A DNA stretch of 64,000 bases, taken from the NCBI GenBank assembly GCA_016285575.1, contig JAEEQX010000003.1, positions 781 through 64,780 on the forward strand, read 5' to 3'. The translations under genes were made by a program, and so were the position numbers. The stretch comes from Lachnospiraceae bacterium. Lineage in GTDB: Bacteria > Bacillota > Clostridia > Lachnospirales > Lachnospiraceae. Below, piece by piece: positions 1 to 64,000 of this stretch (positions within the stretch are counted from its first letter, which is position 1; every line of letters begins with the position of its first letter). The notes beneath the pieces are model-generated. The model had not been told where the DNA came from. It saw only the letters and a list, made by a program, of their open reading frames with translations, and made no database searches.

Positions 1-110
1 GGAATGTTGTTCTTTTCTCCAAATTCTTCCCATAATTCTATTATTATTCTCTCGGAGTCAAATATAACTCCATCCATATCAAATATTACTGCTTTAGTTT
101 TGTCTGCCAT
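1..110 (-). CDS. HAD-family phosphatase, N-terminal part (runs off window start)
   Basis: Manual translation from ATG at 110: MADKTKAVIFDMDGVIFDSERIIIELWEEFGEKNNIP, containing HAD motif I (DxDGxxxDS). Confidence 0.85.
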   Translation of the reverse strand, partial: MADKTKAVIFDMDGVIFDSERIIIELWEEFGEKNNI

Positions 111-208
111 ACTAAACTTATATACTCTTTTTCTTTTAATTATATTATTTTATTGATTTATTGTTTATTCCTATATTTTTGTATCATAAAAATATTAATT
201 TTTTGTGA

Positions 209-673
209 TTATAAGTCATTCTCAAGAATATGGTTAAGGAGCCCCTCGCAACCCTCATGTATCTGATTGTAAGCCGTTACAAAATCTCCTGTATACCAAG
301 GATCATCAATCTGACAACCGGGTGTCTTGGAATAATCCATACATAAAGAAATCTTATCATCTCTTCCATCGAAGAATCTGTCCCTCATTATTCTATGATG
401 TATATTCTCCATAGCAATAATATAATCAAACTTCTCGTAATCGTCTTTTCTGACCTGACGAGCACGATGACCCTTACAATCTATGCCGTGGCTTCTAAGT
501 TCATCTCTTGCAGGAGGATATACAGGGTTTCCAAGTTCCTCTGTAGATGTGGCTGCTGACTCAACATATATCTTATCTTCAAGCCCACTTTTCTTAACCA
601 TATCTTTAAAAATATATTCACCCATCGGTGATCTGCATATATTGCCCCAGCAAACAAATAATACCTTTATCAT
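209..673 (-). CDS. Low-molecular-weight protein-tyrosine phosphatase
   Basis: P-loop VCWGNICRS (CX5R) and IDDPWY general-acid loop. Confidence 0.93.
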   Translation of the reverse strand: MIKVLFVCWGNICRSPMGEYIFKDMVKKSGLEDKIYVESAATSTEELGNPVYPPARDELRSHGIDCKGHRARQVRKDDYEKFDYIIAMENIHHRIMRDRFFDGRDDKISLCMDYSKTPGCQIDDPWYTGDFVTAYNQIHEGCEGLLNHILENDL

Positions 674-738
674 TAATCATTACCTTTTCTTTATATTTTC
701 ATATTATTCTATCATAAAAGAATCCTATCACATAGTAG

Positions 739-1158
739 TTATTTTTCTGCTTTGATTTTCTCCCAGCAATCACTGGCATGATACCATTCACAATCCCCAC
801 ATATTGCTTTTAATCGTTCATCTCCATCACCTGATAGTAGGTATTCATCCAGTCTTTTTATAAGTTCTTGATATGAAAAAATGCGCTCGTTTAAATCAAG
901 CGCATTAATAACACCTCTATCGAATCTAAGTACTTTTTCATCACTCTTACATACCCCATCAGATACTTTGTTGGGGCAAGCATTACATACACTGTCTGTT
1001 GAAAAAACTATCTCAACTTTTGCATCAGGATTATTTCTCAACTCTTCGACTATGCTATCCATATTGGAAACGAATTCATCCGAATAACCTGCTCCCGCAT
1101 ACGCCTGAGTACAGAGTAAATGATGTGGTCTTAGTTTTATTATTTCTTCTTTCATCAC
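739..1158 (-). CDS. DUF1284-family Cys/His-containing protein
   Basis: N-terminal LRPHHLLC motif, D-x-VCxxCP and CGDCEW motifs typical of the family. Confidence 0.75.
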   Translation of the reverse strand: MMKEEIIKLRPHHLLCTQAYAGAGYSDEFVSNMDSIVEELRNNPDAKVEIVFSTDSVCNACPNKVSDGVCKSDEKVLRFDRGVINALDLNERIFSYQELIKRLDEYLLSGDGDERLKAICGDCEWYHASDCWEKIKAEK

Positions 1159-1200
1159 ATTAGCCTATCAATTAGTATCATCATTGTGAGTTATGAATCA

Positions 1201-1788
1201 TTATGAGTTAGAAGAATCACCGAGCTTTAAAACAGGCTGTATTCTCTTGGCAATTATTACAGCAAGTGCCATCTTAATGAGATCAGGGATTATAAAAGGA
1301 AATACGCACCAACTTAGAACTGCGAGCATTCCTACCTCTCCACTGTCGCGAAGATAAATATGCATAAACCAAACTGATCCAAATGCATAGCAAATCATAA
1401 GTCCAATAACAAGCGCTAACACTTTAATGAAAATATTTTTCTTCTTGAACACTCTTGTAAATATACAGTATATAAGTCCAATAAAAATAAATCCAAGAAT
1501 GTATCCGCCGGTATTACCAAAAAGTATTCCTATTCCGGCACTAAATCCCGCAAATACAGGTACACCTATTGCACCAAGCAATATGTAAATAAGAATCGAG
1601 ATTGTTCCTCTCTCACCGCCAAGAAGCATTAATATAAAAAATACTGCAAATGTTTGAAGCGTAAAAGGAACTGCTGTAGGTATGTTTATCCAAGAGCATA
1701 TAGCTATTAAAACCGCGCCTATTGCAATATACGCCATATCCAAAACTTTTATTTTTTTCCCTGTCTTAACTGCTTTGTCACTGCTCAT
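1201..1788 (-). CDS. bioY: Biotin ECF transporter S component BioY
   Basis: VPFTLQTFAV and GxxxGNTGGYILGF motifs; next to birA and downstream of a BirA operator. Confidence 0.93.
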   Translation of the reverse strand: MSSDKAVKTGKKIKVLDMAYIAIGAVLIAICSWINIPTAVPFTLQTFAVFFILMLLGGERGTISILIYILLGAIGVPVFAGFSAGIGILFGNTGGYILGFIFIGLIYCIFTRVFKKKNIFIKVLALVIGLMICYAFGSVWFMHIYLRDSGEVGMLAVLSWCVFPFIIPDLIKMALAVIIAKRIQPVLKLGDSSNS

Positions 1789-1808
1789 AATTGAGTATCC
1801 TCCAAAAA

Positions 1809-1845
1809 ATATGCATTTAAGGATTATTAATCCCTAAATGCATAT
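1809..1845 (-). other. 17-bp-stem hairpin in the bioY leader, followed by a U-tract and the SD
   Basis: Minus strand ATATGCATTTAGGGATT-AAT-AATCCTTAAATGCATAT, then TTTTT and GGAGG; one G-U pair on the transcribed strand. Confidence 0.6.
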
Positions 1846-1848
1846 TAG

Positions 1849-1900
1849 AAGTTATCACAAAAAAATTTGATTGTCAACCATTTTTGCATTAAGGTTGACG
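1849..1900 (-). promoter_or_regulatory. bioY sigmaA promoter overlapped by a BirA operator
   Basis: TTGACA (1877-1872), 17 nt, TGn-TAACTT (1854-1849); palindrome TGTCAAC-N15-GTTGACG (1872-1900) matches the TGTtAAC-N14-16-GTTaACA BirA consensus. Confidence 0.8.
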
Positions 1901-2689
1901 ATTTGTTATGTTCTCAATTATCTTCGCTATAAGCATATTTTTTGTAATAGTTGCTTTGCCGGTATCAAACAAACTGGACGCTCTCTTTTTGACATCCTTG
2001 GGAAACTTGCTTATATCAGAGTCAAAGTTAATACCTATCCCGGCGACAATCCACTGTAAAGTGTTACTGTCAAATTCACTTCCTGACTCAAGAAGAATAC
2101 CGCATATTTTTTTGCCGTCAACATACAGGTCATTAATACCGTCTATATAAGGTTCAATACCTGTGAGTTCATTTATAGCGTCTATAACAACATTACCAAC
2201 AAATGAGGTGACAACATTACTGTCAGTATTGCGAAGCATCTCAGGCTTTAAGATTATGCTCATGTAAAGCCCGCCTTTGGGAGAAAAGAAAGAATGATGC
2301 TTCCTGCCTCTTCCCTCACTCTGTGTTATTGCAACAACGGCAGTACCATGATCATACCCTTTCATGGCAAGTTCCTTTGCCTTGTCACTCGTAGAATTTA
2401 AACTGTCAAAAACCAATATATTAAGATTCTTGGTATTCTCAGATAAGTATACTCTTATACCCTCGGCAGATATAATATCGGTATCGGCATTAAGCTTGTA
2501 ACCCTTATTGCTGATTGCTTCTATCTCATAGCCCTTTTCACGAAGATCTTTTATGGCTTTCCATACGGCATTTCTTGAGACACCGCACTGACTCGCCATA
2601 TCTTCGCCTGAAATATAGCTATCTTTATTGGATTCTAATATATACAATATTTTTTCGGATGTATTCATATCCTTAATATCTGTCTCCAA
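1889..2689 (-). CDS. birA: BirA-like biotin ligase/repressor (HTH + catalytic domain, C-terminal domain absent)
   Basis: N-terminal HTH (ISGEDMA..VSRNAVWKAI), QSEGRGR, GGLYMS, KICGILLE; only 266 aa; start codon uncertain (TTG 2689 or ATG 2668). Confidence 0.85.
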   Translation of the reverse strand: METDIKDMNTSEKILYILESNKDSYISGEDMASQCGVSRNAVWKAIKDLREKGYEIEAISNKGYKLNADTDIISAEGIRVYLSENTKNLNILVFDSLNSTSDKAKELAMKGYDHGTAVVAITQSEGRGRKHHSFFSPKGGLYMSIILKPEMLRNTDSNVVTSFVGNVVIDAINELTGIEPYIDGINDLYVDGKKICGILLESGSEFDSNTLQWIVAGIGINFDSDISKFPKDVKKRASSLFDTGKATITKNMLIAKIIENITNRQP

Positions 2690-2707
2690 CTGTCAGGCTA
2701 ACAATCT

Positions 2708-3736
2708 CTATTCATGCATGGTATACTCAGTATCTTCTGCAATCATATCAAGCATGATGCGCGCAAATTTCTCATCAAACTGAGTACCCATTCCCTTTAA
2801 AATCTCACTCTTAACATGATCTTGAGGGATTATATCTCTATAGCTTCTGTGGCTGGTCATAGCATCATAAGCATCAGCTACAGCTATAATTCTGGCTTCC
2901 TCGGGAATATCTTCACCCTTTAATCCATCAGGATATCCTGTTCCGTCAAAACGTTCATGATGCCATCTTGCACCTGTAACAAGCTTTGGCATCTCACTGA
3001 CGGTTGCAAGAATCTCTGCGCCCTTCATAGGATGCTTTTTAATCATACCGAATTCTTCATCAGTAAGTCTTCCGGGCTTATTGATAACTGTATCGGGAAC
3101 GCCGATTTTTCCAACATCATGTAAAAGACCTATCATGTAAATCTCTTCTTGTCTGGCTTCATCGTAACCGTATCTTTTAGCTATTTCCCTGGAATACTCT
3201 GCCACTCTTTCCGAATGACCATTGGTATATGCATCCTTAGCGTCTATTGTTTTTGCAAGAGTCTGAACTACATGCAAAGATAAACTTTCAAGTTCTGAAG
3301 TCTTTTTTTGTACCTCGCCCTGAAGGTCTTTTTGAAGCAAAAGCAAATCAAGAATATTTCTAACTCTAATCTTTAATACTTCTGATGAAAAAGGCTTTTT
3401 AATAAAATCTATTGCGCCAAGAGTAAGACCCTTAGCTTCGGATTCTGCATCTTCATTTGCAGTAAGGAATATAACAGGAACTGCTTCTTTTGAATTTTCT
3501 ACTTCCCATTCTCTTAGTGCTTGGATAGTCTCAAATCCATCCATTTCAGGCATTCTTATATCAAGTAAAAGAATGTCTATAGGATTCATCTTGATATAAT
3601 CCATCAAAAGCTTGCCATTCTTCAAACATGTAACCTTAAAGCCAGCTTCAGCGAGTGTCATATTAGCTTGCTTAAGTATAATTGCGTCATCATCGACAAC
3701 AACTACTCTCTCATTCATATTCATCCTCTCGTTCAA
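2708..3736 (-). CDS. Response regulator with HD-GYP c-di-GMP phosphodiesterase domain
   Basis: REC (VVDDD, LLLDIRMP) plus LLHDVGK and HHERFDGTGYP motifs. Confidence 0.92.
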   Translation of the reverse strand: MNERMNMNERVVVVDDDAIILKQANMTLAEAGFKVTCLKNGKLLMDYIKMNPIDILLLDIRMPEMDGFETIQALREWEVENSKEAVPVIFLTANEDAESEAKGLTLGAIDFIKKPFSSEVLKIRVRNILDLLLLQKDLQGEVQKKTSELESLSLHVVQTLAKTIDAKDAYTNGHSERVAEYSREIAKRYGYDEARQEEIYMIGLLHDVGKIGVPDTVINKPGRLTDEEFGMIKKHPMKGAEILATVSEMPKLVTGARWHHERFDGTGYPDGLKGEDIPEEARIIAVADAYDAMTSHRSYRDIIPQDHVKSEILKGMGTQFDEKFARIMLDMIAEDTEYTMHE

Positions 3737-3754
3737 ACAAATGAACTTAAATCA

Positions 3755-4528
3755 TTAATTAAGATAATCCCACTTATTACTTAAAAAGAAATTATCGATG
3801 GCAGATATTATATCGTCCCTGCTCATTGTTTTTAAAAGATATCCTTGCGGTTTAAGTTTCATAACACGCATGATACTCTCTCTGTCAGACTTACCTGTCA
3901 AAAAGATAATAGGTATTTCCGAAGAATCAAATTCGCTACGTATCATCTCCATAACCTGAGGTCCGGGAGTAATAGGCATATCGTAATCAAGCAAGATTAA
4001 ATCAGGCTTATGATTAGCTATATATGTAATAGCCTGCATTCCTGACTTAACCGCAGTAATACGATATTTATCGGAAAGCCAGCCCTGAAGCATCTTAAGG
4101 AAAGTAGGATCATCATCAACCAAAAGAATACGCTTACCGAGTCTATTCTCATATGCCACTTCCGCAACCGAAAGCAATTCTTCTGTTACATACTTAGCAT
4201 CAAAAGGACGCTTAAATATACGATGTATGCGATCTTCAGGAATATACTTTTTAATCTCAGCTATTTCCTGATCATAACCGATTACGCAAAGAGGAATATC
4301 ATCATCAGAAATGATGTCTTTTATATATACAAGTGCATCCACTGAATTATATACGTAATCATCCGCCATCAAAAGGACTATGTCGCAATCCGCTCTTCCA
4401 TCCTCGATGCTTTTTACAGCGGGTTCAGCAAAATCTGTTATAAATCCTGCCTTCTTAAGATTAGCATCAAGTGCATCAACCATGAAGCCTGCTCCACGGC
4501 TTATAATCAGTATTTTATCCGTTGTCAT
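3755..4528 (-). CDS. Tandem receiver protein (degenerate N-terminal REC + canonical C-terminal REC), no output domain
   Basis: C-terminal RILLVDDD..LILLDYDMP..FLT..KP; N-terminal REC-like region lacks the acidic pocket. Confidence 0.8.
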   Translation of the reverse strand: MTTDKILIISRGAGFMVDALDANLKKAGFITDFAEPAVKSIEDGRADCDIVLLMADDYVYNSVDALVYIKDIISDDDIPLCVIGYDQEIAEIKKYIPEDRIHRIFKRPFDAKYVTEELLSVAEVAYENRLGKRILLVDDDPTFLKMLQGWLSDKYRITAVKSGMQAITYIANHKPDLILLDYDMPITPGPQVMEMIRSEFDSSEIPIIFLTGKSDRESIMRVMKLKPQGYLLKTMSRDDIISAIDNFFLSNKWDYLN

Positions 4529-4530
4529 CT

Positions 4531-7350
4531 CTATCCTACTTCTCCGGCAATTATTCCCGGTATCAATTCATAATCATAATTATCCACGGCTTTTATTATT
4601 GCGTCAAGGCGAGTTGCCTCATCTTCAGGAAATCTATATCCTTTTAATGATTCAACTATATTGACTATGCTGTCAAAATCAAGGCTTGAATAAAACTCAG
4701 AAATTGCAGTATACGCTTCACTTAATTCTTCTGGTGTAATGAGTGGACGAGCATCATTTTCAGCTAAGTCTCCCTCTTCATTAAGAGGTTCCAAATCCTT
4801 AGCCAATTTTCTGTATTCATGAAGAAGATCTGAAAGTTCTGCATCAAGTGTTTCGGTATCACCCTGGTCTCCGGCCTTTTCAAGTCTGGCTGCAAATTCA
4901 CCAAGTTTAAGTGCACCAATAACACGTGAAGTACTCTTTAAAGCATGAACTTTAATTGTAGTATTTTTGACATCTCTGGCAGCCCAGTAATTCTCGATAT
5001 CATCAGCGTTTTTCTCTGCAGTATCCAGATACATCTTAAGAGTAGCCAAATAAGACTCCCCATTACCGCAGTGTGCCAAGCCTGAACTAACATCAATCTC
5101 ACCAAGGTGGAAGATAAAGTCAGGAAGTATATAATCGTAGTTCTCATCGTCACTGGATGCAGGTGCAATCTTACCCTTAGGAAGATATTTTAGAAGCATC
5201 GCCTCAAGTCTGTCAGGGCTAATAGGCTTGGTAATATAATCATCGAATCCTGCATTAATATACATCTCACGCATACCTGATATGGCATTGGCTGTAAGGC
5301 ATATAACAGGCGTTGAATCATTGGGCGAATCCTTAATTCCACGCATCTCAGCGAGAGTTTCGATACCATCCTTATCAGGCATCATATGATCCAAAAAGAT
5401 TACATCATAATGCTTGTTTTTATACAACTGAATAGCTTCATCGCCACTCTCTGCCGTATCAATCTGCATCTTGGTTCTGCTCAAAAGAGAAGAGAATACG
5501 GTAAGATTAACAGCTATATCATCAACAACCAATACTTTGGCATATGGAGCTGTAAACTTTTCATGGTAATTACTTCTTTCACTGATTGCCCGCTTGAACG
5601 CTTCCTCATAATCTCCGACAGGATCCCAATTGACAACTTTTTGTTCAAGATTAAAAGAAAAAGTTGAGCCCTCTCCATAGACACTCTCTACATTAAGCTG
5701 ACTGCCCATCATAACAAGGAAACTCTGAGCAATCGACATACCGAGGCCGGTTCCTTCGATGTTACGATTCCTTTTTTCTTCAATACGCTCAAACGCCTTG
5801 AAAAGACGTTTCATATCCTCAGTTTTAATACCAATACCGGTATCTGCAACACTAATCTTTAAAATAATTGAATCAGGTTTTTCCTCAATCCTTTCATATC
5901 CTACCGAAAATGTAATGCTGCCTTCTTTGGTGTATTTTACAGCGTTGGAAAGGATATTGGTAATAACCTGTTTGATTCTTATTTCATCACCATGGAGTAT
6001 TGAAGGAATATCATTATCTATATCCATGTTAAAAGCAAGACCCTTGTCTTTTGCTTTGTTTTGAACCATGTTTACAAGATCGTTTATTGCGGATACGAAA
6101 CTATAATCCACATTTACAATCTCCATCTTGCCGGCTTCTATCTTTGAAAAATCCAAAATATCATTAATCAATCCAAGCAGTGTATTACCAGCTGTCTTTA
6201 TGTTTTCAGAATAACCGATAACCGTCTCATCATTGCTGTCTCTAAGCACCATTTCATTAAGTCCTAAAATGGCGTTCATCGGAGTACGAATATCATGTGA
6301 CATCGTAGACAAAAAATACGACTTCGCATCATTCGCCTGATTAGCCTGTTGCGCTGTATCTAAGAGCTTGCGATTAAATGTCATAAGTACGACAAAATTG
6401 TATATAAGAAGAACTATCAGACTGACAGATACTACGCCCAACAAAATCCAGTCAACAACACGACTTTTTACAAGATCTTTTTTAGGTATGTAAGATATGA
6501 GATACCAACCGTTCAAAGACTCAAGAGGAGAATATGATATCATGCATTCCTCACCTTTTGAGTTAAGAATCGTCATCGAGCCGACACCGCCGATCACTTC
6601 ATTTTTTACACGTTCATATTCTTCAATTGAAACCTTGTTATATGATTTGTAATATTCAAAGAAATTGCTGTTTTTAAGGGATTTTCCGTGAATGACATAG
6701 TCACCGTCTTTATCAATAAGACTGACTTCGATACTCTCATACTCGCCCTTTAAAAATACGAGTTTCTCCTCAAGCAGACTTAGCGGAACCACTCTCATCA
6801 AAAGAGCCGTCTTTAATTCTCCCGTATTCGAATCAAGCACTTTAACATAGTTCATAAATGCTATGGACTGAATTCCGTTTAGGGGATTAGTGTAAGCTCT
6901 AGTAAGATTAACAACACCTACATCATCGCTTACGCTGTCGAGATTATCGAAGATGGTGATATTTTTATATGATACAAAATAATTATCGGGAGAATTGGGA
7001 TTGGCAGTAGTTGAAATGCCGGATAGCTTTTTATCATCCAGGAAAATAAGATGAGCGGATATTTCCGGAGATGTCATGGCTTTTCTGATAAAAGAGATGG
7101 CTTCTTCTTCGGTCATGGGAGTTCCGCTCTCTGCAGATCGGTTGACATAATTCGACCAAATATCGCATAAATGCTGCTCATCTTCAAGATAATTGGCTAT
7201 AATCTGACTAACCGTAACGGTCGTCTTTTCATACGCAGCAATATAGTTTTGATTGTTCTCTTCCACCTTTGAATTCGTATATTGGACGGTAAAAAACAAT
7301 ACGAATCCAATAATTATAACATTGGGAATAATGACCAGTGCTTTTTTCAC
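4531..7350 (-). CDS. Hybrid sensor histidine kinase (2 TM, extracellular sensor, HisKA, HATPase, REC, Hpt)
   Basis: SHDIRTPMN H-box, NILSNAVKYT, DTGIGI, GTGLGM, VIFLDHMMP, Hpt VHALKSTS. Confidence 0.95.
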   Translation of the reverse strand: MKKALVIIPNVIIIGFVLFFTVQYTNSKVEENNQNYIAAYEKTTVTVSQIIANYLEDEQHLCDIWSNYVNRSAESGTPMTEEEAISFIRKAMTSPEISAHLIFLDDKKLSGISTTANPNSPDNYFVSYKNITIFDNLDSVSDDVGVVNLTRAYTNPLNGIQSIAFMNYVKVLDSNTGELKTALLMRVVPLSLLEEKLVFLKGEYESIEVSLIDKDGDYVIHGKSLKNSNFFEYYKSYNKVSIEEYERVKNEVIGGVGSMTILNSKGEECMISYSPLESLNGWYLISYIPKKDLVKSRVVDWILLGVVSVSLIVLLIYNFVVLMTFNRKLLDTAQQANQANDAKSYFLSTMSHDIRTPMNAILGLNEMVLRDSNDETVIGYSENIKTAGNTLLGLINDILDFSKIEAGKMEIVNVDYSFVSAINDLVNMVQNKAKDKGLAFNMDIDNDIPSILHGDEIRIKQVITNILSNAVKYTKEGSITFSVGYERIEEKPDSIILKISVADTGIGIKTEDMKRLFKAFERIEEKRNRNIEGTGLGMSIAQSFLVMMGSQLNVESVYGEGSTFSFNLEQKVVNWDPVGDYEEAFKRAISERSNYHEKFTAPYAKVLVVDDIAVNLTVFSSLLSRTKMQIDTAESGDEAIQLYKNKHYDVIFLDHMMPDKDGIETLAEMRGIKDSPNDSTPVICLTANAISGMREMYINAGFDDYITKPISPDRLEAMLLKYLPKGKIAPASSDDENYDYILPDFIFHLGEIDVSSGLAHCGNGESYLATLKMYLDTAEKNADDIENYWAARDVKNTTIKVHALKSTSRVIGALKLGEFAARLEKAGDQGDTETLDAELSDLLHEYRKLAKDLEPLNEEGDLAENDARPLITPEELSEAYTAISEFYSSLDFDSIVNIVESLKGYRFPEDEATRLDAIIKAVDNYDYELIPGIIAGEVG

Positions 7351-7368
7351 ACGACTCCCTCCGAGTGT

Positions 7369-8658
7369 TTACTCAAAAGTTCCGTACTTAGCGACGGCAT
7401 CATCGATGGTTAATTCTCCTTTTCCTACACCATATGCCGCATATCTAATCTGTACTGTAAGTTCATCTTTAATGCCCAGAACTTCAGGAGAAATAATACG
7501 ATCCTTAGGCACTTGGCTAAAAGGTGAATAAACCGAATCAACGGATAAATCAATGGTCGGCGAAATCAAGCGCTTGGCTGATGCAATCTCACTAAGTTCC
7601 TTATTGCTAATCAAGAATCTCATAAACTCATTAGTCATATCCAAGTTATCGCAATCTTTATTAACTGAAAACTCTACAGAAGGGCTGTCTATAAAATATC
7701 CGCCATCCTCTGTCAGAGGAATCGGCATAAAAGAATACGCAAACGGAGCCTGTGTGAATGCTTCTGACTGGCTCTCTCTTTTTCTTGTACCTGATACTGT
7801 ATCGCCCGCACATATCATCATCGGAACATCGCCTTCAAAGAACCTAAGAATAACCTGCGTGTAGTTATCCTCAATCTTATCGCACTCTGTAATATCAATA
7901 CATCCATGATCTATCATCTCTTCAACTGTTTCGAGAGCAGGACGCATGTATTCTCCCGCAGAGGGATCAAGATTATTGGCAAGTTTAAGAGCATCAGGAT
8001 TCTCGGAAAGAGTCGCAACAAACTTGGGGTAAGCCACTGTATACATAAAGCAGCTGGATGAATCATGACTATATCCCATCATAGGACTGTCATAACCTTT
8101 ACTCTTGAACTCATCACAAGCATTCATAAGTTCAGTCCAAGTAGCAGGAACTTTTATACCCTCTTTTTTGAACAAATCTTCGTTAACCAACATTCCATAG
8201 CTTCTGGAAAAAACAGGAAGCATCAATGTACGACCTTCTGCGTCATGATTGATAAGGCCGGGACGAATGCAATTAAGATCCAAGCCTAACTTAGTATCCG
8301 ATAAATCTTCGGTATGAGCAATAACGGAGTCGTACTTCTCATTGCCGATCATCCATGTATACGAAAAGAAAATATTGGGTTTATCATTACCATCAAGAAC
8401 AGTTCCAAGAACATTGTTATAATCATCAAGTTTCTTGTAACTTAGCTGAACATTAGGATATATCTCGTTGAATCTGTCGAATTCTGCTTCCAATGCTTCA
8501 AAGTTATCATAGTTTCCAACAACTGTAATATCGCAAGCTGTATCTTTATCAAGAGACGGAGCAAATTCCCCGTTATTGGCTACCGGCTTGTTGTTGTCAC
8601 AAGCAGTCATTGATAATGCAGTACATACGACTAAAGCAGATGCAATCACTTTTTTCAT
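7369..8658 (-). CDS. Extracellular solute-binding lipoprotein (family 1, carbohydrate-type)
   Basis: Signal peptide with lipobox LSMTAC; YGMLVNEDLFKKEGIKVPATWTEL segment; start set at ATG 8658 from SD AAGGAGGG. Confidence 0.85.
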   Translation of the reverse strand: MKKVIASALVVCTALSMTACDNNKPVANNGEFAPSLDKDTACDITVVGNYDNFEALEAEFDRFNEIYPNVQLSYKKLDDYNNVLGTVLDGNDKPNIFFSYTWMIGNEKYDSVIAHTEDLSDTKLGLDLNCIRPGLINHDAEGRTLMLPVFSRSYGMLVNEDLFKKEGIKVPATWTELMNACDEFKSKGYDSPMMGYSHDSSSCFMYTVAYPKFVATLSENPDALKLANNLDPSAGEYMRPALETVEEMIDHGCIDITECDKIEDNYTQVILRFFEGDVPMMICAGDTVSGTRKRESQSEAFTQAPFAYSFMPIPLTEDGGYFIDSPSVEFSVNKDCDNLDMTNEFMRFLISNKELSEIASAKRLISPTIDLSVDSVYSPFSQVPKDRIISPEVLGIKDELTVQIRYAAYGVGKGELTIDDAVAKYGTFE

Positions 8659-8700
8659 TCTCTCATTCCCTCCTTGATTGAAATACTTACTTAACAATCA

Positions 8701-8733
8701 AAAAACACGCATTAATTATACAAAATTAATGCG
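8701..8733 (-). terminator. Probable intrinsic terminator
   Basis: CGCATTAATT / AATTAATGCG stem followed by GTTTTT on the minus strand. Confidence 0.6.
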
Positions 8734-8772
8734 CATTCTTCAATGGATGCAATCAATATTCATAATGCTCTT

Positions 8773-9645
8773 CTAAGGATTATCAATATCCAAGTATTTC
8801 TTAACTTTCTCAATAGCTTTTATATTCTCATCAGTATATGGATAAAAGATAATACCTGTATGTGCTACGGGCCCGTAAAGCATAAGTTCATGTTCCACAT
8901 TACGCTCATTGAGAACGTTATCAAATTGAAAAGTCATCTTGCGTAGCACATCTTTTTTGTTAGTCAATAACGCGAACTTCGGTAGCCGAGCAATTGATTC
9001 GTTTTGATTGAAAACAAGATATTTATATCTCTTATCTTTTTTATATCCCTTAGAGAATATCATGCCTCGCATTCCCCAATAAGGAATGGTACCCTTATAA
9101 AAATGCAAAAGACCGCAATCTGTGATTACGCCCTTGTAGTTATAATCTCTCTCTTTTATTCCATAATCAGCGCGCATATCGGAATCAAGGCAAAGCAGAG
9201 CTTCGCTAACAGCCAAAACCGCACCGGATGAATGTCCTGCCACATATAAGCTAGATGTATCACCTTCGTAATCATCTGCGTGTTCAAGCACGCATCTGAC
9301 AGCGCAATCAATATCCATAATCTGATCAAATACGCTGCATTTAGGATATGCCAATCTAACATTAAGCTCAAACACAGTAAACCCATAATGCGCCATGTAG
9401 TTTCCAAACATCCTGTTCATTGATTTATCTTCTGTGATAAATCCACCGCCATGGATATCAATGAGTATGGGCTTCTTGACACCATCTTTTCGATAGAAAA
9501 CATCATACGTATGTCCGGAAGAATTGTCATCAATATAAGGCACATCGAAAACTTCTGTGACATCGTTATGAAGGCGCGATGTATCTATCTTAGCAACGTC
9601 AGCCTGTAATATCTTATCTCTTATTTTTTCAAGTATAAAACCCAT
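8773..9645 (-). CDS. Alpha/beta hydrolase (HSL-type esterase/lipase)
   Basis: HGGGF oxyanion motif, GHSSG nucleophile elbow, C-terminal His. Confidence 0.9.
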   Translation of the reverse strand: MGFILEKIRDKILQADVAKIDTSRLHNDVTEVFDVPYIDDNSSGHTYDVFYRKDGVKKPILIDIHGGGFITEDKSMNRMFGNYMAHYGFTVFELNVRLAYPKCSVFDQIMDIDCAVRCVLEHADDYEGDTSSLYVAGHSSGAVLAVSEALLCLDSDMRADYGIKERDYNYKGVITDCGLLHFYKGTIPYWGMRGMIFSKGYKKDKRYKYLVFNQNESIARLPKFALLTNKKDVLRKMTFQFDNVLNERNVEHELMLYGPVAHTGIIFYPYTDENIKAIEKVKKYLDIDNP

Positions 9646-9915
9646 ACGCAGACATTCCTTTTGCTAAAAGCTATTGTGCAGCCTTAAAAGTAATCTCGAA
9701 CTCTATTGATTCGCCCTTAATCGCCTTGGCATTAATAGTACCACTTCATATATTCATTCCCCTTACTCAACACTAGTATTTTACCATATTCTATTTATTC
9801 TCTCTATGTTTTTCTCCCATGCCATTCTTTTTATCTTTATCTGTAAACTCTGGTAATAATATAAAATATTTACCTTAAACGAACCTTAAAGTCTTTTAAG
9901 TTTCAAAAAATATGT

Positions 9916-9946
9916 AAAAAAAGACGCTCCCTTACGGAAACGTCTT
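9916..9946 (-). terminator. Intrinsic terminator after dtxR-1
   Basis: Minus AAGACGTTTCC-GTAA-GGGAGCGTCTT followed by a T run. Confidence 0.8.
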
Positions 9947-9992
9947 AATTATTTTGATTATAACAAACAATATTTATATAAATACTTAAAAC

Positions 9993-10355
9993 TTATTTAT
10001 ATTTCTTTTTAATAGCCTTGAATGTCTCATCAGAGATAACATGTTCTATTCTGCAGGCATCTTCGGACGCGGTCTTCTCACTCACCCCAAAGTCTATAAG
10101 CATCTTGGTAAGATAAGTATGCTTTTCATATGTCTTCTTAGCTATCTTGCCACCTGCTTCGGTGAAATCAATATATCCGTTAGCATCAACTGTAACATAG
10201 CCTTCCTTCTTAAGGTTAGCTAAAGCAATACTTACGCTGGGCTTGGAGTAATTCATCTCCTTAACAATATCTATAGCTCTAACGTGCTCTAATCCTCGTT
10301 TCTTTAATACAAGTATTGTTTCGAGATACATCTCGCCTGATTCATATATAGCCAT
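9993..10355 (-). CDS. DtxR/MntR-family metal-dependent regulator, copy 1
   Basis: EMYLETI, SKPSVS recognition helix, KH, EDACRIEH; start at ATG 10355 after SD AGGGGG. Confidence 0.92.
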   Translation of the reverse strand: MAIYESGEMYLETILVLKKRGLEHVRAIDIVKEMNYSKPSVSIALANLKKEGYVTVDANGYIDFTEAGGKIAKKTYEKHTYLTKMLIDFGVSEKTASEDACRIEHVISDETFKAIKKKYK

Positions 10356-10459
10356 ATTTATCCCCCTGTGGTCACATATTTTCAATTCACTTTATATATT
10401 ATAAGACCGCTTCGTTAGAAAAACAATACAGAAGTTAGACTAATCGAACTGGCGGAGAA

Positions 10460-11998
10460 CTATACTTTTTCTAAACTGACAGCTCTACCCTTTTCAATAA
10501 ACAGCGTATGATCACAACATGTTTCTATCAATTCCGAATCATGTGTTGATACCAATACTGTTTTCCCCATTGATGCAAGTTCCTTGAGCAATTCTCCGAC
10601 TTTTTCCATATGCGAATAATCAAGACCTGATGTCGGCTCATCAAAAAGTAAAAGATTGGCTCCTGCAGCCATTGCAGATGCTATTGCTACTCTCTGTTTC
10701 TGTCCTCCGGATAAAGCCATCGGATGCTGATCTTTATAATCTAGCAGACCTAACGAATTAAGAATATCCAAGCATATCTCTTCACTTAAGTCTTTATTTG
10801 AAAGCATAACTTCTGCTTTGACACTGTCAGTAAAAAGCTGATGATTGACATCCTGCATAACCATATAAGACAGATTGATGCGTTGCGAACCCTTATATTC
10901 CTTACCATCTATTTCTATGGTGCCCTTACAATTGCTTTCAAGACCGCATAAGCAACGAAGAAAAGTCGATTTTCCAGTACCATTATGTCCGATTACTCCA
11001 ATAACCTTACCCTTGGGTAATCTTAATTCCGGTATATTAAGCTGTAAGAATGAGCCATCGCTTTCCTTAAACTTCTTCTTAAAAAAGACATACGTCTTAT
11101 TAGTATATGAAAAATAGAAGTCTCGTAAAATAACTGAATCTTTATCTTCTAAACCTAAACCAATATTTGCATTATTATCAATCGAATCACTGTTCTTATC
11201 TTCACTCAAAAGATGGAAATAATCAGTTCTGATATTAAGAGGACGAAGCTTATAGTATTCAATCTCTTCTTTAGGAAGGTTATTGAATTCTTCTTTAGTC
11301 CACTCATGAGAAATATGGCCATTCTTTACATACAATACTCTATCAACCAAGTCTTTTACATACCATAGTCTATGCTCTGAGATGATAATCGTTTTGCCTT
11401 CATTCTTCCACCCGATAATGATATCCCTAAGATTCTCTATTGCATCAATATCAAGATTGGATGATGGTTCATCAAGTAAGATAATCTCAGGAAGCAGCGC
11501 TGCAACTGAAGCACATGCTATACGCTGTTTTTCGCCACCCGACAGATCAAAAAGACTTCTTTCCAAAAGATTCTCGATATTCATCTTTTGAACTATATCT
11601 TCTTTTCGCTTCTTAATCTCTGATGGTTCAAGTCCTATATTTTCAGGTCCAAAAACAATCTCTCCATCAGTATCTACTGAAAAAAACTGGCTTCTTGGGT
11701 TTTGAAATACAGTTCCTACGATACCTGCCAGATCATATAACTCTGTCTTGGAAATATCTTTTCCCGCAACAGTTACTTCTCCTGTCATCTCACCCTTATA
11801 GTAATGAGGTACCAGGCCATTAATCAGTCTTATCAGAGATGTCTTACCGGAGCCGGAAGCTCCACATAAGAGTAATGTTTCTCCTTTTTTTATATTTAAA
11901 GAAACCTTTTTCAGAGACTCACTTTCTGCTCCCTTATATTGTTGGCATACCTTATTAATCGATATTATATTGTCATTATTCGTTAACGTATTATCCAT
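10460..11998 (-). CDS. ECF-type ABC ATPase with duplicated NBDs
   Basis: GASGSGKT / LSGGEKQ and GHNGTGKS / LSGGQKQ; FQNPRSQFF. Confidence 0.92.
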   Translation of the reverse strand: MDNTLTNNDNIISINKVCQQYKGAESESLKKVSLNIKKGETLLLCGASGSGKTSLIRLINGLVPHYYKGEMTGEVTVAGKDISKTELYDLAGIVGTVFQNPRSQFFSVDTDGEIVFGPENIGLEPSEIKKRKEDIVQKMNIENLLERSLFDLSGGEKQRIACASVAALLPEIILLDEPSSNLDIDAIENLRDIIIGWKNEGKTIIISEHRLWYVKDLVDRVLYVKNGHISHEWTKEEFNNLPKEEIEYYKLRPLNIRTDYFHLLSEDKNSDSIDNNANIGLGLEDKDSVILRDFYFSYTNKTYVFFKKKFKESDGSFLQLNIPELRLPKGKVIGVIGHNGTGKSTFLRCLCGLESNCKGTIEIDGKEYKGSQRINLSYMVMQDVNHQLFTDSVKAEVMLSNKDLSEEICLDILNSLGLLDYKDQHPMALSGGQKQRVAIASAMAAGANLLLFDEPTSGLDYSHMEKVGELLKELASMGKTVLVSTHDSELIETCCDHTLFIEKGRAVSLEKV

Positions 11999-11999
11999 T

Positions 12000-12704
12000 T
12001 TATTTCATAAAGTATTTGTTATAGATAAACACAGCAAGTACAGCAGTAAATGCAATGATCAATAAATAATCCTGAACCTTGAATTTTAAATCCACAATGC
12101 TGCTTCTTTTTACCTTGCCTCCAAGGCCTCTTGTCACAGCTGCAGCTGATAATTCATCGCCTATATTCACACATGAAAACAGTAAGGGAATCATTCTGAA
12201 TTCCATCATCTTGACCGCATTGCCGCCACCGAATCTGATTCCACGCATTTTCATGGCATCACTTATCGCAGCATATTCCTCTTTTATCGTAGGGAAAAAT
12301 CTCATTACAACAGCCAGAGATATCGTGATACCATCAGGCACATGCATCTTTTGCATACTAGATACGAACTCATCGATTTTAGTAGTTTTAACAACATACC
12401 AAGCAGTAATCATGGCAGGAGCAAACTGAACTATAATCGCACAATAGCCAACCAGAAATGCCATAAAGATTCCTTTTGAATCTTCAGTGATACATGTAAA
12501 TGTTAAAACGAGCGCAACGGCGTAAAGAAAGAGGAATCTAATTGCGGATGCATAACGCTTATTACACATCAGAAGGATGATTGGTATCACTGTCATTAAT
12601 ATTCTTACCGCCCATAAAAAAGGTGTCGTTGCGCTCATCATAACCACAGCTGAAACGATGAATATCATATATAGTTTTGTTCTTGGATCAAGCTTGATTT
12701 TCAC
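12000..12704 (-). CDS. ECF transmembrane component T
   Basis: LDPRTK start, VVMRFFPT, AMKMRG, AAVTRG motifs. Confidence 0.9.
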   Translation of the reverse strand: MKIKLDPRTKLYMIFIVSAVVMMSATTPFLWAVRILMTVIPIILLMCNKRYASAIRFLFLYAVALVLTFTCITEDSKGIFMAFLVGYCAIIVQFAPAMITAWYVVKTTKIDEFVSSMQKMHVPDGITISLAVVMRFFPTIKEEYAAISDAMKMRGIRFGGGNAVKMMEFRMIPLLFSCVNIGDELSAAAVTRGLGGKVKRSSIVDLKFKVQDYLLIIAFTAVLAVFIYNKYFMK

Positions 12705-13301
12705 TTAGACAATGCCTGCCTTTTCGAAGTGCTTTTTAACAACTGCTTTTCCAAGGAATGCACCAACACATCCAAAAACAAAACAGAGAATGAGAAGAAC
12801 TCCAATTGTCTTAAAATTGATTGCTCTGAAAAGGTTGTCGCAATATTCCTGAGAATATCCGCTTTCCAAGAGTCCCTCTCTATATGACTTGGCCGTAATT
12901 ACTACAGGGAAATAATTTGCACATATCCAGAGACTGAATACGCCATTGCTTAATACTGTTTTCTTAAAGCTCTTATATTTTCCTGACATTGCAATCAAGT
13001 CTGCTAATACACCCGCTCCAATAATCAAAGGAGCACCAAGATATCCCATACCGGTTACAAACATGATTATTGCCATAAGAACTGACATTATTGTAATCAT
13101 TCCGAACTTCTCTACCTTGGTATAAAAGAGCATCATTGGAATACATCCTACAAGAGGAATCATAATTACATATGATGCAACAATATAAGGATGGAAAAAT
13201 CCAAGCATACCGCAGGCAAACTCAACTACAAAAAGAATTGCTGTAAAAATACCAACTGTAATAAAATCCTTTACTTTAAGTTTCTTATCGTTCATTTTCA
13301 A
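12705..13301 (-). CDS. MptD / Trep_Strep-type ECF S component
   Basis: KLKVKDFITVGIFTAI start, KVEKFGMITI, six hydrophobic segments; first gene of an S-T-A operon. Confidence 0.85.
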   Translation of the reverse strand: MKMNDKKLKVKDFITVGIFTAILFVVEFACGMLGFFHPYIVASYVIMIPLVGCIPMMLFYTKVEKFGMITIMSVLMAIIMFVTGMGYLGAPLIIGAGVLADLIAMSGKYKSFKKTVLSNGVFSLWICANYFPVVITAKSYREGLLESGYSQEYCDNLFRAINFKTIGVLLILCFVFGCVGAFLGKAVVKKHFEKAGIV

Positions 13302-13335
13302 CTCCTGATATTTAGTTTATTTTAGTTTAAACTTA

Positions 13336-13433
13336 GTTAGATGCATCTAACCGTGTTTACGATTAAATGGCAGTTAAGGTTAGTCTTCCTTAACTGCCAT
13401 ATCTTTTATATCATATAGTATTTATTTTATCAA
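13336..13433 (-). promoter_or_regulatory. ECF-1 promoter with DtxR-type boxes and a 5' hairpin
   Basis: TTGATA (13433-28), 17 nt, TGn-TATAAA (13410-05); hairpin 13367-13400; GTTAG-ATGCAT-CTAAC 13336-51; GTTAG-TCTTCC-TTAAC 13379-94. Confidence 0.8.
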
Positions 13434-13459
13434 CTAAAAATGTACCAAAAATATAACAT

Positions 13460-15199
13460 TTATACAGCCAATTTCCAGGAAATTGCTTCCTTACGTTCAT
13501 TAACGAAGTCTTTATATAATCCATCCTTGGCCATAAGTTCTTCATGTGTGCCCTTATCTATAATCTTACCATCAGATACAACCAAGATTTGATCAGCATG
13601 TCTGACAGTTTTTAATCTGTGTGCAATCATAATAATGGTCTTTTCTTTAGTAAGTTCTTTGATTGCTTCTGTAATCTCTGCTTCGTTTTCAGGGTCCACA
13701 TTTGCTGTGGCTTCATCAAGAATGATTATAGGAGAATCCTTCATGATAGCTCTTGCAATTGAAATACGCTGTTTTTCGCCTCCTGACAAAGACGCTCCTC
13801 CCTCTCCGATAATAGTTTCATACCCATTAGGAAGAGTCATAATAAAGTCATGACATCTTGCTTTCTTAGCCGCTTCGATAACCTGATCCATTGAAGCATC
13901 GGGATTACCAAATCTTATATTATTGGCAATAGTATCTTCAAAAAGATACACTCTCTGGAATACGAAACTGAAGTTTTTCATAAGCGAATCGAAACTGTAT
14001 TCCTTGACGTTCTTGCCGTCCAATAAAACCTCACCCGAATTTACATCCCAGAATCTTGCCAAAAGATTAGTTAATGTTGTTTTTCCGCCACCGGAAGGTC
14101 CTACGATAGCTGTGGTTGTCTTTTCAGGTATCACTACTGATACATCATCAATAATGGTTTTTTCCTCATATGAGAAAGATATATTTTTCATTTCGAGATT
14201 CGAGCTTTGGGGCTCAATATCTTCTCCATCAATATCCATAGGTTTGAGCTTTAATACCTCGTCCGCTTTTGAAACAACAATATTTACTGTTCTCATAAGT
14301 GCAGAGAAAGAACCCATCATATCAAGACTTTCATATACCATAAACGAAGAAATAATCATAAGTATTGCATACAAAAGCGACATAGAACCATTAAGGTAAA
14401 ATACAATAGACGCCAAACACATCAATACACCTGTAAGCTTTGTGGTAATTCCCTGTAATGTCATATAAGGAACTACAGCAAACTCAAGTTTAGTATCAGC
14501 ATTTTGCTTTTCAACAATCGCATTCTCAAGTTTTACTGCTGTCTTATCTGTAAGATTAAAATTCTTTACTTCTGCAATGCCAAGCACGTATTCGATTACT
14601 GCCACAACCAAGTTTTCATCGGCCTTATCTTTTCTGGGCGCAACAGGTTTTGTCGCGTTTTGCATAAAAGTATTGAAAACAGAGAAAACTATTATACCAA
14701 GCAGGAGAATCATAGCGATTCTAATATCAAAAATCAGGAGAAAAAGAAATATAACAAACGTCGTTATGATTCCCTGCGTCGATATCATGACAATTCTTGT
14801 TGCAACATCTGCAAGCATTTCCATAGTGTTAGTTGTTATGTTGGTAATCTTTCCGAGACTGTTTTTATTAAAATATCCCATAGGAAGATATCTTAAGTGT
14901 TCTGCAATTTCCATTCTCTTGGAACTGCATGTGTTGTATCCGGCCTCAGTCTGAAGCATCGTTGTTTTTAGTCCTATAAGTATCTGACCAAGTATTGATA
15001 CTCCCATTATCGCAATTGCCATCCATATATTGGTCATACTCATGTTCTTTTCAAGTAATCCTCTTAAAATGATAGCGATCGCAGGAATACGAAGTGTAGC
15101 AAACATTGACTTGAAAACTCCGAGTATCATCGCAGTTAAGAGTTTCTTTCTATTGGTTTTATCACAAAAATCAAAATACAATTTTAAAGTCTTAAACAT
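13460..15199 (-). CDS. ABC transporter permease/ATPase, IrtB/YbtQ-like subunit (pair 1)
   Basis: TMD + NBD (GPSGGGKT, LSGGEKQR, ILDEAT, AHRL); TAATG coupling to the upstream gene puts the start at 15199. Confidence 0.88.
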   Translation of the reverse strand: MFKTLKLYFDFCDKTNRKKLLTAMILGVFKSMFATLRIPAIAIILRGLLEKNMSMTNIWMAIAIMGVSILGQILIGLKTTMLQTEAGYNTCSSKRMEIAEHLRYLPMGYFNKNSLGKITNITTNTMEMLADVATRIVMISTQGIITTFVIFLFLLIFDIRIAMILLLGIIVFSVFNTFMQNATKPVAPRKDKADENLVVAVIEYVLGIAEVKNFNLTDKTAVKLENAIVEKQNADTKLEFAVVPYMTLQGITTKLTGVLMCLASIVFYLNGSMSLLYAILMIISSFMVYESLDMMGSFSALMRTVNIVVSKADEVLKLKPMDIDGEDIEPQSSNLEMKNISFSYEEKTIIDDVSVVIPEKTTTAIVGPSGGGKTTLTNLLARFWDVNSGEVLLDGKNVKEYSFDSLMKNFSFVFQRVYLFEDTIANNIRFGNPDASMDQVIEAAKKARCHDFIMTLPNGYETIIGEGGASLSGGEKQRISIARAIMKDSPIIILDEATANVDPENEAEITEAIKELTKEKTIIMIAHRLKTVRHADQILVVSDGKIIDKGTHEELMAKDGLYKDFVNERKEAISWKLAV

Positions 15200-16953
15200 T
15201 ATGCCACCTCCGAATCCTTCGAAGAAATGTGTGCTTCCCACATCTCTTTGTATAAGGATGATTCTTTCAATAATTCTTCCTGTGTTCCAACGGCTTCTAT
15301 ATTGCCATCGTTAACCACGATTATTTGGTCGGCAGACACTATAGTTGAAAGTCTATGTGCTATAACAATCAATGTCTTACCCTGTACTAGTTTAGCAACT
15401 GATTTTTGAATAATTGCTTCATTTTCAGGATCTGTATAAGCTGTTGCTTCATCAAGAATAACAATCGGTGCATCTTTAAGCATAGCTCTTGCAATACTGA
15501 TTCGCTGTCTTTCACCACCTGAGAGATGACCACCGGCGCCTCCGGCCAATGTATCATAACTGTTTTCAAGATTAGTAATAAACTCATGGCATCCACATGC
15601 TTTGGCTGCATTGACTACATCATCATCAGAAGCGGAAGGATTGCCCATTCGAATGTTTTCCATAATTGTCTCATCGAATAAGTAGTTATCCTGTGATACA
15701 TAAGCTATATACTTGTTGTAATCTTCTAAAGGAATATCCTTAATGTTAATTCCGCCATAAGTAATCTCGCCTTCATCAACATCCCAAAATGAAGCAATCA
15801 GCTTTGCAATAGTTGATTTACCTGATCCTGAAGGACCGACTAGAGCATTAACGCTACCCTCTTTTATCTTAAGATTAATTCCGTGTAGAACCTCTTTATC
15901 CTTATATCCAAAATGAACATTTTTGAACTCGATATTATTGTCAACAGGTAATTCCTTGGCTGTCTTAGGACGAATCAATTCTCTTTTATTAAGAATAGAT
16001 GTAGCCTCGTTAATGATTGCACCTGTTTTTGATAATTCATCCATATGTCCGGCAATAATCATAAAAGGAGCAATAAGTCCAAGTGATAATATAATCAACA
16101 TAAGCGCATCAGATGCTTCGATACGACCGGTCATATAAAGCCAACCGGTAAAAGGAAGTAAAGAGATTAAAAAGCTCGGCATTATCGACATCGCAAGATT
16201 CTGCCATACATTACATCTTCTCATCCATTCAATAAAACAATCAGCACCCTCTTTTGCAGCTACAACTAATTTTTCGTACGAAGTTTTTGATTTACCAAAA
16301 GCCTTGATTACTTCAATACCGTTAATATATTCAACCGCTGTGTCATTAAGTGCCTTGGTCTTAATCATTGTATTCTCAAAACTTTCCTTCGCACCTACCA
16401 TCATAAGAGAATAAAAGATTCCACCCACAGGTACACATATCATAGCCAATAAAGTTAGTTTCCAGTTGATTATAAGCATTATAACGAACACGCCTACAGG
16501 TACGATTGCGTTAGATATAAGCTCCGGCACTATATGCGCTAAGGTTGTCTCTACCGAATCAACTCTCTCAACAATGATATTTTTAAGTGATCCTGAAGAA
16601 TCATCCAATACATCTCCAAGAGGCATAAGGCTTAACTTCTTGGTCAAATTTCTACGTATCTGTGCCAATACTCCGAATGTAGCCTTGTGAGATGCTGTAG
16701 TCGAAAAAGCATGAAACAACTTATTTATAATCCAGCATATACATATTAATCCGCACTGAATCAAATAATACTTCATATCTGCGTTGCCCTCGATAAGCGC
16801 TGCAACTATTCTGGCTACAAAGAAATAAGGAACGAATCCTGCAGCTACACTGATAATCGCGAATATAACACTGAACACATAGGATGGAGCATCCATCTTG
16901 GTGAATTCAAGAACCCACGATATCATTGACTTGTTTTTTGTCTTTTTGTCCAT
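15199..16953 (-). CDS. ABC transporter permease/ATPase, IrtA/YbtP-like subunit (pair 1)
   Basis: SHKATF, ETTLAHIVPE, GPSGSGKS, LSGGERQR. Confidence 0.88.
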   Translation of the reverse strand: MDKKTKNKSMISWVLEFTKMDAPSYVFSVIFAIISVAAGFVPYFFVARIVAALIEGNADMKYYLIQCGLICICWIINKLFHAFSTTASHKATFGVLAQIRRNLTKKLSLMPLGDVLDDSSGSLKNIIVERVDSVETTLAHIVPELISNAIVPVGVFVIMLIINWKLTLLAMICVPVGGIFYSLMMVGAKESFENTMIKTKALNDTAVEYINGIEVIKAFGKSKTSYEKLVVAAKEGADCFIEWMRRCNVWQNLAMSIMPSFLISLLPFTGWLYMTGRIEASDALMLIILSLGLIAPFMIIAGHMDELSKTGAIINEATSILNKRELIRPKTAKELPVDNNIEFKNVHFGYKDKEVLHGINLKIKEGSVNALVGPSGSGKSTIAKLIASFWDVDEGEITYGGINIKDIPLEDYNKYIAYVSQDNYLFDETIMENIRMGNPSASDDDVVNAAKACGCHEFITNLENSYDTLAGGAGGHLSGGERQRISIARAMLKDAPIVILDEATAYTDPENEAIIQKSVAKLVQGKTLIVIAHRLSTIVSADQIIVVNDGNIEAVGTQEELLKESSLYKEMWEAHISSKDSEVA

Positions 16954-16966
16954 TTACATCCTCCTT

Positions 16967-16986
16967 GAGTTAGTTTAGTCTAACTC
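16967..16986. promoter_or_regulatory. DtxR-type box upstream of ABC pair 1
   Basis: GAGTTAG-TTTAGT-CTAACTC, directly upstream of the SD. Confidence 0.8.
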
Positions 16987-16995
16987 TATTATTTT

Positions 16996-17027
16996 AATAA
17001 AATGCAACACTAAGGTTGCGTTTTATT
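16996..17027. other. Inverted repeat (terminator of tetR-1, or an operator)
   Basis: AATAAAATGCAAC-ACTAAG-GTTGCGTTTTATT. Confidence 0.5.
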
Positions 17028-17055
17028 TTTGATACTTGTTTAATTTACCGTAATG

Positions 17056-17676
17056 CTATTCTGCGAGGCCGAAGATTCTCTTCCATCCTGCAACACAATA
17101 TTCATCCAATCTTTTTGCATACGCGATGGCTTCTTTTTTAGAGAAATCATGTACCACTGTTTCAAAAATGGCATTGATATTGGAAGTTACAAAAAGATGT
17201 AATTCTTTTTTGGGAATTGGATTAGTCTTGATTCCGTTTTCTTTGAGTTTCTCAATATACTCAATAGTCGCTTTTTCCTCCATACTTGCAAGTTCATGTA
17301 TGAAATTTTCATATGCAGTACCTTGAGATTTGCATACTAACAATTTAAAAGCATTGTAATTATCATAGATATATTTTGTAACCCAGACAGTCTCCTCGTC
17401 GCCTTCCCATATATCTTCCGCCGTCTTATTCTTAATATCTGCGTATTCTTTATCAAGTATTTGATTGTACTTTTCTTTTAATCCGTTATACGCAGGCTCA
17501 ACCAACGAAGCAAACATATCTTCCTTGCTGGAAAAATGTTTATATAGACCCGATGCACTCATCTGGCAATTACTCGCTATCCTTCTCATAGAAGCATCAA
17601 CGAAGCCATATGTCATAAACTCTTCATAAGCTGCATCTACTATTTTTTCATGATTCTCAGATTTATCTCTTGGCAT
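17056..17676 (-). CDS. TetR/AcrR-family regulator 1
   Basis: MPRDK start, ASMRRIA..MSASGLYKHFSSKEDMF HTH. Confidence 0.92.
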   Translation of the reverse strand: MPRDKSENHEKIVDAAYEEFMTYGFVDASMRRIASNCQMSASGLYKHFSSKEDMFASLVEPAYNGLKEKYNQILDKEYADIKNKTAEDIWEGDEETVWVTKYIYDNYNAFKLLVCKSQGTAYENFIHELASMEEKATIEYIEKLKENGIKTNPIPKKELHLFVTSNINAIFETVVHDFSKKEAIAYAKRLDEYCVAGWKRIFGLAE

Positions 17677-17687
17677 AAATACCTCTT

Positions 17688-17747
17688 TAGCGAACACTGT
17701 ACTCTTAAAACCTTTTATAGAATACACTGTTCGCTAACGCTTGTCAA
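17688..17747 (-). promoter_or_regulatory. tetR-1 promoter with two pseudo-palindromic operators
   Basis: TTGACA 17747-42, 17 nt, TATTCT; sites TAGCGAACACTGTACTCTT (17688-706) and TAGAATACACTGTTCGCTA (17718-36). Confidence 0.65.
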
Positions 17748-17795
17748 ACACTATTTTGAATTTTTTTCTATATATTCTTCTGTTTTATGGCATAC

Positions 17796-17828
17796 AAAAA
17801 ATTCTCATCAAAACAGATGAGAATTTTT
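17796..17828 (-). terminator. Intrinsic terminator of the feo-1 operon
   Basis: AAAAATTCTCATC-AAAACA-GATGAGAATTTTT. Confidence 0.75.
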
Positions 17829-17862
17829 CGTTACTGGTACAATATTTATAATATACTTTTAT

Positions 17863-18135
17863 TCAACACTCCTTCAGAACTTCCCACATCGTGCCCATGT
17901 TTTTAAAGCCACCTTCAGGCGCACAGCTTTTACACTTTTGTCCATCCTTGCATCCACCACAAGTAGAGCAATCATGTCCCTGAGCTTCAACGTAGCCTGT
18001 TCTTCTTATTACGCCCATGCGCTCTAAAAAGTCCATATCTCTTTGAACATTCTCTGTGGATTCCCCTAATTCTTCAGCGAGCATTTCTATAGTTCTGGAT
18101 CTTCCGTCTTTTAACAATTCAATTAGTTTTTGCAT
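17863..18135 (-). CDS. feoC: FeoC-like winged-helix protein with Cys cluster
   Basis: wHTH N-terminus plus CSTCGGC-x5-CKSC; directly after feoB. Confidence 0.75.
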   Translation of the reverse strand: MQKLIELLKDGRSRTIEMLAEELGESTENVQRDMDFLERMGVIRRTGYVEAQGHDCSTCGGCKDGQKCKSCAPEGGFKNMGTMWEVLKEC

Positions 18136-18160
18136 AGGACCTTCTCCTAAAAAAACATAT

Positions 18161-20185
18161 TTAGAAAATCAATAATCCAAGATAATAAGCAGCACCTGCT
18201 AAAAGAAGAGCTACTACTGTATAGTATCCACCAATAATTGCTGTCCATTTTGCAGAGTGTGTTTCCTGATATGTTGCAGCGAGTGCAACGATACAAGGCA
18301 TATTGAATGTCATAGCGAATATTAATGCGAGGCCCTCAGGTCTTGATATATTGGTCAGCATTAATTCATTAAAGTTGCTTGCCTTCTCAGCAGCCATAAG
18401 GGAACCCATTGTAAGTGTGCCTGAATTGGTATAAAGCATACTGAGAACTCCAAGTGCGCCCTCCTTACCAAGTGAAGAAGCGAGGAATGCTAAGAATGAC
18501 TGCCAGCTTAATCCAACAAGCTTTGTTGCAGGCTCTACAAAATGACCGAACTTATAAAGAATACTGTTGGTAATATTTCCATCCTTGGTAAATGACAAAA
18601 GCCAGAAAACAAATGCAACCAAGATTACCACTTTACTAGCTCTTAAGAATGTATCTTTTGTTCTGCCGAATACGTAACGTAGAAGTGCACCCCATCTGGG
18701 CTTATGATAAGGAGGAAGTTCCATTATCATACCGTATCTTTCTTCGGGCTTTACAAGGAAACGTCCAAAAATAAATCCTGTAACACAGATATGAAGAATC
18801 ATAACGATTAAAATTGCCAAGATAACCACAGGCGCCCATGCTCCAAAGAATATTGTTGAAAGCAAGGGAATAACAGCCCATGCAGCTCCACAAGGTATAG
18901 CCCAAGAAAGAGCAATTGTTAATACCTTCTGTCCCCAGTTATCAATAACTCTGGTACCTGCAGCACCACCCATGGTACAACCGAAACTTATAAGGAAAGG
19001 CATTACACTCTTACCCTGAAGGCCAAACTTGCTCATAGAGTTATCAAACACATATGAAACTCTCGCCATCAAACCTATCTCTTCAAGTAGGCCAAACACT
19101 AAAGTAACACCAAATACGAATCCTAACATCTGCACAACAAATGATATACATCTAATAAAAATATCGCATAGCAGTGAAGAAACTATCGATGGACAACCTA
19201 TTCCATCAAGAATTGCTATCAAAGGATCGGGTATCTTAGCTATAGCCTGTCCTATACCCATAAAAGGAAGTGCCGGAATGAATGATGCAATCAATCCGCC
19301 AAAGATTATTGCAATAACAACAATCTTACCCCAGAATCTATGGGTGATTACTCTGTCAAACTTTCCAAGTGTTGCAGATTTCTTTTCGCTCTTTACTGCT
19401 CCATCAAGCAATTCATCAATCCAAGCAAATTTTCTTTCGCCTGCTATAACAACACCGTTTTTAATGCCGGCAATTATATTTTCAAAAGTTTTGGCATTAT
19501 CTCCCGAAAGAACTCCCTTTATCTTAGCTATTACAGGAGCATCTCCTTCTATAGCCTTGATAGTAAGCCATGTGCTAGAGTAGCCTGGAATAATATTCTC
19601 AGGTATTATCTCTTTTAATCTGCTGTATGCTTCTATTCCTGCATACTTTTCTTCGAGAGCGCTGTAGTCAAGTGTAGACTGTTTAATCAATGCTCTGTTA
19701 AGTGCTGTATAAAAGCCATCATAAGATTTCTTGTCAGGCGCAGAGAAAGGAACTACAGGAATACCAAGCTTCTTCTCAAGTGCCTTGGCATCAATTGTCT
19801 TTCCTTGAAGTTCTGCAACATCACTCATGTTAAGTAATAAGAAACAGGGAACTGTAATACCAGCATAATCAGCAAGCATATATAAGCTTCTGCTAAGCTG
19901 TGAACTATCAGCCAAGATACATACAACGTCAGCCTTTCCCGATGCAATGTAATCTCTCGTAATCATCTCCTCATCGGAGTTTGCAGATAAACTGTAAGTT
20001 CCGGGAAGATCGGCTACTACATATTTCTTATCATCATGTTTAAATGAACCCTCTTTTTTCTCTACAGTCTTACCTGGCCAGTTACCTACATGCTGACGCA
20101 TACCGGTAAGAGCATTAAAAAGTGTTGATTTACCCGAGTTGGGCTGACCCAAGAGGGCTATTACGTATTCATTATCAGCTGTCAT
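18161..20185 (-). CDS. feoB: Ferrous iron transporter FeoB, copy 1
   Basis: GQPNSGKS, GNWPGKTVE, DLPG, NMSD, PFLISFGC, MELPPYH. Confidence 0.95.
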   Translation of the reverse strand: MTADNEYVIALLGQPNSGKSTLFNALTGMRQHVGNWPGKTVEKKEGSFKHDDKKYVVADLPGTYSLSANSDEEMITRDYIASGKADVVCILADSSQLSRSLYMLADYAGITVPCFLLLNMSDVAELQGKTIDAKALEKKLGIPVVPFSAPDKKSYDGFYTALNRALIKQSTLDYSALEEKYAGIEAYSRLKEIIPENIIPGYSSTWLTIKAIEGDAPVIAKIKGVLSGDNAKTFENIIAGIKNGVVIAGERKFAWIDELLDGAVKSEKKSATLGKFDRVITHRFWGKIVVIAIIFGGLIASFIPALPFMGIGQAIAKIPDPLIAILDGIGCPSIVSSLLCDIFIRCISFVVQMLGFVFGVTLVFGLLEEIGLMARVSYVFDNSMSKFGLQGKSVMPFLISFGCTMGGAAGTRVIDNWGQKVLTIALSWAIPCGAAWAVIPLLSTIFFGAWAPVVILAILIVMILHICVTGFIFGRFLVKPEERYGMIMELPPYHKPRWGALLRYVFGRTKDTFLRASKVVILVAFVFWLLSFTKDGNITNSILYKFGHFVEPATKLVGLSWQSFLAFLASSLGKEGALGVLSMLYTNSGTLTMGSLMAAEKASNFNELMLTNISRPEGLALIFAMTFNMPCIVALAATYQETHSAKWTAIIGGYYTVVALLLAGAAYYLGLLIF

Positions 20186-20186
20186 C

Positions 20187-20414
20187 TTAGATGCATACCT
20201 CCATTTCTATGTTGGAACAATCCTTACGGTTAAGCGCAATCATAGTGTCTCTTGAGTACACTAAGATAGGTCTGTTCTTTTCATTTTTAATCATGGATAA
20301 CTTGCATCCCGGAGTAAGGCCAATGGATGTTATTCGGCTTACAAATCTTGGGTCGCCGACAACAGACACAACTTTACCTTCTGCTCCTTTTTTCATTTCT
20401 GTCAGTTTAATCAT
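20187..20414 (-). CDS. feoA: FeoA, copy 1
   Basis: 75-aa SH3-like protein (RITSIGLTPG) directly before feoB. Confidence 0.88.
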   Translation of the reverse strand: MIKLTEMKKGAEGKVVSVVGDPRFVSRITSIGLTPGCKLSMIKNEKNRPILVYSRDTMIALNRKDCSNIEMEVCI

Positions 20415-20465
20415 GACTTCCTCCTGTATATTAACTTAATTATTTACAAAACATTCGAACAATAA

Positions 20466-20843
20466 TTAATTGCTAATATCAAATGAAAGCATAGTGAATC
20501 CTGCATCATTCACAATGTTACGGACTCTGCTCAACTCAATATCACTCTTGGTAAGCAGTACTACTTGTCTTTTTTCAAGATTGGCTTTTGCCCATACGCC
20601 GTCCTGTGTATTGAATTCGTTTTCAATCTTTCTTACGCATCCGCTGCAATGCATACCATCAACTCCAACAATGTATTTGTGCGAATAATTCTTCTTATTC
20701 TTATCTTTAACCTTTACCTTGGATGGAGCCGCTTCTTTTTCACCACAGCACGCTGATCCGTATTTAATCCTTCTTACAGTTCCAAACACGGATACGACAA
20801 CTACTATCGCCACTATTAATGCAGTTATAATTGTTCCTGCCAT
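20466..20843 (-). CDS. Membrane-anchored heavy-metal-associated (HMA) domain protein
   Basis: N-terminal TM helix, GSACCG, then VDGMHCSGC HMA motif. Confidence 0.8.
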   Translation of the reverse strand: MAGTIITALIVAIVVVVSVFGTVRRIKYGSACCGEKEAAPSKVKVKDKNKKNYSHKYIVGVDGMHCSGCVRKIENEFNTQDGVWAKANLEKRQVVLLTKSDIELSRVRNIVNDAGFTMLSFDISN

Positions 20844-20861
20844 AACACTCCCTATTAATTC

Positions 20862-21485
20862 CTACTTCTTAGCAATCACTGTAATCCATGGTTTAGACTC
20901 ATGATGAAAAGACTTAACTTCCTTGAATCCTGCCGAAATGATCGCTGATTCAATATCCTCTATTGTGTAGCATTTCATTCCTTCGATGATGCTCTCGTAT
21001 TTAAGACTTGCTTCATCCTTACCATCGGATTCATTAACTATCATGAAAGTTCCTTCATCCTTTAACACTCTGAAAACTTCAGAAAAGCATCTATGAAGAC
21101 CGGGCCAGAAATAGATAGTCTCAAAAGCAGTTGCTAACTCAAACTTGCCGTCAGGAAGATTAAGATTGGATACATCACCTTGTTTAACTTCGCATCTTCC
21201 GTTATCGATAGCTTCTTTGTTGTAATTAGTTGCCTTTTCTACAGATACATCAGAATAGTCAACCGCTGTCATATATGCGGAGGGATATTTCTTCATGAGT
21301 TCTCCGGCGTTTCTGCCACCGCCACAGCCGATTTCCAATAAATATGTAGGATATTCAACCTGAAGGTGCGACATACCCCAATCCGCCATTGCTGCATGGC
21401 CACCATTCATGCCATTAACCATCATCTTGCCGAGAACTCCTTCAGGCTTTCTCGTCTGACTTACAAAGTTTTTGTAGAGACCCAT
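20862..21485 (-). CDS. Class I SAM-dependent methyltransferase
   Basis: LEIGCGGG motif I, AFETIYFW, VLKDEG; start ATG 21485 after GGAGGA. Confidence 0.9.
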   Translation of the reverse strand: MGLYKNFVSQTRKPEGVLGKMMVNGMNGGHAAMADWGMSHLQVEYPTYLLEIGCGGGRNAGELMKKYPSAYMTAVDYSDVSVEKATNYNKEAIDNGRCEVKQGDVSNLNLPDGKFELATAFETIYFWPGLHRCFSEVFRVLKDEGTFMIVNESDGKDEASLKYESIIEGMKCYTIEDIESAIISAGFKEVKSFHHESKPWITVIAKK

Positions 21486-21536
21486 AATCCTTCCTCCGAA
21501 CAATTTATATAAATATTTAAATATTTTGTTATTTGA

Positions 21537-21636
21537 GTTAGATATACCTAACTGTATGTACGTTTAATTGGCGGTTAAAAAGTTAGTCCTCTTTAACCGC
21601 CAATCATTTTATAACACACTATTTATAATTGTTCAA
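21537..21636 (-). promoter_or_regulatory. feo-1 operon promoter cassette (boxes + 5' hairpin)
   Basis: TTGAAC, 17 nt, TGn-TATAAA (21636-21608); 13-bp-stem hairpin 21567-21604; GTTAG-ATATAC-CTAAC 21537-52; GTTAG-TCCTCT-TTAAC 21582-97. Confidence 0.82.
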
Positions 21637-21656
21637 TATTAAAATTTAAAAAGTTT

Positions 21657-23399
21657 TCACATTTTCCAGTTCTGTGACTTTAACTGCTGTTTTGTCATAC
21701 GAGAATAGATACTGTCGAATCCTGATAAGTATTCAGGACTACCTTGTTCAGCAACAACACCGTCTTTTAATACTACGATATTGTCAGCATTAGCAATGGT
21801 TCTCATACGGTGTGCGATAATAAGAACCGTCTTGTTCTTAATAAGTCTTGAAAGTGCTTCCTGAATAGCTGTTTCATTCTCAGCATCAAGAGATGCAGTT
21901 GCTTCATCAAGAAGAATAACAGGTGCATCCTTAAGAAAAGCTCTGGCAATTGATATTCTCTGTCTCTCACCACCTGATAATTCGCTACCGTTTTCGCCTA
22001 TATTAGTATTGTATTTATCAGGCAAGAGATTAACGAATTCCTCGCAGTTGGCAAGTCGCGCTGCTTCCATTACTTCTTCATCAGTCGCTCCGCTCTTACC
22101 GATTCGTATATTCTCCATAACGGAATTATTGAAAAGCGTAACATCCTGGAAAACTATTGAGTACTTAGAAAGTAATGTTTCAGGGTCGATCTCAGATACA
22201 TCCTGTCCGCCCAGTGTAATAGTACCACTATTAACATCCCAGAATCTCGCAGCAAGTCTTGATATTGTTGTCTTACCACCTCCGGAAGGTCCGATAAGTG
22301 CTGTTACTTCACCCTGCTTAGCAGTAAAGCTTACATCTGAAAGAACGTCTGTATCATCTGAATACTTGAATCCAACATGATCAAATACAATATCGTATCC
22401 ATCAACTTTTAACTTATCCGAACCGGTCTGAATCTCATGAGAGAGAACTTCATCAAGTCTTTCACACTGAATACCAGTAGCAATAATAGCTGCAAAGTTT
22501 TGAAGTGATATCTCCATAGGAGCATATAATCTGGATACGATCATCAAGAACATGAAGAATGTTAAGATGTCGATATCGCCTTTTGCAAATAAGATACCAC
22601 CCATAATTGCTGTTGTACCGATGCCAAGTTTAAGTACGATTGCTGCAGAGTTTACATATACAGCCATCTTAAGTTCTGTAAAGAGCGCGAACTTTTCTAC
22701 CTTCTTAATCTTGCCATCAAGTTCTTCCATATATCTGTCTTCAGAATTATTAGCTCTTAAATCCCTGATTGACTCAAGACATTCCTGGATACCATCGGAC
22801 ATGTCGAGTTTGATAGCCTGATTCTTTCTTACTGCTCTCTTTTCTGCACCTGAGCAAGTAATTATAATAATGAATGCAACAGGTATTACCCAGAAAGCCG
22901 CAAGTACCATTCTCCAATCAAAGAAGATAAACATACTGATACCAACCAAAGCAACTGAGATTACAGCTCCGATCAGTTCGGGAATCCAGTGGCTTGATGC
23001 TGTCTCAATCATTGCACAGTCGCCCATGATATTGGTTGTAAGGTCTGCGATATTCTTTTTACCAAAATATGAAAGAGGTAGTTTTCTAAGTTTCTCAGCA
23101 ATCGCTGTTCTTCTTACACCACTTTCACGGTATGTAGTTAAAAATGTTGCATTATACTGAATAAAGTTGGTAATCGCTATGAGAAGAAGAATTATTATTG
23201 AGGCGATTACATAAAAAGGAATTCTTTCCTTGGTTAATCCGTTATTGAGTAAATCTTTTATTAATGTGTAGAGCACACCTGCAGGCAGCATCAAAACCAT
23301 ATCCGTTAATGTAACGCAGACGCACGCCTTGATCATATCTTTTGCGCCCTGTCTTGAAAGGGCATATTTATGTTGTAATTTCTCTATCATCTTATGCAC
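21657..23399 (-). CDS. ABC transporter permease/ATPase (pair 2, second subunit)
   Basis: TYRESG, SHWIPEL, GPSGGGKT, LSGGERQR. Confidence 0.88.
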   Translation of the reverse strand: MHKMIEKLQHKYALSRQGAKDMIKACVCVTLTDMVLMLPAGVLYTLIKDLLNNGLTKERIPFYVIASIIILLLIAITNFIQYNATFLTTYRESGVRRTAIAEKLRKLPLSYFGKKNIADLTTNIMGDCAMIETASSHWIPELIGAVISVALVGISMFIFFDWRMVLAAFWVIPVAFIIIITCSGAEKRAVRKNQAIKLDMSDGIQECLESIRDLRANNSEDRYMEELDGKIKKVEKFALFTELKMAVYVNSAAIVLKLGIGTTAIMGGILFAKGDIDILTFFMFLMIVSRLYAPMEISLQNFAAIIATGIQCERLDEVLSHEIQTGSDKLKVDGYDIVFDHVGFKYSDDTDVLSDVSFTAKQGEVTALIGPSGGGKTTISRLAARFWDVNSGTITLGGQDVSEIDPETLLSKYSIVFQDVTLFNNSVMENIRIGKSGATDEEVMEAARLANCEEFVNLLPDKYNTNIGENGSELSGGERQRISIARAFLKDAPVILLDEATASLDAENETAIQEALSRLIKNKTVLIIAHRMRTIANADNIVVLKDGVVAEQGSPEYLSGFDSIYSRMTKQQLKSQNWKM

Positions 23400-25155
23400 C
23401 TACCTTCCATTCAACAGACTTGGAGTATTCTTCAAACATTCGTTTATACAATCCATTTGCAGCAATAAGTTCGTCATGCTTGCCGGATTCGACACACTTA
23501 CCGTCATCCATAACAAATATTTTGTCAGCATTCTTAACTGTTGATAATCTGTGCGCAATCATTATAAGGGTCTTATCCTTAGACATCTCATCAAAAGCAG
23601 CCTGAACCTTGGTCTCATTATCAGGATCAGCAAAAGCTGTCGCTTCATCAAGAATAAGTATAGGTGCATCTTTTAATACAGCACGTGCAATAGTGATTCT
23701 TTGTTGTTCACCACCGGATAGATAAGTACCCTTTTCTCCGATAACTGTATTAACCCCATCGGGAAGTTTCTCAATGATATCCATACACTGTGCCTTCTTA
23801 AGTGCTTCGAGAACTTCGTCTTCTGTAGCATCCGGCTTACCCATACGAACATTTTCAAGTATTGATTTCTTTATAAGCCGACTATCCTGGAACACAAATG
23901 ATACCTGTTCCATAAGATATGATGAAGGCATGTCTTTTACATTAACACCACCAATACATATCTCTCCTTCTGCCACATCAAAGAATCTTACCAAAAGTTC
24001 AGCCATTGTAGTCTTACCGGAACCTGATGGTCCAACCAAAGCAACATGCTCACCTTGCTTAATCGAGAATGAAACATTATCAAGTGCATTTCTTGTTGCA
24101 TCTTTATATCGATATGAAACATTCTTGACTTCAATACCAAAGTCGGTAGGTCTCTCATTGGAGTTGCCTTCTCCCAAAGGTTCAATCTCCATAATCTTGT
24201 CTACACGCTTCAACGCATCAATAAGATTCATCTCAGCCTCACCTGAGTAAGCAATCTTGGTTAATGCTACAGTTACGAGTGGTGTAATAATGATGTAATA
24301 CATAATGTTAAGAATGGTTGCATTATCAACACCGTTTCTTGTAAATATATATGATGCAATTACTAAAAACACAAAGATTGCGTTAATGCATGTCATGAAT
24401 CCCATCATAGGGAATCTAAGCATTAATGTATATTCTGTGGTCCATTTACCGTATCCATCGATACAATCCTTGAATCTTTTGAATGAATGAACTGTCTGGC
24501 CGAAAGTTTTTACAACCGGAACACCTCTTACATATTCAGTAGCTTCGGAACTCATTGTTTCGAGTGCATCCTGATATTCTTTCATCTTCTGCTGCATGTT
24601 TTTGCCCATCATGGACATCATGCAACAAAATCCGATAACAGCAGGTATCATACATATAAGGCCTATCTTCCAGTTAAAAGCAAATACCAAAACAAGAAGA
24701 CCAACAGGTGTAATGGCTGCAACAGTCTTATCTGCAAGTGTATGCGCTATATATGTCTCTGTAGCGGCTGTAGAATCATTAACAATTCTTCTAATCTTTC
24801 CTGTTCCATCTTCATCAAACACACCAAGAGGTAATGTGATAATTCTTCTCATAAGAGAGCATCTCATATTAGCTTGTACTCTGAATGCTGATATATGTGT
24901 GCAAAGAAGCGCTGCAATATATACAAGCAATGCACCTACAATCAATGCTACTGCCACTATTGCATATGCTGTAATGGAACCAAGGTTTTCACCATTAACA
25001 GCGACTCTTATTATCTTCCACATCAGATAATAAGGTATCAAAGTCATAACAGCGCTTATAGCAGCTAAGAATCTGCCAAGCGTTATTAGATGCTTATGTC
25101 CTCCTGCATATTGCCTGATCAATTTCATATGATCATATTTTTCTGTCTTTCCCAA
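23392..25155 (-). CDS. ABC transporter permease/ATPase (pair 2, first subunit)
   Basis: THISAF, ETYIAH, GPSGSGKT, LSGGEQQR; TTG start after AGGAGG. Confidence 0.88.
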   Translation of the reverse strand: MGKTEKYDHMKLIRQYAGGHKHLITLGRFLAAISAVMTLIPYYLMWKIIRVAVNGENLGSITAYAIVAVALIVGALLVYIAALLCTHISAFRVQANMRCSLMRRIITLPLGVFDEDGTGKIRRIVNDSTAATETYIAHTLADKTVAAITPVGLLVLVFAFNWKIGLICMIPAVIGFCCMMSMMGKNMQQKMKEYQDALETMSSEATEYVRGVPVVKTFGQTVHSFKRFKDCIDGYGKWTTEYTLMLRFPMMGFMTCINAIFVFLVIASYIFTRNGVDNATILNIMYYIIITPLVTVALTKIAYSGEAEMNLIDALKRVDKIMEIEPLGEGNSNERPTDFGIEVKNVSYRYKDATRNALDNVSFSIKQGEHVALVGPSGSGKTTMAELLVRFFDVAEGEICIGGVNVKDMPSSYLMEQVSFVFQDSRLIKKSILENVRMGKPDATEDEVLEALKKAQCMDIIEKLPDGVNTVIGEKGTYLSGGEQQRITIARAVLKDAPILILDEATAFADPDNETKVQAAFDEMSKDKTLIMIAHRLSTVKNADKIFVMDDGKCVESGKHDELIAANGLYKRMFEEYSKSVEWKVGA

Positions 25156-25184
25156 CTTAATGGACCTCCTTTAATATATTTTAC

Positions 25185-25216
25185 GTTAGTTATCACTAAC
25201 TCAATAATGATAACTT
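25185..25216. promoter_or_regulatory. DtxR-type box plus adjacent candidate TetR-2 site
   Basis: GTTAG-TTATCA-CTAAC 25185-200; AATGATAACT 25205-14 is also present (reverse complement) in the tetR-2 promoter. Confidence 0.7.
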
Positions 25217-25223
25217 ACGTAAT

Positions 25224-25244
25224 AAAAAAGAGCCCGTAGGCTCT
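25224..25244 (-). terminator. Intrinsic terminator after tetR-2
   Basis: Minus AGAGCC-TACG-GGCTCT-TTTTT. Confidence 0.75.
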
Positions 25245-25246
25245 AT

Positions 25247-25864
25247 TTATTCAATACCCATAATTCTTAACCATCCCGGCATAAAGAATTCTTGTATGAG
25301 ATTCAGGTATTTATCTATCTGTTTTTCATTATAATCATGAATTATAGGTTCAAAACACGCAGTTAAATAAGCCGATAAAAGAAAATGTAATTCTTCTTCG
25401 GACACGGTCTTAACCTTATATCCTTTTTTCTTAAGAAACTTTAACGCATCCAAGAATTCCTTTTGATTCTCATTGGTAAGGTCATGAATAAAATTCTCAT
25501 ACTTAGTTCCTGCAGAACAAGTCATAAGAAGTATGAATTCCTGTCTTCTTGGTAAGATGACATTTCTAATAAGATCAATAAATGACTCACCAAAGAGTTG
25601 CTCACCTGTAGGGTTACTGTCAACTAAATCATACTTCTTGCTGGTATGATTTTTAAGCCAGCTCTTCATTTCATCAACAAGAGGGCTGACCATACCTTCA
25701 AACATGGCTTCTTTATCAGCATAATGTCTGTAAAGACCGGCAGATGTCATACCTGCTCTGGCGCCAATGCTTCTAATGGAAGCAGCTTCATACCCTTTTT
25801 CAAGGAACTCCTCCATAATCGCTTTATTTACTCTTACATGACTTAACGACTTATCTCTTGGCAT
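25247..25864 (-). CDS. TetR/AcrR-family regulator 2 (paralogue of tetR-1)
   Basis: MPRDK start, ASIRSIG..MTSAGLYRHYADKEAMF. Confidence 0.92.
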   Translation of the reverse strand: MPRDKSLSHVRVNKAIMEEFLEKGYEAASIRSIGARAGMTSAGLYRHYADKEAMFEGMVSPLVDEMKSWLKNHTSKKYDLVDSNPTGEQLFGESFIDLIRNVILPRRQEFILLMTCSAGTKYENFIHDLTNENQKEFLDALKFLKKKGYKVKTVSEEELHFLLSAYLTACFEPIIHDYNEKQIDKYLNLIQEFFMPGWLRIMGIE

Positions 25865-25883
25865 AATTCTTACCCAAATAAAA

Positions 25884-25952
25884 AGTAATCTTTGATAGTT
25901 ATCATTGTTCGCTATCAAAGATTACTATAATCACTTTGCCTTTACGTGTCAA
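25884..25952 (-). promoter_or_regulatory. tetR-2 promoter with a 15-bp perfect inverted repeat
   Basis: TTGACA 25952-47, 17 nt, TATAGT; AGTAATCTTTGATAG-N13-CTATCAAAGATTACT (25884-926). Confidence 0.7.
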
Positions 25953-25955
25953 TAA

Positions 25956-26903
25956 TCAAATCTGTTTTTTTATGCTTCTCTTACAAGACCAATCTTCTAT
26001 CGCTTTGCTCATTCTCTTATCTATATCGATACGTGCTTCTTTGCATTCCTTTTTAAAATCACGTCCTGCTTTGAATAAACCTACAAACAAACTTCCGCCA
26101 ATCGGCATCATCTGCTTAAGTAAGCCTTCAGGAAATACAAAATGTGTCGCATGATCATAAATTGCACTCTCAACTTCACACTCGTGAGGAATTCTAGATA
26201 ATCTCTCCTCCATACGTCTTATATATTTTGCAGTATCCCAAAGAACATCATCCTCAGCTCCTATAAGCAAAAGTTTTCCTTTTATTCGTTCAACTTTTAT
26301 AAACTCTTCTTCCCTTATCGGATGTGCTTTTTCCGAATCATCAAATACGCCTCTCGATACAAGCATATCTTTGTTAACTTTTGCATCCGCTTTCATCTTC
26401 TGATAATATTCAGGATGACGATAAACGAAAGGAAGATAAGGAAGCGGTTCACCCTGCCATGATGCGGTTGATTCTCCCTCGCCGGGCCATTCTTTCATGC
26501 CATCACGTTTTCCCTGATAGAATCCTTCCATAACGAAATCACTAGGTGTCATAGCAATGGTAAGCGTTATCTCGGGATAATATGATGCTGCAATTAAAGC
26601 ATACATGCCTGTTGTGGAAGCTCCGGCTATACCGAATTTCTTATTCCCTTTACTCTTAAGATATTCAATAGCAGCACCTATTCTTTCAACCGGAAGATTA
26701 TGATGACTGTAATCCTTATGAGCAGGTGATAGCGTCATTACATTTACTCCGAATTTCTTATGAAGCCACCTTACTCCTGATTTGGCAACATGATCTTCGC
26801 AATCATCTCCTAACATAGCAATAATTGCATTATGTGATTCTTCACCCGGACATGGCCAGTAGCATCCATAGAATCCTTTTTCAGTTTCTTTATATTTTTT
26901 CAT
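25956..26903 (-). CDS. Acyl-CoA thioesterase / BAAT-type alpha/beta hydrolase
   Basis: GASTTG elbow, IKVERIKGKLLLIGAEDDVLW, YDHATH. Confidence 0.82.
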   Translation of the reverse strand: MKKYKETEKGFYGCYWPCPGEESHNAIIAMLGDDCEDHVAKSGVRWLHKKFGVNVMTLSPAHKDYSHHNLPVERIGAAIEYLKSKGNKKFGIAGASTTGMYALIAASYYPEITLTIAMTPSDFVMEGFYQGKRDGMKEWPGEGESTASWQGEPLPYLPFVYRHPEYYQKMKADAKVNKDMLVSRGVFDDSEKAHPIREEEFIKVERIKGKLLLIGAEDDVLWDTAKYIRRMEERLSRIPHECEVESAIYDHATHFVFPEGLLKQMMPIGGSLFVGLFKAGRDFKKECKEARIDIDKRMSKAIEDWSCKRSIKKQI

Positions 26904-26908
26904 ATTGA

Positions 26909-27505
26909 TTAATTTCCTTTCTCGAAGATAAGATCAAGAATACAATCAATGATTTTATCTATCGTCTTCTCATAAACACTCTCATGCAGTTCTTCCTTGG
27001 CTTCAGCTGTCAGCACCAAAATCTTTGTCATATTGGCTAAAAGAAGAAAATCTACATCAGGTCTGACTCCATCAAGCATACTTAATAAATTTATTGCTAT
27101 AGAACTTTCTTTTTTTTCATCAGGATCAAAATCCGAAGTCTTATGAATAAGATTCGATTCATCTTCAAGAGTCATATGTGCATAAATACTCATATCCTTA
27201 TCAACCAAATGATGAAAATACACGCGTGCATCTTCTCTTCCAAGTTTTCTCTTTCCCGCAAGAACATCCGGCGCAATTAATTGAGGTATCATTTTCTGTC
27301 TGTGATACTTAATAAGATCTGCCAGATATTCTTCTTTATTCTTCCAAAAATGATAAAAAGTACCCTTGGCTATTCCTGCAGCCTCTGTAATCTTAGTGAT
27401 TGTTGTATGTGTCACACCATATTCTTTTATCAAAGGGAATCCTGCTTCCAGCATTACCAGCCTCAATTCATCCCTCTGTTCATTTGTAAATACTCTGTCC
27501 GGCAT
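26909..27505 (-). CDS. TetR/AcrR-family regulator 3
   Basis: TTITKITEAAGIAKGTFYHFWKNKEE HTH. Confidence 0.9.
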   Translation of the reverse strand: MPDRVFTNEQRDELRLVMLEAGFPLIKEYGVTHTTITKITEAAGIAKGTFYHFWKNKEEYLADLIKYHRQKMIPQLIAPDVLAGKRKLGREDARVYFHHLVDKDMSIYAHMTLEDESNLIHKTSDFDPDEKKESSIAINLLSMLDGVRPDVDFLLLANMTKILVLTAEAKEELHESVYEKTIDKIIDCILDLIFEKGN

Positions 27506-27522
27506 ATATATTCCCTTTCTTG

Positions 27523-27579
27523 TGACCGTTTTTTTATTTCGGTCATATAAATGTTAGCACCCGCTAACCGACTTGTCAA
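27523..27579 (-). promoter_or_regulatory. Promoter with DtxR-type box over the -10 and a TGACCG-N11-CGGTCA repeat
   Basis: TTGACA 27579-74, 17 nt, TGn-TAACAT; GTTAG-CACCCG-CTAAC 27553-68; inverted repeat 27523-45. Confidence 0.72.
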
Positions 27580-27583
27580 CAAT

Positions 27584-27619
27584 AAAAAAAGGATGTCAAG
27601 AAATTAATTTCCTGACATC
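27584..27619 (-). terminator. Intrinsic terminator
   Basis: Minus GATGTCAGGAAAT-TA-ATTTCTTGACATC then CTTTTTTT. Confidence 0.75.
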
Positions 27620-27637
27620 ACATTAATTCATACAAAC

Positions 27638-28444
27638 TCACATTTTTTCAAAAACCAAAATTTTTTGAGCATATTTTTTTATAATCGGAATCCAAGCTGC
27701 CAATTTGTAAATCGGATAGTATTCACACATGCCCCTTATGATATTATCGTCTTTTATTTTCCTAAATCCTCTGGAAACATCTCCCAAATCATCAAAACTG
27801 TACGCACCCCATGTGAATACAGCTCCTGTTGATTTAATAGACTTTTCTACTTTTTCTTTGTTTACAAATTTAGGACAAAGACATTCCATCAGAACTGTAG
27901 CATTATCAAAATTATCTCTGATAATTCCAAGCATCTTTCCTACCTGTTCTTCGGTTAGATACATGGAAAGACCTTCGATAATAAAAAGCATCTTTCCTCT
28001 GACTGTAATCTTATCCGCCCATGCAGGGTCATACGCAGAGCAGCCTATAGTTGATACTCTCCCTGACTCATGATATACGGAATCCCTGACTTCTATAGTT
28101 TCAGGAAGGTCAAGATTATACCATGTAATCTCTCCATTATCCATACGATAGAATCTCGTATCCAAACCGCAGGCAATATTTACAACCGTGCATTGCGGAT
28201 TATCTTTTATGAAATTTGAAACAAGTTCATCAAAAACATATGTCCTGGCAATAACTCCGCTGCTCATGGCAGTATCTTTTTGAGCATTAGAAAAATCATA
28301 ATCAAGCTTTTCGACTATTTCTTCTGCTTTAACATCTCTAAACTTATTCTTTGGATTCTTGCTCCACAACGCTCTGGCGTAAAAACTTTGAAGCATTGTT
28401 TCTGCAGAACCGTTAAGTATAGGTTTTATCTTTTCTTCGTTCAT
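27638..28444 (-). CDS. SAM-dependent methyltransferase, LCM / TcmP-like O-methyltransferase
   Basis: ETMLQSFYARA, VVNIACGLDTRFYR, WYNLDLPE, IIEGLSMYL; start 28444 or 28468. Confidence 0.85.
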   Translation of the reverse strand: MNEEKIKPILNGSAETMLQSFYARALWSKNPKNKFRDVKAEEIVEKLDYDFSNAQKDTAMSSGVIARTYVFDELVSNFIKDNPQCTVVNIACGLDTRFYRMDNGEITWYNLDLPETIEVRDSVYHESGRVSTIGCSAYDPAWADKITVRGKMLFIIEGLSMYLTEEQVGKMLGIIRDNFDNATVLMECLCPKFVNKEKVEKSIKSTGAVFTWGAYSFDDLGDVSRGFRKIKDDNIIRGMCEYYPIYKLAAWIPIIKKYAQKILVFEKM

Positions 28445-28575
28445 TATTGTTTCAATCCCTTTCTCCAAAGTACTGAATTATATCGTCTACAATCTCACGT
28501 TCTCCCTCTCTTCCTTCCTTCAGAAAAGTGAAAACAGGCAATTTTTTTCTTTAAAAATGTATTTTTCTTTTCGTG

Positions 28576-29085
28576 TTATTTATTCCTTTTTCTTGGAAAG
28601 AACGGAATGCACCTGTTCACATGTTTTTTATACTCAGCGTATTCGTCACCATACAATTTAATGAGCCATTTTTCTTCTGTATTTATTAATACAAGAGTCA
28701 TAATTAACCAGTTAATAACCGGAAGAATAAGCATCCAAACATTATGCCACATAAGAGTGACTCCGATTAGCGTAATCCAAATGCCGCTGTACATGGGATT
28801 TCTTACCCATGCATATATACCGTCTTTTTTCAGTCTGTTCTCTGATATATTCTTATCCATCCCCGAACCAAGCGCTCCCTTAAACCATACGAATGCTCCG
28901 AGTATGATTATTAACGCACCTATGATTCTAAATATTAAAACCCACGGGAATCCCAATATTCCAATCTTAAAAACATGTCCTAAAAAAATAATCCCAAGAA
29001 TAGTTACAATTACCATCCCGGAAATCATGTACGGTCCGATTCCGAATAACGGTAATTTCTGTCCTTCTTTAATAAAATTCTTCAT
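28576..29085 (-). CDS. Isoprenylcysteine carboxylmethyltransferase / PEMT-family membrane methyltransferase
   Basis: GIYAWVRNPMYSG, TEEKWL, YGDEYAEYKKHVNRCIP. Confidence 0.85.
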   Translation of the reverse strand: MKNFIKEGQKLPLFGIGPYMISGMVIVTILGIIFLGHVFKIGILGFPWVLIFRIIGALIIILGAFVWFKGALGSGMDKNISENRLKKDGIYAWVRNPMYSGIWITLIGVTLMWHNVWMLILPVINWLIMTLVLINTEEKWLIKLYGDEYAEYKKHVNRCIPFFPRKRNK

Positions 29086-29114
29086 CGTAAAACACACCCG
29101 CTTTCTATATTTCT

Positions 29115-29813
29115 TTACTGCTTCTTTCTACTTACTAAAAAACCACGCTCATCAGTTACAATTTCGTATTCATCAGCAAGCGGATTCTTATTTCCGACAA
29201 CACAATAATCGCATTTATCACTGTTTCCGCAGGTTCCGCATCGAATAAGCGTTCCATGCAGTTGTTCAATCAGAAAAAAATCCGAGTTGCAGCAAAGCGG
29301 CAATACATGAAGTAAATTATGTTTCTTGGCAAATTCCGCATTAGGGCATTGTGTAAAATAATACCTTGCTGCATGGTTTTCCTTATCATACGCCTCAGCT
29401 ACATTAACAAAACTTGCGGGATATTTAACGATATCCCTTCTGTCACCATTACCGGATTTTTCAAATATCCTATTAATTAACCACATATCAGCAGAACGAT
29501 TTAAGTTGAACACTTTTCCAAGTTTTGACATCTTCCCCATAAACATATTGCTGACAAAATCCTGCATTTCAGATATGGGCGGCTCATCAGGAAGGTTGGG
29601 ATACAAAGAAAAAATAGCCAGACCGCCATATATTGCTATGGCATGTCCGTTTTTCTTTCCACCGTAATCAGGAAGATCCGGCAAATAAGCATTATATCGA
29701 TCTACTGTTTTTTGCCATATATCCTGTGCCTTCTCTTCTCCATATCTGTCTTTCAGCCATTCTTTAAATGGTTTGCAATATGGTAAATCCAATATCTGCA
29801 CATGTTCTTCCAT
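29115..29813 (-). CDS. L-2-amino-thiazoline-4-carboxylate hydrolase (ATC hydrolase)-family protein
   Basis: FTQCPNAEFAK..CCNSDF..LIRCGTCG..CDY cysteine pattern typical of the family. Confidence 0.75.
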   Translation of the reverse strand: MEEHVQILDLPYCKPFKEWLKDRYGEEKAQDIWQKTVDRYNAYLPDLPDYGGKKNGHAIAIYGGLAIFSLYPNLPDEPPISEMQDFVSNMFMGKMSKLGKVFNLNRSADMWLINRIFEKSGNGDRRDIVKYPASFVNVAEAYDKENHAARYYFTQCPNAEFAKKHNLLHVLPLCCNSDFFLIEQLHGTLIRCGTCGNSDKCDYCVVGNKNPLADEYEIVTDERGFLVSRKKQ

Positions 29814-29816
29814 TAA

Positions 29817-30515
29817 TTATTCTCCTAATATATCAAATACGCAAAATTTCATTTTACTTTCTTTGTTTTTAGTCCAATAAATGAAAGCCGTCAAGAATGT
29901 TAATGCTTCTCCCATGCTTTCAAATGCGCCATACGCCCCTTCCACTGCTGTGCCTTTGAATATAAGTTTCCATACCATTCCAATGGCAAAGGCTCCGAGA
30001 ATTCCGACAAGACACATTACTCTCGAAAGTTTAAGTTTGCCTGACACCGTAGCAATAAAATGAACGAGATATTCAAAACATAAGAAAAGAATCAATATCA
30101 GATTGATAGGTGTTAAAATCTCTGACCATTGCTTACATACTGCAGTAGCCATTTCAACTGATCCACCGCTTTCTATAATCGATTTGTAAGTAATCGGCGA
30201 AAGTGACCCTAATGCAAAATGAAGATACCCTGTAGATACAACCCCTACTCCCATAAATATCGTAAAAAGTCTCAGTAATCCGCCACACGTATCATCAATC
30301 ATCTTCTTGAAACTGAAATAAGCAGGAATCATTAATGCCATACCAATAAATCCAAACACTGCTGAGAGAATAAATCTCCACATCGCAACATCCAGCCATA
30401 ACGGGTCAATCTCTGCTCCTGTATTTCCTTTATAACAATATATCAGGCAGTCTCCTGCCATGAAGAATGCACCGCCTATGACTCCCAATAGCGATCTGAA
30501 TTGATGCTTATTCAT
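29817..30515 (-). CDS. Uncharacterised multi-pass membrane protein (family A, copy 1)
   Basis: About 6 hydrophobic segments; GGAFFMAGD in TM1, GYLH in TM3. Confidence 0.7.
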   Translation of the reverse strand: MNKHQFRSLLGVIGGAFFMAGDCLIYCYKGNTGAEIDPLWLDVAMWRFILSAVFGFIGMALMIPAYFSFKKMIDDTCGGLLRLFTIFMGVGVVSTGYLHFALGSLSPITYKSIIESGGSVEMATAVCKQWSEILTPINLILILFLCFEYLVHFIATVSGKLKLSRVMCLVGILGAFAIGMVWKLIFKGTAVEGAYGAFESMGEALTFLTAFIYWTKNKESKMKFCVFDILGE

Positions 30516-30531
30516 CTCATCCTCCGATTAT

Positions 30532-31419
30532 CTAATTCATTATCCATTTGCACATTTTTCTGATAGCTCTTCTTCCCTCGGGGAAGAAAAAACACAATGC
30601 CCAGTCATGGCACATGGATTCAACTTCCTCTGAAAACTCTATACCCTGTTTTCTTAACGAATAAAGATAATTCATAACATGAGGGTAGAAAAGTTCATGT
30701 TTTCCGTAAAAGAAAAACATAGGAGGAAAATCTTTATAATCAATATATTCCGGGCTGATATCGGAACTGTTCAAAGGAACATTCCTACACCAGTTTTCCG
30801 CTATAATGTCATTCATTTTAACATTCAGAATAGGATCGTATTCTTCAAAGGCAAGTCTTATATTCCTGTTCTTTCCGTATTCTAGTCCGCATGCTGGAGA
30901 AATAACTATCAGCTTTCCGGGTTTTTTCTTTAAACGATAAGTCAAACTTAATATAAGATTCGCTCCTGCACTGTCTCCCATGAAAACAATATTTTGGGCC
31001 AGATGCCTTTTTAAGATTTTTGCATAAACCTTCTCAAGCCACTTAAGAGCATCACGTACATTACATTTGGGAGCAAGAGGATAATTAGCCATATAAACAG
31101 TAGCCCCGGTTTTCTTGGCAATTCTGGTTATGGTATCATAATGGAGCGAAGTTGCTCTCGCCATACCACCTCCGCCAGGTAAAAAGAATATTGCTTTATT
31201 GCTTTTATTCTTAGCATTGCCATCTTTAAATATATGAATCTTAAACCCCTCATAGTTAACAGTCTTAATCTTCAGACCTTTTCTATACATACTGCGAGGC
31301 AAATCATCTTTATCACCTAAAACTTTGGATTCCATCAGCATAAGTCCCTTAACTCCGCCACCCGGAAGCCTGTTAAGTTTATAGCATCCGTTCTCAGCAA
31401 TTCTATATAATAAGCTCAT
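30532..31419 (-). CDS. Alpha/beta hydrolase (HSL-type esterase)
   Basis: PGGGG, NYPLAP, GDSAG, MCHDW. Confidence 0.88.
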   Translation of the reverse strand: MSLLYRIAENGCYKLNRLPGGGVKGLMLMESKVLGDKDDLPRSMYRKGLKIKTVNYEGFKIHIFKDGNAKNKSNKAIFFLPGGGGMARATSLHYDTITRIAKKTGATVYMANYPLAPKCNVRDALKWLEKVYAKILKRHLAQNIVFMGDSAGANLILSLTYRLKKKPGKLIVISPACGLEYGKNRNIRLAFEEYDPILNVKMNDIIAENWCRNVPLNSSDISPEYIDYKDFPPMFFFYGKHELFYPHVMNYLYSLRKQGIEFSEEVESMCHDWALCFFFPEGRRAIRKMCKWIMN

Positions 31420-31431
31420 GAAAACATCTCC

Positions 31432-32079
31432 TTAACCCATGCATAATCCTGCGATTATCAAAAGAATCGCAAACATCATGAATCCGACACCCAGCGCACC
31501 TATAATTCTGACCTTTAATTTCTTAAGCAGTAAAAGAATCAAAGTTGAAGGAATCGGATTCAAAAGTAAACAGATTTTAGGCACCTCAAGCGCCCCATTT
31601 AGAATTGCAATTATAACAATAACGGTTGTTCCAAGCCACAAAGTCGAAAATCCAAGAATCATAGGTACAATAGTCACCTTGTCTAATGACTTCAATGCCT
31701 CTTCTATTGTTTCGTCATCAAGCTTCGTATATAAACGTCTGTATAAAAGAGGTTTGATGCAATAAATTACATGGCATAAAAGTCCTGTATAACATCCTAT
31801 AAAGGTATTGATCTTGAGAGCCATTCCCAGTCCGGGATTATTCTTTGAGATAAGAACAGCCAGCATCCACATTGTAAGATATGTTCCCGGTTGTCCGAGA
31901 AAAGACAACCAAAATGACAAAGAGAATCTTCCATCAGTTACATCTTTCCACCAGGGTGCAGTTTTTCTTTCCGGAATCTGCGCGTATCCTTTTTCAGGGC
32001 AAACAAGAGGCACATCAGCAAGTGCAGCAATAAAGCCGCTTATGACTCCAAATATTCCAATAATCACAAATAAATTCAT
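31432..32079 (-). CDS. Uncharacterised multi-pass membrane protein (family A, copy 2)
   Basis: Hydrophobic; AALAD in TM1, GLLCH in TM3. Confidence 0.65.
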   Translation of the reverse strand: MNLFVIIGIFGVISGFIAALADVPLVCPEKGYAQIPERKTAPWWKDVTDGRFSLSFWLSFLGQPGTYLTMWMLAVLISKNNPGLGMALKINTFIGCYTGLLCHVIYCIKPLLYRRLYTKLDDETIEEALKSLDKVTIVPMILGFSTLWLGTTVIVIIAILNGALEVPKICLLLNPIPSTLILLLLKKLKVRIIGALGVGFMMFAILLIIAGLCMG

Positions 32080-32113
32080 ATTTAATCATCCTTTCGTAAA
32101 ATAATACGGATGG

Positions 32114-32220
32114 ATTAGCCTTAACTAACCAAATTATAATACAATTTATACAAAACGCAATAAAGTAATTGACAATAGGAAAAAGGATATGTAATATTTA
32201 TGTAGTTAGTTACGACTAAC
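32114..32220. promoter_or_regulatory. Divergent promoter region with two DtxR-type boxes
   Basis: Plus TTGACA 32169-74, 17 nt, TAATAT; GTTAG-TTACGA-CTAAC 32205-20; ATTAG-CCTTAA-CTAAC 32114-29; minus TTGCGT, 16 nt, TATAAT (32160-32133). Confidence 0.75.
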
Positions 32221-32239
32221 ACTAATTTCACGGAGGTTT

Positions 32240-32848
32240 ATGATGAAAAGTAAAAAACTTGTTGCAAAGGATTTAATCCTTATCGGTGCACTTACTGCTC
32301 TTATGTTTGTCATATATATGATAATCAGTATTGGCATGAGTTTTGCCGGTCCCATAACCAATGTATTCTATCCCCCTGTTGTTTCAATTGCTAACGGAAT
32401 CATAATGATGCTTCTATTAGCAAAAGTTCCTAAATTTGGTGTTTTATCAATTGCCGGTTCTATTCAGGGAATAATCTCATTCCTTATAGGAGCATTCTGG
32501 ACCGTTGGAACAGGACTAATTGTTGGTGCTATATTAGCAGATATTCTCATCATTGGTTTTAAAGAAATATCTACAAAGAAAATGATTATTGCTTATACAG
32601 TATTCAGCGGTATCTTCACATTTGGAGCCATCTCTCCCATGAAGATTTTCAGAGATGCTTATATGGAAAAAACATTAAGCAGTGGTCTTTCTCAAGAATA
32701 TGTTAATGGACTCATGAAAATGACAGAATGGCCTATGCTTACTGTAATTATCTTCTGTGGATTTGTTGGAGGTTTTGTAGGTTCACTTATCGGACTAAAA
32801 CTTTTAAGAAAACATTTTGTAAAAGCGGGACTTGTAGAGGAAAGATAG
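32240..32848 (+). CDS. MptD / Trep_Strep-type ECF S component, copy 2
   Basis: KKLVAKDLILIGALTAL, AKVPKFG, LLRKHFVKAG C-terminus like copy 1; SD GGAGG. Confidence 0.85.
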   Translation: MMKSKKLVAKDLILIGALTALMFVIYMIISIGMSFAGPITNVFYPPVVSIANGIIMMLLLAKVPKFGVLSIAGSIQGIISFLIGAFWTVGTGLIVGAILADILIIGFKEISTKKMIIAYTVFSGIFTFGAISPMKIFRDAYMEKTLSSGLSQEYVNGLMKMTEWPMLTVIIFCGFVGGFVGSLIGLKLLRKHFVKAGLVEER

Positions 32849-32873
32849 TTATATATTTTTCTTAATAAAACAT

Positions 32874-32904
32874 AAAGGCTGATGCTCTCACGGCTCAGCC
32901 TTTT
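32874..32904 (+). terminator. Terminator-like hairpin between the S and T genes
   Basis: AAAGGCTGA-N12-TCAGCCTTTT. Confidence 0.5.
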
Positions 32905-32920
32905 GTTATGGAGTAATAAT

Positions 32921-33694
32921 ATGAATGAATCTATAAGAAAACAAATAACGCAAGTATCGTTTCATGGTACAGCTCGCTTGGATGCAAGGCTGAAATTGTT
33001 CATGTTGGTAATGCTGGGCATAGTGAGTTTTTTTGTAAACGGAGATATTCCCGAAATCATACTAATGACTTCTATTGCCATTTTCGTATGTGCTGGCAGT
33101 GCAGCAAAATGGGGATTATCCATGTTAATAACTTATATCATCATATCCTATCTAAATACATATCTTTCATATGTTACAATTCCTGTAATCACACTGGTAA
33201 TGAATATTTTTGGTGTGACTGTCCTTAAAATCATTCCTATAGTAACTTTAGCAAGATGGGTACTTAAAAGCACCTATTTGGATGAACTTACGGTATCTCT
33301 CGAAAGAGCAAAAATGCCTCAAGCAGTCACGATACCATTTGTGGTAATGTTTAGATATATTCCTACCCTATTAATCGAATATAAAATTATACGTAATGCT
33401 ATGAAAATACGTGGAATAAGTGATACGTTTTTGAAAGTTATAATTCATCCTTTTGCAACTATCGAATACATATTAATACCGCTTCTAATGCGTTGTCTTA
33501 AGGTATCTGAGGAACTTGCAGCCTCAGGTTCAACAAGAGGAATCGAAAGATACAATAAGCGTCATGCTCTTTTAAAAGTAAAATTTGGTTTAGCTGAATA
33601 TATTATCCTTGTGTTTGTAATTATGCTAGTTGTATTTTTATTTCTTTTAGACAACTCTTCATTAGGTCAAATAAATATATGGAGATGGCAATGA
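32921..33694 (+). CDS. ECF transmembrane component T, copy 2
   Basis: LDARLK, VVMFRYIPT, AMKIRG, SGSTRG; start 32921 after GGAG. Confidence 0.88.
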   Translation: MNESIRKQITQVSFHGTARLDARLKLFMLVMLGIVSFFVNGDIPEIILMTSIAIFVCAGSAAKWGLSMLITYIIISYLNTYLSYVTIPVITLVMNIFGVTVLKIIPIVTLARWVLKSTYLDELTVSLERAKMPQAVTIPFVVMFRYIPTLLIEYKIIRNAMKIRGISDTFLKVIIHPFATIEYILIPLLMRCLKVSEELAASGSTRGIERYNKRHALLKVKFGLAEYIILVFVIMLVVFLFLLDNSSLGQINIWRWQ

Positions 33695-35166
33695 TAAGAT
33701 TTGTTGATTACTCTTTTTGTTACGAAGGAATGGCTGAGAATACTCTTAAAAACATCAGTCTGGAAATAAATGAGGGAGAATTTGTACTGTTAACCGGAAG
33801 AAGTGGTTGTGGTAAAACAACCATTCTGCGTTCATTAAATGGGTTAATTCCACATTTTTACCCCGGAAAAACCGAGGGTGAATTACTCTATGACGATAAA
33901 TCTCTTCTTGAACTCCCTCCGTCTGAAATAGCGGGAAAAGTAGGGACTGTATTTCAAGATCCCAGATCACAGTTTTTTATGACCGATACTACAAGAGAAC
34001 TTGCTTTCGGATGCGAAAATATGGGATATGAACGCGAAGAAATCATCGACAGAGTCGAAAAAGCTGTTATCGATTTAAATCTTGAAGAGTATCTTAACAA
34101 AAGTATCTTTGCGCTTTCAAGTGGCGAAAAGCAGCAGATTGCCATTGGTTCTGTATATGCCTTGAACCCCAAAGTATATATTTTTGACGAACCTTCTGCC
34201 AACCTTGATTATGAAGCAACAAATCGCTTGGCAAGTATAATGAAAAACCTCAAAAATGCGGGATATACAATAATAGTTGCAGATCATAGATTCTATTATT
34301 TAAGAGATTTAATTGATACCGTAGTATATATAGAAAATGGAAGTATTGAATCTAAATATACAAAAGACGAGTTTTGTAATCTTAATGAATCAATACGAAT
34401 ACAGAAAGGCTTAAGAACAGTTTATCCTGATAAGGAAATAAAAAGCAAAATTAATAAATTAACCGGCAACAAGGTTCCGGAAAAGAATAACATTCTAAAA
34501 ATAAATAATCTACGTTTTTCATATAACAAAAAGGATACATTGATTAATAATCTTTCTTTAAATGTTTCTTCCGGAGAGGTAATCGGAATCCTGGGGCATA
34601 ACGGTGCAGGCAAAACAACGCTTATTTCTATTCTTACAGGTATATTAAAAGAAAAATCAGGAACAGTATTTTTTAATGAAAAAAAATTATCTGCCACAAA
34701 AAGACGTAAACTCTCATATCTTGTTTTACAGGATGCTGATTATCAACTATTCACAGCAAGCGTTAATGAAGAACTGGCTTTGGGTATACGTAAGGTCGAT
34801 GAACAATTAATAGATAGTACTCTTCAAAAACTTAATCTTTTAGAGTATAAAGACAAGCATCCTGCTTCACTATCCGGTGGGCAGAAGCAAAGAGTCACTA
34901 TAGGAGCATCTCTTATAAAAAATAGTGAGATTCTTTACTTTGATGAACCCACCAGCGGCCTTGATTATGATTCGATGATAAGAGTTAGCAATTTAATCAA
35001 CGAACTTTCTCGTAATGGAGCAATAATCTTCATGGTATCGCATGATTTTGAGTTTATTACTCATACATGTACAGGCATTTTGGATCTTGATGATGATAAT
35101 GCTCAGATATTGGAAGCTAATAATGATAATCTTCAAAAACTCGCTAATAAGTATTTTGGTATATAA
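33691..35166 (+). CDS. ECF-type ABC ATPase with duplicated NBDs, copy 2
   Basis: GRSGCGKT / LSSGEKQ and GHNGAGKT / LSGGQKQ; start 33691 or 33679. Confidence 0.9.
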   Translation: MIRFVDYSFCYEGMAENTLKNISLEINEGEFVLLTGRSGCGKTTILRSLNGLIPHFYPGKTEGELLYDDKSLLELPPSEIAGKVGTVFQDPRSQFFMTDTTRELAFGCENMGYEREEIIDRVEKAVIDLNLEEYLNKSIFALSSGEKQQIAIGSVYALNPKVYIFDEPSANLDYEATNRLASIMKNLKNAGYTIIVADHRFYYLRDLIDTVVYIENGSIESKYTKDEFCNLNESIRIQKGLRTVYPDKEIKSKINKLTGNKVPEKNNILKINNLRFSYNKKDTLINNLSLNVSSGEVIGILGHNGAGKTTLISILTGILKEKSGTVFFNEKKLSATKRRKLSYLVLQDADYQLFTASVNEELALGIRKVDEQLIDSTLQKLNLLEYKDKHPASLSGGQKQRVTIGASLIKNSEILYFDEPTSGLDYDSMIRVSNLINELSRNGAIIFMVSHDFEFITHTCTGILDLDDDNAQILEANNDNLQKLANKYFGI

Positions 35167-35805
35167 CTAACCATTATTTATAGCAATGCATATAATTGCC
35201 GCAGCATAGTAAATAACAGATATCATATTGGTCCAGCCACCGCAGACAACCATATGTATTCCTTTGGGAAGTTTTCTTACAAGCGGCAAAAGAAGAATTA
35301 AAACAAGCGGAGTAAAAACTATCATCCATCTAGGAAGAACACTCCAGCCCATAACAATCATCAGTGCCATTCCGATAAATCCAACAGCCTGTATTCCAAA
35401 AGCAACTTTCTTTTGAAAATCAAGAAAAGAAGTTACTTCTTTTAGGGTATCTTCATCTTCATGTCTTCCTATCAATCCTAAATTGGCACAATGACTGTGG
35501 TATGCTCCTCCGCATATTATTCCGAGACAGTTTACCAAAAACAATATCCATCCAAGTATCGCAAATTTGTCTTTTGCAAAAAGAACAAGATGGTAATATC
35601 CGACACAATAAAGAAATGCCGTTAAAGGTCCGATCATTCCGCCGATATACAGTCTCTTGGTTCCTGCCTTTTTCATAATATCTATTATTGGATTAAGTGT
35701 TCCGTCATGCTTATAATCATCCTTGCTGAAATATAATGTCATATCTCCGCAAAGCATCAAAACAGCACCGGTTAATCCAATTATTAATGCTGTAAGTAAA
35801 CTCAT
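35167..35805 (-). CDS. Uncharacterised multi-pass membrane protein (family A, copy 3)
   Basis: GAVLMLCGD in TM1, GGAYH in TM3, LPRW..FTP. Confidence 0.7.
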   Translation of the reverse strand: MSLLTALIIGLTGAVLMLCGDMTLYFSKDDYKHDGTLNPIIDIMKKAGTKRLYIGGMIGPLTAFLYCVGYYHLVLFAKDKFAILGWILFLVNCLGIICGGAYHSHCANLGLIGRHEDEDTLKEVTSFLDFQKKVAFGIQAVGFIGMALMIVMGWSVLPRWMIVFTPLVLILLLPLVRKLPKGIHMVVCGGWTNMISVIYYAAAIICIAINNG

Positions 35806-35860
35806 TTCAACTCCTTTTAAACTCTTTCTCCAAATATCTTTTGAATCTTTTTGGTTTAGA

Positions 35861-36619
35861 CTAATATCTGTTTTTATATGCCTTATCTATAAGTTTAAGC
35901 AATATCTTTGGATTCTTATGTATTAATTCCGCATGTCCTGTATTTTTAAACATCTTATGAATAAAATTAACGCCTTTCTTTTTTAACTTATGTACTTTTC
36001 TCGCAGCAACAATTTCTGCTGATCCGTGGAATACATAAGAACTTGTCATATTAAAACTATTAAATTTATACTTATATCCAATCTCAGAAATAACGCTGTT
36101 CCTTATGGACTCTTTATTTACATTCGTATATAAAGATTCTCTGATTGATTCTTTTGTTCTTCCGAGAGCAAGTGCAAGAAGCCCCTGATGTTTGGTCAAT
36201 ACAGAATAAATAATAGATGAATAACCTGTAATATAAAGATTCTCTATAAACTTGAATCTGAAAGTCGGCATTGGCATAATAGTATAACCGTCAGCTATGA
36301 ACGTATGTACATTTGCTCTTCCATCCAAAATTATTTCATTGCTAACCATTCCACCCATAGAAATGCCATATAATACATCAATTTTCCCATCAAGATTATT
36401 AATGATAAAATCAACTGCATCCTGTGCTTCAGCCATAACAGAATGAAATACCGAATCCGGTTCATCTTCATTGAAACCATCATAAGCCTGAACTATAACA
36501 TGATATTTTTTCTTTGCTTCATCGATAAATGGCATAAGTCCCGGATACCATTTTGCAAGATATCCGCACTCTATCATCAATGTCTTACTATTCTCTTTTC
36601 CAAACTCAAAATATTTCAT
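35861..36619 (-). CDS. Alpha/beta hydrolase
   Basis: MKYFEFGKEN start, GISMGG elbow, GHAELI. Confidence 0.82.
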   Translation of the reverse strand: MKYFEFGKENSKTLMIECGYLAKWYPGLMPFIDEAKKKYHVIVQAYDGFNEDEPDSVFHSVMAEAQDAVDFIINNLDGKIDVLYGISMGGMVSNEIILDGRANVHTFIADGYTIMPMPTFRFKFIENLYITGYSSIIYSVLTKHQGLLALALGRTKESIRESLYTNVNKESIRNSVISEIGYKYKFNSFNMTSSYVFHGSAEIVAARKVHKLKKKGVNFIHKMFKNTGHAELIHKNPKILLKLIDKAYKNRY

Positions 36620-36622
36620 ATT

Positions 36623-37135
36623 TCACCCTTGCAAAATTAATCCCTTCAAAAAAAGAAATACACCTGCTGTAATCATGCAAAGAAATGGATATGCAATAAT
36701 TCTTATAATCTGATTTTTATTATTGAAACCTCTGTTCTTCCATCCTTCGCAGTCTGTAGTCTCAGGAAATATTTTCTTAAAATATCCGAGTGTCATAACA
36801 AGCCATTGATCCTGAACTATAATGTCAAAAGCTTTCATGACATATAATAGCACTATAAACCTTAATGTAAGTTTCCAAAATCCGTATCCGTTTCTGATGC
36901 CATCAATCCCCAGATATATCATTCCAGCAAACATGGCAGTCAAGAATATTGCAAGAAGAATATGCGCAATTATCTGTTTATACATCGGAGGTTGGGGATG
37001 CTCTTTCCCTGCAATTCTTACATCTTCAGGAAGGAATCTTAAAACCAGTGACGGCTTTGCCATGGGAGATGCGATTACAATCACAGATATTTCTATTATG
37101 CAGATAGCCAAAGCTACTATTATCGTTTTTATCAT
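36623..37135 (-). CDS. Uncharacterised membrane protein (family B, copy 1)
   Basis: 4 hydrophobic segments; GIRNGYGFW..RF..AFDIIVQD. Confidence 0.65.
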   Translation of the reverse strand: MIKTIIVALAICIIEISVIVIASPMAKPSLVLRFLPEDVRIAGKEHPQPPMYKQIIAHILLAIFLTAMFAGMIYLGIDGIRNGYGFWKLTLRFIVLLYVMKAFDIIVQDQWLVMTLGYFKKIFPETTDCEGWKNRGFNNKNQIIRIIAYPFLCMITAGVFLFLKGLILQG

Positions 37136-37165
37136 TTATCACTCAACTTTTTTGTTTCATCCCTT

Positions 37166-38083
37166 TTATTTATTTGAATTAATCCAATTTATGATTTCTT
37201 TCTCAGAAGACTCAAAATAAGAGATGTTTTCTTTTCTGTATTTTCCGAATGTCTTATACATTAAACCAATCAAAGGTATCATGCGATAAAGTTTTTTCTC
37301 CCGTTCTCTGTTTGGCATAAGTCCGTTCAAATGACTTCCGTGCTTATAAACTATAACTTTTACATTCCTTTCATAGTTTGCTTCTTTTAAATCTTTTTCT
37401 ATCTCTCTGACCGAATACTCTGCAGGCCACGCTTCGTCTTCATCTCCTGCAATAAGCAGAACTCTTGCATTGCTTTTCTCAACATGAAGCTTAGCTTCAC
37501 TGACTCTTTTTTTATCCTTATACGCATCGTGATAGGCTACCCACATACCTGTAACTTTACATTTAGCATCAGGATGTTTTTGATATTTCCCGGCCTTCAC
37601 TTTTGAGAAATCTGCGCATACGCACGGAATATCTTCTCCGTGCCAGGTGGCTACACTTTTTCCGGTCATTGTCTTTTTATCTTTTAGCGTTCCTTCAAAA
37701 GGAACATGTGTCGGAGAAACCATTATGAGATTATCAAATCCTCCGACATACTGTGCAACAAGAACTGCAAATATCGAACCCATTGACTGTCCGTATATGC
37801 TGATATGCTCTATCTGTTTCTTCTCTCTCAGATATTCAACTGCCGAAATAAACATATCCACAGGAACCTGATTGGGTGAATCAGGAAGTCCCTCCGCTCC
37901 ATAAAGCGAAACAGATAATCCCGTTATTCCATAGTCTGCGAATCTCTCTGCAAATTTAATACCGGGAAGGATGCTCTGCTCTCCTCCCATGATTATAATA
38001 ACTGCTTTGTCACTGCCATTATCGGGTTCTGCAAGATGACCGACAAATCCATGTTCTTTTATATTAAAGTCTTCATGTTTCAT
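37166..38083 (-). CDS. Acyl-CoA thioesterase / BAAT-type hydrolase
   Basis: GQSMG elbow, LLIAGDEDEAWP, YKHGSH; ATGA overlap with the upstream gene gives start 38083. Confidence 0.8.
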   Translation of the reverse strand: MKHEDFNIKEHGFVGHLAEPDNGSDKAVIIIMGGEQSILPGIKFAERFADYGITGLSVSLYGAEGLPDSPNQVPVDMFISAVEYLREKKQIEHISIYGQSMGSIFAVLVAQYVGGFDNLIMVSPTHVPFEGTLKDKKTMTGKSVATWHGEDIPCVCADFSKVKAGKYQKHPDAKCKVTGMWVAYHDAYKDKKRVSEAKLHVEKSNARVLLIAGDEDEAWPAEYSVREIEKDLKEANYERNVKVIVYKHGSHLNGLMPNREREKKLYRMIPLIGLMYKTFGKYRKENISYFESSEKEIINWINSNK

Positions 38084-38934
38084 ACTTTCCACTTGTCTAA
38101 TGTATCCAAAATTATTGCCAGTGTTTCCTCTCGTGCTTTTTGACATTCTTTGGGATATTTCTTTTCTCTTGGAAGCATATTGTTATTCACCGGATAGTAA
38201 CCCAAATTATGACTTCCTGTTTCTGAATTAATATGCTTATATCCATGTTTGAAACTGCTTCTGTTCAATCTTTTAACCAAAAGTTCAGCATCTCTTTTAG
38301 CAGGAACTGATTCATCGTGCGTAGATGTAAGAAAGAGTATATCTCCGTTTATTTTTTCAACAGGAATTTCATTTTCTTCTGTTCCTTTTTTATCCCATTC
38401 ATCAAAGAAATACAGAAGTCGTATATTTTTTTCTCTGATACATCTTTTCAAAAAATCCGAAAAAAGTTTTCCTTTTTTTACATACGGAAAATCCTGTCCT
38501 CTGAAAGATACCATTGCTTTGCATGAATCTTCAGATTCCTTACCTGTTCCTTGCATAATATGTCCAAATGCTGACGCCGCTATAACAAGACTGATATCAG
38601 ATACAACACTTGCTGCAAGAAGAGCCATACCGCCCCCTTTGGAATTACCATATATGCCTATGCGTTTAAATCCTCTTTTCTTTAATTCATCGCATGCTGT
38701 TTGAAATTGATCCAAAGGTATCGCACGAATATCTTTTTTCTGACCTTCACCGCCATAGTAAGACATTGCCAATGACGAGTATCCTTTATCACAAAAAAGA
38801 GAAGCATATTTCTCCGGTAATTCAAGTCCTTTTAATCCCTGTATTACTATCAGGACTCTGTCATCACCATTTTTAGCATCATACAAATTCCCCTCAAATT
38901 CATCATTCAAATAATTATATTTTATACATTGCAT
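38080..38934 (-). CDS. Acyl-CoA thioesterase / BAAT-type hydrolase
   Basis: GNSKGG elbow, IPVEKINGDILFL..DESVP, GSHNLG. Confidence 0.82.
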   Translation of the reverse strand: MQCIKYNYLNDEFEGNLYDAKNGDDRVLIVIQGLKGLELPEKYASLFCDKGYSSLAMSYYGGEGQKKDIRAIPLDQFQTACDELKKRGFKRIGIYGNSKGGGMALLAASVVSDISLVIAASAFGHIMQGTGKESEDSCKAMVSFRGQDFPYVKKGKLFSDFLKRCIREKNIRLLYFFDEWDKKGTEENEIPVEKINGDILFLTSTHDESVPAKRDAELLVKRLNRSSFKHGYKHINSETGSHNLGYYPVNNNMLPREKKYPKECQKAREETLAIILDTLDKWKV

Positions 38935-38957
38935 TAGGATAATATCTCCTATATTCC

Positions 38958-39569
38958 TTAAACCAAGAATGCTAAGCCAATAAACATAAAAGCATTGGCA
39001 ATGTTGCCTTTAGCCGGAACCTTGGTAGGCGCCAATAAAAGAAACGCAGGAAGTGTATTAAAAATACATGCCCATCTTGGAAGACTTGTATTTCCTGTAA
39101 CAACCATAATAAAAAACAATATAACAAATACCAACAAACCCACGTAAGCAACAGCCGCAACAGAGTTGCTCTTGAAAAAGTCCATTACCGCTTTTAATGA
39201 TTCTTCCTTCATGCCTAGCTTAACATAGAACCATTCGACACTTCCGCATAATACATGGTGTGCTGATATGAGCACCATGAAAAACATAGCAGCAACTAGC
39301 ATTATATTTCCTACAATAGCATTTGATTTAAGTATGTATTGGCTTAACGCTATGTAACCGAAACTACTCATAAAGAGTGAAAATACGCCAACAAGCATAG
39401 CAGCCTCAAGTTGTTTCAACGGCATAGTAGAAAACACCTTCTGCATCTTGGAATTATCTTTTGCATCAGAGAACTCGAATCTCCCACTCTTGGTATAAGC
39501 CATCATACAATCAGTAATGCCACATATGATATGCCCAATTGCTGCAACAATCATAATCATTTTCATCAT
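38958..39569 (-). CDS. Uncharacterised multi-pass membrane protein (family A, copy 4)
   Basis: GHIICGITD in TM1, ISAHH in TM3, LPRW..FNT. Confidence 0.65.
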   Translation of the reverse strand: MMKMIMIVAAIGHIICGITDCMMAYTKSGRFEFSDAKDNSKMQKVFSTMPLKQLEAAMLVGVFSLFMSSFGYIALSQYILKSNAIVGNIMLVAAMFFMVLISAHHVLCGSVEWFYVKLGMKEESLKAVMDFFKSNSVAAVAYVGLLVFVILFFIMVVTGNTSLPRWACIFNTLPAFLLLAPTKVPAKGNIANAFMFIGLAFLV

Positions 39570-39668
39570 ATTATTGTCCCAATCTTGATGTATTCATCAT
39601 ATCGTCTATGCTTTTTAAAACAGATGTCGCATATTTTTTCTTAAATAAAAGCCGTTATCCACAATTAA

Positions 39669-39703
39669 ATCCGCCTGAGAGTCAAGCGACTATACAGACG
39701 GAT
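39669..39703. repeat. Palindromic repeat element, copy 1
   Basis: ATCCGCCTG-AGAGTCAAGCGACTATA-CAGACGGAT; 17-mer ATCCGCCTGAGAGTCAA is identical to 41078-94. Confidence 0.7.
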
Positions 39704-39746
39704 AACTGCCTTTTTATATATGAAATGTACTGATTAAAAAACGAAA

Positions 39747-40388
39747 TCATAACTTTCTGGCAACCAAATGCAATCTTGCTTTTTTCGCACTCTCCAGCAG
39801 TTCTATTTTTAATCCTGCCTTATTGCAAAATTCTTTTATCTCATCAAGAGACTTAGCACCAACATCTCCGTGCCCTGCCATATTGGCAAGGGGCATTTCA
39901 ATATGATTCATTAGCCAAAGCATCGGTTTGGATGAAGTGTAATCCTGTAATATGAGCCTTCCATTAGGTCTTAATACCCTTTTTACACTATCAAAAAATT
40001 TCTGCGGATTAGGATAATGATGAAAACTGTTCGAACAAATAATTGCATCAAAAGAATTATCCTCAAAAGGAAGATTCTCACAATCTCCAACAACCCAATC
40101 AACTCCTTCTAAATTCTTAGATATACCAACTTCTATCATCTTGGGTGTAATATCCAATCCTGTATAGTGTTTTCCCGGATCCTTTTCATAGAGAAGCGAA
40201 ATCATCGGTCCTGTTCCGCATCCGCAATCAAGAAGATCTTGATAATCTTCTTTTTCAAGTTCTCCCGCTATATACGGATAATCTTCTTTACAAATTTCAT
40301 ATATACCCGCATGATTTGATTCATATATCTCAGCGGCTTTTGTAAATTCTTTAACTGTTAATTCTTTATATTCGTTTTCTGTACGCAT
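39747..40388 (-). CDS. Class I SAM-dependent methyltransferase
   Basis: LLDCGCGTG, GLDITPKMI, GDCENLPF, SFHHYP, VLRPNG. Confidence 0.92.
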   Translation of the reverse strand: MRTENEYKELTVKEFTKAAEIYESNHAGIYEICKEDYPYIAGELEKEDYQDLLDCGCGTGPMISLLYEKDPGKHYTGLDITPKMIEVGISKNLEGVDWVVGDCENLPFEDNSFDAIICSNSFHHYPNPQKFFDSVKRVLRPNGRLILQDYTSSKPMLWLMNHIEMPLANMAGHGDVGAKSLDEIKEFCNKAGLKIELLESAKKARLHLVARKL

Positions 40389-40404
40389 TTTTCCTGCCTT
40401 TTTG

Positions 40405-40503
40405 GTTAGAACTATCTAACCTTTAAAAAAATATAATTGGCGATTAAAGTTAGTCTACTATAACCGCCAATCATTTTATAACACACTATTTATAATTGTT
40501 CAA
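40405..40503 (-). promoter_or_regulatory. Promoter cassette duplicated with 21537-21636
   Basis: 43 bp (40461-503) identical to 21594-636; hairpin 40436-71; GTTAG-AACTAT-CTAAC 40405-20; GTTAG-TCTACT-ATAAC 40449-64. Confidence 0.85.
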
Positions 40504-40542
40504 CAGTAAAATCAAAAAAATGTTTCACTAATTCTTTTCTAT

Positions 40543-41043
40543 TTACCTGTCTATAATTCTTCTAACCGTCTCTTCAATTGAAGATTCACCTTCATCTATG
40601 ATGATATCTGCATATTTTTCGTATAATACGCTTCTCTCCTCATACATTTCATCCAGACTTTCACCGTCTCTTAATACTACACCTCGTTCTCTTATCTCAT
40701 GTAACCTGTCAAAAAGTTTATCCTTTTCGACCTTAAGATATATAATTGCCCCATTCTCTGAAAGATGCCTCATTCCTCTCTCGCTGTATACCGCGCTTCC
40801 ACCTGTAGCAATTACTGTATTAACAGTATTGATTGATAATAAAGCTTCTTCCTCACACGCAAGGAATCCATCTACTCCTCTGTCATTGATAATTTCGTAT
40901 AAGAGAGAATCCTCTTTTTGCTGTATAACAAGATCCGTGTCAATAAAGTCCATGCCTAAAACTTTAGCAAGTATTACACCTACTGTACTTTTACCGGATG
41001 CCGGCATCCCTATTAATACTATGTTGGTTTTCTTTTTATTCAT
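40543..41043 (-). CDS. aroK: Shikimate kinase
   Basis: GMPASGKST, FIDTD, VIATGGS, ER..LYEKYAD. Confidence 0.92.
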   Translation of the reverse strand: MNKKKTNIVLIGMPASGKSTVGVILAKVLGMDFIDTDLVIQQKEDSLLYEIINDRGVDGFLACEEEALLSINTVNTVIATGGSAVYSERGMRHLSENGAIIYLKVEKDKLFDRLHEIRERGVVLRDGESLDEMYEERSVLYEKYADIIIDEGESSIEETVRRIIDR

Positions 41044-41075
41044 ATTTTTATCCTACTATTGAATTATTAATAATT

Positions 41076-41114
41076 ATATCCGCCTGAGAGTCAACTGACA
41101 AATCAGGCGGATAT
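41076..41114. repeat. Palindromic repeat element, copy 2
   Basis: ATATCCGCCTGA-GAGTCAACTGACAAA-TCAGGCGGATAT, 12-bp perfect stem. Confidence 0.75.
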
Positions 41115-41117
41115 TAA

Positions 41118-43208
41118 TTATTTTTCTTTATTCTCCGGTATTAACTTGGTCATGCTCTTAAGTCCAAGAGCAAGTGTTGAACTATTATGCAATAATGCTG
41201 ATGTTGCAGGTGGTAATACTCCTGCTATTCCGAGTCCGATAAGGGCTGTATTGAATCCGACAATCGTTCTGTAATTAAACTTAATACGTTTCATTAAGAG
41301 AGAACTGATTCTTCTGAGTATTACCAGGCTCTCAAGATTGGACGAGCTTATTGTTATATCAGCTATCTGTCTGGCTATCTCAGCTCCGTCGCTTATGGCA
41401 ATACCGGCATCGGATGCAGATAATGCAGGAGAATCGTTGATACCATCTCCTACCATTATTACTTTTCTTCCTTCCGCTTTTGCTCTCTCAACATATCCTG
41501 CCTTATCTTCAGGAAGGACTTCAGCGTAGTATTCTGTAATACCGGCTTCAGATGCAATCTTCTTAGCTGTTCTCTCGCTGTCTCCGGTCATCATTACGAT
41601 ATGTTCAAAGCCTTCGTTTCGTAGACCTTCTATAACTTCTTTTACTTCCTCTCGCATCGGATCTTCTATCAAGATACATGCTGCTAATTTACCATTCTTG
41701 GCGAAATATAGATGAGAATACTCATCAGGAAGCGAATCGAATTGTTTTTTCTTACCATTAGGTATTACAACTCCCTCATCTTCCATTACAAAGTGGTAGC
41801 TTCCGATAACAACCTTTTCTTTATTAATTGTTGATGCAATACCGTGAGCTACGATGTAATCCACATCTGCATGCATCTCCTCATGAAGAAGGCCTTTTTT
41901 CTCAGCTGCATCTACTACGGCACGAGCTACAGAGTGAGGGAAATGTTCCTCAAGACATGCAGCCTCTCTTAATAACTCATCTTCGGATTCACCATTAAAA
42001 GATACAACTTTTACCACTGTCGGTTGAGCCTTGGTTAATGTACCGGTCTTATCAAGAACTATGGTATCAGCCTCAGCAACTGCTTCGAGGAATCTTCCGC
42101 CCTTGACAGTAATGCCATATTCAGATGCCTCCTTAATTGCAGAAAGAACTGATATAGGCATAGCCATCTTAAGCGCACAGGAATAATCTACCATTAATAC
42201 AGATAGAGACTTTTGTACATTTCTGCTAATAAGCCATGTAAGGCCTGATCCAACTAATGTATATGGTACAAGTTTATCTGCGAGTCTCTCAGCCTTGCTC
42301 TCCAATGATGATTTAAGCTTTTCAGACTCCTCTATCATCTTGACAATCTTATCAAATCTTCCGCATCCTTCAGTCTGGGTAACCTTAATAGTTATCTCCC
42401 CTTCTTCTATAACGGTTCCGGCAAATACGCTCATTCCCACGGACTTGCATACTGCCTCTGATTCTCCCGTCATCGAAGCCTGGTTAACCATAGCCTCGCC
42501 CCTTGACACTTCACCGTCAAAAGGAATCATATTGCCCATTCTGACAACAACTTCATCACCGCACTCAATATCCGAAGAGTTAACCTGAACCTCTCCTGTA
42601 TCGGTAACTAGCCACACTTTATCGATATTAAGTGACATCTGTCTTGCAAGATCATCAATAGATCTCTTATGAGTCCAATCCTCAAGAGTATCTCCTATCT
42701 TAAGTAAAAACATAATACTTGATGCTGTATTATAATCTCCTGACAATACAGCTGCAGTTATTGCAATGGCATCAAGCAGTTCAACCTGAAGACGCTTGTT
42801 CTTAAGAGTCTTAAGTCCTCTTAAGATATAAAATAACATCTTAACGATTACCCATACTCTCCTTACGCAAAGAGGCAAAATTAGTCTCTTACCGTAATGT
42901 AAGACTATATCTGTAATTATCTTTTCTGAATATTTTGCTTCGAGTTCCCTACTTGAGCACTCAAATACTTTTTCAGGTACCTGTAATTTCTTAAATGAGA
43001 ATTTTCTTACATAATCGATGATTTCTCTTCTACTACAATTATAATAAACTACAGCATCAGCAGTTCTTTCATATACTTTAACTTTCTTAATGCCGTCATA
43101 GCAATTAAGATAATATTCAAAGCTGTCAGCTTCCTTAAAAGTCATGCGTTTCATCGCAAGATGAATTCTCATTCGACCTTTAATATCATGTTTTATCGTA
43201 AATTTCAT
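41118..43208 (-). CDS. Heavy-metal-translocating P1B-type ATPase (SCA-motif type)
   Basis: MTGES, DYSCALK in place of CPC, DKTGT, HP-equivalent EHFPH, GDGIND. Confidence 0.92.
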   Translation of the reverse strand: MKFTIKHDIKGRMRIHLAMKRMTFKEADSFEYYLNCYDGIKKVKVYERTADAVVYYNCSRREIIDYVRKFSFKKLQVPEKVFECSSRELEAKYSEKIITDIVLHYGKRLILPLCVRRVWVIVKMLFYILRGLKTLKNKRLQVELLDAIAITAAVLSGDYNTASSIMFLLKIGDTLEDWTHKRSIDDLARQMSLNIDKVWLVTDTGEVQVNSSDIECGDEVVVRMGNMIPFDGEVSRGEAMVNQASMTGESEAVCKSVGMSVFAGTVIEEGEITIKVTQTEGCGRFDKIVKMIEESEKLKSSLESKAERLADKLVPYTLVGSGLTWLISRNVQKSLSVLMVDYSCALKMAMPISVLSAIKEASEYGITVKGGRFLEAVAEADTIVLDKTGTLTKAQPTVVKVVSFNGESEDELLREAACLEEHFPHSVARAVVDAAEKKGLLHEEMHADVDYIVAHGIASTINKEKVVIGSYHFVMEDEGVVIPNGKKKQFDSLPDEYSHLYFAKNGKLAACILIEDPMREEVKEVIEGLRNEGFEHIVMMTGDSERTAKKIASEAGITEYYAEVLPEDKAGYVERAKAEGRKVIMVGDGINDSPALSASDAGIAISDGAEIARQIADITISSSNLESLVILRRISSLLMKRIKFNYRTIVGFNTALIGLGIAGVLPPATSALLHNSSTLALGLKSMTKLIPENKEK

Positions 43209-43211
43209 ACA

Positions 43212-43634
43212 TTACGCTTCTTTCTTCTTAGCTGACTTTTTAGCCTTGGAATCATCTTTTTTCTCTGTATCTGCTTTTGTACTCTTCTTAGCAGTTGTTG
43301 CTTTTGTAGAAGCCTTCTTTGTAGTTTTAGCTTTCTTTTCTTCTTTTGCTTCTTCTACAACTTCTTCGACGATTTCTTCAGCTTCATCTTCAACTTCTGA
43401 CTCTTTTTCTTTTGCAGCTCTTTCTTCATTGATAACCTTAGCTTCTTCATAGATATCACAGCAGTTTTCCTTTACAGCTGTAGCCTGATCCATAACATAA
43501 TCTTTGGCTCTCAATACACCTGCTGTACAATGTGTGTATACCTTCTTAGCATCCTTGGAACATAACATCTTAATGCCCCATAAACCAAACAATGTACCCC
43601 CTGCGAATAATGCGATTCCTTTCCACACTTTCAT
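43212..43634 (-). CDS. P1B-ATPase-associated small membrane-anchored protein with acidic and Lys/Ala-rich tail
   Basis: N-terminal TM, KKVYTHCTAGVLRAKD, then EEEVVEE and KKASTKATTAKK low-complexity tail; 3 nt upstream of the ATPase. Confidence 0.7.
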   Translation of the reverse strand: MKVWKGIALFAGGTLFGLWGIKMLCSKDAKKVYTHCTAGVLRAKDYVMDQATAVKENCCDIYEEAKVINEERAAKEKESEVEDEAEEIVEEVVEEAKEEKKAKTTKKASTKATTAKKSTKADTEKKDDSKAKKSAKKKEA

Positions 43635-43658
43635 AATTTTTACCTCCTATTTTTAAAA

Positions 43659-43750
43659 GTTAGATATGTCTAACTCTCTGTAATAAAAAATACGCGCCCT
43701 TAGGCGCTTTTAGATGCATTAATTGTAAATCAATTATATGATTTTTTCAA
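43659..43750 (-). promoter_or_regulatory. P-ATPase operon promoter with DtxR-type box
   Basis: TTGAAA 43750-45, 17 nt, TACAAT; GCGCC-CTTA-GGCGC hairpin; GTTAG-ATATGT-CTAAC 43659-74. Confidence 0.78.
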
Positions 43751-43782
43751 TCCATCAAGCTTAACTATCTTTGTTTTTTATT

Positions 43783-43818
43783 AAAAAAATGAGCAGGTTG
43801 AATTTTCAACCTGCCCAT
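43783..43818 (-). terminator. eno intrinsic terminator
   Basis: Minus ATGGGCAGGTTGAA-AA-TTCAACCTGCTCAT-TTTTTT. Confidence 0.85.
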
Positions 43819-43844
43819 CTGCCCTATGTAAAAGTTGCGGATTA

Positions 43845-45158
<1,314 letters not shown>

Positions 45159-45189
45159 CTAATATATATTTTTATCCCCTTTTAACATT

Positions 45190-45243
45190 GAATACCTCTC
45201 CTTGACGCAGGCCATAGGTACCGTTGTCAAAAGGAGAGGATTC
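45190..45243 (-). other. Structured leader hairpin upstream of eno
   Basis: CCTCTCCTT (45195-203) pairs with AAGGAGAGG (45231-39), flanked by GAAT/ATTC and GAC/GTC. Confidence 0.6.
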
Positions 45244-45260
45244 ACACATGATTTATTCTG

Positions 45261-45316
45261 GTTAGTTATCGCTAACCTTAAACATAATATCATTCATCGA
45301 GTTAGTTGTCAATAAC
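45261..45316 (-). promoter_or_regulatory. eno promoter with two DtxR-type boxes
   Basis: TTGACA 45312-07, 17 nt, TGn-TATTAT; GTTAG-TTATCG-CTAAC 45261-76; GTTAG-TTGTCA-ATAAC 45301-16. Confidence 0.78.
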
Positions 45317-45329
45317 CGCTTTGTATTTT

Positions 45330-46088
45330 TTAGCTATTAATTAATTTAGTAATACCCCTCACAAACTTCTTAGGTCTATAAGGTGCAAGTCCTCCATGAC
45401 CCACGTTCCTGATAACTCTGAATCTTGTGTTAGGATATATCTTTCTTATATATGCTATATCCGCTTTTCTGTCCTTAATCTCTTTTTCAGCAATCCAATA
45501 CTCTATCTTTTTGCAATTGGTATGTATGTACCTGGGCATGGTGTAATTATTGCAAGAGTCAAATGTTCTCCAGATAGTCTTAGCACTGATCATCTTGAGC
45601 ACTTTTGCTGCGTAATCTATATCTTCCTTGGATAATTCATCAAGAGAAAACGCTTTTTCCAAGAGATTGGCTCCTCCGATTTTTCCCATGTATATCATCA
45701 GGAAATCTTTTATTGCAATAAATCTTGTGAGAATCCAAGGCAATTGATAAGGTGTGATACCTCCATCGATTACTGCATTCTCGATATTAACTCGATTATT
45801 CGCAAGCATCCTAGTTACAATTGATCCCCCCATAGAGCATCCATATATACAAGTTACAGTATTTAGATTATTTCCAATCAGCCATTTCTCCAGGTCTCTT
45901 GATATTTGTTCAATACTTGTAAAGTCATCCTTTCTTGCAGGATTATACCCGGGTAACGCAGGAACTATCACATGATAATCCTTTTCAATTAAAGGAATTA
46001 CATCCTGAAAATAATCCCACATAACAATTGAAGGATGAATCAAAACTATTACCTTGTCATTATCTTTTCCATATTCATGTATTGTCAT
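45330..46088 (-). CDS. Alpha/beta hydrolase
   Basis: MTIHEYGKDN start, IHPS, GCSMGG, VGHGG. Confidence 0.85.
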   Translation of the reverse strand: MTIHEYGKDNDKVIVLIHPSIVMWDYFQDVIPLIEKDYHVIVPALPGYNPARKDDFTSIEQISRDLEKWLIGNNLNTVTCIYGCSMGGSIVTRMLANNRVNIENAVIDGGITPYQLPWILTRFIAIKDFLMIYMGKIGGANLLEKAFSLDELSKEDIDYAAKVLKMISAKTIWRTFDSCNNYTMPRYIHTNCKKIEYWIAEKEIKDRKADIAYIRKIYPNTRFRVIRNVGHGGLAPYRPKKFVRGITKLINS

Positions 46089-46128
46089 AATTATTCAAAA
46101 TCCTCCGATTTTTGTGGATGAAAAAATT

Positions 46129-46632
46129 TTAAAACTTAATTAAAGAGCATATCCATGCAGCGAGTGCTGATGCCGCAGGGAATATTACTAGCAATTTGAG
46201 AAGTTGGCTTTTTATGTTATAACCATATTTTCTGTTAGAATATACGCTATCAACTTCCGGAAAATAGAACTGGAAAAACTTGAACTTCATAAGCAAAAAG
46301 TAGTCAAAGAAAATCATGTCGTATAACTTATACACAGTAAATATGGATACAAATCTTATGAAGAACTGCCAAAATGAGAATCCACTTCTAAATCCATCCC
46401 AGATAGATATTACCCCTACTGAGAGTATCATAAGAAAGCTGAATATCATCAATGTCCATCCGATTTTTCTGGCACCTAGAAACAGTTCTTCTTTTCTGTC
46501 TATCAAAACTTCCTGTGCTTCTTTAGGTGCAGATGAGAAAAACTTTTTATTCTGTATAAAAGCTACCGCCGAAAACATCATCAACGTTATTGCCACACAA
46601 AATATAAGCGCCAGGAAGATTGTCATTAACAT
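46129..46632 (-). CDS. Uncharacterised membrane protein (family B, copy 2)
   Basis: GFRSGFSFW..RF..LYDMIFFD; start 46632 after AAAGGAG. Confidence 0.65.
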   Translation of the reverse strand: MLMTIFLALIFCVAITLMMFSAVAFIQNKKFFSSAPKEAQEVLIDRKEELFLGARKIGWTLMIFSFLMILSVGVISIWDGFRSGFSFWQFFIRFVSIFTVYKLYDMIFFDYFLLMKFKFFQFYFPEVDSVYSNRKYGYNIKSQLLKLLVIFPAASALAAWICSLIKF

Positions 46633-46671
46633 ATCACTGTACTCCTTTAAATATGTGTTTCCAATTATCAA

Positions 46672-48396
46672 CTATGATTGAAGAGAAACCATATGTGCAT
46701 ACACTCCATCATCTCTCATGAGTGTATCGTGATTGCCCTGCTCTACTATCTGACCATCTGATATAACGAGTATCTGATCAGCATCTTTAATAGTTTTAAG
46801 TCTATGCGCAATTACAAGTAATGTCTTGTTCTTGCAAAGTTCTGAAATAGCTTCCTGGATTGCTCTCTCATTATCTGCATCCACACTGGCTGTAGCCTCA
46901 TCAAGGATAACTATTGGCGAATCCTTAAGAATACATCTTGCAATAGATATTCTCTGCTGTTCACCACCCGATAACGATGCTCCGCCCTCACCAACTACAG
47001 TATCGAATCCATTGGGAAGCGCCATAATAAAGTCATAGCATCTTGCCTTTTTTGCAGCTTCTTCAACTTCTTCTTTTGTAGCATTAGGACGTCCTATTGC
47101 AATATTGTTATAGATTGTATCCTGGAACAAATATACTCTCTGGAAGACCATACTTATCTGATCCATAAGGTTTCCGAGCTTAACATCCTTGATGTCTTTT
47201 CCTCTAACCTTGATGCTTCCTGTTTCAATATCCCATAATCTCGCAAGAAGTGATGCTATAGTTGATTTACCGCCACCGGAAGGTCCGACAAGTGCTGTCA
47301 TCTCGCCCTTATTAACCTTGAATGATACATTCTTAAGTACATCTTTGTCAGTGTATCCGAAGCTTACGTTTTCATACTCTATCTCAGGTACAGCTAAGTT
47401 AACGTCTGATGAAATCTCAGCTTCTCCATTATCTTTTAATTCTTCTGCAGCAAATACTTCTTCGATTCTGTTAAGGCTGGCTTCTGTAACTGTAAGTCTG
47501 GCCATCTGCGCATAATAACTTTTAACTGCTACAAATAAATCGAAAATAAAGAGTGCCATTCCGACCATATAAATATTACTAATCGAACCTATGTTGTATA
47601 AATAAGCGCACAACGCCAGAACCAATGAAGTTCCAATAGCAAATGTAAGATTAAGTGCTCTGGACCAAGGGGTATAATCGATTTCAAAACTGATGCTGTC
47701 TTTACAGCTTTTTTCGAATTCATCAGTAAGTTTCTTGGACTTATCACCAAGCATATTGTAGGACTTGATGATTCCGATTCCCTCAGCAAAATCAAGGACT
47801 TCTTCTGTAAGAGATTCTGCGCATTCCTGCTTGGATGCGGAATGTTTCAAGGTACTCTTTAACATCAAATTTCCAACAAGAATAAATACTCCAACAAAAA
47901 GCAAAGAAAGCAAACCGAATCTTATGTCCATCATAAACATCATTATTACCATGATGCTCTGTGAAATGATGAATGATACTAATTCAGACAAAACACCCAT
48001 GCAATTTTCTTCAATAAACACCATGTCTGTAGAAAGAACTGCGCTGATTTTTCCGATATTGCCTTCTGTGAAATATCCCATCGGAAGTTTTCTCAAGTGA
48101 TCACCAAGCTGAAGTCTCATATCTGCAAATACCTTATAACCCGCTGCAGATTGAAGTACATTGGTAATATGTTCAAATATTGCCTCTAAAATTACGCTCG
48201 CTAGAACTACTATTCCCAGATAAATGCATTTCTTTTTATCCATCGTACCATTCATAAACAAGCTGATTATAAGAAAACTAAGCATCAAGGGTATTTTCAT
48301 CATAATTCCCTTAATGAATGACGTAATATATGATGCTCTGATTCTTGTTTTATATTTACCGGTTATACCGATAAGTCTATGCATTATTCTTAACAT
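46672..48396 (-). CDS. ABC transporter permease/ATPase (pair 3, second subunit)
   Basis: LQSAAGY, GPSGGGKS, LSGGEQQR; start 48396 after GGAGG. Confidence 0.88.
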   Translation of the reverse strand: MLRIMHRLIGITGKYKTRIRASYITSFIKGIMMKIPLMLSFLIISLFMNGTMDKKKCIYLGIVVLASVILEAIFEHITNVLQSAAGYKVFADMRLQLGDHLRKLPMGYFTEGNIGKISAVLSTDMVFIEENCMGVLSELVSFIISQSIMVIMMFMMDIRFGLLSLLFVGVFILVGNLMLKSTLKHSASKQECAESLTEEVLDFAEGIGIIKSYNMLGDKSKKLTDEFEKSCKDSISFEIDYTPWSRALNLTFAIGTSLVLALCAYLYNIGSISNIYMVGMALFIFDLFVAVKSYYAQMARLTVTEASLNRIEEVFAAEELKDNGEAEISSDVNLAVPEIEYENVSFGYTDKDVLKNVSFKVNKGEMTALVGPSGGGKSTIASLLARLWDIETGSIKVRGKDIKDVKLGNLMDQISMVFQRVYLFQDTIYNNIAIGRPNATKEEVEEAAKKARCYDFIMALPNGFDTVVGEGGASLSGGEQQRISIARCILKDSPIVILDEATASVDADNERAIQEAISELCKNKTLLVIAHRLKTIKDADQILVISDGQIVEQGNHDTLMRDDGVYAHMVSLQS

Positions 48397-48397
48397 C

Positions 48398-50131
48398 TTA
48401 CGCCTCCTTAATCTTCCAAGTACTTGCGGATACGCTTGCATCCCATAACTTCTTGTATTCCGCGCAACTACTCAATAAATTATCATGAGTATCAGCAGCA
48501 ATGCATTCTCCCTCTTTCATAACGCATATTTTATCTGCGTTCTTTATAGTTGAGAGTCTATGTGCAATAACAAGTACTGTCTTGTCCTTAATAATCTCGT
48601 TGATAGCTGCATTCATCTTCTCTTCATTCTCAGGATCCATGAATGCGGTAGCTTCATCAAGTACTATGATGGGCGCATCCTTAAGAATCGCTCTCGCAAG
48701 AGATATACGCTGTCTCTCACCACCGGATAACTGCTTACCGGAATCGCCTGCAGAAGTATTGATTCCGTCAGGAAATCTAGCCAAAAACTCATCGCACTGA
48801 GCTCTGGATGCTGCTTTAAGCACTTCTTCTTTTGTTGCGTTAGGTTTTCCAATCAAGATATTTTCATATAAAGATGTATTGAATAAGAACTGCTCCTGAG
48901 ACACGTATGCAACTTGGTTGTTAAGCGCCTCGAGTGTCATATCTGTTAGATCCTGTCCGCCTATTGTGATATTACCCTCGTTGATATCATAGTAATGCAC
49001 AAGCAACTTGGCTAATGTAGACTTTCCACTTCCTGATTCACCGACAAGAGCAGTTGTACTTCCTGACTCGAGTGATAAATTTACTCCATGAAGTACTTCC
49101 TTATCATCATAACCAAAACGTACATTATTGAAAGATACATCAAGATTAGTTCCCTTAAAATCATTGTTTCCTTCCTTAAGAGGAGGATGTTCCATCATCT
49201 TTTCAAGTTCAGCAATCTTGTAATCAAGTTGGGGGAATTTTCCTGCAAAATTAAGTGCCTTTAAGAATGAAGGTCCGACTGCGAATGACATGCAAAGAAC
49301 AAGAACTAACTTATCAAGCGTGATTGCGCCGGACAAAACCATCAAACCGCCTATAGGTAATATAAGAAGCGCAAGGCAGGGAAGGATACTGGAATACGCT
49401 GCCATCCAAGGCCAGCAAACCTTATACCAATTCAATGTAAAATCTCTGTAGTTTCTGACTACTTCGCCAAATCTCTTATATGAATCACCATCCTTATTGA
49501 ATACCTTAACGACTTCCATACCGTTTACATATTCAATAATTGTGTTGTTCATCTTAGCTGCAGATTCATAATATGCATTCATTAGAGACAAACCGGATTT
49601 CATCATCATTCCCATTGCAAGCAGACCAATAATTAAAGGAACAAATGATAAAAGAGCCAGTCTCCAATCGACTACAAACATCAGTACAATAATAAGTGAA
49701 GGAATGAATATATTTGCAATTCCTTCCGGTATGGCATGTGCTAAAAGCAATTCAATCTGATCTATGTCATCAGTAAATACTTTTTTTATTCTTCCTGTTC
49801 CAAGTTCCTTGATATTACCGAGCGGCTGTCGTTCAAGTTTGCCCTGCAATGAAATACGCAAGTTCTTAAGCGTATTGTATGCACTGATATGCGAAAACAC
49901 CAAGCCTTGAGTATAAAGAACAGCAAATAATAATTCGCTTATAGCAACAAACAACACTCTAAGAAGAATAAACTTAATGTCTAATTCTTCTCCTCTCGTA
50001 AGAGGTGAAATAATCTGATAAACAAAAAAATACGGCAGTATGCTTGCAACTATTCCCAGCGCCATTAATACAGCTGCCGCTACAGTATATTTTTTGTATT
50101 TACCAATATACGGAGCAACTCTTTTAAACAT
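48398..50131 (-). CDS. ABC transporter permease/ATPase (pair 3, first subunit)
   Basis: SHISAY, LLAHAIPEG, GESGSGKS, LSGGERQR; start 50131. Confidence 0.88.
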   Translation of the reverse strand: MFKRVAPYIGKYKKYTVAAAVLMALGIVASILPYFFVYQIISPLTRGEELDIKFILLRVLFVAISELLFAVLYTQGLVFSHISAYNTLKNLRISLQGKLERQPLGNIKELGTGRIKKVFTDDIDQIELLLAHAIPEGIANIFIPSLIIVLMFVVDWRLALLSFVPLIIGLLAMGMMMKSGLSLMNAYYESAAKMNNTIIEYVNGMEVVKVFNKDGDSYKRFGEVVRNYRDFTLNWYKVCWPWMAAYSSILPCLALLILPIGGLMVLSGAITLDKLVLVLCMSFAVGPSFLKALNFAGKFPQLDYKIAELEKMMEHPPLKEGNNDFKGTNLDVSFNNVRFGYDDKEVLHGVNLSLESGSTTALVGESGSGKSTLAKLLVHYYDINEGNITIGGQDLTDMTLEALNNQVAYVSQEQFLFNTSLYENILIGKPNATKEEVLKAASRAQCDEFLARFPDGINTSAGDSGKQLSGGERQRISLARAILKDAPIIVLDEATAFMDPENEEKMNAAINEIIKDKTVLVIAHRLSTIKNADKICVMKEGECIAADTHDNLLSSCAEYKKLWDASVSASTWKIKEA

Positions 50132-50171
50132 AATTAATCCTTTCTGTAATGATGTATTATTACCGTAGAAT

Positions 50172-50289
50172 GAGGCAGATTGAAGAATCAATCCGCCTCT
50201 CCTGAAATGTGTAAAAGAAAATGTGTTATTCTAGTTAGTTGTTTCTAACCTTCTGTATATTAGCACTCGAAGAGTTAGTTGTCAATAAC
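50172..50289 (-). promoter_or_regulatory. ABC pair 3 promoter, two DtxR-type boxes and a leader hairpin
   Basis: TTGACA 50285-80, 17 nt, TGn-TAATAT; GTTAG-TTGTTT-CTAAC 50234-49; GTTAG-TTGTCA-ATAAC 50274-89; hairpin GAGGCGGATTGA-TTCT-TCAATCTGCCTC 50199-72. Confidence 0.78.
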
Positions 50290-50296
50290 TCAATCT

Positions 50297-50875
50297 TTAT
50301 TTTTTATATTTACACAGCTTTTTTACAGCTAATATATCAAGCGATACACCGCTTTTATATCTCTCCTTATATATACTTGTGCACTTATCAAAAAGATTGA
50401 ACCTCTTTTTGGCCTCATTGATGTCTCCGTACACCTTCCAATAGCCAACGCACTTATAGCCCTTGGCTTTATTGTCTATGAAGCCCCTAACATCTTCGAC
50501 CGGATAGCCTAAAAATATACCTATCTCATGAGGAAAATCATTTACTGCTTTCATACTGCTTAGTCGCTCTTTTAATCTGATTATGCAATCTTCGAAATCA
50601 TATCTGTCATAACCGAATCTTTTTAATAATTCTTTTGATTCAGAGCACATCAAGTCCCTTTTTAATAAATCCGGTCTGAATACATACAAAAGAATCTTAT
50701 TATTCATACGGTTAACTATCTCGATTTTAATTCCTTTTTCTTCAAAGTACTTATTATATTCAGTTATCTCTTTTTCAAATGAATCAAAATCTTTGCAATC
50801 GTATAAGAAAAGATTGCCTGTTTTAATCCCGGCAAGAGTTGGAGCGCAATTATCGATCAAATTAAGGTCAGACAT
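50297..50875 (-). CDS. DUF3793-family protein
   Basis: CAPTLAGIKTGNL, FPHEIGIFLGYPVEDV, GYWKVY; adjacent to flavodoxin. Confidence 0.85.
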   Translation of the reverse strand: MSDLNLIDNCAPTLAGIKTGNLFLYDCKDFDSFEKEITEYNKYFEEKGIKIEIVNRMNNKILLYVFRPDLLKRDLMCSESKELLKRFGYDRYDFEDCIIRLKERLSSMKAVNDFPHEIGIFLGYPVEDVRGFIDNKAKGYKCVGYWKVYGDINEAKKRFNLFDKCTSIYKERYKSGVSLDILAVKKLCKYKK

Positions 50876-50896
50876 ATAATATCCTTTCTATAATTG

Positions 50897-50931
50897 AAAA
50901 GAGCAAATCGTGTATGCAGACGATTCGCTCT
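50897..50931 (-). terminator. Hairpin with U-tract after flavodoxin
   Basis: Minus AGAGCGAATCGT-CTGCATAC-ACGATTTGCTCT-TTT. Confidence 0.6.
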
Positions 50932-50997
50932 AATCAAGTACGGCTATTCCCTTGTTAAAAAGGGAGGGAAAATATATAATGGTAAAAATTGGCTAGC

Positions 50998-51420
50998 TTA
51001 GTTAAGTGATGCACCAAGTGCTTTGCAATTAGCGATGTCTGCATCATTGGGAGCCTCGTTAGCTATAAGGCCCTCATTAATGAGATTGATTCCTGAAGAC
51101 TTACATCTGTCAACCCAATCTCTCATCCACTGACCGTCACCCCATCCGTATGATCCGAATAAAGCAACTTTCTTATACTTGATTAAAGGTTCAACCGCTG
51201 TAAACATAGGATTGAATTCAGTATCATCAAGTTCTTCTGCACCCATTGCGGAGCAACCAAAAGCGAACGCATCATAATCATCAACCTTAGTAGCGTCAAA
51301 CTCAGAAGACTTAAAAATGTCTGCTTCGGCACCAGCCATTTTAGCACCTTCCAAGATAGCGTTAGCCATTGCTTCCGTATTACCGGTACTGCTGTAATAA
51401 ACTACTGCAATCTTGCTCAA
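50998..51420 (-). CDS. fld: Short-chain flavodoxin
   Basis: YYSSTGNTEAMA, FGCSAMG, LFGSYGWGDGQW; TTG start after AGGAGG. Confidence 0.93.
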   Translation of the reverse strand: MSKIAVVYYSSTGNTEAMANAILEGAKMAGAEADIFKSSEFDATKVDDYDAFAFGCSAMGAEELDDTEFNPMFTAVEPLIKYKKVALFGSYGWGDGQWMRDWVDRCKSSGINLINEGLIANEAPNDADIANCKALGASLN

Positions 51421-51480
51421 GTAATTATCCTCCTGTAAAAATTATTGTGTGTGTTGTGTGTTGTGTTGATTTTTTGATTA

Positions 51481-51573
51481 GTTAGTTATCGCTAACCTGT
51501 TTTCCTTGTAAAAACCGATATTTCTATCGGTTAGTTACAACTAACATTATACATGCTATCACTGTTCTGTCAA
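51481..51573 (-). promoter_or_regulatory. Flavodoxin promoter with two perfect DtxR-type boxes
   Basis: TTGACA 51573-68, 16 nt, TATAAT; GTTAG-TTATCG-CTAAC 51481-96; GTTAG-TTACAA-CTAAC 51530-45. Confidence 0.82.
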
Positions 51574-51615
51574 CAAAAAATATTAAATATTTTTTCTAAC
51601 TTTCAATTTTTGTTA

Positions 51616-54600
51616 CTATTCTCTATTCTTTAATACTTCGTTCTCACTAATTTTGTTTAATTTGCCTGAGAGTATTAAATTGATGATTTCATATAATGCC
51701 ATGATTGCTCCAAATATCATCAGATACATATACCATTTAAACTCCAAATGAATTGCGCATGCAACGTTTGCTATAAACGATGGAAACAATATATCTATGA
51801 TCTTCTTGGATACAGGTATTGATATAAGCGCTCCAAGCATTATTACGAGCCTATTGCCATCAAGATAGAGTCTTTTAACTTCTTTGTTTCTATATCCAAG
51901 TATCTTTAATAATGAAATACCCGTTTTAGCTCTATCAATCATTACCGACATCATAAGATACATTACTATGCAGAATATTACTGCTGACATACCTATTAAA
52001 AGCGAAAACATCGGTACCATTAGTTTTAAGAAAATCTTCGATGCTTTATCGATATCCGCTTTAGATGTTACTGAATAAAGTCTACCTTCTTCAATATCAA
52101 GCTTTTTATCTGATAAAATAACATTATAATAATCATCTTCCTCACCGAAGAGTTCTCTCATACTGTCTATATCCATAAATACCGTTACGCCTACAGAATA
52201 AGGCACAACCTTTTCTATGGTAAATGCATAATCGATATCTTCGGCCGTATCTGTAAATACGATCTTGTCTCCTACTTTTACGTTGTATCTTTGGATAACC
52301 GCATCGCTTGCAACTATCTTGTTTTTACCCTTTACTGTCTCGACATTATAATATGGATTGTCATCATCTATACCTATAACAGTAATATCCAAATTGTATC
52401 CATACTGTTCTTTTTTAAGGGATGTAATAAAGCAAGGTTCTCCACCTTCAGGAGGCTCCTTGGTTGGATACTTGTATGTGTACATGTAATTGTATGTTGT
52501 ATCCTGCGAATTTAATCTTCCTACACTTTCACATAATACATAGCAATCCATACCAAGCATAAATATAAGCAAGGAAATAACCATGCCGAATATAACCGTA
52601 ATTGCGGTTCTTCTTTCCCTGATTATCTGTCTGATTCTGTATGTGGATATGAATGACATCTTGCCAAGTTTAATATCCTTGCCCTTAGTTATCTTTTGCT
52701 CATTTCTAAGTAGTGAAAGAGCTGTTCTCGACAGGCTCTTATTAATAACTAAAAAGTTAACTATAGCCGATACGGCTGCGGGCATAACTACAGAATAAAT
52801 CACAAGATAGAGAGGTGCTCTGGCCGGCATATCCGGAATCGAAAAGTAGCTGTAGCAATCCGCCATCTGCCACTTGCATCCGAACTTGCTCATGCCGAGC
52901 AACCCACCGATTGTACCACCCGTAAAAGCTATCATTGTCGGTATGAAAATATAATGTATAATAAGGTCGCTTTTTCTTGCACCAAGAGCATATAACGCTC
53001 CGATAACACTGCTTTCGCTCTTAATCTGATGAATAACAAATACAGATAATACGTATGTCAAAAGAACTATAACAATAACTCCGGCATATAATCCAACAGT
53101 CTTATCTATCTCCACATCTCCGGCTGCTCCGCCCACTCGAATGTTTTCCTCCTTATTCATGAAAGCTGTGATGTTATCTGGAGATTCCGAGAATAACTTA
53201 TCAAGCATCTCGTCTGATTGTTCCTTGAGATCTTTTACACCATCTTTGAGTTCTTTTACTCCATCTTTTAATTCTTTTGAACCATCCTGTAATTCACCGA
53301 CGCCATCATCGAGTTCATCGCTCGCATCTCTGGCTTCTTTTACAGCATCTTTAAGTTCTGCTGTACCATCATATAATTCCTTGGCACCATCTTTTAACTT
53401 TCCTGTACCATCTTTTAATTCTGATACACCGTTGTATAATTCCTGTCCGCCCTTGGCGAGTTCTCCCGCTCCACCTGCAACTTTACCGACACCATCAGTA
53501 TATGCACCTACACCTGATGAAAAATTAGCAAGCGAATCAAGAGAAGCCTTGGCAGTTCGAATATCTGTAGCCGCAGAAGGAATCTGATAAGCCTCAAAAG
53601 TAGCTGCCAAATCATTTAGAACCGTTCCGTAATTACTTGCTGTTAGTGTAATTGTTCCAATAGGTGGTACTCCCTGTGGTAGCTGTGCATTAACACCAAC
53701 TATTGCTTGATTGATGGAATCCTGAGTAGATTTAAGTGTAGCAGCAAATATACTGTTAGCACCGTTTTTTAAATCTCCACTATTTTTATTGAGTGTATTG
53801 GTACCATCCTTTAACGAATTAGCACCATCCTTTAATGAGTTACTTCCATCCTTAAGTTTTCCTACTCCGTCATCCAAATCCTTAGTAGCGTCCTTGAATT
53901 CACCAACCCCTTTATGTAACTCACTTGTACCATCGTAGAGTTCATACATTCCGTTTTTGAATTCTTTGGTGCCGTCTTTTAATTCGTCAACACCATCAGC
54001 AAGTTCAACTGTACCATCGTAGAGTTCATCAACTCCATCTACGAGGTCATTGATGCCGTCCTGTATATCATCCTTCTTGCCATATGTATCCGCGAGCATC
54101 TCTTTGTAGTAAGGATCATCGACCTTTTTATAATCAAAAGGAAAATCCTTAATCATCTCTTTTAACTCATCAGCTGTCATAGCATCGTTAAGTATGAATG
54201 CATATGTTACATCTTCTGTAGCGGCATACTTATCTTTTTTTATAAGATTGTAATCGTCTTCGCATACAAAAGCCGTGCCAAATACACTGCAATCAATCGC
54301 GGTATCCGATAACTTTCTGTAAGGAGCATCATAATCAACCGTACTTCCGATACCAACAACCGTATAATCTTCGCCTGCAATAGGAAGCTTATCTCCAACC
54401 TTAATATCTTTTTCAGCAGCATATCTGTTAAGTAATACTATTTCTCCGTGATTATCAGCTTCTTTTCCCTCGTCAAGAATTACTAAGTCAATCTTTTTTC
54501 TGTTAGCGAATATTCTTAATACTGTATTATCACTGAGTGTATAATCAAAACTCTTATGAGCTTCAACTGTTACACCCTTATCTTCTATTTTTTTGATCTC

Positions 54601-54813
54601 TTCTTCTGTAAAAGGATTAAAAAGCGTAACCTGGCAATCTTCAAGACGAGCATCTTTCTGTATTTCCTTGGTTCCTTCAATCAGCGAATATGCACTGTCT
54701 ACAATAGCTACTACCAAAAACATACATACAGCGATAAGAGCAAGCAGCGCAAAATATCTGAAGAAATTCTTTTTAATATCTCTTATATATCTCTTAAGCA
54801 ATACTCTTTTCAT
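51616..54813 (-). CDS. FtsX/MacB-like ABC permease with long heptad-repeat coiled coil
   Basis: Two FtsX-like modules (IGALYALG, ISLLKILGY); central LxDGxxE/K heptad repeats. Confidence 0.85.
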   Translation of the reverse strand: MKRVLLKRYIRDIKKNFFRYFALLALIAVCMFLVVAIVDSAYSLIEGTKEIQKDARLEDCQVTLFNPFTEEEIKKIEDKGVTVEAHKSFDYTLSDNTVLRIFANRKKIDLVILDEGKEADNHGEIVLLNRYAAEKDIKVGDKLPIAGEDYTVVGIGSTVDYDAPYRKLSDTAIDCSVFGTAFVCEDDYNLIKKDKYAATEDVTYAFILNDAMTADELKEMIKDFPFDYKKVDDPYYKEMLADTYGKKDDIQDGINDLVDGVDELYDGTVELADGVDELKDGTKEFKNGMYELYDGTSELHKGVGEFKDATKDLDDGVGKLKDGSNSLKDGANSLKDGTNTLNKNSGDLKNGANSIFAATLKSTQDSINQAIVGVNAQLPQGVPPIGTITLTASNYGTVLNDLAATFEAYQIPSAATDIRTAKASLDSLANFSSGVGAYTDGVGKVAGGAGELAKGGQELYNGVSELKDGTGKLKDGAKELYDGTAELKDAVKEARDASDELDDGVGELQDGSKELKDGVKELKDGVKDLKEQSDEMLDKLFSESPDNITAFMNKEENIRVGGAAGDVEIDKTVGLYAGVIVIVLLTYVLSVFVIHQIKSESSVIGALYALGARKSDLIIHYIFIPTMIAFTGGTIGGLLGMSKFGCKWQMADCYSYFSIPDMPARAPLYLVIYSVVMPAAVSAIVNFLVINKSLSRTALSLLRNEQKITKGKDIKLGKMSFISTYRIRQIIRERRTAITVIFGMVISLLIFMLGMDCYVLCESVGRLNSQDTTYNYMYTYKYPTKEPPEGGEPCFITSLKKEQYGYNLDITVIGIDDDNPYYNVETVKGKNKIVASDAVIQRYNVKVGDKIVFTDTAEDIDYAFTIEKVVPYSVGVTVFMDIDSMRELFGEEDDYYNVILSDKKLDIEEGRLYSVTSKADIDKASKIFLKLMVPMFSLLIGMSAVIFCIVMYLMMSVMIDRAKTGISLLKILGYRNKEVKRLYLDGNRLVIMLGALISIPVSKKIIDILFPSFIANVACAIHLEFKWYMYLMIFGAIMALYEIINLILSGKLNKISENEVLKNRE

Positions 54814-55514
54814 TACAGATCCTCCAATTCGCTTGCAGGAACTCTGACTTCATTTTCATATTCGTTCTTAACAAGACCATCTTTAAGATATATAACCTTA
54901 TGTACCATGTTTTTAATCGAGTTGTTATGTGTAACTATAACCATTGTTGTATTGTATCTCTCGTTAATCTGCTCCAGTAGAGTAAGAATATCTCTCGATG
55001 TATTAGAATCAAGCGCACCCGTAGGTTCATCACATAATAAAAGCTTGGGGTTCTTAATAAGTGCTCTCGCGATTGCGCAACGCTGTTGCTGACCACCGGA
55101 AAGTTGTGATGGAAACTTATTCTGATGTTCTGTAAGCCCTAATACATCAAGAAGTTCATTCATGTTAAGCGGATCCTTAGTTAAGTATTCACATACCTGG
55201 ATATTTTCTTTTACAGTTAAATTCGGAACCAGGTTATAAAATTGAAAGATAAAGCCAAGATTCGCTCTTCTGTATTCAGCGAGATTCTTATTCTTCATTC
55301 CGAATATTTCTGTTCTATCTACGATAATGGAACCTGAATCCATAGTATCAAGTCCGCCTATGCAATTAAGAAGTGTGGATTTGCCTGAGCCCGATGTTCC
55401 CTGTATTACGCACATCTGCCCTCTCTCTACACCTGTTGTAACCCCTTTTAATACCTGTACGAAACTTCCACCTTCTACGTAAATTTTATTGACATTCTTA
55501 ATATCGAGGTACAT
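54813..55514 (-). CDS. ABC ATPase (LolD/MacB-like)
   Basis: GTSGSGKS, GFIFQFYNL, LSGGQQQR, DEPTGALD; start 55514 (MYLD). Confidence 0.92.
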   Translation of the reverse strand: MYLDIKNVNKIYVEGGSFVQVLKGVTTGVERGQMCVIQGTSGSGKSTLLNCIGGLDTMDSGSIIVDRTEIFGMKNKNLAEYRRANLGFIFQFYNLVPNLTVKENIQVCEYLTKDPLNMNELLDVLGLTEHQNKFPSQLSGGQQQRCAIARALIKNPKLLLCDEPTGALDSNTSRDILTLLEQINERYNTTMVIVTHNNSIKNMVHKVIYLKDGLVKNEYENEVRVPASELEDL

Positions 55515-55529
55515 TCTTTTTCTCCATTC

Positions 55530-55596
55530 CACATAACAATGTTATGTATTTGTTATTTTTTAATCACATAACATTGTTATGTGATTGTTATTTTTT
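55530..55596. repeat. Tandem 32-bp repeat (35-bp period), each copy holding a TetR-type palindrome
   Basis: CACATAACAATGTTATGTATTTGTTATTTTTT and CACATAACATTGTTATGTGATTGTTATTTTTT (29/32 identical). Confidence 0.85.
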
Positions 55597-55597
55597 T

Positions 55598-55619
55598 GCC
55601 GCTTCTTTGGAGAAGCGGC
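55598..55619. other. GC-rich hairpin, U-tract only on the plus strand
   Basis: GCCGCTTCT-TTGG-AGAAGCGGC-TTTATT. Confidence 0.55.
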
Positions 55620-55635
55620 TTTATTGTATTTTATA

Positions 55636-56301
55636 TTATTTTTTCTTCTTGGTTTTAGTTTTACTATCCTTGTTATCAACAGGAACCATAACCAATTTTA
55701 CCCAACCGATTACAAGATAATTCATAATGCTTTGAATTCTCTTCAAAGCGATCTCTTCATCTCTCTCATGCATAACAACTTGGGAGATTGAATCAACTGT
55801 CGTATGCGCCATCCAGTGGGTCATAAAAGGATCGTAAGTATAAAAGTTCGAATCCTTAACCATTAGAACCGTAGACTTTTCTATAAGATCTACGAATTCA
55901 TCTATTATCTGGTCGAACGCATCCTCTTTTGAACCTGACAACAATAAAACGAAACTATCATAGTTCTTGTATATGCATTTAACAATCATTTCCGCTATGT
56001 CAGAATGATCTAAATCACCAAAGTCAAGAGAATTCATATTGCCCATAAATTCTCTGTCCTCTTTGTAATGTTCCGTAATCATTCTTTTTAGTTCTTCAAG
56101 AGGCGGATTAATAATTGAGTCAAACAGGTCTTCTTTGTTATTGAAGAAAAAGTAAAGCGCTCCCGTAGTCACACCTGCTTTTGCGCATATATTCCGAAGT
56201 GAAGCTTTATTGTATCCTTTTTCAAGAAACTCCTGCTTTGCTGCTTCAATTAACAGTCTTCTTTTTTCATAATCGTTTTCGTTTTTATTCACGTCAAACA
56301 C
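55636..56301 (-). CDS. TetR/AcrR-family regulator 4
   Basis: ASLRNICAKAGVTTGALYFFFNNKEDLF; GTG start at 56301 or 56292. Confidence 0.9.
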   Translation of the reverse strand: MFDVNKNENDYEKRRLLIEAAKQEFLEKGYNKASLRNICAKAGVTTGALYFFFNNKEDLFDSIINPPLEELKRMITEHYKEDREFMGNMNSLDFGDLDHSDIAEMIVKCIYKNYDSFVLLLSGSKEDAFDQIIDEFVDLIEKSTVLMVKDSNFYTYDPFMTHWMAHTTVDSISQVVMHERDEEIALKRIQSIMNYLVIGWVKLVMVPVDNKDSKTKTKKKK

Positions 56302-56324
56302 CTTAAAATCATAAATGTAAATGC

Positions 56325-56377
56325 ATAACAGCGTTACGTAACAATGTTATGATAATTATTTTTAAGGTATTTGTCAA
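56325..56377 (-). promoter_or_regulatory. tetR-4 promoter with two abutting operators
   Basis: TTGACA 56377-72, 17 nt, TATCAT; ATAACAGCGTTAC + GTAACAATGTTAT (56325-50) match the 55530-96 palindromes. Confidence 0.78.
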
Positions 56378-56387
56378 CTTCTATATT

Positions 56388-57170
56388 TTAACTTAATGCC
56401 ACATCGAGCGCCATCATAAGTATAAAGCCTACCGAAAATGCCAAAGTTCCTATATTGGAATGCTTGCCCACAGACATCTCCGGAATGAGTTCTTCTATAA
56501 CGACATATACCATTGCTCCTGCTGCGAAGCTTAAAAGATATGGCATAACCGGCACAAAGAATCCGGCTGCGAATATTGTGAGCAAAGCTCCTATCGGCTC
56601 TACCGCTCCCGACAGCGCACCCTTGGCGAATGCGTGAATTTTACTGTCTCCGTTGGCATTAAGTGGCATCGATATGATGGCTCCCTCAGGAAAATTCTGT
56701 ATAGCTATACCTATCGCAAGAGCAAGCGCTCCTCCTGCCGTAATATATGAATTGCCGGCTATCATTCCTGCATATACAACTCCGACTGCCATTCCCTCAG
56801 GAATATTGTGAAGTGTAACCGCAAGAACCATCATCGTTGTTTTCTTGAAATTACTTTTAGGTCCTTCTGCTTTTTCCGCATTCATATGAATATGCGGAGT
56901 TATCACATCTAAAAGAAGCAAGAATAGCATTCCCAACCCGAATCCAATTGCTGCAGGTAAAAACGCTAACTTGCCCATATCTTTTGACTGATCAATCGCA
57001 GGGACGATAAGGCTCCATATAGCTGCAGCGACCATAACGCCACTTGCGAATCCTGTCAGGGCCTTTTGTATCCTCTCGGATAAATTCTTTTTGAGAAAGA
57101 ATACGCATGCAGACCCCAATGCCGTACCAATAAAAGGAATTATTAATCCTAAGCTTACATCTTTGATCAT
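56388..57170 (-). CDS. ZIP-family (ZupT-like) divalent metal transporter
   Basis: GFASGVM, LHNIPEGMAVG, IQNFPEG, ELIPE. Confidence 0.92.
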   Translation of the reverse strand: MIKDVSLGLIIPFIGTALGSACVFFLKKNLSERIQKALTGFASGVMVAAAIWSLIVPAIDQSKDMGKLAFLPAAIGFGLGMLFLLLLDVITPHIHMNAEKAEGPKSNFKKTTMMVLAVTLHNIPEGMAVGVVYAGMIAGNSYITAGGALALAIGIAIQNFPEGAIISMPLNANGDSKIHAFAKGALSGAVEPIGALLTIFAAGFFVPVMPYLLSFAAGAMVYVVIEELIPEMSVGKHSNIGTLAFSVGFILMMALDVALS

Positions 57171-57205
57171 AACTCGCACTCCTCTCTATTGTTATTAAAC
57201 TATCC

Positions 57206-57604
57206 TTACTTAACAAGTTTTAATGCATACGTGTTAAAAGCGTTGGAATTATATAGTCTTTCGAGGCAATTATAAGTTTCTTCGCCTATGATATGTTCTA
57301 TGTCTCCTGCTTCTTCCAATGCATTGTCTTTGCTGACTCCTATTTTAAGTAAGAATCCCGCAAGCATAAGATGCTTGTCATATACTTTTTGTGCAATCTC
57401 TCTGCCTGAATCCGTAAGTGTAATGAATCTGTCTTCGCCAAACACAATATAGTTCTTATCCTGTAATTTTTTTACCATCGCACAAACCGTAGGTTTTGTT
57501 ACTCCTAGTTTGTGAACTATATCCACGGATCTGACCGAACCTTTGGATTTTTGCAATATTAAAATGCATTCCAGATAATCTTGTGTTAAGTTGTTTTTTT
57601 GCAT
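57206..57604 (-). CDS. DtxR/MntR-family metal-dependent regulator, copy 2
   Basis: QDYLECI, TKPTV helix, DKH, EEAGDIEH. Confidence 0.88.
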   Translation of the reverse strand: MQKNNLTQDYLECILILQKSKGSVRSVDIVHKLGVTKPTVCAMVKKLQDKNYIVFGEDRFITLTDSGREIAQKVYDKHLMLAGFLLKIGVSKDNALEEAGDIEHIIGEETYNCLERLYNSNAFNTYALKLVK

Positions 57605-57789
57605 CGAATATCCCCGTTCTTAACGCTCTTGCAGGCTGTGCACATCTTACAATGTGCACAGTTCCCGCCACAGGTTGATTTACCCTGTTTTTTATCCTTA
57701 ATCATCACTTTAATTATGAATACCACAACAGCAATTAAGACTAATAATGTAATCAATGTACCTATATTTGAAATAAGCCATGCTATCAT
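57586..57789 (-). CDS. FeoB-associated Cys-rich membrane protein
   Basis: TM helix then CGGNCAHCKMC; directly after feoB. Confidence 0.85.
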   Translation of the reverse strand: MIAWLISNIGTLITLLVLIAVVVFIIKVMIKDKKQGKSTCGGNCAHCKMCTACKSVKNGDIRCKKTT

Positions 57790-57849
57790 ACCTATACCTC
57801 CTGCTGTTATTGTTGTTATATAAACCTTTTATTCATTCTCCAAAAATTA

Positions 57850-60285
57850 TTATTTTGTAAGCTTATCTGCTTCTTTGTACTTCTTGATAAAGAGCATGTA
57901 GATCATTCCCGCAAGTAAAGCGATTGCAGCAATTAATCCGAAGATATTGAAGTTGCCTGTGAATGCTCCGCCAATCTGGTTGATAATGAGTGCAATTACA
58001 TATGCGAATCCACACTGATAGCCGATTGCGAACCATGTCCACTTAGCGTTATTCATCTCTCTCTTGATAGCACCGATTGCTGCGAAGCAAGGAGCGCAAA
58101 GGAGGTTGAATACAAGGAATGAGAATCCTGATACACCGCTGAATTTAGAAGCAAGTACCTGATATACTGTCATGCCTTCTACACCGCCGTACAATACGCC
58201 CATTGTACCAACGATATTTTCCTTAGCAACCAAACCTGTGATTGAAGCTACGGCTGCCTGCCAGTTGCCCCATCCAAGAGGAATGAAGATCCAAGATACA
58301 AGGCTACCTACCTTAGCAAGAATCGAAAGGTTAACTTCCTCTTCTTCGAGCATTCTGAACGCGCCGTCAGCTACACCGAAGTTAGATAAGAACCAGATAA
58401 CGATTGTTGAAAGAAGGATGATTGTACCGGCCTTCTTAATGAATGACCAGCCTCTCTCCCACATTGAACGAAGTACGTTCTTAAGTGTAGGCATATGATA
58501 TGCAGGAAGCTCCATAACGAAAGGAGCAGGATCTCCTGAGAACATCTTGGTCTTCTTAAGCATGATACCCGAGATAATGATTGCTGCCATACCGATGAAG
58601 TATGCACTTACTGATACAATCCATGAACCATGGAATAATGCACCTGCAACCATTGCTATAAAAGGAATCTTAGCACCACAAGGAATAAATGTTGTGGTCA
58701 TGATTGTCATTCTTCTATCTCTCTCGTTCTCGATAGTTCTTGAAGCCATGATACCCGGAACACCACATCCTGTTCCTACAAGCATAGGAATGAAGGACTT
58801 ACCCGATAAACCGAATCTTCTGAAGATTCTATCAAGCACGAATGCAATTCTTGCCATGTATCCGCATGCTTCCAAGAAAGCAAGAAGGAAGAAGAGAACT
58901 AACATCTGAGGTACGAAACCGAGTACTGCACCTACACCGCCGATAACACCATCGAGGATTAAGCTCTTAAGCCAATCAGCACAATTGATTGCATCAAGAA
59001 TTGATTCAGCTACTGCAGGAATACTGGGTACCCATACACCGTAGTTAGCGGGATCAGGTTCTTCGCCATCATATGATTTGAATGTCTCTACTGCTTCTGC
59101 TAATTCATCGTATGTATATGTAACATCTTCTGTAGAGAGTGTTTCTTCATCTTCCAATGTATAATCAGCTGTTGTGCCTTCTTCTACTTCTGCAAAAGCA
59201 GCTTCGATTGAAGCAACATCTGCATCTTCATCAAGTCCGATAAATGCATCGATTACGTTAGCCGCATCACCATACTCTTCACTAGCCTCACCGTATGCAC
59301 CTGAGCCAATGCCAAAAAGATGCCATCCGTCTCCGAAGAGTCCGTCGTTAGCCCAATCGGTAAGCATGGTACCGGGCGCAAATGATGCCATAGATAACAT
59401 ATAAACAAGAGTCATAATGATTGCAAATATAGGAAGACCGAGCCAACGGTTGGTAACGATCTTATCGATCTTATCCGAAGTTGTAAGCTCGCCTGCTTTT
59501 TTCTTTTTATAACAAGCCTTTATAACAGAAGCGATATATACATATCTTTCATTGGTGATAATACTCTCTGAGTCATCATCAAGTTCTGTTTCAACTGCCT
59601 GAATATCTTTTTCAATATGTGCCTTAGTCTCACTTGAGAGATTAAGTTTTTCGAGTACCTTTTCATCACGCTCGAAGAGTTTGATAGCATACCACCTCTG
59701 CTGCTCTTCGGGAAGATCGTGAACTGTAACTTCCTCGATGTGAGCAAGTGCATGTTCAACTGTACCCTGGAATGTATGCTGAGGAACTGTTTTTGTTCCC
59801 TTAGCAGCCTTGATAGCTTCGTTAGCTGCATCCATTACGCCTTCATTCTTAAGAGCTGATATCTCGACAATCTTGCAGCCAAGCTGTCTTGATAATTCAT
59901 CTACATTGATTTCATCGCCGTTCTTTCTGACAACATCCATCATGTTGATAGCGATAACTACGGGAATACCGAGTTCTGTAAGCTGTGTAGTAAGATATAA
60001 GTTTCTCTCAAGGTTAGTACCATCAATAATATTAAGGATTGCATCAGGTCTTGTGCCGATGAGATAATCTCTTGCTACAACTTCTTCCAATGTATAAGGA
60101 GAAAGTGAATATATACCGGGAAGGTCTGTGATAGTAACGTCGCTATTCTTTTTTAACTTACCTTCCTTCTTTTCTACTGTAACTCCGGGCCAGTTACCTA
60201 CGAACTGATTGGAGCCTGTTAATGCATTAAATAATGTTGTTTTACCACTGTTAGGGTTACCTGCAAGTGCAATTGTAAGACTCAT
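57850..60285 (-). CDS. feoB: Ferrous iron transporter FeoB, copy 2 (with acidic insertion)
   Basis: GNPNSGKT, GNWPGVTVE, DLPG, NMMD, GTGCGVP, MELPAYH. Confidence 0.96.
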   Translation of the reverse strand: MSLTIALAGNPNSGKTTLFNALTGSNQFVGNWPGVTVEKKEGKLKKNSDVTITDLPGIYSLSPYTLEEVVARDYLIGTRPDAILNIIDGTNLERNLYLTTQLTELGIPVVIAINMMDVVRKNGDEINVDELSRQLGCKIVEISALKNEGVMDAANEAIKAAKGTKTVPQHTFQGTVEHALAHIEEVTVHDLPEEQQRWYAIKLFERDEKVLEKLNLSSETKAHIEKDIQAVETELDDDSESIITNERYVYIASVIKACYKKKKAGELTTSDKIDKIVTNRWLGLPIFAIIMTLVYMLSMASFAPGTMLTDWANDGLFGDGWHLFGIGSGAYGEASEEYGDAANVIDAFIGLDEDADVASIEAAFAEVEEGTTADYTLEDEETLSTEDVTYTYDELAEAVETFKSYDGEEPDPANYGVWVPSIPAVAESILDAINCADWLKSLILDGVIGGVGAVLGFVPQMLVLFFLLAFLEACGYMARIAFVLDRIFRRFGLSGKSFIPMLVGTGCGVPGIMASRTIENERDRRMTIMTTTFIPCGAKIPFIAMVAGALFHGSWIVSVSAYFIGMAAIIISGIMLKKTKMFSGDPAPFVMELPAYHMPTLKNVLRSMWERGWSFIKKAGTIILLSTIVIWFLSNFGVADGAFRMLEEEEVNLSILAKVGSLVSWIFIPLGWGNWQAAVASITGLVAKENIVGTMGVLYGGVEGMTVYQVLASKFSGVSGFSFLVFNLLCAPCFAAIGAIKREMNNAKWTWFAIGYQCGFAYVIALIINQIGGAFTGNFNIFGLIAAIALLAGMIYMLFIKKYKEADKLTK

Positions 60286-60301
60286 TTTTATTCTTCCTTT
60301 C

Positions 60302-60523
60302 CTACTCTACTTCAACCATCTCAGCATCTGCTTTACGAAGTGAGAGCTCATAATTTCTAACTGTAAGTTCAATAGGATCTCCAAGGGGAGCAACTTTTCT
60401 AACTGTTACTTCTGTTCCCTTAGTTAAGCCCATATCCATGATTCTTCTTTTTACTGCACCTTCACCATGGAGTTTTTTGACTGTAGCTTTTTCTCCGATT
60501 TTCACATCTCTTAATGTTTTCAA
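60302..60523 (-). CDS. feoA: FeoA
   Basis: RRIMDMGLTKG..APLGDPIE..LRKADA; TTG start. Confidence 0.93.
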   Translation of the reverse strand: MKTLRDVKIGEKATVKKLHGEGAVKRRIMDMGLTKGTEVTVRKVAPLGDPIELTVRNYELSLRKADAEMVEVE

Positions 60524-60560
60524 ATCTTTATCCTCCTTATATTGTTAATATGAATCTTTA

Positions 60561-60773
60561 TTAGACCATAATCTTTCTGGCCAATTCATCACTCAGAGCA
60601 ACTCTGCTTTCCTTGATATTAACTATCAGGTTGCCTCCAAGTGTATTAACTACGCTCACTGTACCTCCGACATTGAATCCCAGATCTTCCAAGTGCTTCT
60701 TTACCTCGGGGCTACCACCGATTTTTTTGATGATCTGCTCTTCTCCCGGATCTGCTAATACTAATGGCATCAT
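60561..60773 (-). CDS. feoA: FeoA
   Basis: KHLEDLGFNVG..SRVALS. Confidence 0.9.
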   Translation of the reverse strand: MMPLVLADPGEEQIIKKIGGSPEVKKHLEDLGFNVGGTVSVVNTLGGNLIVNIKESRVALSDELARKIMV

Positions 60774-60796
60774 ATCTTTCCTCCTGAAAAGCCTTT

Positions 60797-60919
60797 GTTA
60801 GTTTTAACTAACCCTTTAGCTTTTAATATAAGTTAGATTTCTCTAACCCTTATGCCAACAAAATAGGTTAGCAACATCTAACCATGTATTATAATAATTA
60901 GTTGTCGCTAACCTGTCAA
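60797..60919 (-). promoter_or_regulatory. feo-2 promoter with four DtxR-type boxes
   Basis: Boxes start at 60797, 60832, 60867 (perfect) and 60897 (ATTAG); TTGACA 60919-14, 17 nt, TATTAT. Confidence 0.85.
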
Positions 60920-60991
60920 TATGTTTTTTACATTTTTTTCACATTTTTGTTTTTATGCTCTATTTGTACGCTTATTTAAGGCATTTACCGC

Positions 60992-62764
60992 TTACAGAGC
61001 GTTTTCTACTATATAATTTATCTGATAATCCTCTCCTTTATCAAAAATGCTGATTACAGAATTCTTATCAAATGGAATATATTCATCAAAGGGAGTTCTG
61101 CCTTCTCTATCGGTAAGAGTGTCTATAACGACATCACCATTTTCGTCAATATTAGGTACAGCTGAGAAACTAAGATATCCTTCATCTCCTACAGCAATAC
61201 CTGTTACTGCCTGGCAAGAACTGTTGGTCTTGGTAATTCCCATTACCTTAACATTGGGATATTCTCCCATCAGATAAGTCATGTCATCGCCTGCTGATAC
61301 GCACTCAGCATTGACCAATAGAATTATATTGCCATCATGCCAAGCATCCTCCCCTTCATATGTAAGCACTCCATCAACAGCGTATTTTCCATTCTCATCT
61401 CTCTCAAATGTCGCAGTATTTTCATTAATGGTTGCTATATGCGTATTCTTATGCTCTCCAATGGGTGCAAATACACCTGCGACATTTTGTACGAAGAACG
61501 GATCACCACCGCAGTTTTGACGCATATCAATAATTATATTCTTATAGCCGCTCTCCTTATAAGCATTGACCTGTCCTCTTAGCTTGGTAACCATATCAGT
61601 ATACAAACTGGGATCTCCGTAAGATTGCGTATCATAAGCCATCATGCTGATACGTAAAATTACTGTCTCTTCATCCACGCATTTCCAAGTAAGATTGGTT
61701 ATATTAACTCCGCCGTCTATTTTTGATATCGTATCATAAAGTCTTGGCATATACGCACCGAGGCAGGGAGCCTTAATCTCTTGCTCATTGCCATTATCAT
61801 CAATATAAGTAATCAAAGCGTATTCGCCCTTATCACTTTGTCTCGTTCTTGGAAGCGATTCGCCGTATTCCATATTGATGCCTATTCCGGCTACATACAT
61901 GGGATTAAAGAAATCTTCGTTTTCCTTTACGGGTGTAGCAAAATATTGATATGTTATATCATCATAGTATTCATCAATACTCTTACCGTTCCACTTGATT
62001 ATGACGGTGCCGTTTTTTATACCTGCATTCTTAAGTGTATCGGCTACTTCATCCGCTTCTGCGGTTAAATAATTATCCTTAATCTTATAGAATCCAACAA
62101 GGTCTTCTTCGTCAGATTCTATTGAATAGGAATTATCATATCCTTCTACATTAACTGCCACATATTCGCCTGTGGATAATCTGACAATCGAGAGACCGTA
62201 ATCATTGCCAAAAGACTGCATAGCATACTTATTAGCCACTGATTCTTTTTCAATTAGGAATGCTGTGTGACCGTCATAAAACTCATTAGTAAACTTAAGC
62301 CATGTTTTATAATTCTCGACTCCATTCCTATGACGTGAAGCAGTCTCAAACTGTGGCAAATATTTATCATAAAGATAATCCCAATCAATTCCCTTTTCTT
62401 CTGTAAGAACATAGTGTTCTCTCATCGTAGTGAATGCTTCATCGAATTGTCTGTCATAATCATAGGATTTTTCTACGAACAACGCATTGGCAAATACCGT
62501 CACCAATATGATTAACATGAAAGCAACCGCTATTATTTTTCTGACAATAGTCTTATCAAGCATCATCCCTAGCGGAATAACTATTGAAGATACATATGCA
62601 GGCAGATATTTAATCTCAAAACCATTGACAACAACCCTCATTATGGTCAATAAAAGAGGTGCAATATATATTACTCTTATCTTATCAAACGGATATTTCT
62701 CGTTGATAAAGGTTGCTATCAACAACGCAAGAATTATCATCAATTCCAAAAAACAATAAAACAT
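60992..62764 (-). CDS. S41-family peptidase with N-terminal membrane segments
   Basis: FxDGHT, IIDMRQNCGG, LVNAECVSAGD, MGITKT motifs. Confidence 0.78.
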   Translation of the reverse strand: MFYCFLELMIILALLIATFINEKYPFDKIRVIYIAPLLLTIMRVVVNGFEIKYLPAYVSSIVIPLGMMLDKTIVRKIIAVAFMLIILVTVFANALFVEKSYDYDRQFDEAFTTMREHYVLTEEKGIDWDYLYDKYLPQFETASRHRNGVENYKTWLKFTNEFYDGHTAFLIEKESVANKYAMQSFGNDYGLSIVRLSTGEYVAVNVEGYDNSYSIESDEEDLVGFYKIKDNYLTAEADEVADTLKNAGIKNGTVIIKWNGKSIDEYYDDITYQYFATPVKENEDFFNPMYVAGIGINMEYGESLPRTRQSDKGEYALITYIDDNGNEQEIKAPCLGAYMPRLYDTISKIDGGVNITNLTWKCVDEETVILRISMMAYDTQSYGDPSLYTDMVTKLRGQVNAYKESGYKNIIIDMRQNCGGDPFFVQNVAGVFAPIGEHKNTHIATINENTATFERDENGKYAVDGVLTYEGEDAWHDGNIILLVNAECVSAGDDMTYLMGEYPNVKVMGITKTNSSCQAVTGIAVGDEGYLSFSAVPNIDENGDVVIDTLTDREGRTPFDEYIPFDKNSVISIFDKGEDYQINYIVENAL

Positions 62765-62788
62765 GTATTTTTACGTCCTTTCGAAAAC

Positions 62789-63565
62789 TTAGCTTAAATC
62801 ACTTCTTCTAAATAGCGCATAGCCAATGAGCAAATACGCTATTATCATAACAAGAGAAACAACCATTGTAGATACTGTTAAATTCGCAGGTAACGAGCTT
62901 ACTGCCGATCTGTACCTGTCTATTCCGCTTGAACTAAGATTGTATATTTCCCAGGTTTCAAAACTCATTAAGTGTTTTAAATTATAAATACTTAAAATCA
63001 CGCTGTCGGATGCATCCGGAAAGAACTCTAAAAGCATCGGTGTTGATAATCCTACTGCGCTGCCTATTGCAATCATTGCAAACGAATTCTTAACTAAAAA
63101 TGATATACATGCCAAAAACGAAGCTAATCTTATAAAAGGGAAAATATATAGTATATGTCTTACAAACACACATTCAAAATCAAGCTTGGTTCCCCATCCG
63201 AATATTGGCATTCCAAGAACCATCGGTATGAAGCTTAATATGTATCCAAGTAAGGATGCTACAGTCACGGAGCATATAAATCTCGCGAGATAATACTGCA
63301 ATCTGGAATGGCCGTTAAGTATCTCATAATTGCCAACCTTATCTTTCATGTCCGCACAACTTATTATTCCTACCGCTGTGCCAACCATAAAAATCGGAAA
63401 CGTAAAAGTTACACTGGAGTCTGTCAGATACAATCCGCTAATACAGGTATCTTCGCCATTAAATACGGTAACCAATACCATCATTAATGCAAAGATTGCA
63501 AACAGTATATATATAAGTTTTGTTCTTATTAATTCATACAATATAGATCTAATTATATTTTTCAT
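62789..63565 (-). CDS. ABC-2-type transporter permease
   Basis: 6 TM segments, EILNGHSRLQYYLAR motif. Confidence 0.75.
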   Translation of the reverse strand: MKNIIRSILYELIRTKLIYILFAIFALMMVLVTVFNGEDTCISGLYLTDSSVTFTFPIFMVGTAVGIISCADMKDKVGNYEILNGHSRLQYYLARFICSVTVASLLGYILSFIPMVLGMPIFGWGTKLDFECVFVRHILYIFPFIRLASFLACISFLVKNSFAMIAIGSAVGLSTPMLLEFFPDASDSVILSIYNLKHLMSFETWEIYNLSSSGIDRYRSAVSSLPANLTVSTMVVSLVMIIAYLLIGYALFRRSDLS

Positions 63566-64000
63566 TAATCTCTGTCCTTTTTCTTAAATACGACATATCC
63601 AATCAATAGATAAACTACAGTAAATACTACTGCGAATCCAATGGTCTTAATGTACATTTCAGGTGTGAGCGCTGTATCAAAAAGATTTACAGGCTTTCCT
63701 TCTATGATTACTTCCCTGCTGTTTTGAGAAGTTAACAAAAATATAATATTAAGAAATCCGAATCCATAATCAATCTCTTTATGGAATACCTCTTCAGATA
63801 TGGTTGTGCATATCGATATAACCAGATCCATTCCAAATCCCATGGCTATACCTTTACCTGCACTGTTGAATACACTTGTAAACATCATATTCAATGCACA
63901 TATTCTTATAAGCGGAAATACACATAGAGCAATACGAATAATTACATCTATTGGATCTGTTTCCATTCCCCAACCATTTATTAAAGCAATAACTCCAACT
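63565..64000 (-). CDS. ABC-2-type permease paralogue, C-terminal part (5' end outside window)
   Basis: Frame stays open to the window end (VGVIALINGWGMETD...); TAATG coupling to the next gene; similar GWG segment. Confidence 0.7.
   Translation of the reverse strand, partial: VGVIALINGWGMETDPIDVIIRIALCVFPLIRICALNMMFTSVFNSAGKGIAMGFGMDLVISICTTISEEVFHKEIDYGFGFLNIIFLLTSQNSREVIIEGKPVNLFDTALTPEMYIKTIGFAVVFTVVYLLIGYVVFKKKDRD

Follow-up and report, generated by a model that had tools for sequence, protein, structure and literature searches.

The 64-kb window (the whole stretch of DNA analysed here) is best read, with moderate confidence, as an iron-starvation regulon island of rumen Clostridia that is controlled by an EqbA-type repressor (a DtxR-family protein lacking the SH3 domain) and handles imported foreign chelates. 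Iron regulation of the island is a well-founded prediction from sequence, and chelate import by its ECF modules is likewise well founded; export by the ABC pairs and ligand modification by the enzymes are roles that we only infer. The original prediction described positions 9993-50191 as a candidate xenosiderophore capture system. Every item that it listed was found by Pfam at the same coordinates (Table 1), but its range ended too early, as the regulon reaches 60.9 kb, with boxes at 51.5 kb before flavodoxin and at 60.8-60.9 kb before feoA-feoA-feoB2-dtxR2-ZIP. Within its range the prediction passed over FeoA-FeoB1 and the accompanying HMA protein, a small HTH gene and three TetR genes, enolase, shikimate kinase, and the pair of DUF6110 and P1B-ATPase. 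Of its interpretation, control by iron and import of chelates through the ECF modules stood, whereas the ABC pairs as uptake modules did not. With Feo, flavodoxin, ZIP, a P-type ATPase and enolase, the region serves iron starvation in general and is not a dedicated capture system.

Table 1 Features of the island and of its boxes
Feature	Position	Strand	Components or placement	Basis
DtxR1, EqbA-like two-domain DtxR-family repressor	9993-10385	-	last gene of ECF operon 1	Pfam Fe_dep_repress + Fe_dep_repr_C
One box (1 mismatch)	10434-10449		between ECF ATPase gene and DtxR1
ECF module 1	10460-13301	-	MptD1 S-component 12705-13301, CbiQ T-component 12000-12704, fused double ATPase 10460-11998	Pfam
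Two boxes	13336-13394		upstream of MptD1; distal box within long hairpin/palindrome
ABC pair 1, EqbKL-type	13460-16953	-	ABC1a 15199-16953, ABC1b 13460-15241	Pfam
One box	16969-16984		upstream of ABC pair 1
TetR1	17056-17727	-	upstream of ABC pair 1	Pfam TetR_N
MT11a-HMA-FeoAB1 operon	17863-21503	-	MT11a 20862-21503, HMA protein 20466-20843, FeoA 20187-20414, FeoB1 18161-20185, small HTH gene 17863-18135	Pfam, FeoA ORF
Two boxes	21537-21597		upstream of MT11a-HMA-feoAB1
ABC pair 2	21657-25155	-	ABC2a 23392-25155, ABC2b 21657-23399	Pfam
One box	25185-25200		upstream of ABC pair 2
TetR3-BAAT1 unit	25247-27505	-	TetR3 26909-27505, BAAT_C hydrolase 1 25956-26903, TetR2 25247-25918	Pfam
One box	27553-27568		upstream of TetR3-BAAT1
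Block A (enzyme/membrane)	27638-32079	-	DUF6796b 31432-32079, Abhydrolase_3 esterase 30532-31419, DUF6796a 29817-30515, ATC_hydrolase-like 29115-29813, membrane PEMT/ICMT methyltransferase 28576-29097, LCM/TcmP-type methyltransferase 27638-28468	Pfam
Two boxes	32114-32220		divergent promoter region, block A / ECF module 2
ECF module 2	32240-35166	+	MptD2, CbiQ, double ATPase; divergent from block A	Pfam, TIGR02185
Block B (enzyme/membrane)	35167-40388	-	MT11b 39747-40388, DUF6796d 38958-39569, BAAT_C 3 38080-38934, BAAT_C 2 37166-38146, 170-aa membrane protein 36623-37135, weak alpha/beta hydrolase 35861-36619, DUF6796c 35167-35805	Pfam
Two boxes	40405-40464		upstream of MT11b / block B
Shikimate kinase	40543-41043		after P1B-ATPase
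DUF6110/P1B-ATPase	41118-43634	-	DUF6110 43212-43634, heavy-metal P1B-type ATPase 41118-43208; one box	Pfam
One box	43659-43674		upstream of DUF6110/P1B-ATPase
Enolase	43845-45146	-	two boxes	Pfam
Two boxes (45261, 45301)	45261-45316		over enolase promoter: -35 element and region after -10
ABC pair 3 operon	45330-50191	-	ABC3a 48398-50191, ABC3b 46672-48441, 180-aa membrane protein 46129-46671, Abhydrolase_6 45330-46088	Pfam
Two boxes (50234, 50274)	50234-50289		over ABC3 promoter
Flavodoxin/DUF3793	50297-51420	-	flavodoxin 50998-51420, DUF3793 50297-50875; two boxes; beyond predicted range	Pfam
Two boxes (51481, 51530)	51481-51545		downstream of flavodoxin promoter; consensus promoter just upstream
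FeoB2 operon	56388-60773	-	FeoA 60561-60773, FeoA 60302-60523, FeoB2 57850-60285, Cys-rich 67-aa protein 57586-57789, DtxR2 (MntR-like) 57206-57604, ZIP 56388-57179; beyond predicted range	Pfam, ORFs, gene calls on identical contigs
Four boxes, 30-35 bp spacing	60797-60912		over feoA-feoA-feoB2 promoter

An EqbA-type box across the island

The box, a 16-bp palindromic core (R-GTTAG-N6-CTAAC-Y), occurs 23 times in the window (one mismatch or fewer) against 1.22 expected, a count reached by none of 100 shuffles. All 23 sites are intergenic and stand ahead of 12-13 transcription units from 10.4 to 60.9 kb, overlapping or directly following their core promoters, which agrees with the prediction that most units lie behind such a box; at fld, eno and ABC3 the boxes fall on the strongest promoter-like sites. 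The box is not the classic DtxR 19-mer. GTTAG-N6-CTAAC forms the centre of the operator of EqbA upstream of Streptococcus equi eqbB (AACTATTATTGTTAGATGTATCTAACAATAATAGTT), where EqbA binding in EMSA depends on the palindrome and on a cation (PMC3672683). The proposed likeness to the equibactin transport and regulatory core is thereby firmer than had been claimed.

DtxR1 found its best PDB matches in DtxR/IdeR (1e-12) and lacks the SH3 domain. Its Met, Cys, Glu and His align with DtxR M10, C102, E105 and H106, the primary-site ligands of the iron type, and the island would by this homology be iron-responsive. Rumen metatranscriptomes gave a clear signal only for fld and eno, the flavodoxin/DUF3793 unit being transcribed in a sheep metatranscriptome.

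Several genes of the regulon recur in related loci (numbered L): the HMA-FeoB1-HTH run and the boxed DUF6110/P1B-ATPase pair in L067, a box-preceded enolase in L067 and L073, and the boxed flavodoxin-DUF3793 pair in L081. The P1B-type ATPase scored 504 bits with TIGR01525 (cut-off 346); the shikimate kinase behind it may be a passenger.

Importers, pumps and enzymes

Pfam confirmed two ECF modules of MptD S-component, T-component and double ATPase, one with a terminal DtxR gene. Both S-components belong to Trep_Strep/MptD and exceed the TIGR02185 cut-off (MptD1, 142 bits versus 76). Module 1 has counterparts of 73-83% identity in rumen genomes; module 2 is missing from the corresponding place in a 93%-identical relative (L064). 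These modules are of the EqbHIJ type of the S. equi equibactin locus, in which eqbHIJ, but not eqbKL, is needed for equibactin-dependent 55Fe accumulation (PMC3672683).

The three ABC heterodimers also proved as described: all six halves (580-597 aa) combine ABC_membrane and ABC_tran, all six nucleotide-binding domains carry GxxGxGK[ST], LSGGE, hhhhDEA and AHR, and Pfam found no FAD/SIP domain in any half. Their description as uptake modules is not justified, since the S. equi pair EqbKL, to which they are likened, is dispensable for iron import and has the appearance of an efflux system (PMC3672683). In PDB comparisons the pairs were only marginally closer to YbtP/IrtA than to exporters, with YbtP (6p6i_A) the best half-transporter match of pair 1; that these importers are nearest among PDB half-transporters argues against the efflux role that we favour. 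No curated NCBIfam model was reached by the pairs.

Pfam also confirmed the enzymes and the six membrane proteins of the prediction. Of the six alpha/beta hydrolases, three are BAAT_C, one is Abhydrolase_3, one is Abhydrolase_6 and one gave a weak match; the four methyltransferases are two of Methyltransf_11, an LCM and a membrane-bound PEMT/ICMT; and there is one protein of the ATC_hydrolase family. GxSxG is present in five of the six hydrolases, which are cytoplasmic, as none is anchored by a transmembrane segment and signal peptides are absent from the enzymes. The membrane proteins comprise four DUF6796 members (18-21% mutual identity; no fold relative in the PDB) and two paralogous proteins of 170/180 aa. 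None of the enzymes reaches a curated functional model. Thiazoline cleavage by the ATC_hydrolase-like protein is unsupported: its Pfam match is partial (35.3 bits, cut-off 28.1), and a fold search with its AF2 model weakly pointed to an H-NOX/Bet3-like ligand-binding fold.

Distribution of the cassette and alternative explanations

Across the entire 64 kb, Pfam detected no NRPS, PKS, NIS or opine-synthase domain, as predicted for NRPS, nor did any appear in the flanks seen on related contigs (~8.5 kb left, ~2 kb right). The ECF-ABC-DtxR cassette with its GTTAG-N6-CTAAC box was found at 50 Clostridia loci. A box lies within 150 bp upstream in 38 of the 50 MptD loci, and among the 35 with enough flank, 29 have an ABC pair and 23 a DtxR gene. 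Most loci have no adjoining NRPS genes; the three that do are in the gut species Faecalicatena contorta, Blautia ammoniilytica and Dorea ammoniilytica (A-PCP, saccharopine-DH-like, C-A-PCP, TE and PCP-reductase), and ABC pair 1 is 46-47% identical to the pair of this NRPS-linked cassette. The same cassette and NRPS gene set in C. difficile 023_CTn1 has been described as equibactin-like (PMC6814731).

These NRPS-linked cases bear on the possibility that the organism is itself a producer, with an NRPS or other chelator pathway elsewhere under the same box and the window supplying regulation, ECF import, ABC export and tailoring or release enzymes. In S. equi a transport core of this kind serves a self-made siderophore, eqbKL is exporter-like, and the alpha/beta hydrolase EqbN is required for optimal equibactin production (PMC3672683); three exporter-type pairs would also be most readily explained by secretion of some product. 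We nevertheless consider production unlikely, as the window and its visible flanks hold no such synthetic domain, whereas the NRPS is directly adjacent in known equibactin-like loci, 32 of the 35 well-flanked cassette loci have no NRPS within 10 kb, and an NRPS-free 7.9-kb cassette spreads alone, at 94-98% nucleotide identity across genera.

In other genomes, rumen relatives among them (L025, L011, L016, L058-L060, L064, L067-L070, L073, L074, L076, L080, L081), the enzyme/DUF6796 set is accompanied by ABC pairs, by boxes and by genes of iron metabolism: Feo, flavodoxin, a ferric reductase and a Shr-like heme-binding domain. The lack of co-occurrence between enzymes and transporters that was to refute the original prediction was thus not observed. 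Block A is kept as a unit in L064, L068 and L069, and block B and the TetR3-BAAT_C 1-TetR2 order are found in L064. An enzyme homologue accompanies only four of the 35 well-flanked MptD loci. L080 and L081 have the enzymes and ABC pairs with no MptD ECF within 10 kb, which suggests that the enzymes may belong with the pumps rather than with import. The ABC pairs, esterases and methyltransferases could be a TetR-controlled detoxification and efflux set, switched on by metal starvation and directed against foreign chelators or metal-binding toxins (competitors' siderophores, ionophores, plant polyphenols), with the ECF modules as separate nutrient uptake. TetR genes do flank ABC pairs 1 and 2, a layout shared by L014, L043, L045, L048, L058 and L080; a macrolide-type glycosyltransferase is present in the related cluster L060, and efflux by eqbKL is what S. 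equi genetics indicate (PMC3672683). Two of the methyltransferases are of carboxyl type (LCM, PEMT/ICMT), and in S. aureus the Fur-regulated Spm, a TcmP/LCM-type carboxyl methyltransferase of a xenosiderophore operon, inactivates pyochelin (PMC10592502). Only a small probability is given to pure defence, however: all three ABC-pair types occur elsewhere in operons fused with MptD-ECF modules (pair 2 type in Ruminococcus flavefaciens L010/L057 and Roseburia L050, ABC3 type in L041), a DUF6796-BAAT_C-~166-aa trio directly follows the MptD ECF module in L058/L059, and no resistance-family model was reached.

It is improbable, too, that the regulon senses manganese, zinc or metals generally and that its transporters handle other metals or their chelates. 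DtxR2 finds its best PDB matches in MntR and has Asp where DtxR has M10, and ZIP, the HMA protein and the P1B-ATPase belong to the regulon. Yersiniabactin-type ligands carry other metals too. Binding of EqbA to the eqbB operator depends on Fe2+, Zn2+ or Mn2+, with a shift seen with Zn2+ and partly with Mn2+ (PMC3672683); together with the MntR-like DtxR2, this means that the sensed signal is possibly broader than iron. Against this, flavodoxin and the two feoAB operons are hallmarks of iron limitation, boxes in L060 precede a ferric reductase and a Shr-like heme-binding domain, and DtxR1 retains Met and Cys, the pair diagnostic of Fe2+ selectivity in DtxR (PMC3672683).

Very improbable is a small NRPS-independent chelator built by the enzymes and DUF6796, exported by the ABC pairs and re-imported as metal complex by the ECF modules: L025 does have an enzyme operon, with two boxes and an ApbA-type reductase, directly ahead of its cassette, and in L058 the DUF6796-BAAT_C trio is followed by an AMP-binding enzyme, but the window enzymes are solely tailoring or hydrolytic (no ligase, ATP-grasp, IucA/IucC, nicotianamine-synthase-like or PLP enzyme by Pfam), and close relatives shuffle gene order and content, which is unusual for a fixed pathway.

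A proposed model for chelate handling under iron starvation

In the preferred reading, an iron-starvation island that handles foreign chelates, DtxR1 with Fe2+ would sit on the boxes and block transcription, possibly with a contribution from DtxR2, and iron shortage would de-repress three groups of genes. The first (two Feo systems, ZIP and P1B-ATPase) would serve ionic metal traffic while flavodoxin spares iron. Through the second, the two EqbHIJ-type importers, MptD S-components would bring in metal complexes of equibactin/yersiniabactin-like chelators, which other members of the community most likely produce, given that the window has no synthetase. The third would comprise the three EqbKL-type heterodimers, the cytoplasmic esterases and thioesterase-like hydrolases, the carboxyl- and other methyltransferases, the ATC_hydrolase-family Cys-cluster protein and the partner membrane proteins (DUF6796, 170/180-aa family). 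These enzymes most likely alter the imported ligand inside the cell, freeing the metal and/or disarming the chelator as Spm does to pyochelin, and the ABC pairs would then push out the apo or modified ligand, the adjacent TetR regulators adding ligand-specific induction to metal control. Because the box precedes about a dozen iron, importer, pump and enzyme operons in a window with no siderophore synthetase, the cell probably has the means to exploit or neutralise the metal chelators that its neighbours produce.

Gene content of the region

Pfam scans covered the 40 main ORFs between 9,993 and 50,191 and 60 ORFs over the whole window, which has a low G+C content (34-43%) and carries nearly all of its genes on the minus strand. 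The gene inventory of the original prediction, including canonical motifs in six NBDs, was confirmed by these scans and by motif inspection. There are three pairs of ABC half-transporters, each half (580-597 aa) a fusion of ABC_membrane and ABC_tran, and two ECF modules, each made up of a Trep_Strep/MptD membrane protein, a CbiQ T-component and a double ATPase. The S, T and A/A' components are encoded together in both modules, which is the dedicated (group I) ECF layout, and a DtxR-family gene (130 aa, DtxR1) closes the first ECF operon. Pfam also assigned six alpha/beta hydrolases (three of the BAAT_C type), four methyltransferases (two Methyltransf_11, one LCM and one membrane PEMT/ICMT) and one ATC_hydrolase-family protein. 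Four DUF6796 membrane proteins accompany them, together with 170-aa and 180-aa membrane proteins that are paralogues of each other. The same stretch also carries genes that the original prediction did not list: FeoA-FeoB1 and an HMA-domain protein; a small HTH gene and three of the TetR type; a heavy-metal P1B-ATPase that passes TIGR01525, paired with DUF6110; and the genes for enolase and shikimate kinase.

No AMP-binding, Condensation, PP-binding or Thioesterase domain was detected by Pfam in the 60 window ORFs, and the predicted lack of an NRPS was borne out, with no NRPS/PKS domains among the 60 ORFs of the 64-kb window. Equally, no NRPS was found in the flanks, followed on related metagenome contigs over about 8.5 kb on the left side and 2 kb on the right. 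The source is an uncultured bacterium of rumen or gut, and genes identical to those of the window were found solely on short metagenome contigs from ruminant samples.

Coordinates of the transport, regulatory and enzyme genes and of further sequence features (window positions unless a locus is named)
Feature	Position	Remark
RhuM-family gene and two small ORFs	L001 741-1441	inserted between DUF1284 and LMW phosphatase gene
Spacer at the corresponding place	674-738	65 bp
Left flank	1201-9645	no boxes
DtxR1	9993-10385	end of ECF operon 1
ECF module 1	10460-13301	
ABC pair 1	13460-16953	
ABC pair 2	21657-25155	
Block A	27638-32079	enzyme/membrane block
ATC_hydrolase-like protein	29115-29813	alignment A4
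ECF module 2	32240-35166	
Block B	35167-40388	enzyme/membrane block
Enolase	43845-45316	behind two EqbA-type boxes
ABC pair 3	46672-50191	
DtxR2	57206-57604	feoB2 operon
Hairpins before MptD1, MT11a, MT11b	13370-13414, 21560-21606, 40430-40475 (-)	18-bp stem, ~10 nt upstream of perfect box
MT11a and MT11b promoter/leader	21560-21640 and 40430-40510	44 identical nucleotides
G+C-rich hairpin	41050-41110 and 39600-39700	downstream of P-ATPase gene and of MT11b
CA-rich simple tract	51430-51460	between flavodoxin boxes and ribosome-binding site
Palindrome ACATAACATTGTTATGT and variants	55533-55635 and 56302-56387	two to three copies, flanking TetR4
67-aa membrane protein	57586-57789	between feoB2 and dtxR2

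A palindromic box with the core of the EqbA operator

The palindrome GTTAG-N6-CTAAC (the box) was found at 23 sites with at most one mismatch, against 1.22 expected from dinucleotide-preserving shuffles (largest 5). All 23 lie in intergenic DNA, and with its flanks the consensus is R-GTTAG-N6-CTAAC-Y. Between 9993 and 50191 the units behind a box are MptD1-ECF1 (DtxR1 weakly), ABC1, MT11a-HMA-feoAB1 (MT11a and MT11b being the Methyltransf_11 genes), ABC2, TetR3-BAAT1, block A and ECF2 (from divergent promoters), MT11b/block B, DUF6110-P-ATPase, enolase and ABC3. Beyond this stretch they include flavodoxin-DUF3793 and feoA-feoA-feoB2-dtxR2-ZIP (four sites), giving 12-13 units behind boxes in total, and the observed range should be widened to about 10.4-60.9 kb. 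The best sigma-70-like promoters of the minus strand fall on boxes. At the eno and ABC3 promoters the -35 hexamer lies inside one box and a second box follows the -10, and at the fld promoter the box begins directly after the -10; this overlap of box and promoter argues for a repressor.

EqbA, the SH3-less DtxR-like repressor of the Streptococcus equi equibactin locus, has the operator AACTATTATTGTTAGATGTATCTAACAATAATAGTT (Heather et al. 2008, PMC3672683), whose core is GTTAG-N6-CTAAC exactly, as in the window. In EMSA the palindrome was required and binding was promoted by Fe2+, Zn2+ and partly Mn2+ (PMC3672683). The classic DtxR/IdeR 19-mer TTAGGTTAGCCTAACCTAA had no match in the window at up to three mismatches, which ruled out a box of that type in favour of the EqbA type. 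The system resembles the DtxR/IdeR regulons of Actinobacteria in placing a predicted metal-dependent repressor over iron-uptake promoters, with the primary-site ligands kept in DtxR1, but the half-sites of the window box are 6 nt apart instead of 1.

DtxR1 consists of Fe_dep_repress and Fe_dep_repr_C alone; its alignment to DtxR stops at residue 118 and its best PDB relatives are DtxR and IdeR (1e-12). Its Met, Cys, Glu and His align with M10, C102, E105 and H106 of DtxR, the primary iron site, and it has no ancillary site and no SH3-like domain. EqbA has Asn where DtxR1 has Met. The best PDB relative of DtxR2 is MntR (2e-16), with Asp and Gly/Asp at the two selectivity positions, and the DtxR primary metal site (Met10, Cys102, Glu105, His106) is not kept in this protein. 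The box was assigned to a DtxR-family protein because cassettes with a DtxR gene but without a TetR gene retain it; for the same reason, and because the box matches the EqbA operator, the TetR proteins are unlikely to bind it. We infer that DtxR1 is the main box binder and the iron sensor, and DtxR2 may share or modulate the sites.

Three of the boxed units, those of MptD1, MT11a and MT11b, are preceded by a long hairpin or palindrome (RNA folding, -28 to -31 kcal/mol, z-scores -6 to -8) whose stems differ through compensatory changes and which, read as DNA, is GGTTAA-N14-TTAACC with half-sites resembling the box. It might act in the transcript as a leader structure, or in the DNA as an operator of another type. 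Rfam at gathering thresholds gave no match over the whole window, and the leader hairpins belong to no known RNA family. The promoter/leader regions of MT11a and MT11b, with their 44 identical nucleotides, stand before methyltransferases that are only 27% identical, which suggests that gene and regulatory region were not copied together. Enolase is a glycolytic, Mg-dependent enzyme; its gene recurs behind a box, and with the same kinds of neighbours, in L067, L073, L010/L054 and L081, loci from other genomes and metagenomes.

ECF importers and ABC pairs

Both MptD proteins score above the cut-off of NCBIfam TIGR02185 ('MptD family putative ECF transporter S component'), and the ECF trio is 45-47% identical to that of L032, a gut cassette locus linked to an NRPS. 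In S. equi, deletion of eqbHIJ ended the iron overload of an eqbA mutant and reduced 55Fe accumulation (PMC3672683); the MptD-type ECF family is therefore a genetically supported importer of metal chelates. Within a close relative (L064, DUF6796a 93% identical), ECF module 2 is missing at the corresponding place, as are aroK and MT11b, which indicates strain-variable insertions with modules gained and lost between close relatives.

All six NBDs are canonical in Walker A, LSGGE, Walker B-Glu and H-loop, and the six ABC halves are 30-37% identical to one another, as expected of old paralogues. None of the six has an extra N-terminal domain by Pfam, such as the FAD/siderophore-interaction domain of IrtA, the TMD beginning within the first 20-45 residues. 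YbtPQ likewise lacks this domain, so its absence rules out the IrtA architecture only. Pair 1, which is 47% identical to the L032 pair, was the only one searched against PDB half-transporters. YbtP came top (277 and 273 bits) with IrtA at about 260, and the exporters followed by a small margin (PCAT 268, Sav1866 260, MsbA/TM288 238 bits). By NCBIfam all six halves were far below every curated cut-off and fell into no functional subfamily. The pairs are like YbtPQ (Yersinia) and IrtAB (Mycobacterium) in being heterodimers of fused TMD-NBD halves with both ATP sites canonical. An identity of about 30% to those transporters is reported even for EqbKL, and the nearest genetically tested relatives, eqbKL, behaved as non-importers.

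In S. equi, eqbKL was dispensable for import and cross-feeding suggested an efflux role (PMC3672683). This, the position of TetR genes next to pairs 1 and 2, and the link to modifying enzymes in the cytoplasm make us lean, by analogy, to the ABC pairs exporting apo or modified ligand. The same features could be read as a mainly defensive role in detoxification or efflux, a reading that we consider unlikely.

A separate arrangement was seen around TetR4. The ACATAACATTGTTATGT palindromes, distinct from the box, precede an ABC-ATPase/FtsX pair (MacB-like, 1065 aa) that has no EqbA box. The arrangement suggests a separate efflux unit under the control of TetR4, inserted between two units with boxes.

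Conservation and mobility of the cassette

A scan with the two MptD queries, using one genome per species, yielded 50 loci. The nearest (73-83% identity; best match of MptD1 in the genome collection, 83%) belong to rumen organisms of different families, namely Lachnospiraceae MAGs, Mageeibacillus, Saccharofermentans and Ruminococcus flavefaciens MA2007 and YL228, and about 35 loci at ~45% MptD identity come from Clostridia of the human and animal gut. Comparison of the locus ORFs with the window proteins gave a conserved cassette of MptD, CbiQ, double ATPase, ABCa, ABCb and DtxR, with a box no more than 150 bp upstream of MptD in 38 of the 50 loci. When the 35 loci with at least 7 kb downstream of MptD (well-flanked loci) were considered, an ABC pair was present in 29, a DtxR gene in 23 and a second MptD in nine. 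The pair sharing one operon with MptD-ECF is of the ABC2 type in R. flavefaciens (L010/L057) and Roseburia (L050), of the ABC3 type in L041 and of the ABC1 type in the gut cassette.

The cassette lies directly 3' of NRPS genes in Faecalicatena contorta, Blautia ammoniilytica and Dorea ammoniilytica. These genes encode A-PCP, a saccharopine-dehydrogenase-like protein, TubC_N-C-A-PCP, a thioesterase and a PCP-reductase, with an AraC gene in between. The same set forms the equibactin-like cluster on the conjugative element 023_CTn1 of C. difficile RT023 (PMC6814731). Such linkage offers a parallel for a host that is itself a producer with a distant NRPS, but no NRPS was found within 10 kb of the cassette in most loci, and we consider this reading improbable. 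An NRPS-free 7.9-kb AraC-MptD-ECF-ABC-DtxR cassette is 94-98% identical at the nucleotide level across several Clostridia families and even a Coriobacteriaceae MAG (loci L019-L030, L033, L036); the genera that carry it include Fusicatenibacter, Dorea, Blautia and Zongyangia. This identity points to very recent horizontal transfer; the NRPS-linked cassette is only 79% nucleotide-identical to the NRPS-free one.

Enzymes and DUF6796 proteins

Signal peptides and membrane anchors are absent from the enzymes, and the GxSxG elbow is kept in five of the six hydrolases. NCBIfam placed none of the enzymes in a functional subfamily, no curated cut-off being reached, and a PDB sequence search returned only generic HSL-family esterases, ACOT4 and PP2A leucine carboxyl methyltransferase. 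The LCM gene scored 68.1 bits for PF04072 (cut-off 22.3) and 61.3 for TIGR00027, under its cut-off of 93.55. In Staphylococcus aureus the LCM/TcmP-family enzyme Spm, Fur-repressed and encoded in the xenosiderophore operon of fhuD1, inactivates pyochelin, a foreign thiazoline siderophore, by methylating its carboxylate (Jenul et al. 2023, PMC10592502). Spm offers the best precedent for a possible role of iron-regulated methyltransferases beside chelate transporters. The likeness, an iron-repressed TcmP/LCM methyltransferase with xenosiderophore-uptake genes, is at family level; unlike the window, fhuD1-spm is Fur-controlled and has a single enzyme and an Fhu binding protein rather than ECF modules and ABC pairs.

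The ATC_hydrolase-like protein matched PF14196 (the L-2-amino-thiazoline-4-carboxylate hydrolase or AtcB family) at 35.3 against a cut-off of 28.1, covering only profile positions 67-143, with no NCBIfam match and no PDB sequence relative. Its AF2 model (pLDDT 89.7) gave weak fold matches to H-NOX and Bet3 (E 8e-3, TM 0.37-0.43). Cysteines C156, C175, C195 and C201 are invariant and C192 nearly so, in a C-x2-C-x5-C type of arrangement that suggests an Fe-S or zinc site. Given the partial Pfam match, the conserved cysteines and the weak fold likeness, the case for a putative thiazoline hydrolase is weak.

DUF6796 proteins are constantly paired with a cytoplasmic hydrolase. The AF2 model of DUF6796a is all-helical and confident (pLDDT 91.8), and a fold search of the PDB gave a best E of 0.64 (TM 0.2-0.3) with no S-component among the matches. 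The idea that these proteins are extra ECF S-components was rejected, since the confident model matches neither an S-component nor another PDB fold. Word search found 26 relatives of DUF6796a, and a profile search found 586 clusters at E<=1e-3 among 1.84 billion representatives.

The predicted co-occurrence of enzymes and transporters in other genomes held in a subset of lineages; any enzyme homologue was present in only four of the 35 well-flanked MptD loci. In a human-gut Lachnospiraceae locus (L025), two boxes are followed by an enzyme operon (three Methyltransf_11, Abhydrolase_3, ATC_hydrolase, two unknowns, an LCM methyltransferase and an ApbA-type reductase) and then by the cassette, and smaller enzyme sets accompany the cassette in L011, L016 and L027. 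L058/L059 carry on one strand a TetR-ABC pair, MptD-CbiQ-ATPase and then DUF6796, BAAT_C and a 166-aa protein. L060 has five DUF6796, two ATC_hydrolase, three BAAT_C, a Methyltransf_11, a macrolide-type glycosyltransferase and an aldo-keto reductase; two perfect boxes there precede a Shr-like heme-binding protein and a ferric reductase.

The DUF6796 alignment, when used to scan metagenomes, added 17 rumen-type loci. On a 72-kb contig (L064, 93% identical) blocks B and A, TetR3-BAAT1-TetR2 and ABC2 are repeated with their boxes, and L067-L070, L073, L074 and L076 mix the same families with ABC pairs, P-ATPase/DUF6110, FeoB1/HMA and box-preceded enolase. The ATC_hydrolase-like protein is far more widespread (587 matches). 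In L080 and L081 it occurs with TetR-ABC pairs, ZIP, DUF6796, methyltransferases, BAAT_C, DUF3793-flavodoxin and enolase, with boxes at the operon starts and no MptD module within 10 kb. These two loci and the rumen contexts place the enzyme set in the same regulon across genera. The set associates most tightly with the TetR-ABC pairs and less so with the ECF importers.

Transcripts and further sequence features

Among sheep and cattle metatranscriptome contigs, flavodoxin and enolase were clearly transcribed, and ABC2, MT11a, LCM, P-ATPase, ZIP and FeoB2 appeared as scattered low-depth fragments. No transcript of the DUF6796/hydrolase blocks was found in these contigs, which are uninformative on regulation.

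The G+C-rich hairpin ATCCGCCTGA...TCAGGCGGAT, with the common core GTTGACTCTCAGGCGGAT, may be a terminator-like repeat. The 67-aa membrane protein of the feoB2 operon ends in a Cys-rich C-terminal tail, CGGNCAHCKMCTACK, and is kept on identical contigs. The CA-rich tract reads CAACACAACACACAACACACACAA. The left flank lies outside the regulon and encodes BioY-BirA, a hybrid histidine kinase, two response regulators (one HD-GYP-like HD_5), a solute-binding protein and a BD-FAE/Abhydrolase_3 esterase. Further left, where a related strain (L001) has its RhuM insertion, the window has just a short spacer.

Discussion

The original interpretation as a candidate xenosiderophore capture system is partly supported. 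The region is read here as an EqbA-type iron-starvation regulon island with an equibactin-like transport core and multiplied modules. The part of the original prediction that saw such a core, multiplied and with no synthetase in view, stands; its setting is a regulon island. The window resembles the S. equi locus on ICESe2 in its SH3-less DtxR-family repressor, the letter-for-letter operator core, the MptD-kind ECF trio, the fused permease-ATPase ABC pair and an accessory alpha/beta hydrolase. It differs in having no NRPS (eqbB-G, M, N), in its doubled ECF module and tripled ABC pair, and in its additional TetR regulators and large enzyme/DUF6796 set. Its operator is also predicted to govern a chromosomal regulon that includes feoAB, flavodoxin, ZIP, P1B-ATPase and enolase.

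The cassettes of gut Clostridia (023_CTn1, PMC6814731; L016-L057) share the order MptD-CbiQ-double ATPase-ABCa-ABCb-DtxR, with a box 30-50 bp upstream of MptD and proteins 44-51% identical to those of the window. They are mobile, have AraC instead of TetR and one module each, and a minority of the loci are linked to an NRPS; in the window AraC is absent and the modules stand in a wider regulon. Compared by description, mptABCDEF on LSP14 of Mycobacterium avium subsp. paratuberculosis (MAP; PMC4132290) likewise joins an MptD-family protein and two ABC systems in a metal-acquisition island, in an organism that cannot make its usual siderophore (PMC4132290). That system is actinobacterial, with no reported EqbA-type box or enzyme set. 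Literature searches on TIGR02185, PF09605, DUF6796, EqbA regulons and ECF-type xenosiderophore uptake in Clostridia turned up only the S. equi, C. difficile and MAP papers. Three elements are new: how far the EqbA operator reaches as a marker of Clostridia regulons, a cassette that circulates freely without an NRPS, and an enzyme/DUF6796 toolkit under the same regulation.

The most economical reading is exploitation or neutralisation of foreign chelators, to which we give about an even chance. A further proposal, which we hold as possible but doubtful, is that DUF6796, the 170/180-aa proteins, the BAAT_C/HSL hydrolases, the carboxyl and other methyltransferases and the Cys-cluster ATC_hydrolase-like protein form one previously unrecognised intracellular chelate-processing pathway of strict anaerobes, induced by iron starvation. 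Such a pathway would release the metal and disarm or recycle the ligand inside the cell, partnering TetR-gated exporter-fold ABC heterodimers and MptD-type ECF importers.

How the strictly anaerobic Clostridia that dominate rumen and gut acquire iron is, to our knowledge, poorly understood, and siderophore synthesis is regarded as uncommon among them. An operator type described from a single streptococcal element marks an extensive iron regulon in these Clostridia, so that GTTAG-N6-CTAAC provides a simple sequence rule for finding iron-starvation genes. The regulon also gives a first checkable context to DUF6796, the 170/180-aa membrane proteins, DUF3793, DUF6110 and the ATC_hydrolase-like Cys-cluster protein, and cultured carriers exist in R. 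flavefaciens MA2007 and YL228. A cassette circulating mostly without a synthetase, at 94-98% nucleotide identity across genera, is a signature of siderophore exploitation in the gut. If the proposed pathway is true, non-producers in rumen and gut would exploit and simultaneously blunt the siderophores of their neighbours.

Follow-up and report, generated by a model that had tools for sequence, protein, structure and literature searches.

The analysed window is a 64-kb stretch of DNA from an uncultured ruminant-gut Lachnospiraceae, in which copies of a 16-bp palindrome, GTTAGNNNNNNCTAAC (GTTAG-N6-CTAAC), mark 13 transcription units (TUs) over 50 kb, or 14 when the own site of the dtxR-type gene dtxR1 is counted; about 12 units over 48 kb had been claimed from the sequence alone. 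TU1 (9993-13301, minus strand) comprises, by Pfam and NCBIfam, ECF operon 1, with an MptD/Trep_Strep S component (12705-13301; TIGR02185, 'MptD family putative ECF transporter S component'), a CbiQ-type T component (12000-12704; Pfam) and a double ATPase (10460-11998; Pfam), followed by DtxR1. The operon is preceded by a perfect site (13336-13351) and a one-mismatch site (13379-13394), the latter inside a longer inverted repeat (13365-13402), and a further intergenic one-mismatch site, GTTAGACTAATCGAAC (10434-10449), lies upstream of dtxR1, just upstream of a weak promoter-like TTGTTT-17-TATAAT. TU2 (13460-16953, minus strand; perfect site 16969-16984) encodes a heterodimeric exporter-fold ABC pair of 584 and 593 aa with ABC_membrane and ABC_tran domains, and TU4 (21657-25155, minus strand) a second exporter-fold ABC pair, whose perfect site (25185-25200) overlaps a longer inverted repeat (25183-25220). 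Between them, TU3 (17863-21503, minus strand; perfect site 21537-21552, one-mismatch site 21582-21597) carries a methyltransferase, an HMA-domain protein, FeoA, FeoB and a 90-aa winged-helix protein. TU5 (25247-27505, minus strand) encodes TetR, a BAAT_C-type hydrolase and TetR, with a perfect site (27553-27568) in the spacer after TTGACA. A divergent control region (32114-32220) then separates two units: its one-mismatch site (32114-32129, ATTAG...) faces TU6 (27638-32079, minus strand; DUF6796, Abhydrolase_3 esterase, DUF6796, ATC_hydrolase-like protein, PEMT/ICMT-type membrane methyltransferase and, after a 107-bp gap, LCM-type methyltransferase), and its perfect site (32205-32220) faces TU7 (32240-35166, plus strand), a second MptD/Trep_Strep ECF transporter with S, T and double ATPase components.

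Downstream, TU8 (35167-40388, minus strand; perfect site 40405-40420, one-mismatch site 40449-40464) encodes a methyltransferase followed by a 177-bp gap, DUF6796, two BAAT_C hydrolases, two proteins that match no family, and DUF6796, whilst TU9 (40543-43634, minus strand; perfect site 43659-43674, after a hairpin at 43707-43694) encodes DUF6110, a P1B heavy-metal P-type ATPase (504 bits against TIGR01525, over its cut-off) and a shikimate-kinase-fold kinase. The enolase gene (TU10, 43845-45146, minus strand; 655 bits against TIGR01060) is served by a predicted promoter at 45312-45284, the -35 of which (TTGACA) is held within a one-mismatch site (45301-45316), with a perfect site (45261-45276) past the -10. 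The same layout recurs at the promoter (50285-50257) of TU11 (45330-50191, minus strand; exporter-fold ABC pair 3, a 180-aa protein that matches no family, alpha/beta hydrolase), where the one-mismatch site at 50274-50289 holds the -35 and the perfect site at 50234-50249 follows the -10. TU12 (50297-51420, minus strand) consists of a short-chain flavodoxin gene (50998-51420), a terminator-like hairpin and a DUF3793 gene (50297-50875); its promoter, TTGACA-16-TATAAT at 51573-51546, matches the consensus at 12/12 positions, and of its two perfect sites one (51530-51545) directly abuts the -10 and the other (51481-51496) lies in the leader. Flavodoxin RNA contigs from three sheep-rumen metatranscriptomes end at 51524-51526, approximately 20 nt past the predicted -10, without running on into the gene upstream. 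Finally, TU13 (56388-60773, minus strand) encodes FeoA, FeoA, FeoB, a FeoB-associated Cys-rich peptide, a second DtxR-family protein (DtxR2, 57206-57604, minus strand) and a ZIP/ZupT-like transporter, behind a four-site array (60797-60912) with perfect copies starting at 60797, 60832 and 60867 and a one-mismatch copy at 60897; this last site (60912-60897) fills the -35/-10 spacer of the feoA promoter (60919-60891).

The sequence-only reading had listed 15 perfect and seven one-mismatch copies, all intergenic, and had put the chance expectation at about 0.1 perfect copy per 64 kb. Each of the 15 is present at its given position and all seven others were recovered, together with an eighth that was absent from that list, the copy upstream of dtxR1; shuffled sequences gave a mean of 0.03 perfect copies (maximum 1), and the estimate was of the right order. 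Allowing up to one mismatch, the 23 copies compare with 1.2 expected in shuffles, and the core TTAG-N6-CTAA occurs 17 times against 1.7 expected, all 17 within the same known sites. The fuller form of the palindrome is R-GTTAG-H-N4-D-CTAAC-Y, with half-sites 11 bp apart centre to centre, i.e. one helical turn. Across the window and 357 sites from other loci, information is confined to the half-sites and the 6-bp spacer is nearly free, the best-tolerated mismatch being outer G to A with the TTAG core kept.

The ORF map leaves 4232 bp (6.6%) of the window intergenic, as against 59.8 kb (93.4%) coding, and the intergenic claim held for 23/23 copies, none of which touches a coding region. Two-mismatch copies display the opposite pattern, as chance predicts (0 intergenic, 8 coding). 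Sites occur singly or in arrays of two to four spaced 30-49 bp apart, and most of them overlap or closely follow the best sigma-70-like promoters: of the five best promoter-like sites on the minus strand between 43 and 61 kb, four overlap palindrome copies. The description of the sites as lying over or just downstream of -35/-10 elements stands for the confidently predicted promoters. The copies at 16969, 25185 and 43659 lie between a terminator-like hairpin and a ribosome-binding site where no clear promoter is seen.

Each element of the sequence-only interpretation that could be put to a test held up. Both DtxR paralogues expected from the sequence were found, of which DtxR1 (9993-10355, minus strand; 120 aa, PF01325 + PF02742) is most likely the protein that binds the palindrome, rather than the MntR-like DtxR2. 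The dtxR1 ORF was listed to 10385, and the Met at 10355 is the start conserved among homologues. The best solved relatives of this two-domain DtxR/IdeR-like metalloregulator are DtxR and IdeR, with Met10, His79, Cys102, Glu105 and His106 aligned; these five residues and the recognition helix SKPSVS are invariant or nearly so among 19 homologues. Its structural model (pLDDT 91.6) has the same two-domain fold as IdeR and DtxR on DNA (TM 0.86-0.89, 1.2-1.4 A), but the protein, unlike them, has neither an SH3 domain nor the ancillary-site ligands Glu83 and His98, so that metal selectivity is not readable with certainty. Its two sulfur ligands (Met, Cys) are those held to favour Fe2+ over Mn2+ (PMC11672702). 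Counted against the assignment, DtxR1 falls below both curated NCBIfam cut-offs, DtxR and MntR, its best profile being E. coli-type MntR at 73.6 bits against a cut-off of 153.

The content of the marked units is of the iron-starvation type, including two Feo systems, flavodoxin, two MptD/Trep_Strep ECF importers, three exporter-fold ABC pairs and the P1B ATPase, along with enolase and the methyltransferase/esterase cassettes. The iron response claimed from the sequence is backed by the two feoAB systems and flavodoxin here, and by the palindrome preceding feoAB, flavodoxin and NEAT/Shp genes elsewhere. A link of the exporter-fold ABC pairs and MptD-type ECF modules to iron or haem uptake is plausible, and the streptococcal sia haem-uptake operon has this arrangement. 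P1B metal ATPases are normally exporters; repression of one under iron sufficiency does not fit the model in an obvious way and was counted against it.

Taken together, this analysis suggests, with a probability of roughly 0.75, that GTTAG-N6-CTAAC serves as the operator for DtxR1, a small DtxR/IdeR-type repressor without an SH3 domain. We infer that DtxR1 binds one dimer per site, with Fe2+ as the signal, and represses rather than activates at each site. Fe2+ would be held by Met10, Cys102, Glu105 and His106, and one dimer would set a recognition helix on each of the two TTAG/CTAA half-sites; since the sites cover the -35, the +1 or the -35/-10 spacer, or fall in the leader, bound repressor would block RNA polymerase. 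A drop in iron would release the repressor and switch on the 13 units, supplying the two Feo Fe2+ importers and two MptD-type ECF importers, flavodoxin as a ferredoxin substitute and three ABC pairs probably serving haem or metallophore uptake, and also the P1B ATPase, the ZIP transporter with DtxR2, enolase and the methyltransferase/esterase/DUF6796 cassettes of unassigned role.

To place the palindrome in a wider context, we analysed 80 genome loci, each centred on a homologue of DtxR1 (53-63% identity), from Lachnospiraceae, Oscillospiraceae, Erysipelotrichaceae and others. Among non-trivial 5-N6-5 palindromes, GTTAG led here by a wide margin (58 copies), with 57 of the 58 upstream of the DtxR1-type gene and 34 within 300 bp. 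A site lay within 400 bp of that gene at 20 of the 80 loci, whereas 60 had none up to 400 bp upstream and 53 had none in approximately 20 kb; it is thus a subset of loci that carries the regulator-palindrome association. As a negative control, the 40 kb of housekeeping DNA that surrounds DtxR1 in the two closest relatives held no site, even with one mismatch. We also collected 120 metagenome loci (719 kb, median 4.9 kb) selected solely by a tandem palindrome pair, which encode FeoB (19 loci), a DtxR1-type protein (16), DUF3793 (16), flavodoxin (13), methyltransferase (13, homologues of that in TU8) and enolase (2). NEAT/Shp haem receptors follow the palindrome at two metagenome loci, DUF3793-flavodoxin pairs at at least 12 other loci, and TU6-like cassettes follow tandem sites at three (L086, L146, L198). 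Genes without an evident tie to metals (enolase, the methyltransferase/esterase cassettes, DUF3793 and DUF6796), a kind that the sequence-only reading had noted among the targets, are conserved members elsewhere. Conservation in related promoters, which it had proposed as a check, was also observed: one feoA promoter (L082) has the layout of that of TU13 with different spacer bases, and the two-site enolase layout is kept in L104 and L115 with the spacer bases changed. Some metagenome matches are other elements, i.e. long perfect palindromes and one phage-like contig.

It is improbable, though worth weighing, that the palindrome is instead bound by DtxR2, or by both paralogues, in response to Mn2+, another metal or a mixed signal. 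DtxR2 is co-transcribed in the feo operon behind the strongest, four-site array, its homologues always occur in feoA-feoA-feoB-DtxR2(-ZIP) operons carrying the same palindrome, and the two proteins are 38% identical, with similar recognition helices (TKPTVC in DtxR2, SKPSVS in DtxR1). However, this 132-aa protein is MntR-like, with MntR as its best solved relatives and Asp and Gly replacing Met10 and Cys102, and only 22 relatives were found among 5.8 billion proteins, against approximately 8000 or more for DtxR1, in a word-based search that possibly undercounts distant ones. Moreover, the palindrome adjoins DtxR1-type genes across several Clostridia families, DtxR2 is the best window match at only three tandem-site loci (36-45% identity) compared to 16 for the DtxR1 type, and Feo, flavodoxin and NEAT/Shp are iron-type content. 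DtxR2 is probably a member of the regulon and not its binder.

Far less probable is control of efflux or detoxification genes, in response to an organic ligand, by one or more of the four TetR-family regulators in the window, or by another local transcription factor, for example the 90-aa winged-helix protein, with these sites as the operators. The sites at 16969 and 25185 do each fall precisely in the gap that separates a TetR gene from an ABC pair, that at 27553 precedes the TetR-hydrolase-TetR unit, and 6 of the 120 tandem-site loci include a TetR homologue. Nevertheless, feoAB, flavodoxin and enolase have the palindrome in front of them both in this window and in distant genomes with no TetR nearby, and its strongest cross-genome neighbour is the DtxR1-type gene. 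The sole motif-free unit in the region (TetR_d with a MacB-like ABC transporter) bears a different palindrome, ATAACAATGTTAT, twice, an example of how a TetR operator looks in this region.

We regard as very unlikely an RNA-level leader hairpin (5-bp stem, 6-nt loop) or a dispersed repeat that plays no regulatory role: several copies do lie in transcribed leaders (51481, 45261, 60797-60867) and two scored as weak hairpins in promoter/terminator prediction, but those at 60897, 45301, 50274 and 27553 are placed within the -35/-10 spacer or upstream of it and would escape transcription, loop and flanks are not conserved, Rfam gave no match in the window, half-sites 11 bp apart in perfect dyad symmetry suit a dimeric helix-turn-helix protein, and a passive repeat would neither shun coding DNA so fully nor accompany feo, flavodoxin and DtxR genes from one family to another.

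If the reading of the palindrome as a DtxR1 operator is true, it would suggest an iron-starvation regulon that is widespread among Clostridia of the gut and rumen and has apparently not been described before. The canonical 19-bp iron box is absent from the window. In IdeR, each subunit contacts one CCTAA repeat and the two dimers take repeats 1+3 and 2+4, whilst a single dimer binds a half box in vitro with comparable Kd (PMC8464063). This pairing makes each dimer site TTAG-N6-CTAA with a 5-bp offset, in agreement with the staggered arrangement previously put forward for the IdeR box, and the half-site geometry of the palindrome is that of repeats 1+3 of the actinobacterial iron box, the site of one IdeR dimer.

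A search of the window for GTTAGNNNNNNCTAAC recovered each of the 15 perfect copies of the 16-bp palindrome GTTAG-N6-CTAAC that the sequence-only reading had reported, where 100 dinucleotide-preserving shuffles of the window gave a mean of 0.03 and a maximum of 1. Its list of seven one-mismatch copies stood but was incomplete, since another is present at 10434-10449; with up to one mismatch there are 23 copies in the window against 1.2 expected. A gene map was drawn from an ORF list and Pfam and NCBIfam scans of 62 ORFs, leaving 4232 intergenic bases in a window that is 93.4% coding. All 23 copies fall inside these intergenic bases and none touches a gene, as had been claimed, while the two-mismatch copies (8 of 8) lie in coding DNA and match chance expectation. 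The bare core TTAG-N6-CTAA occurs 17 times in the window (1.7 expected), every time within a site already counted. A symmetrised matrix was computed from the sites of the window (15) and of other loci (357): information is confined to the half-sites and the spacer is essentially free, with weak flank preferences (R before GTTAG, and not G just inside it) and outer G to A as the most frequent tolerated mismatch. Half-site centres are 11 bp apart. With information restricted to the half-sites, this pattern is characteristic of a helix-turn-helix dimer and not of an RNA hairpin. Where sites form arrays of two to four, their starts are 25-49 bp apart, clustering near 25, 30, 35, 40 and 45.

Three one-mismatch copies (13379, 21582 and 40449) are centred in longer inverted repeats (13365-13402, 21567-21604 and 40436-40471), with arms of 11-12 bp of the type TTGGCGGTTAAA-N12-TTTAACCGCCAA (for example ATTGGCGGTTAAA...TTTAACCGCCAAT). 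These repeats sit just after the -10 of three promoters, those of the first site-bearing unit (ECF operon 1) and of two paralogous methyltransferase units, and may serve as a further operator or as a 5' stem-loop; the extension was searched for around the sites of all other loci and not found. Separately, site 25185 is the left arm of an inverted repeat, ACGTTAGTTATCA-N12-TGATAACTTACGT (25183-25220), between the TetR gene TetR_b and the exporter-fold ABC pair 2, which may be an overlapping second operator.

Gene orientation, judged by GC skew and ORFs, is almost entirely minus-strand, and the sites read on that strand fall into 13 control regions. The sequence-only reading placed them over or just downstream of -35/-10 elements, and in the 43-61 kb region the best promoter-like matches do each overlap or abut a site. 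For flavodoxin, the best match (51573-51546, minus strand; TTGACA-16-TATAAT, 12/12) has a copy beginning directly after its -10. Upstream of feoA (60919-60891, minus strand), the copy at 60912-60897 occupies the -35/-10 spacer, with three further copies at 30-35 bp steps, and the matches for enolase (45312-45284) and ABC pair 3 (50285-50257), both on the minus strand, have the -35 hexamer within one copy and a second copy past the -10. Sites 16969, 25185 and 43659 lie between a hairpin and a ribosome-binding site, and no promoter was placed there. Flavodoxin RNA is present in situ: three sheep-rumen metatranscriptomes yielded contigs that span the gene with its leader up to 51524-51526, one of them continuing directly into adapter, and the 3' ends of these contigs lie just before a terminator-like hairpin. 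The contig ends, a weak guide to RNA ends, fit the predicted flavodoxin promoter.

Several leaders and promoter regions have features of their own. The flavodoxin leader contains an ACA/CA-rich low-complexity run (51440-51470), in which the metatranscriptome contigs differ from the window by small indels. The enolase leader, about 137 nt long, contains a strong hairpin (CCTCTCCTTTTGAC...GTCAAGGAGAGG, 45195-45239, minus strand); the orthologous promoters in two loci from elsewhere, L104 and L115, have short leaders that lack it. A near-identical stretch (...CATTTTATAACACACTATTTATAATTGTTCAA...) is found at 21598-21640 and 40465-40507, in the promoter regions of two paralogous 213-aa methyltransferase genes, which suggests a recent duplication of promoter and gene together.

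Of the 13 site-bearing units, two encode ECF transporters of the MptD/Trep_Strep type and three encode heterodimeric ABC pairs with an exporter fold. One is a methyltransferase-HMA-FeoA-FeoB unit, one a FeoA-FeoA-FeoB-(FeoB-associated peptide)-DtxR2-ZIP unit and one a TetR-hydrolase-TetR unit. Three others carry, respectively, a short-chain flavodoxin with DUF3793 behind it, DUF6110 together with a P1B ATPase, and a bona fide enolase. The last two are cassettes that between them hold methyltransferases and esterases, an ATC-hydrolase-like protein and DUF6796 membrane proteins. Feo and flavodoxin genes are textbook markers of iron starvation. The operator precedes iron-uptake or iron-sparing genes in the window (two feo operons and flavodoxin), and it does the same in other loci, ahead of DUF3793-flavodoxin, NEAT/Shp receptors and, in L082 and many more, feoAB.

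Two DtxR-family paralogues are encoded in the window, DtxR1 (120 aa counted from the conserved Met, 9993-10355, minus strand) and the MntR-like DtxR2 (132 aa, 57206-57604, minus strand). Relatives of DtxR1 number in the thousands, in Lachnospiraceae, Oscillospiraceae, Erysipelotrichaceae and other Clostridia; for DtxR2, 22 were found, invariably within feoA-feoA-feoB-(associated)-DtxR2(-ZIP) operons. The window belongs to an uncultured member of the Lachnospiraceae from the ruminant gut; the proteins nearest to its own come from Lachnospiraceae MAGs, and its DNA is present in sheep and bovine gut metagenomes. A first comparison set of 80 genome loci anchored on DtxR1 homologues (1.15 Mb) contains 58 perfect copies, where about 0.5 would be predicted by extrapolating the window shuffles to 1.15 Mb, and among the non-trivial 5-N6-5 palindromes of these loci GTTAG leads by a wide margin. 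All but one of the 58 copies (57) are upstream of a DtxR1-type gene, 34 of them within 300 bp. At 20 of the 80 loci a copy lies no more than 400 bp from the DtxR1-type gene, which suggests that autoregulation is common, not universal. A Butyrivibrio locus, L056, is also among those with sites.

Autoregulation as a general rule is not supported, as 60 of the 80 loci are without a site within 400 bp and the two closest relatives, L205 and L206 (DtxR1 85% and 81% identical), have no copy even at one mismatch in the 20 kb of housekeeping DNA around DtxR1 in each. Neighbours of the regulator gene there are proC, an aldo-keto reductase and a Na/Ca exchanger; given this housekeeping setting, the place of DtxR1 as last gene of an ECF operon in the window is a local rearrangement.

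We also assembled an unbiased set by scanning metagenome contigs for pairs of copies spaced 12-40 bp, with gene information unused, which gave 120 loci (719 kb, median 4.9 kb). A DtxR1-type protein is found in 16 of these tandem-site loci, FeoB in 19, DUF3793 in 16, flavodoxin and methyltransferase in 13 each, a MacB-type ATPase in 9, an exporter-fold ABC protein in 8 and enolase in 2, and NEAT/Shp haem receptors are among the unmatched neighbours. A DtxR2-like protein, as a weak match, appears in only 3. Conservation in orthologous promoters, which had been proposed as a check on the regulon, was seen at the feoA and enolase promoters: at feoA, L082 has TTGACA, site, TATAAT, site, site, as in the window, with different spacer bases, and at enolase, L104 and L115 (protein 63% identical to that of the window) keep both sites with the -10 between them.

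Two further observations concern copies in unusual settings. Some copies in L095, L145/L174, L097/L170 and L187 are the centre of perfect palindromes of at least 30 bp (for example CTATGCAGGTTAGTAGCTACTAACCTGCATAG), and may be unrelated elements with the same half-site. L127, a rumen metagenome contig (Ga0326513_10004585, 1-9886), carries 25 perfect copies in 9.9 kb, which form part of larger repeats (GTTAGTTAGTCTTAACTAAC type) and occupy the spaces that separate small ORFs on the minus strand. The majority of these ORFs are without a Pfam match; one has a match to phrog_20187 (E = 1e-44) and a second encodes a phage-type nucleotidase/PNK-like HAD protein, and comparison with a phage database gave only three matches, short and weak. 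The contig looks like a gene block of a large phage, with its own regulator using the same half-sites or wired to the iron sensor of its host.

DtxR1 consists of a PF01325 winged-helix domain followed by a PF02742 dimerisation and metal-binding domain, both above Pfam cut-offs, and its nearest solved structures are DtxR and IdeR (E about 1e-12). Its AlphaFold model (pLDDT 91.6) superposes on DNA-bound two-domain IdeR and DtxR with a TM of 0.86-0.89 and an rmsd of 1.2-1.4 Å. The primary-site residues Met10, Cys102, Glu105 and His106 of DtxR all align, as does His79, and across 19 homologues the Cys, Glu and His are invariant and the Met nearly so. Two sulfur ligands (Met and Cys) are held to favour Fe2+, MntR having Asp/Asn and Glu at these positions (PMC11672702). 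In the same 19 homologues His79 and the recognition helix SKPSVS are invariant or nearly so, and the Gln43 position varies (Ile, Val, Asn or Arg). The chain ends at residue 120, without the C-terminal SH3-like domain, and of the ancillary site (His79, Glu83 and His98, with Glu170/Gln173 from the SH3-like domain) only His79 is kept, with Thr at 83 and Ser at 98. Against NCBIfam, DtxR1 scores 56 bits with the DtxR profile (NF053665, cut-off 290) and highest with MntR (NF008273/NF003025 tested; 73.6 bits, under the cut-off of 153), and is therefore outside every curated equivalog.

DtxR2 is 38% identical to DtxR1, and its nearest solved structures are of MntR (E = 2e-16). It has Asp and Gly at the positions of DtxR1 Met10 and Cys102. 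When set against the binuclear Mn site of MntR (Asp8, Glu11, His77, Glu99, Glu102, His103), Asp, Glu, His, Glu and His align, and the place of Glu99 is taken by Gly, next to an Asp; its score against NCBIfam MntR (98.5 bits) is likewise under the cut-off of 153. That DtxR2, or both paralogues, bind the sites is suggested by the location of its gene behind the strongest site array, but its narrow distribution and MntR-like metal site make this unlikely.

Binding by TetR regulators would account for the layout of TetR gene, site and ABC genes, yet it is contradicted by the cross-genome data and by a TetR unit that has a distinct palindrome of its own, and we consider it very improbable. This unit, the TetR gene TetR_d with MacB-like ABC genes, is the only sizeable one of the region without a DtxR-type site. 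Its palindrome, ATAACAATGTTAT (core TAACA-N-TGTTA), lies upstream of the MacB-like ABC genes (55533-55587) and recurs at 56324-56351, over a strong promoter-like site (56377-56349) preceding TetR_d; it is probably the TetR_d operator. An RNA hairpin or a passive repeat can be set aside almost entirely, as many copies lie upstream of a -10 and the loop is free and unconserved, and an Rfam search of the window gave no match.

The preferred binder is DtxR1. In IdeR-DNA crystals one CCTAA repeat is read per subunit, and a half box binds a single IdeR dimer with comparable affinity (PMC8464063). Written out, the one-dimer site given by this repeat geometry is TTAG-N6-CTAA, the core found in the window. 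The canonical iron box, the 19-bp actinobacterial operator of four pentamer repeats and two dimers (TTAGGTTAGSCTAACCTAA), is ruled out, being absent from the window even at 3 mismatches. From the geometric match and the lack of a 19-bp box, we propose that one Fe2+-loaded DtxR1 dimer would occupy each 16-bp site, with binding, stoichiometry and metal all predicted. Bound DtxR1 would block RNA polymerase, a sign of regulation that we infer at each site, and loss of iron would release it; arrays of two to four sites might provide added occupancy or cooperativity.

Taken together, we assign a probability of roughly 0.4 to the joint reading that a minimal two-domain, IdeR-like protein, binding GTTAG-N6-CTAAC as a single dimer, is the master iron sensor of many gut and rumen Clostridia, and that its regulon defines new iron-limitation functions. 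If so, it would take over the usual role of Fur in Lachnospiraceae, Oscillospiraceae and Erysipelotrichaceae; the exporter-fold ABC pairs and MptD-type ECF modules would be haem or metallophore importers; the methyltransferase/esterase/DUF6796 genes would form a pathway, possibly for the use of plant-derived chelators; DUF3793 would be a flavodoxin partner; and enolase would be under iron control. The phage-like contig with 25 copies hints that mobile elements may read or imitate the signal.

Iron supply shapes gut and rumen communities, in which Lachnospiraceae and related bacteria rank among the main degraders of fibre and producers of butyrate. The iron sensor of low-GC Gram-positives is usually taken to be Fur, and iron regulation in Lachnospiraceae and their relatives, largely uncharted, is usually assumed to run through it. 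A 16-bp operator tied to one small regulator would allow iron regulons to be predicted in thousands of uncultured Clostridia genomes. It would also provide a natural system in which to test how DtxR/IdeR proteins recognise DNA as a single dimer, a mode shown to date only with half sites in vitro. Candidates for haem, metallophore or iron-sparing roles would be the exporter-fold ABC pairs with MptD-type ECF modules, DUF3793, DUF6796, DUF6110, the methyltransferase/esterase cassettes and the regulated enolase. In the papers searched, neither this operator nor this regulator is described for Clostridia, though an earlier in-silico description may exist.

The proposal takes a known family, DtxR/IdeR, into a lineage new to it, where the operator is simplified, and leaves the basic picture of metalloregulation unchanged. 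With DtxR and IdeR, DtxR1 shares both N-terminal domains, the fold and the primary ligands Met10, Cys102, Glu105 and His106, and the motif shares TTAG/CTAA half-sites of the same sequence, spaced as a single dimer reads them (PMC8464063). The logic would also be the same, with repression of iron uptake at iron sufficiency. The features of classical membership that are missing are the SH3-like third domain with the ancillary site, whose residues 83 and 98 are unconserved, and the 19-bp two-dimer box, in place of which the window has separate 16-bp sites, single or arrayed. Gln43 is replaced in the DtxR1 family, and the base contacted by IdeR Gln43 is correspondingly free in the motif. The host also differs, belonging to a low-GC lineage of Clostridia, whereas reviews assign Fe-sensing DtxR proteins mainly to high-GC Gram-positives and archaea (PMC11672702).

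A close parallel for the operator itself is the half binding site of Saccharopolyspora erythraea IdeR, where one dimer meets two CCTAA repeats spaced as repeats 1 and 3, with an affinity comparable to that of some full sites (PMC8464063). Half sites are a minority there, degenerate and characterised in vitro alongside the canonical box (PMC8464063), whereas here the single-dimer site would be the sole form and is very sharply conserved. Archaeal two-domain regulators (TroR, Thermoplasma IdeR, FetR) are likewise small DtxR-family controllers of iron uptake with palindromes of TTAG/CTAA-like arms, and FetR regulons were reportedly predicted by Leyn and Rodionov in 2015. They differ in arm spacing and sequence, in domain of life and in regulon, which is siderophore biosynthesis in archaea and Feo, flavodoxin and ECF/ABC importers in the window. 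Haloferax volcanii TroR recognises TTTAGGC-N3-CCTAAA, with tandem motifs about 30 bp apart, either copy of which suffices for repression (PMC10783522).

In gene content, the window regulon resembles the haem operons controlled by MtsR in streptococci. Repressors of the MtsR/SloR/ScaR type are DtxR-family proteins acting on haem and iron uptake operons in low-GC Firmicutes, and the sia/hts operon type under MtsR brings together receptors of the Shp/NEAT class, exporter-fold ABC pairs and an ECF module of the Trep_Strep/MptD type; genes of these types also come after the motif in the window and in two other loci, L152 and L129. Those repressors carry a FeoA-like third domain, respond not only to Fe but also to Mn, and bind long operators that are rich in AT and bear no relation to GTTAG-N6-CTAAC. 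MntR of Bacillus subtilis and Escherichia coli shares the two-domain architecture of roughly 140 aa, and DtxR2 is closest to it; DtxR1 differs in having Met and Cys in place of the Asp/Asn and Glu of MntR, and in a regulon of the iron type, not the Mn-uptake type.

Follow-up and report, generated by a model that had tools for sequence, protein, structure and literature searches.

Stem-loops at the 5' end of a transcript are an established means of mRNA protection, exemplified by ompA, aprE, and delta-ermC (PMC7509114). A 64-kb stretch of DNA from an uncultured rumen Lachnospiraceae-like bacterium, referred to here as the window, carries three minus-strand sites, copies 1, 2, and 3, that invite comparison with these leaders. 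As in ompA of E. coli, aprE of B. subtilis, and delta-ermC, a stable hairpin is predicted at or near the 5' end, the downstream spacer is unstructured and the Shine-Dalgarno sequence accessible, and sequence is free to change while pairing is kept. The three sites differ from these leaders in that the hairpin encloses a repressor operator, in that a homologous module is common to several operons of one regulon, and in that an effect on half-life is presumed.

Where an operator palindrome of the lac O1 type coincides with +1, the mRNA acquires a 5' hairpin as a by-product. The cassettes described here likewise have an operator that overlaps the predicted transcript start and whose RNA copy sits in a hairpin. 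In contrast to lac O1, however, the two half-sites of the operator do not pair with each other: the right one, CTAAC, lies in the loop, and the partner of the left one is an additional arm, TTAACCGCCAAT, whose pairing also takes in 7–8 nt outside the operator. A further difference lies in wobble-type changes that point to selection of the pairing on the RNA-sense strand.

The operator itself, GTTAG-N6-CTAAC, resembles the operators of DtxR, IdeR, and MntR in being a palindromic box of the 5-N6-5 form that is enriched before metal-homeostasis genes, namely feoAB, flavodoxin, and transporter genes, and in having two regulators of this family encoded nearby, while it differs from the 19-bp DtxR/IdeR consensus. 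Its wider form, TTAGC-N4-GCTAA, resembles the E. coli MntR site, ATAGC-N4-GCTAT. The candidate box-binding repressors are a 130-aa DtxR/MntR-family protein (minus strand, 9993–10385), encoded by the last gene of the copy 1 unit, and a 132-aa member of the same family (minus strand, 57206–57604) encoded downstream of feoB. The initial annotation spoke of a DtxR-type box, and with two such regulators encoded in the window this is a reasonable name for a putative operator.

With up to one mismatch allowed, the box occurs at 23 sites in the window against approximately 1.22 expected, a count that none of 100 shuffled sequences matches, and nearly all of these sites are intergenic within minus-strand operons. 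Four boxes in a row precede feoA-feoA-feoB (60797–60912), and two lie at the perfect TTGACA-16-TATAAT promoter of a flavodoxin gene. Boxes are also found before TetR/ABC-exporter operons, before two MptD-type ECF transporters, and before P-type ATPase, enolase, DUF3793, methyltransferase, and hydrolase genes. Sites beyond those of the three cassettes include 51481–51545, 45261–45316, 50234–50289, 43659–43674, 32114–32220, 25185–25200, and 16969–16984. In many other rumen Clostridia mptD is preceded by this box, there with the wider consensus GTTAGC-N4-GCTAAC. This regulon, in which GTTAG-N6-CTAAC would control feoAB, flavodoxin, ECF/ABC transporters, and methyltransferases across many rumen Clostridia, may prove more useful than the hairpin itself.

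At the flavodoxin promoter, an unrelated 8-bp hairpin (AACCGATA/TATCGGTT) followed by TTTTT occupies 51513–51532, starting in the right half of box 1 and lying between the two boxes. The same order of box 1, hairpin with T run, and box 2 recurs at unrelated metagenome loci (L094, L167, L190, and L194), and the flavodoxin-promoter hairpin may be a leader attenuator. Separately, dense tandem arrays of GTTAGTnnnGACTAAC boxes occur on four metagenome contigs (L097, L187, L196, and L209) and bear no relation to the hairpin cassette.

One regulatory cassette, present as three paralogous copies, best accounts for the three sites. It opens with a sigma-A-type promoter that has an extended -10 element; a stem-loop comes next, and a short single-stranded stretch separates this from a second operator, which is perfect. 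The copy 1 promoter is predicted at 13405–13433 on the minus strand, with TTGATA at 13433–13428, a 17-nt spacer, TGaTATAAA, and the -10 element at 13410–13405. Copy 2 (21608–21636, minus strand) has TTGAAC, a 17-nt spacer, and TGtTATAAA, with an overlapping scan match, and copy 3 (40475–40503, minus strand) shares with copy 2 an identical run of 47 nt that reaches from the -35 element to the left arm. Placing the start 7 nt past the -10 element, as read by eye from TTGATA or TTGAAC, 17 nt, and TGnTATAAA, puts +1 at the first G of GGCRG (13398, 21601, and 40468); an automated promoter scan settled instead on TAAAAT, an overlapping hexamer shifted 2 nt downstream. By promoter prediction, the hairpins begin at the predicted +1, in agreement with the initial annotation, which places their start within a few nt of it.

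The minus-strand hairpin sequences quoted in the initial annotation are present exactly at 13367–13400, 21567–21604, and 40436–40471. Copy 1 has perfect 13-bp arms around an 8-nt loop (predicted +1 at approximately 13398). Copy 2 has a 13-bp Watson–Crick stem with a 6-nt loop (approximately 21601), which lengthens to 16–18 bp when G·U pairs are included, and the stem of copy 3 (approximately 40468) counts 11 bp, one of them G·U, and resumes with three more pairs past an internal U·U mismatch. The stem core is G+C-rich (GGCRGUUAA.../...UUAAYYGCC). Predicted RNA folding energies are -21.1, -26.4, and -20.1 kcal/mol for copies 1, 2, and 3, with z-scores of -8.2, -9.6, and -7.2, and none of 200 shuffled sequences is as stable. 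The window folds, together with those of the 18 versions described below, thus give a stable stem-loop on the transcribed strand, as in 5'-terminal stabilizing stem-loops. When the leaders are folded from the predicted +1, the hairpin sits flush at the 5' end, the spacer behind it stays unpaired, box 2 forms a small hairpin of its own, and the Shine-Dalgarno sequence is left free. Metatranscriptome contigs at copies 1 and 2 are few, of low depth, and confined to coding regions.

Each hairpin holds a degenerate box of the form GTTAN-N6-CTAAC in its apical part, and a perfect box follows downstream. In copy 1, box 1 (GTTAAGGAAGACTAAC, 13379–13394, minus strand) extends from the stem (left half) into the loop (right half), and box 2 (GTTAGATGCATCTAAC, 13336–13351, minus strand) lies 43 bp further downstream. 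The corresponding boxes of copy 2 are GTTAAAGAGGACTAAC (21582–21597) and GTTAGGTATATCTAAC (21537–21552), 45 bp apart, and those of copy 3 are GTTATAGTAGACTAAC (40449–40464) and GTTAGATAGTTCTAAC (40405–40420), 44 bp apart, all on the minus strand. The element is thus built around a putative DtxR/MntR-type operator, in keeping with the two family regulators of the window. A second, overlapping operator formed from the right arm was considered and excluded, as no left half-site is found at the hairpin at N6 spacing from the right-arm TTAAC. An imperfect palindrome with 25-nt arms that are 72% complementary (13319–13368) is centered on box 2 of copy 1; neither copy 2 nor copy 3 shows a counterpart, and the palindrome may be due to chance.

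Behind copy 1 the first gene is mptD, which encodes an ECF transporter S component (12705–13295, minus strand), followed by genes for a CbiQ-like T component, a double ATPase, and the DtxR/MntR regulator. A class I SAM methyltransferase gene (20862–21485, minus strand) is first behind copy 2, ahead of genes for an HMA-domain protein, FeoA, and FeoB. Copy 3 precedes a second class I SAM methyltransferase gene (39747–40388, minus strand) and then a DUF6796 gene; the two methyltransferases share just 27% identity. The cassettes are homologous over their full length in a mosaic pattern, copies 2 and 3 being identical across 47 nt (21590–21636 and 40457–40503), including the spacer between -35 and -10, and copies 1 and 2 having the post-stem spacer in common.

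To follow the hairpin beyond the window, we gathered 18 distinct versions of the cassette from related rumen genomes and metagenomes, namely a sister MAG (L090), metagenome contigs, and methyltransferase orthologues obtained by protein-only retrieval (L212–L221 and L230–L240). The metagenome scan was anchored on the two boxes and left the stems unconstrained except for GTTA, and part of the 18 versions were found by a pattern that fixes GTTA and GACTAAC. In the resulting alignment (A2), 95.9% of the cells pair and 5 of the 15 pairs carry double changes, values that none of 500 shuffles attains, while sliding the 3' partner by 1–3 columns reduces pairing to 17–50%. The two base-pair swaps that had been claimed between copies 1 and 2 are real (A-U/G-C at alignment columns 12–37 and G-C/A-U at columns 18–31), as is the G·U wobble of copy 3 (columns 13–36). 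As the 18 sequences are closely related and partly found by pattern, this helix-supporting covariation, of the kind that marks structured cis-regulatory RNA, is indicative and not rigorous.

The one-sided changes speak to the molecule on which selection acts. Core columns 6–16 contain 181 Watson–Crick pairs, 14 G·U pairs, no A·C pairs, and 3 other mismatches, and every one-sided core transition falls at an A or C position, such that wobble pairing is kept on the transcribed strand alone. By a manual, not phylogeny-aware count (copy 3, L090, L235, L212/L230–232, L206, L115/L169b, and L240), limited to columns or sequences left free by the search pattern, approximately 7 of 7 independent one-sided transitions yield G·U on the transcribed strand (simple binomial p of approximately 0.01). 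Copy 2 of the sister MAG is one such case, its single A-to-G change in the right arm converting U-A to U·G. Loop N5, the post-stem spacer, and the distance between the arms (11–15 nt) vary while the stem is kept. Taken together, the free loop length and spacing and the occurrence of G·U without A·C argue for selection of the hairpin at the level of RNA, or at the least of the RNA-sense strand, and not for a rigid protein site or a cruciform. The proposed conserved element of the transcribed strand is thereby borne out in 18 versions, with compensatory changes at five pairs and one-sided core changes of the wobble type only.

The same observations weigh on the idea that the arms serve as DNA, either as half-sites for a second DNA-binding protein (such as the other DtxR/MntR paralogue or a nearby TetR protein) or as a cruciform that alters the geometry of box 1. 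The palindrome does overlap the promoter region from -5 to +35, the window encodes two DtxR/MntR and at least four TetR proteins, and a dimer site would likewise show symmetric double changes. A dimeric operator has a fixed half-site spacing, however, with which the variable GGCGGTTAA-to-TTAACCGCC arm distance of 11–15 nt is incompatible, and the one-sided changes that give G·T on one strand give A·C on the other. A cruciform would require a good hairpin on both strands and a short spacer. Instead, in 15 of the 18 versions the fold of the transcribed strand is the more stable, by up to 12 kcal/mol, the variants placing A·C mismatches on the opposite strand. With DNA parameters the hairpins are weak in general and weaker again on the opposite strand, where they fall to approximately -7 kcal/mol. 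The unpaired spacers here measure 6–12 nt, a length that makes cruciform extrusion costly. We therefore consider a DNA-level role very unlikely, and the cruciform suggested earlier is not sustained.

The pairing does not stop exactly at the predicted start. The palindrome runs on for 3–5 bp upstream of +1 (ATGATT/AATTAA). This extension includes one of the double changes (T-A to A-U, columns 8–41) and suggests that transcription starts 1–3 nt further upstream or that read-through RNA or DNA also matters. Complementarity upstream of the predicted +1 (columns 4–8) is among the features that a role in elongation or processing would accommodate, in which the hairpin would act as a pause or attenuation signal combined with a roadblock at box 2, or as an RNase III-type site that uncouples the operons from upstream read-through. 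All three window cassettes do lie behind a co-oriented gene with no terminator between, stems of 13–18 bp stand 12–17 nt upstream of an operator, and copy 3 has a U7 run 5 nt past its stem. Against attenuation, the stems of copies 1 and 2 lack a U tract and no minus-strand terminator is called. At none of the three sites does a U tract follow the stem directly, the tails being UUUAAUCG, UAAACGUA, and UAUAUUUUUUU, and the terminator reading, which had been offered in the form of attenuation, is rejected for this reason. The lone terminator-like call falls on the plus strand of copy 1, the strand whose hairpin degrades in variants, and its T tail is the complement of the -10 box. RNase III usually requires roughly two helical turns, and most of the stems are shorter than this. 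Moreover, five orthologous loci (L236–L240) keep the hairpin even though the upstream gene has its own intrinsic terminator ahead of the cassette, which indicates that the hairpin belongs to the transcript of its own promoter and not to the terminator of the upstream gene. A pausing or processing role is on balance unlikely, if the strongest of the competitors.

The distribution of the cassette among relatives is narrow. The sister MAG carries copies 1 and 2, and homologous cassettes stand before several different genes elsewhere (L115, L160/162, L165, L169 twice, L199, and L206). Orthologues of the copy 2 methyltransferase retain the hairpin down to 76% protein identity (L212–L221 and L230–L240); it is absent from the more distant orthologues at 72–75% identity (L222–L229), four of which (L226–L229) retain a single box. 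At the mptD promoters of 80 loci from other rumen species and of homologues at 88–90% identity, the hairpin is likewise absent. Most of these mptD loci have no promoter of their own, an ABC exporter gene abutting mptD with its stop codon 17–20 nt from the mptD start in the 88–90% homologues and in most of the 80 species. On sequence comparison, then, the whole 158-bp cassette of copy 1 (13302–13459) is a lineage-specific insertion, since in relatives the ABC gene abuts mptD with no promoter between. The conserved leader element of the initial annotation is upheld within a narrow clade and is not spread family-wide; Lachnospiraceae, the family named there, agrees with the MAG labels.

A covariance model (R1) built from 13 versions scores copies 1, 2, and 3 at 65.7, 73.6, and 65.1 bits and the opposite strand 40–50 bits lower, and in the window plus approximately 1.3 Mb of other fetched loci it recovers no copies beyond those known and no solitary hairpins. 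A search of the whole window against Rfam 15 yields no matches at the gathering score, leaving the hairpin as a candidate RNA motif new to Rfam. The other box-controlled promoters of the window, approximately nine in number, show no comparable hairpin, and thus the hairpin is not required for regulation through the box.

This pattern of occurrence bears on whether the palindrome has any function. It might be the baggage of a recently duplicated promoter cassette, preserved by short divergence and by copying between the arms of a quasi-palindrome, as its restriction to a narrow lineage, the 47 identical nucleotides of copies 2 and 3, the insertion of copy 1 relative to relatives, and the other regulon promoters that do without it would all allow. 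Yet these sequences combine a stem that has remained paired with a loop and a spacer free to diverge, and one-sided changes that invariably give a wobble on one and the same strand are not what templated correction would produce. The persistence of the hairpin in orthologues down to 76% identity likewise counts against such passive retention, which we regard as distinctly improbable, more so than pausing or processing.

Insertion and duplication also raise the possibility of mobility. REP sequences, palindromic units, and mobile promoters are similar in being short, imperfect intergenic palindromes repeated within a genome, and one copy here is inserted. A promoter-operator-leader unit that moves or is copied between loci, its copying making use of the hairpin, could wire genes into the regulon; the insertion of copy 1 between the ABC exporter gene and mptD, which adjoin in relatives, the same cassette before unrelated genes in relatives, and identical promoters before methyltransferase genes of 27% identity are in accord with this. 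REP/RAYT-type elements occur as many dispersed solitary copies, mostly 3' of genes, however, whereas the window holds three promoter-linked copies, each in a complete promoter-operator cassette, in constant orientation to its gene, and none solitary there or in the approximately 1.3 Mb of other loci; the window also shows no gene for a transposase or a RAYT-like protein. In addition, two loci (L230 and L231) have both methyltransferase genes in one operon behind a single cassette, such that ordinary rearrangement accounts for copy 3. The chance that the cassette is mobile in this sense is slight. An attC-like integron site was also considered and set aside: attC sites have the arm order AAC...GTT, whereas the element here, 38 nt long, reads GTT...AAC, and no integrase gene accompanies it.

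The most likely function of the hairpin, as we infer it, is that of a 5'-terminal protective stem-loop, and we give an about even chance to the fuller reading in which the cassette is a two-operator, metal-repressed promoter whose RNA hairpin protects the 5' end of the mRNA. Here the transcription start, the identity of the repressor, the metal sensed, and the stabilizing effect of the hairpin are all putative. Under this model both GTTAG-N6-CTAAC operators would be bound as DNA by a metal-dependent repressor of the DtxR/MntR family, box 1 (approximately +4 to +19) blocking initiation and box 2 (approximately +48 to +63) contributing cooperativity or a roadblock. After derepression, the very 5' end of the transcript would fold into a 10–16 bp stem with practically no 5' overhang, which would keep the 5' triphosphate out of reach of pyrophosphohydrolase and of RNases, like RNase J and RNase Y, whose action depends on the 5' end. 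The outcome would be a longer-lived mRNA and a higher output of the operons. Four considerations weigh against this model: complementarity reaches upstream of the predicted +1 and includes a double change there, the versions compared are closely related, other box-controlled promoters in the window do without the hairpin, and stable transcripts would sit uneasily with the fast shut-off that the regulon should undergo when metal returns.

Beyond an end cap, the hairpin might present its loop half-site as RNA, the GACUAAC being bound by a DtxR/MntR-type repressor or another metal-dependent factor for post-transcriptional metal control, or the promoter-operator-hairpin unit might be a portable module that brings new operons, such as that of the mptD ECF transporter, into the metal regulon; we rate such roles as highly improbable. 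The loop GACUAAC, which is the operator's right half-site, is invariant in 18 of 18 versions, part of them found by the pattern that fixes it, and this invariance is equally well explained by the DNA operator and thus favors neither of these two readings.

Protection of the 5' end would be a fairly ordinary function for the hairpin, an element of a known kind. Should the hairpin stabilize mRNAs, a module of approximately 130 bp would join repression by two operators with a built-in determinant of mRNA lifetime, copied before several operons of a metal-starvation regulon in rumen Lachnospiraceae. The cassette also supplies a small RNA motif with natural compensatory variants, and motif and cassette together constitute a possible portable expression element for anaerobic Firmicutes.

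Two minor observations concern other features of the window. The MptD S component (12705–13295; loci L001–L080) is 73–84% identical across MAGs labelled Lachnospiraceae, Ruminococcus, Oscillospiraceae, and Saccharofermentans, plus one labelled Spirochaetaceae, which suggests horizontal spread of the MptD transporter in the rumen. Finally, the window contains just one other fully complementary inverted repeat of at least 12 nt with a short spacer, a perfect 12-nt palindrome (AATCACATAACA/TGTTATGTGATT) at 55562–55586 that lies between a TetR gene (55636–56301) and an operon encoding an ABC ATPase and an FtsX permease, and is probably a TetR operator.
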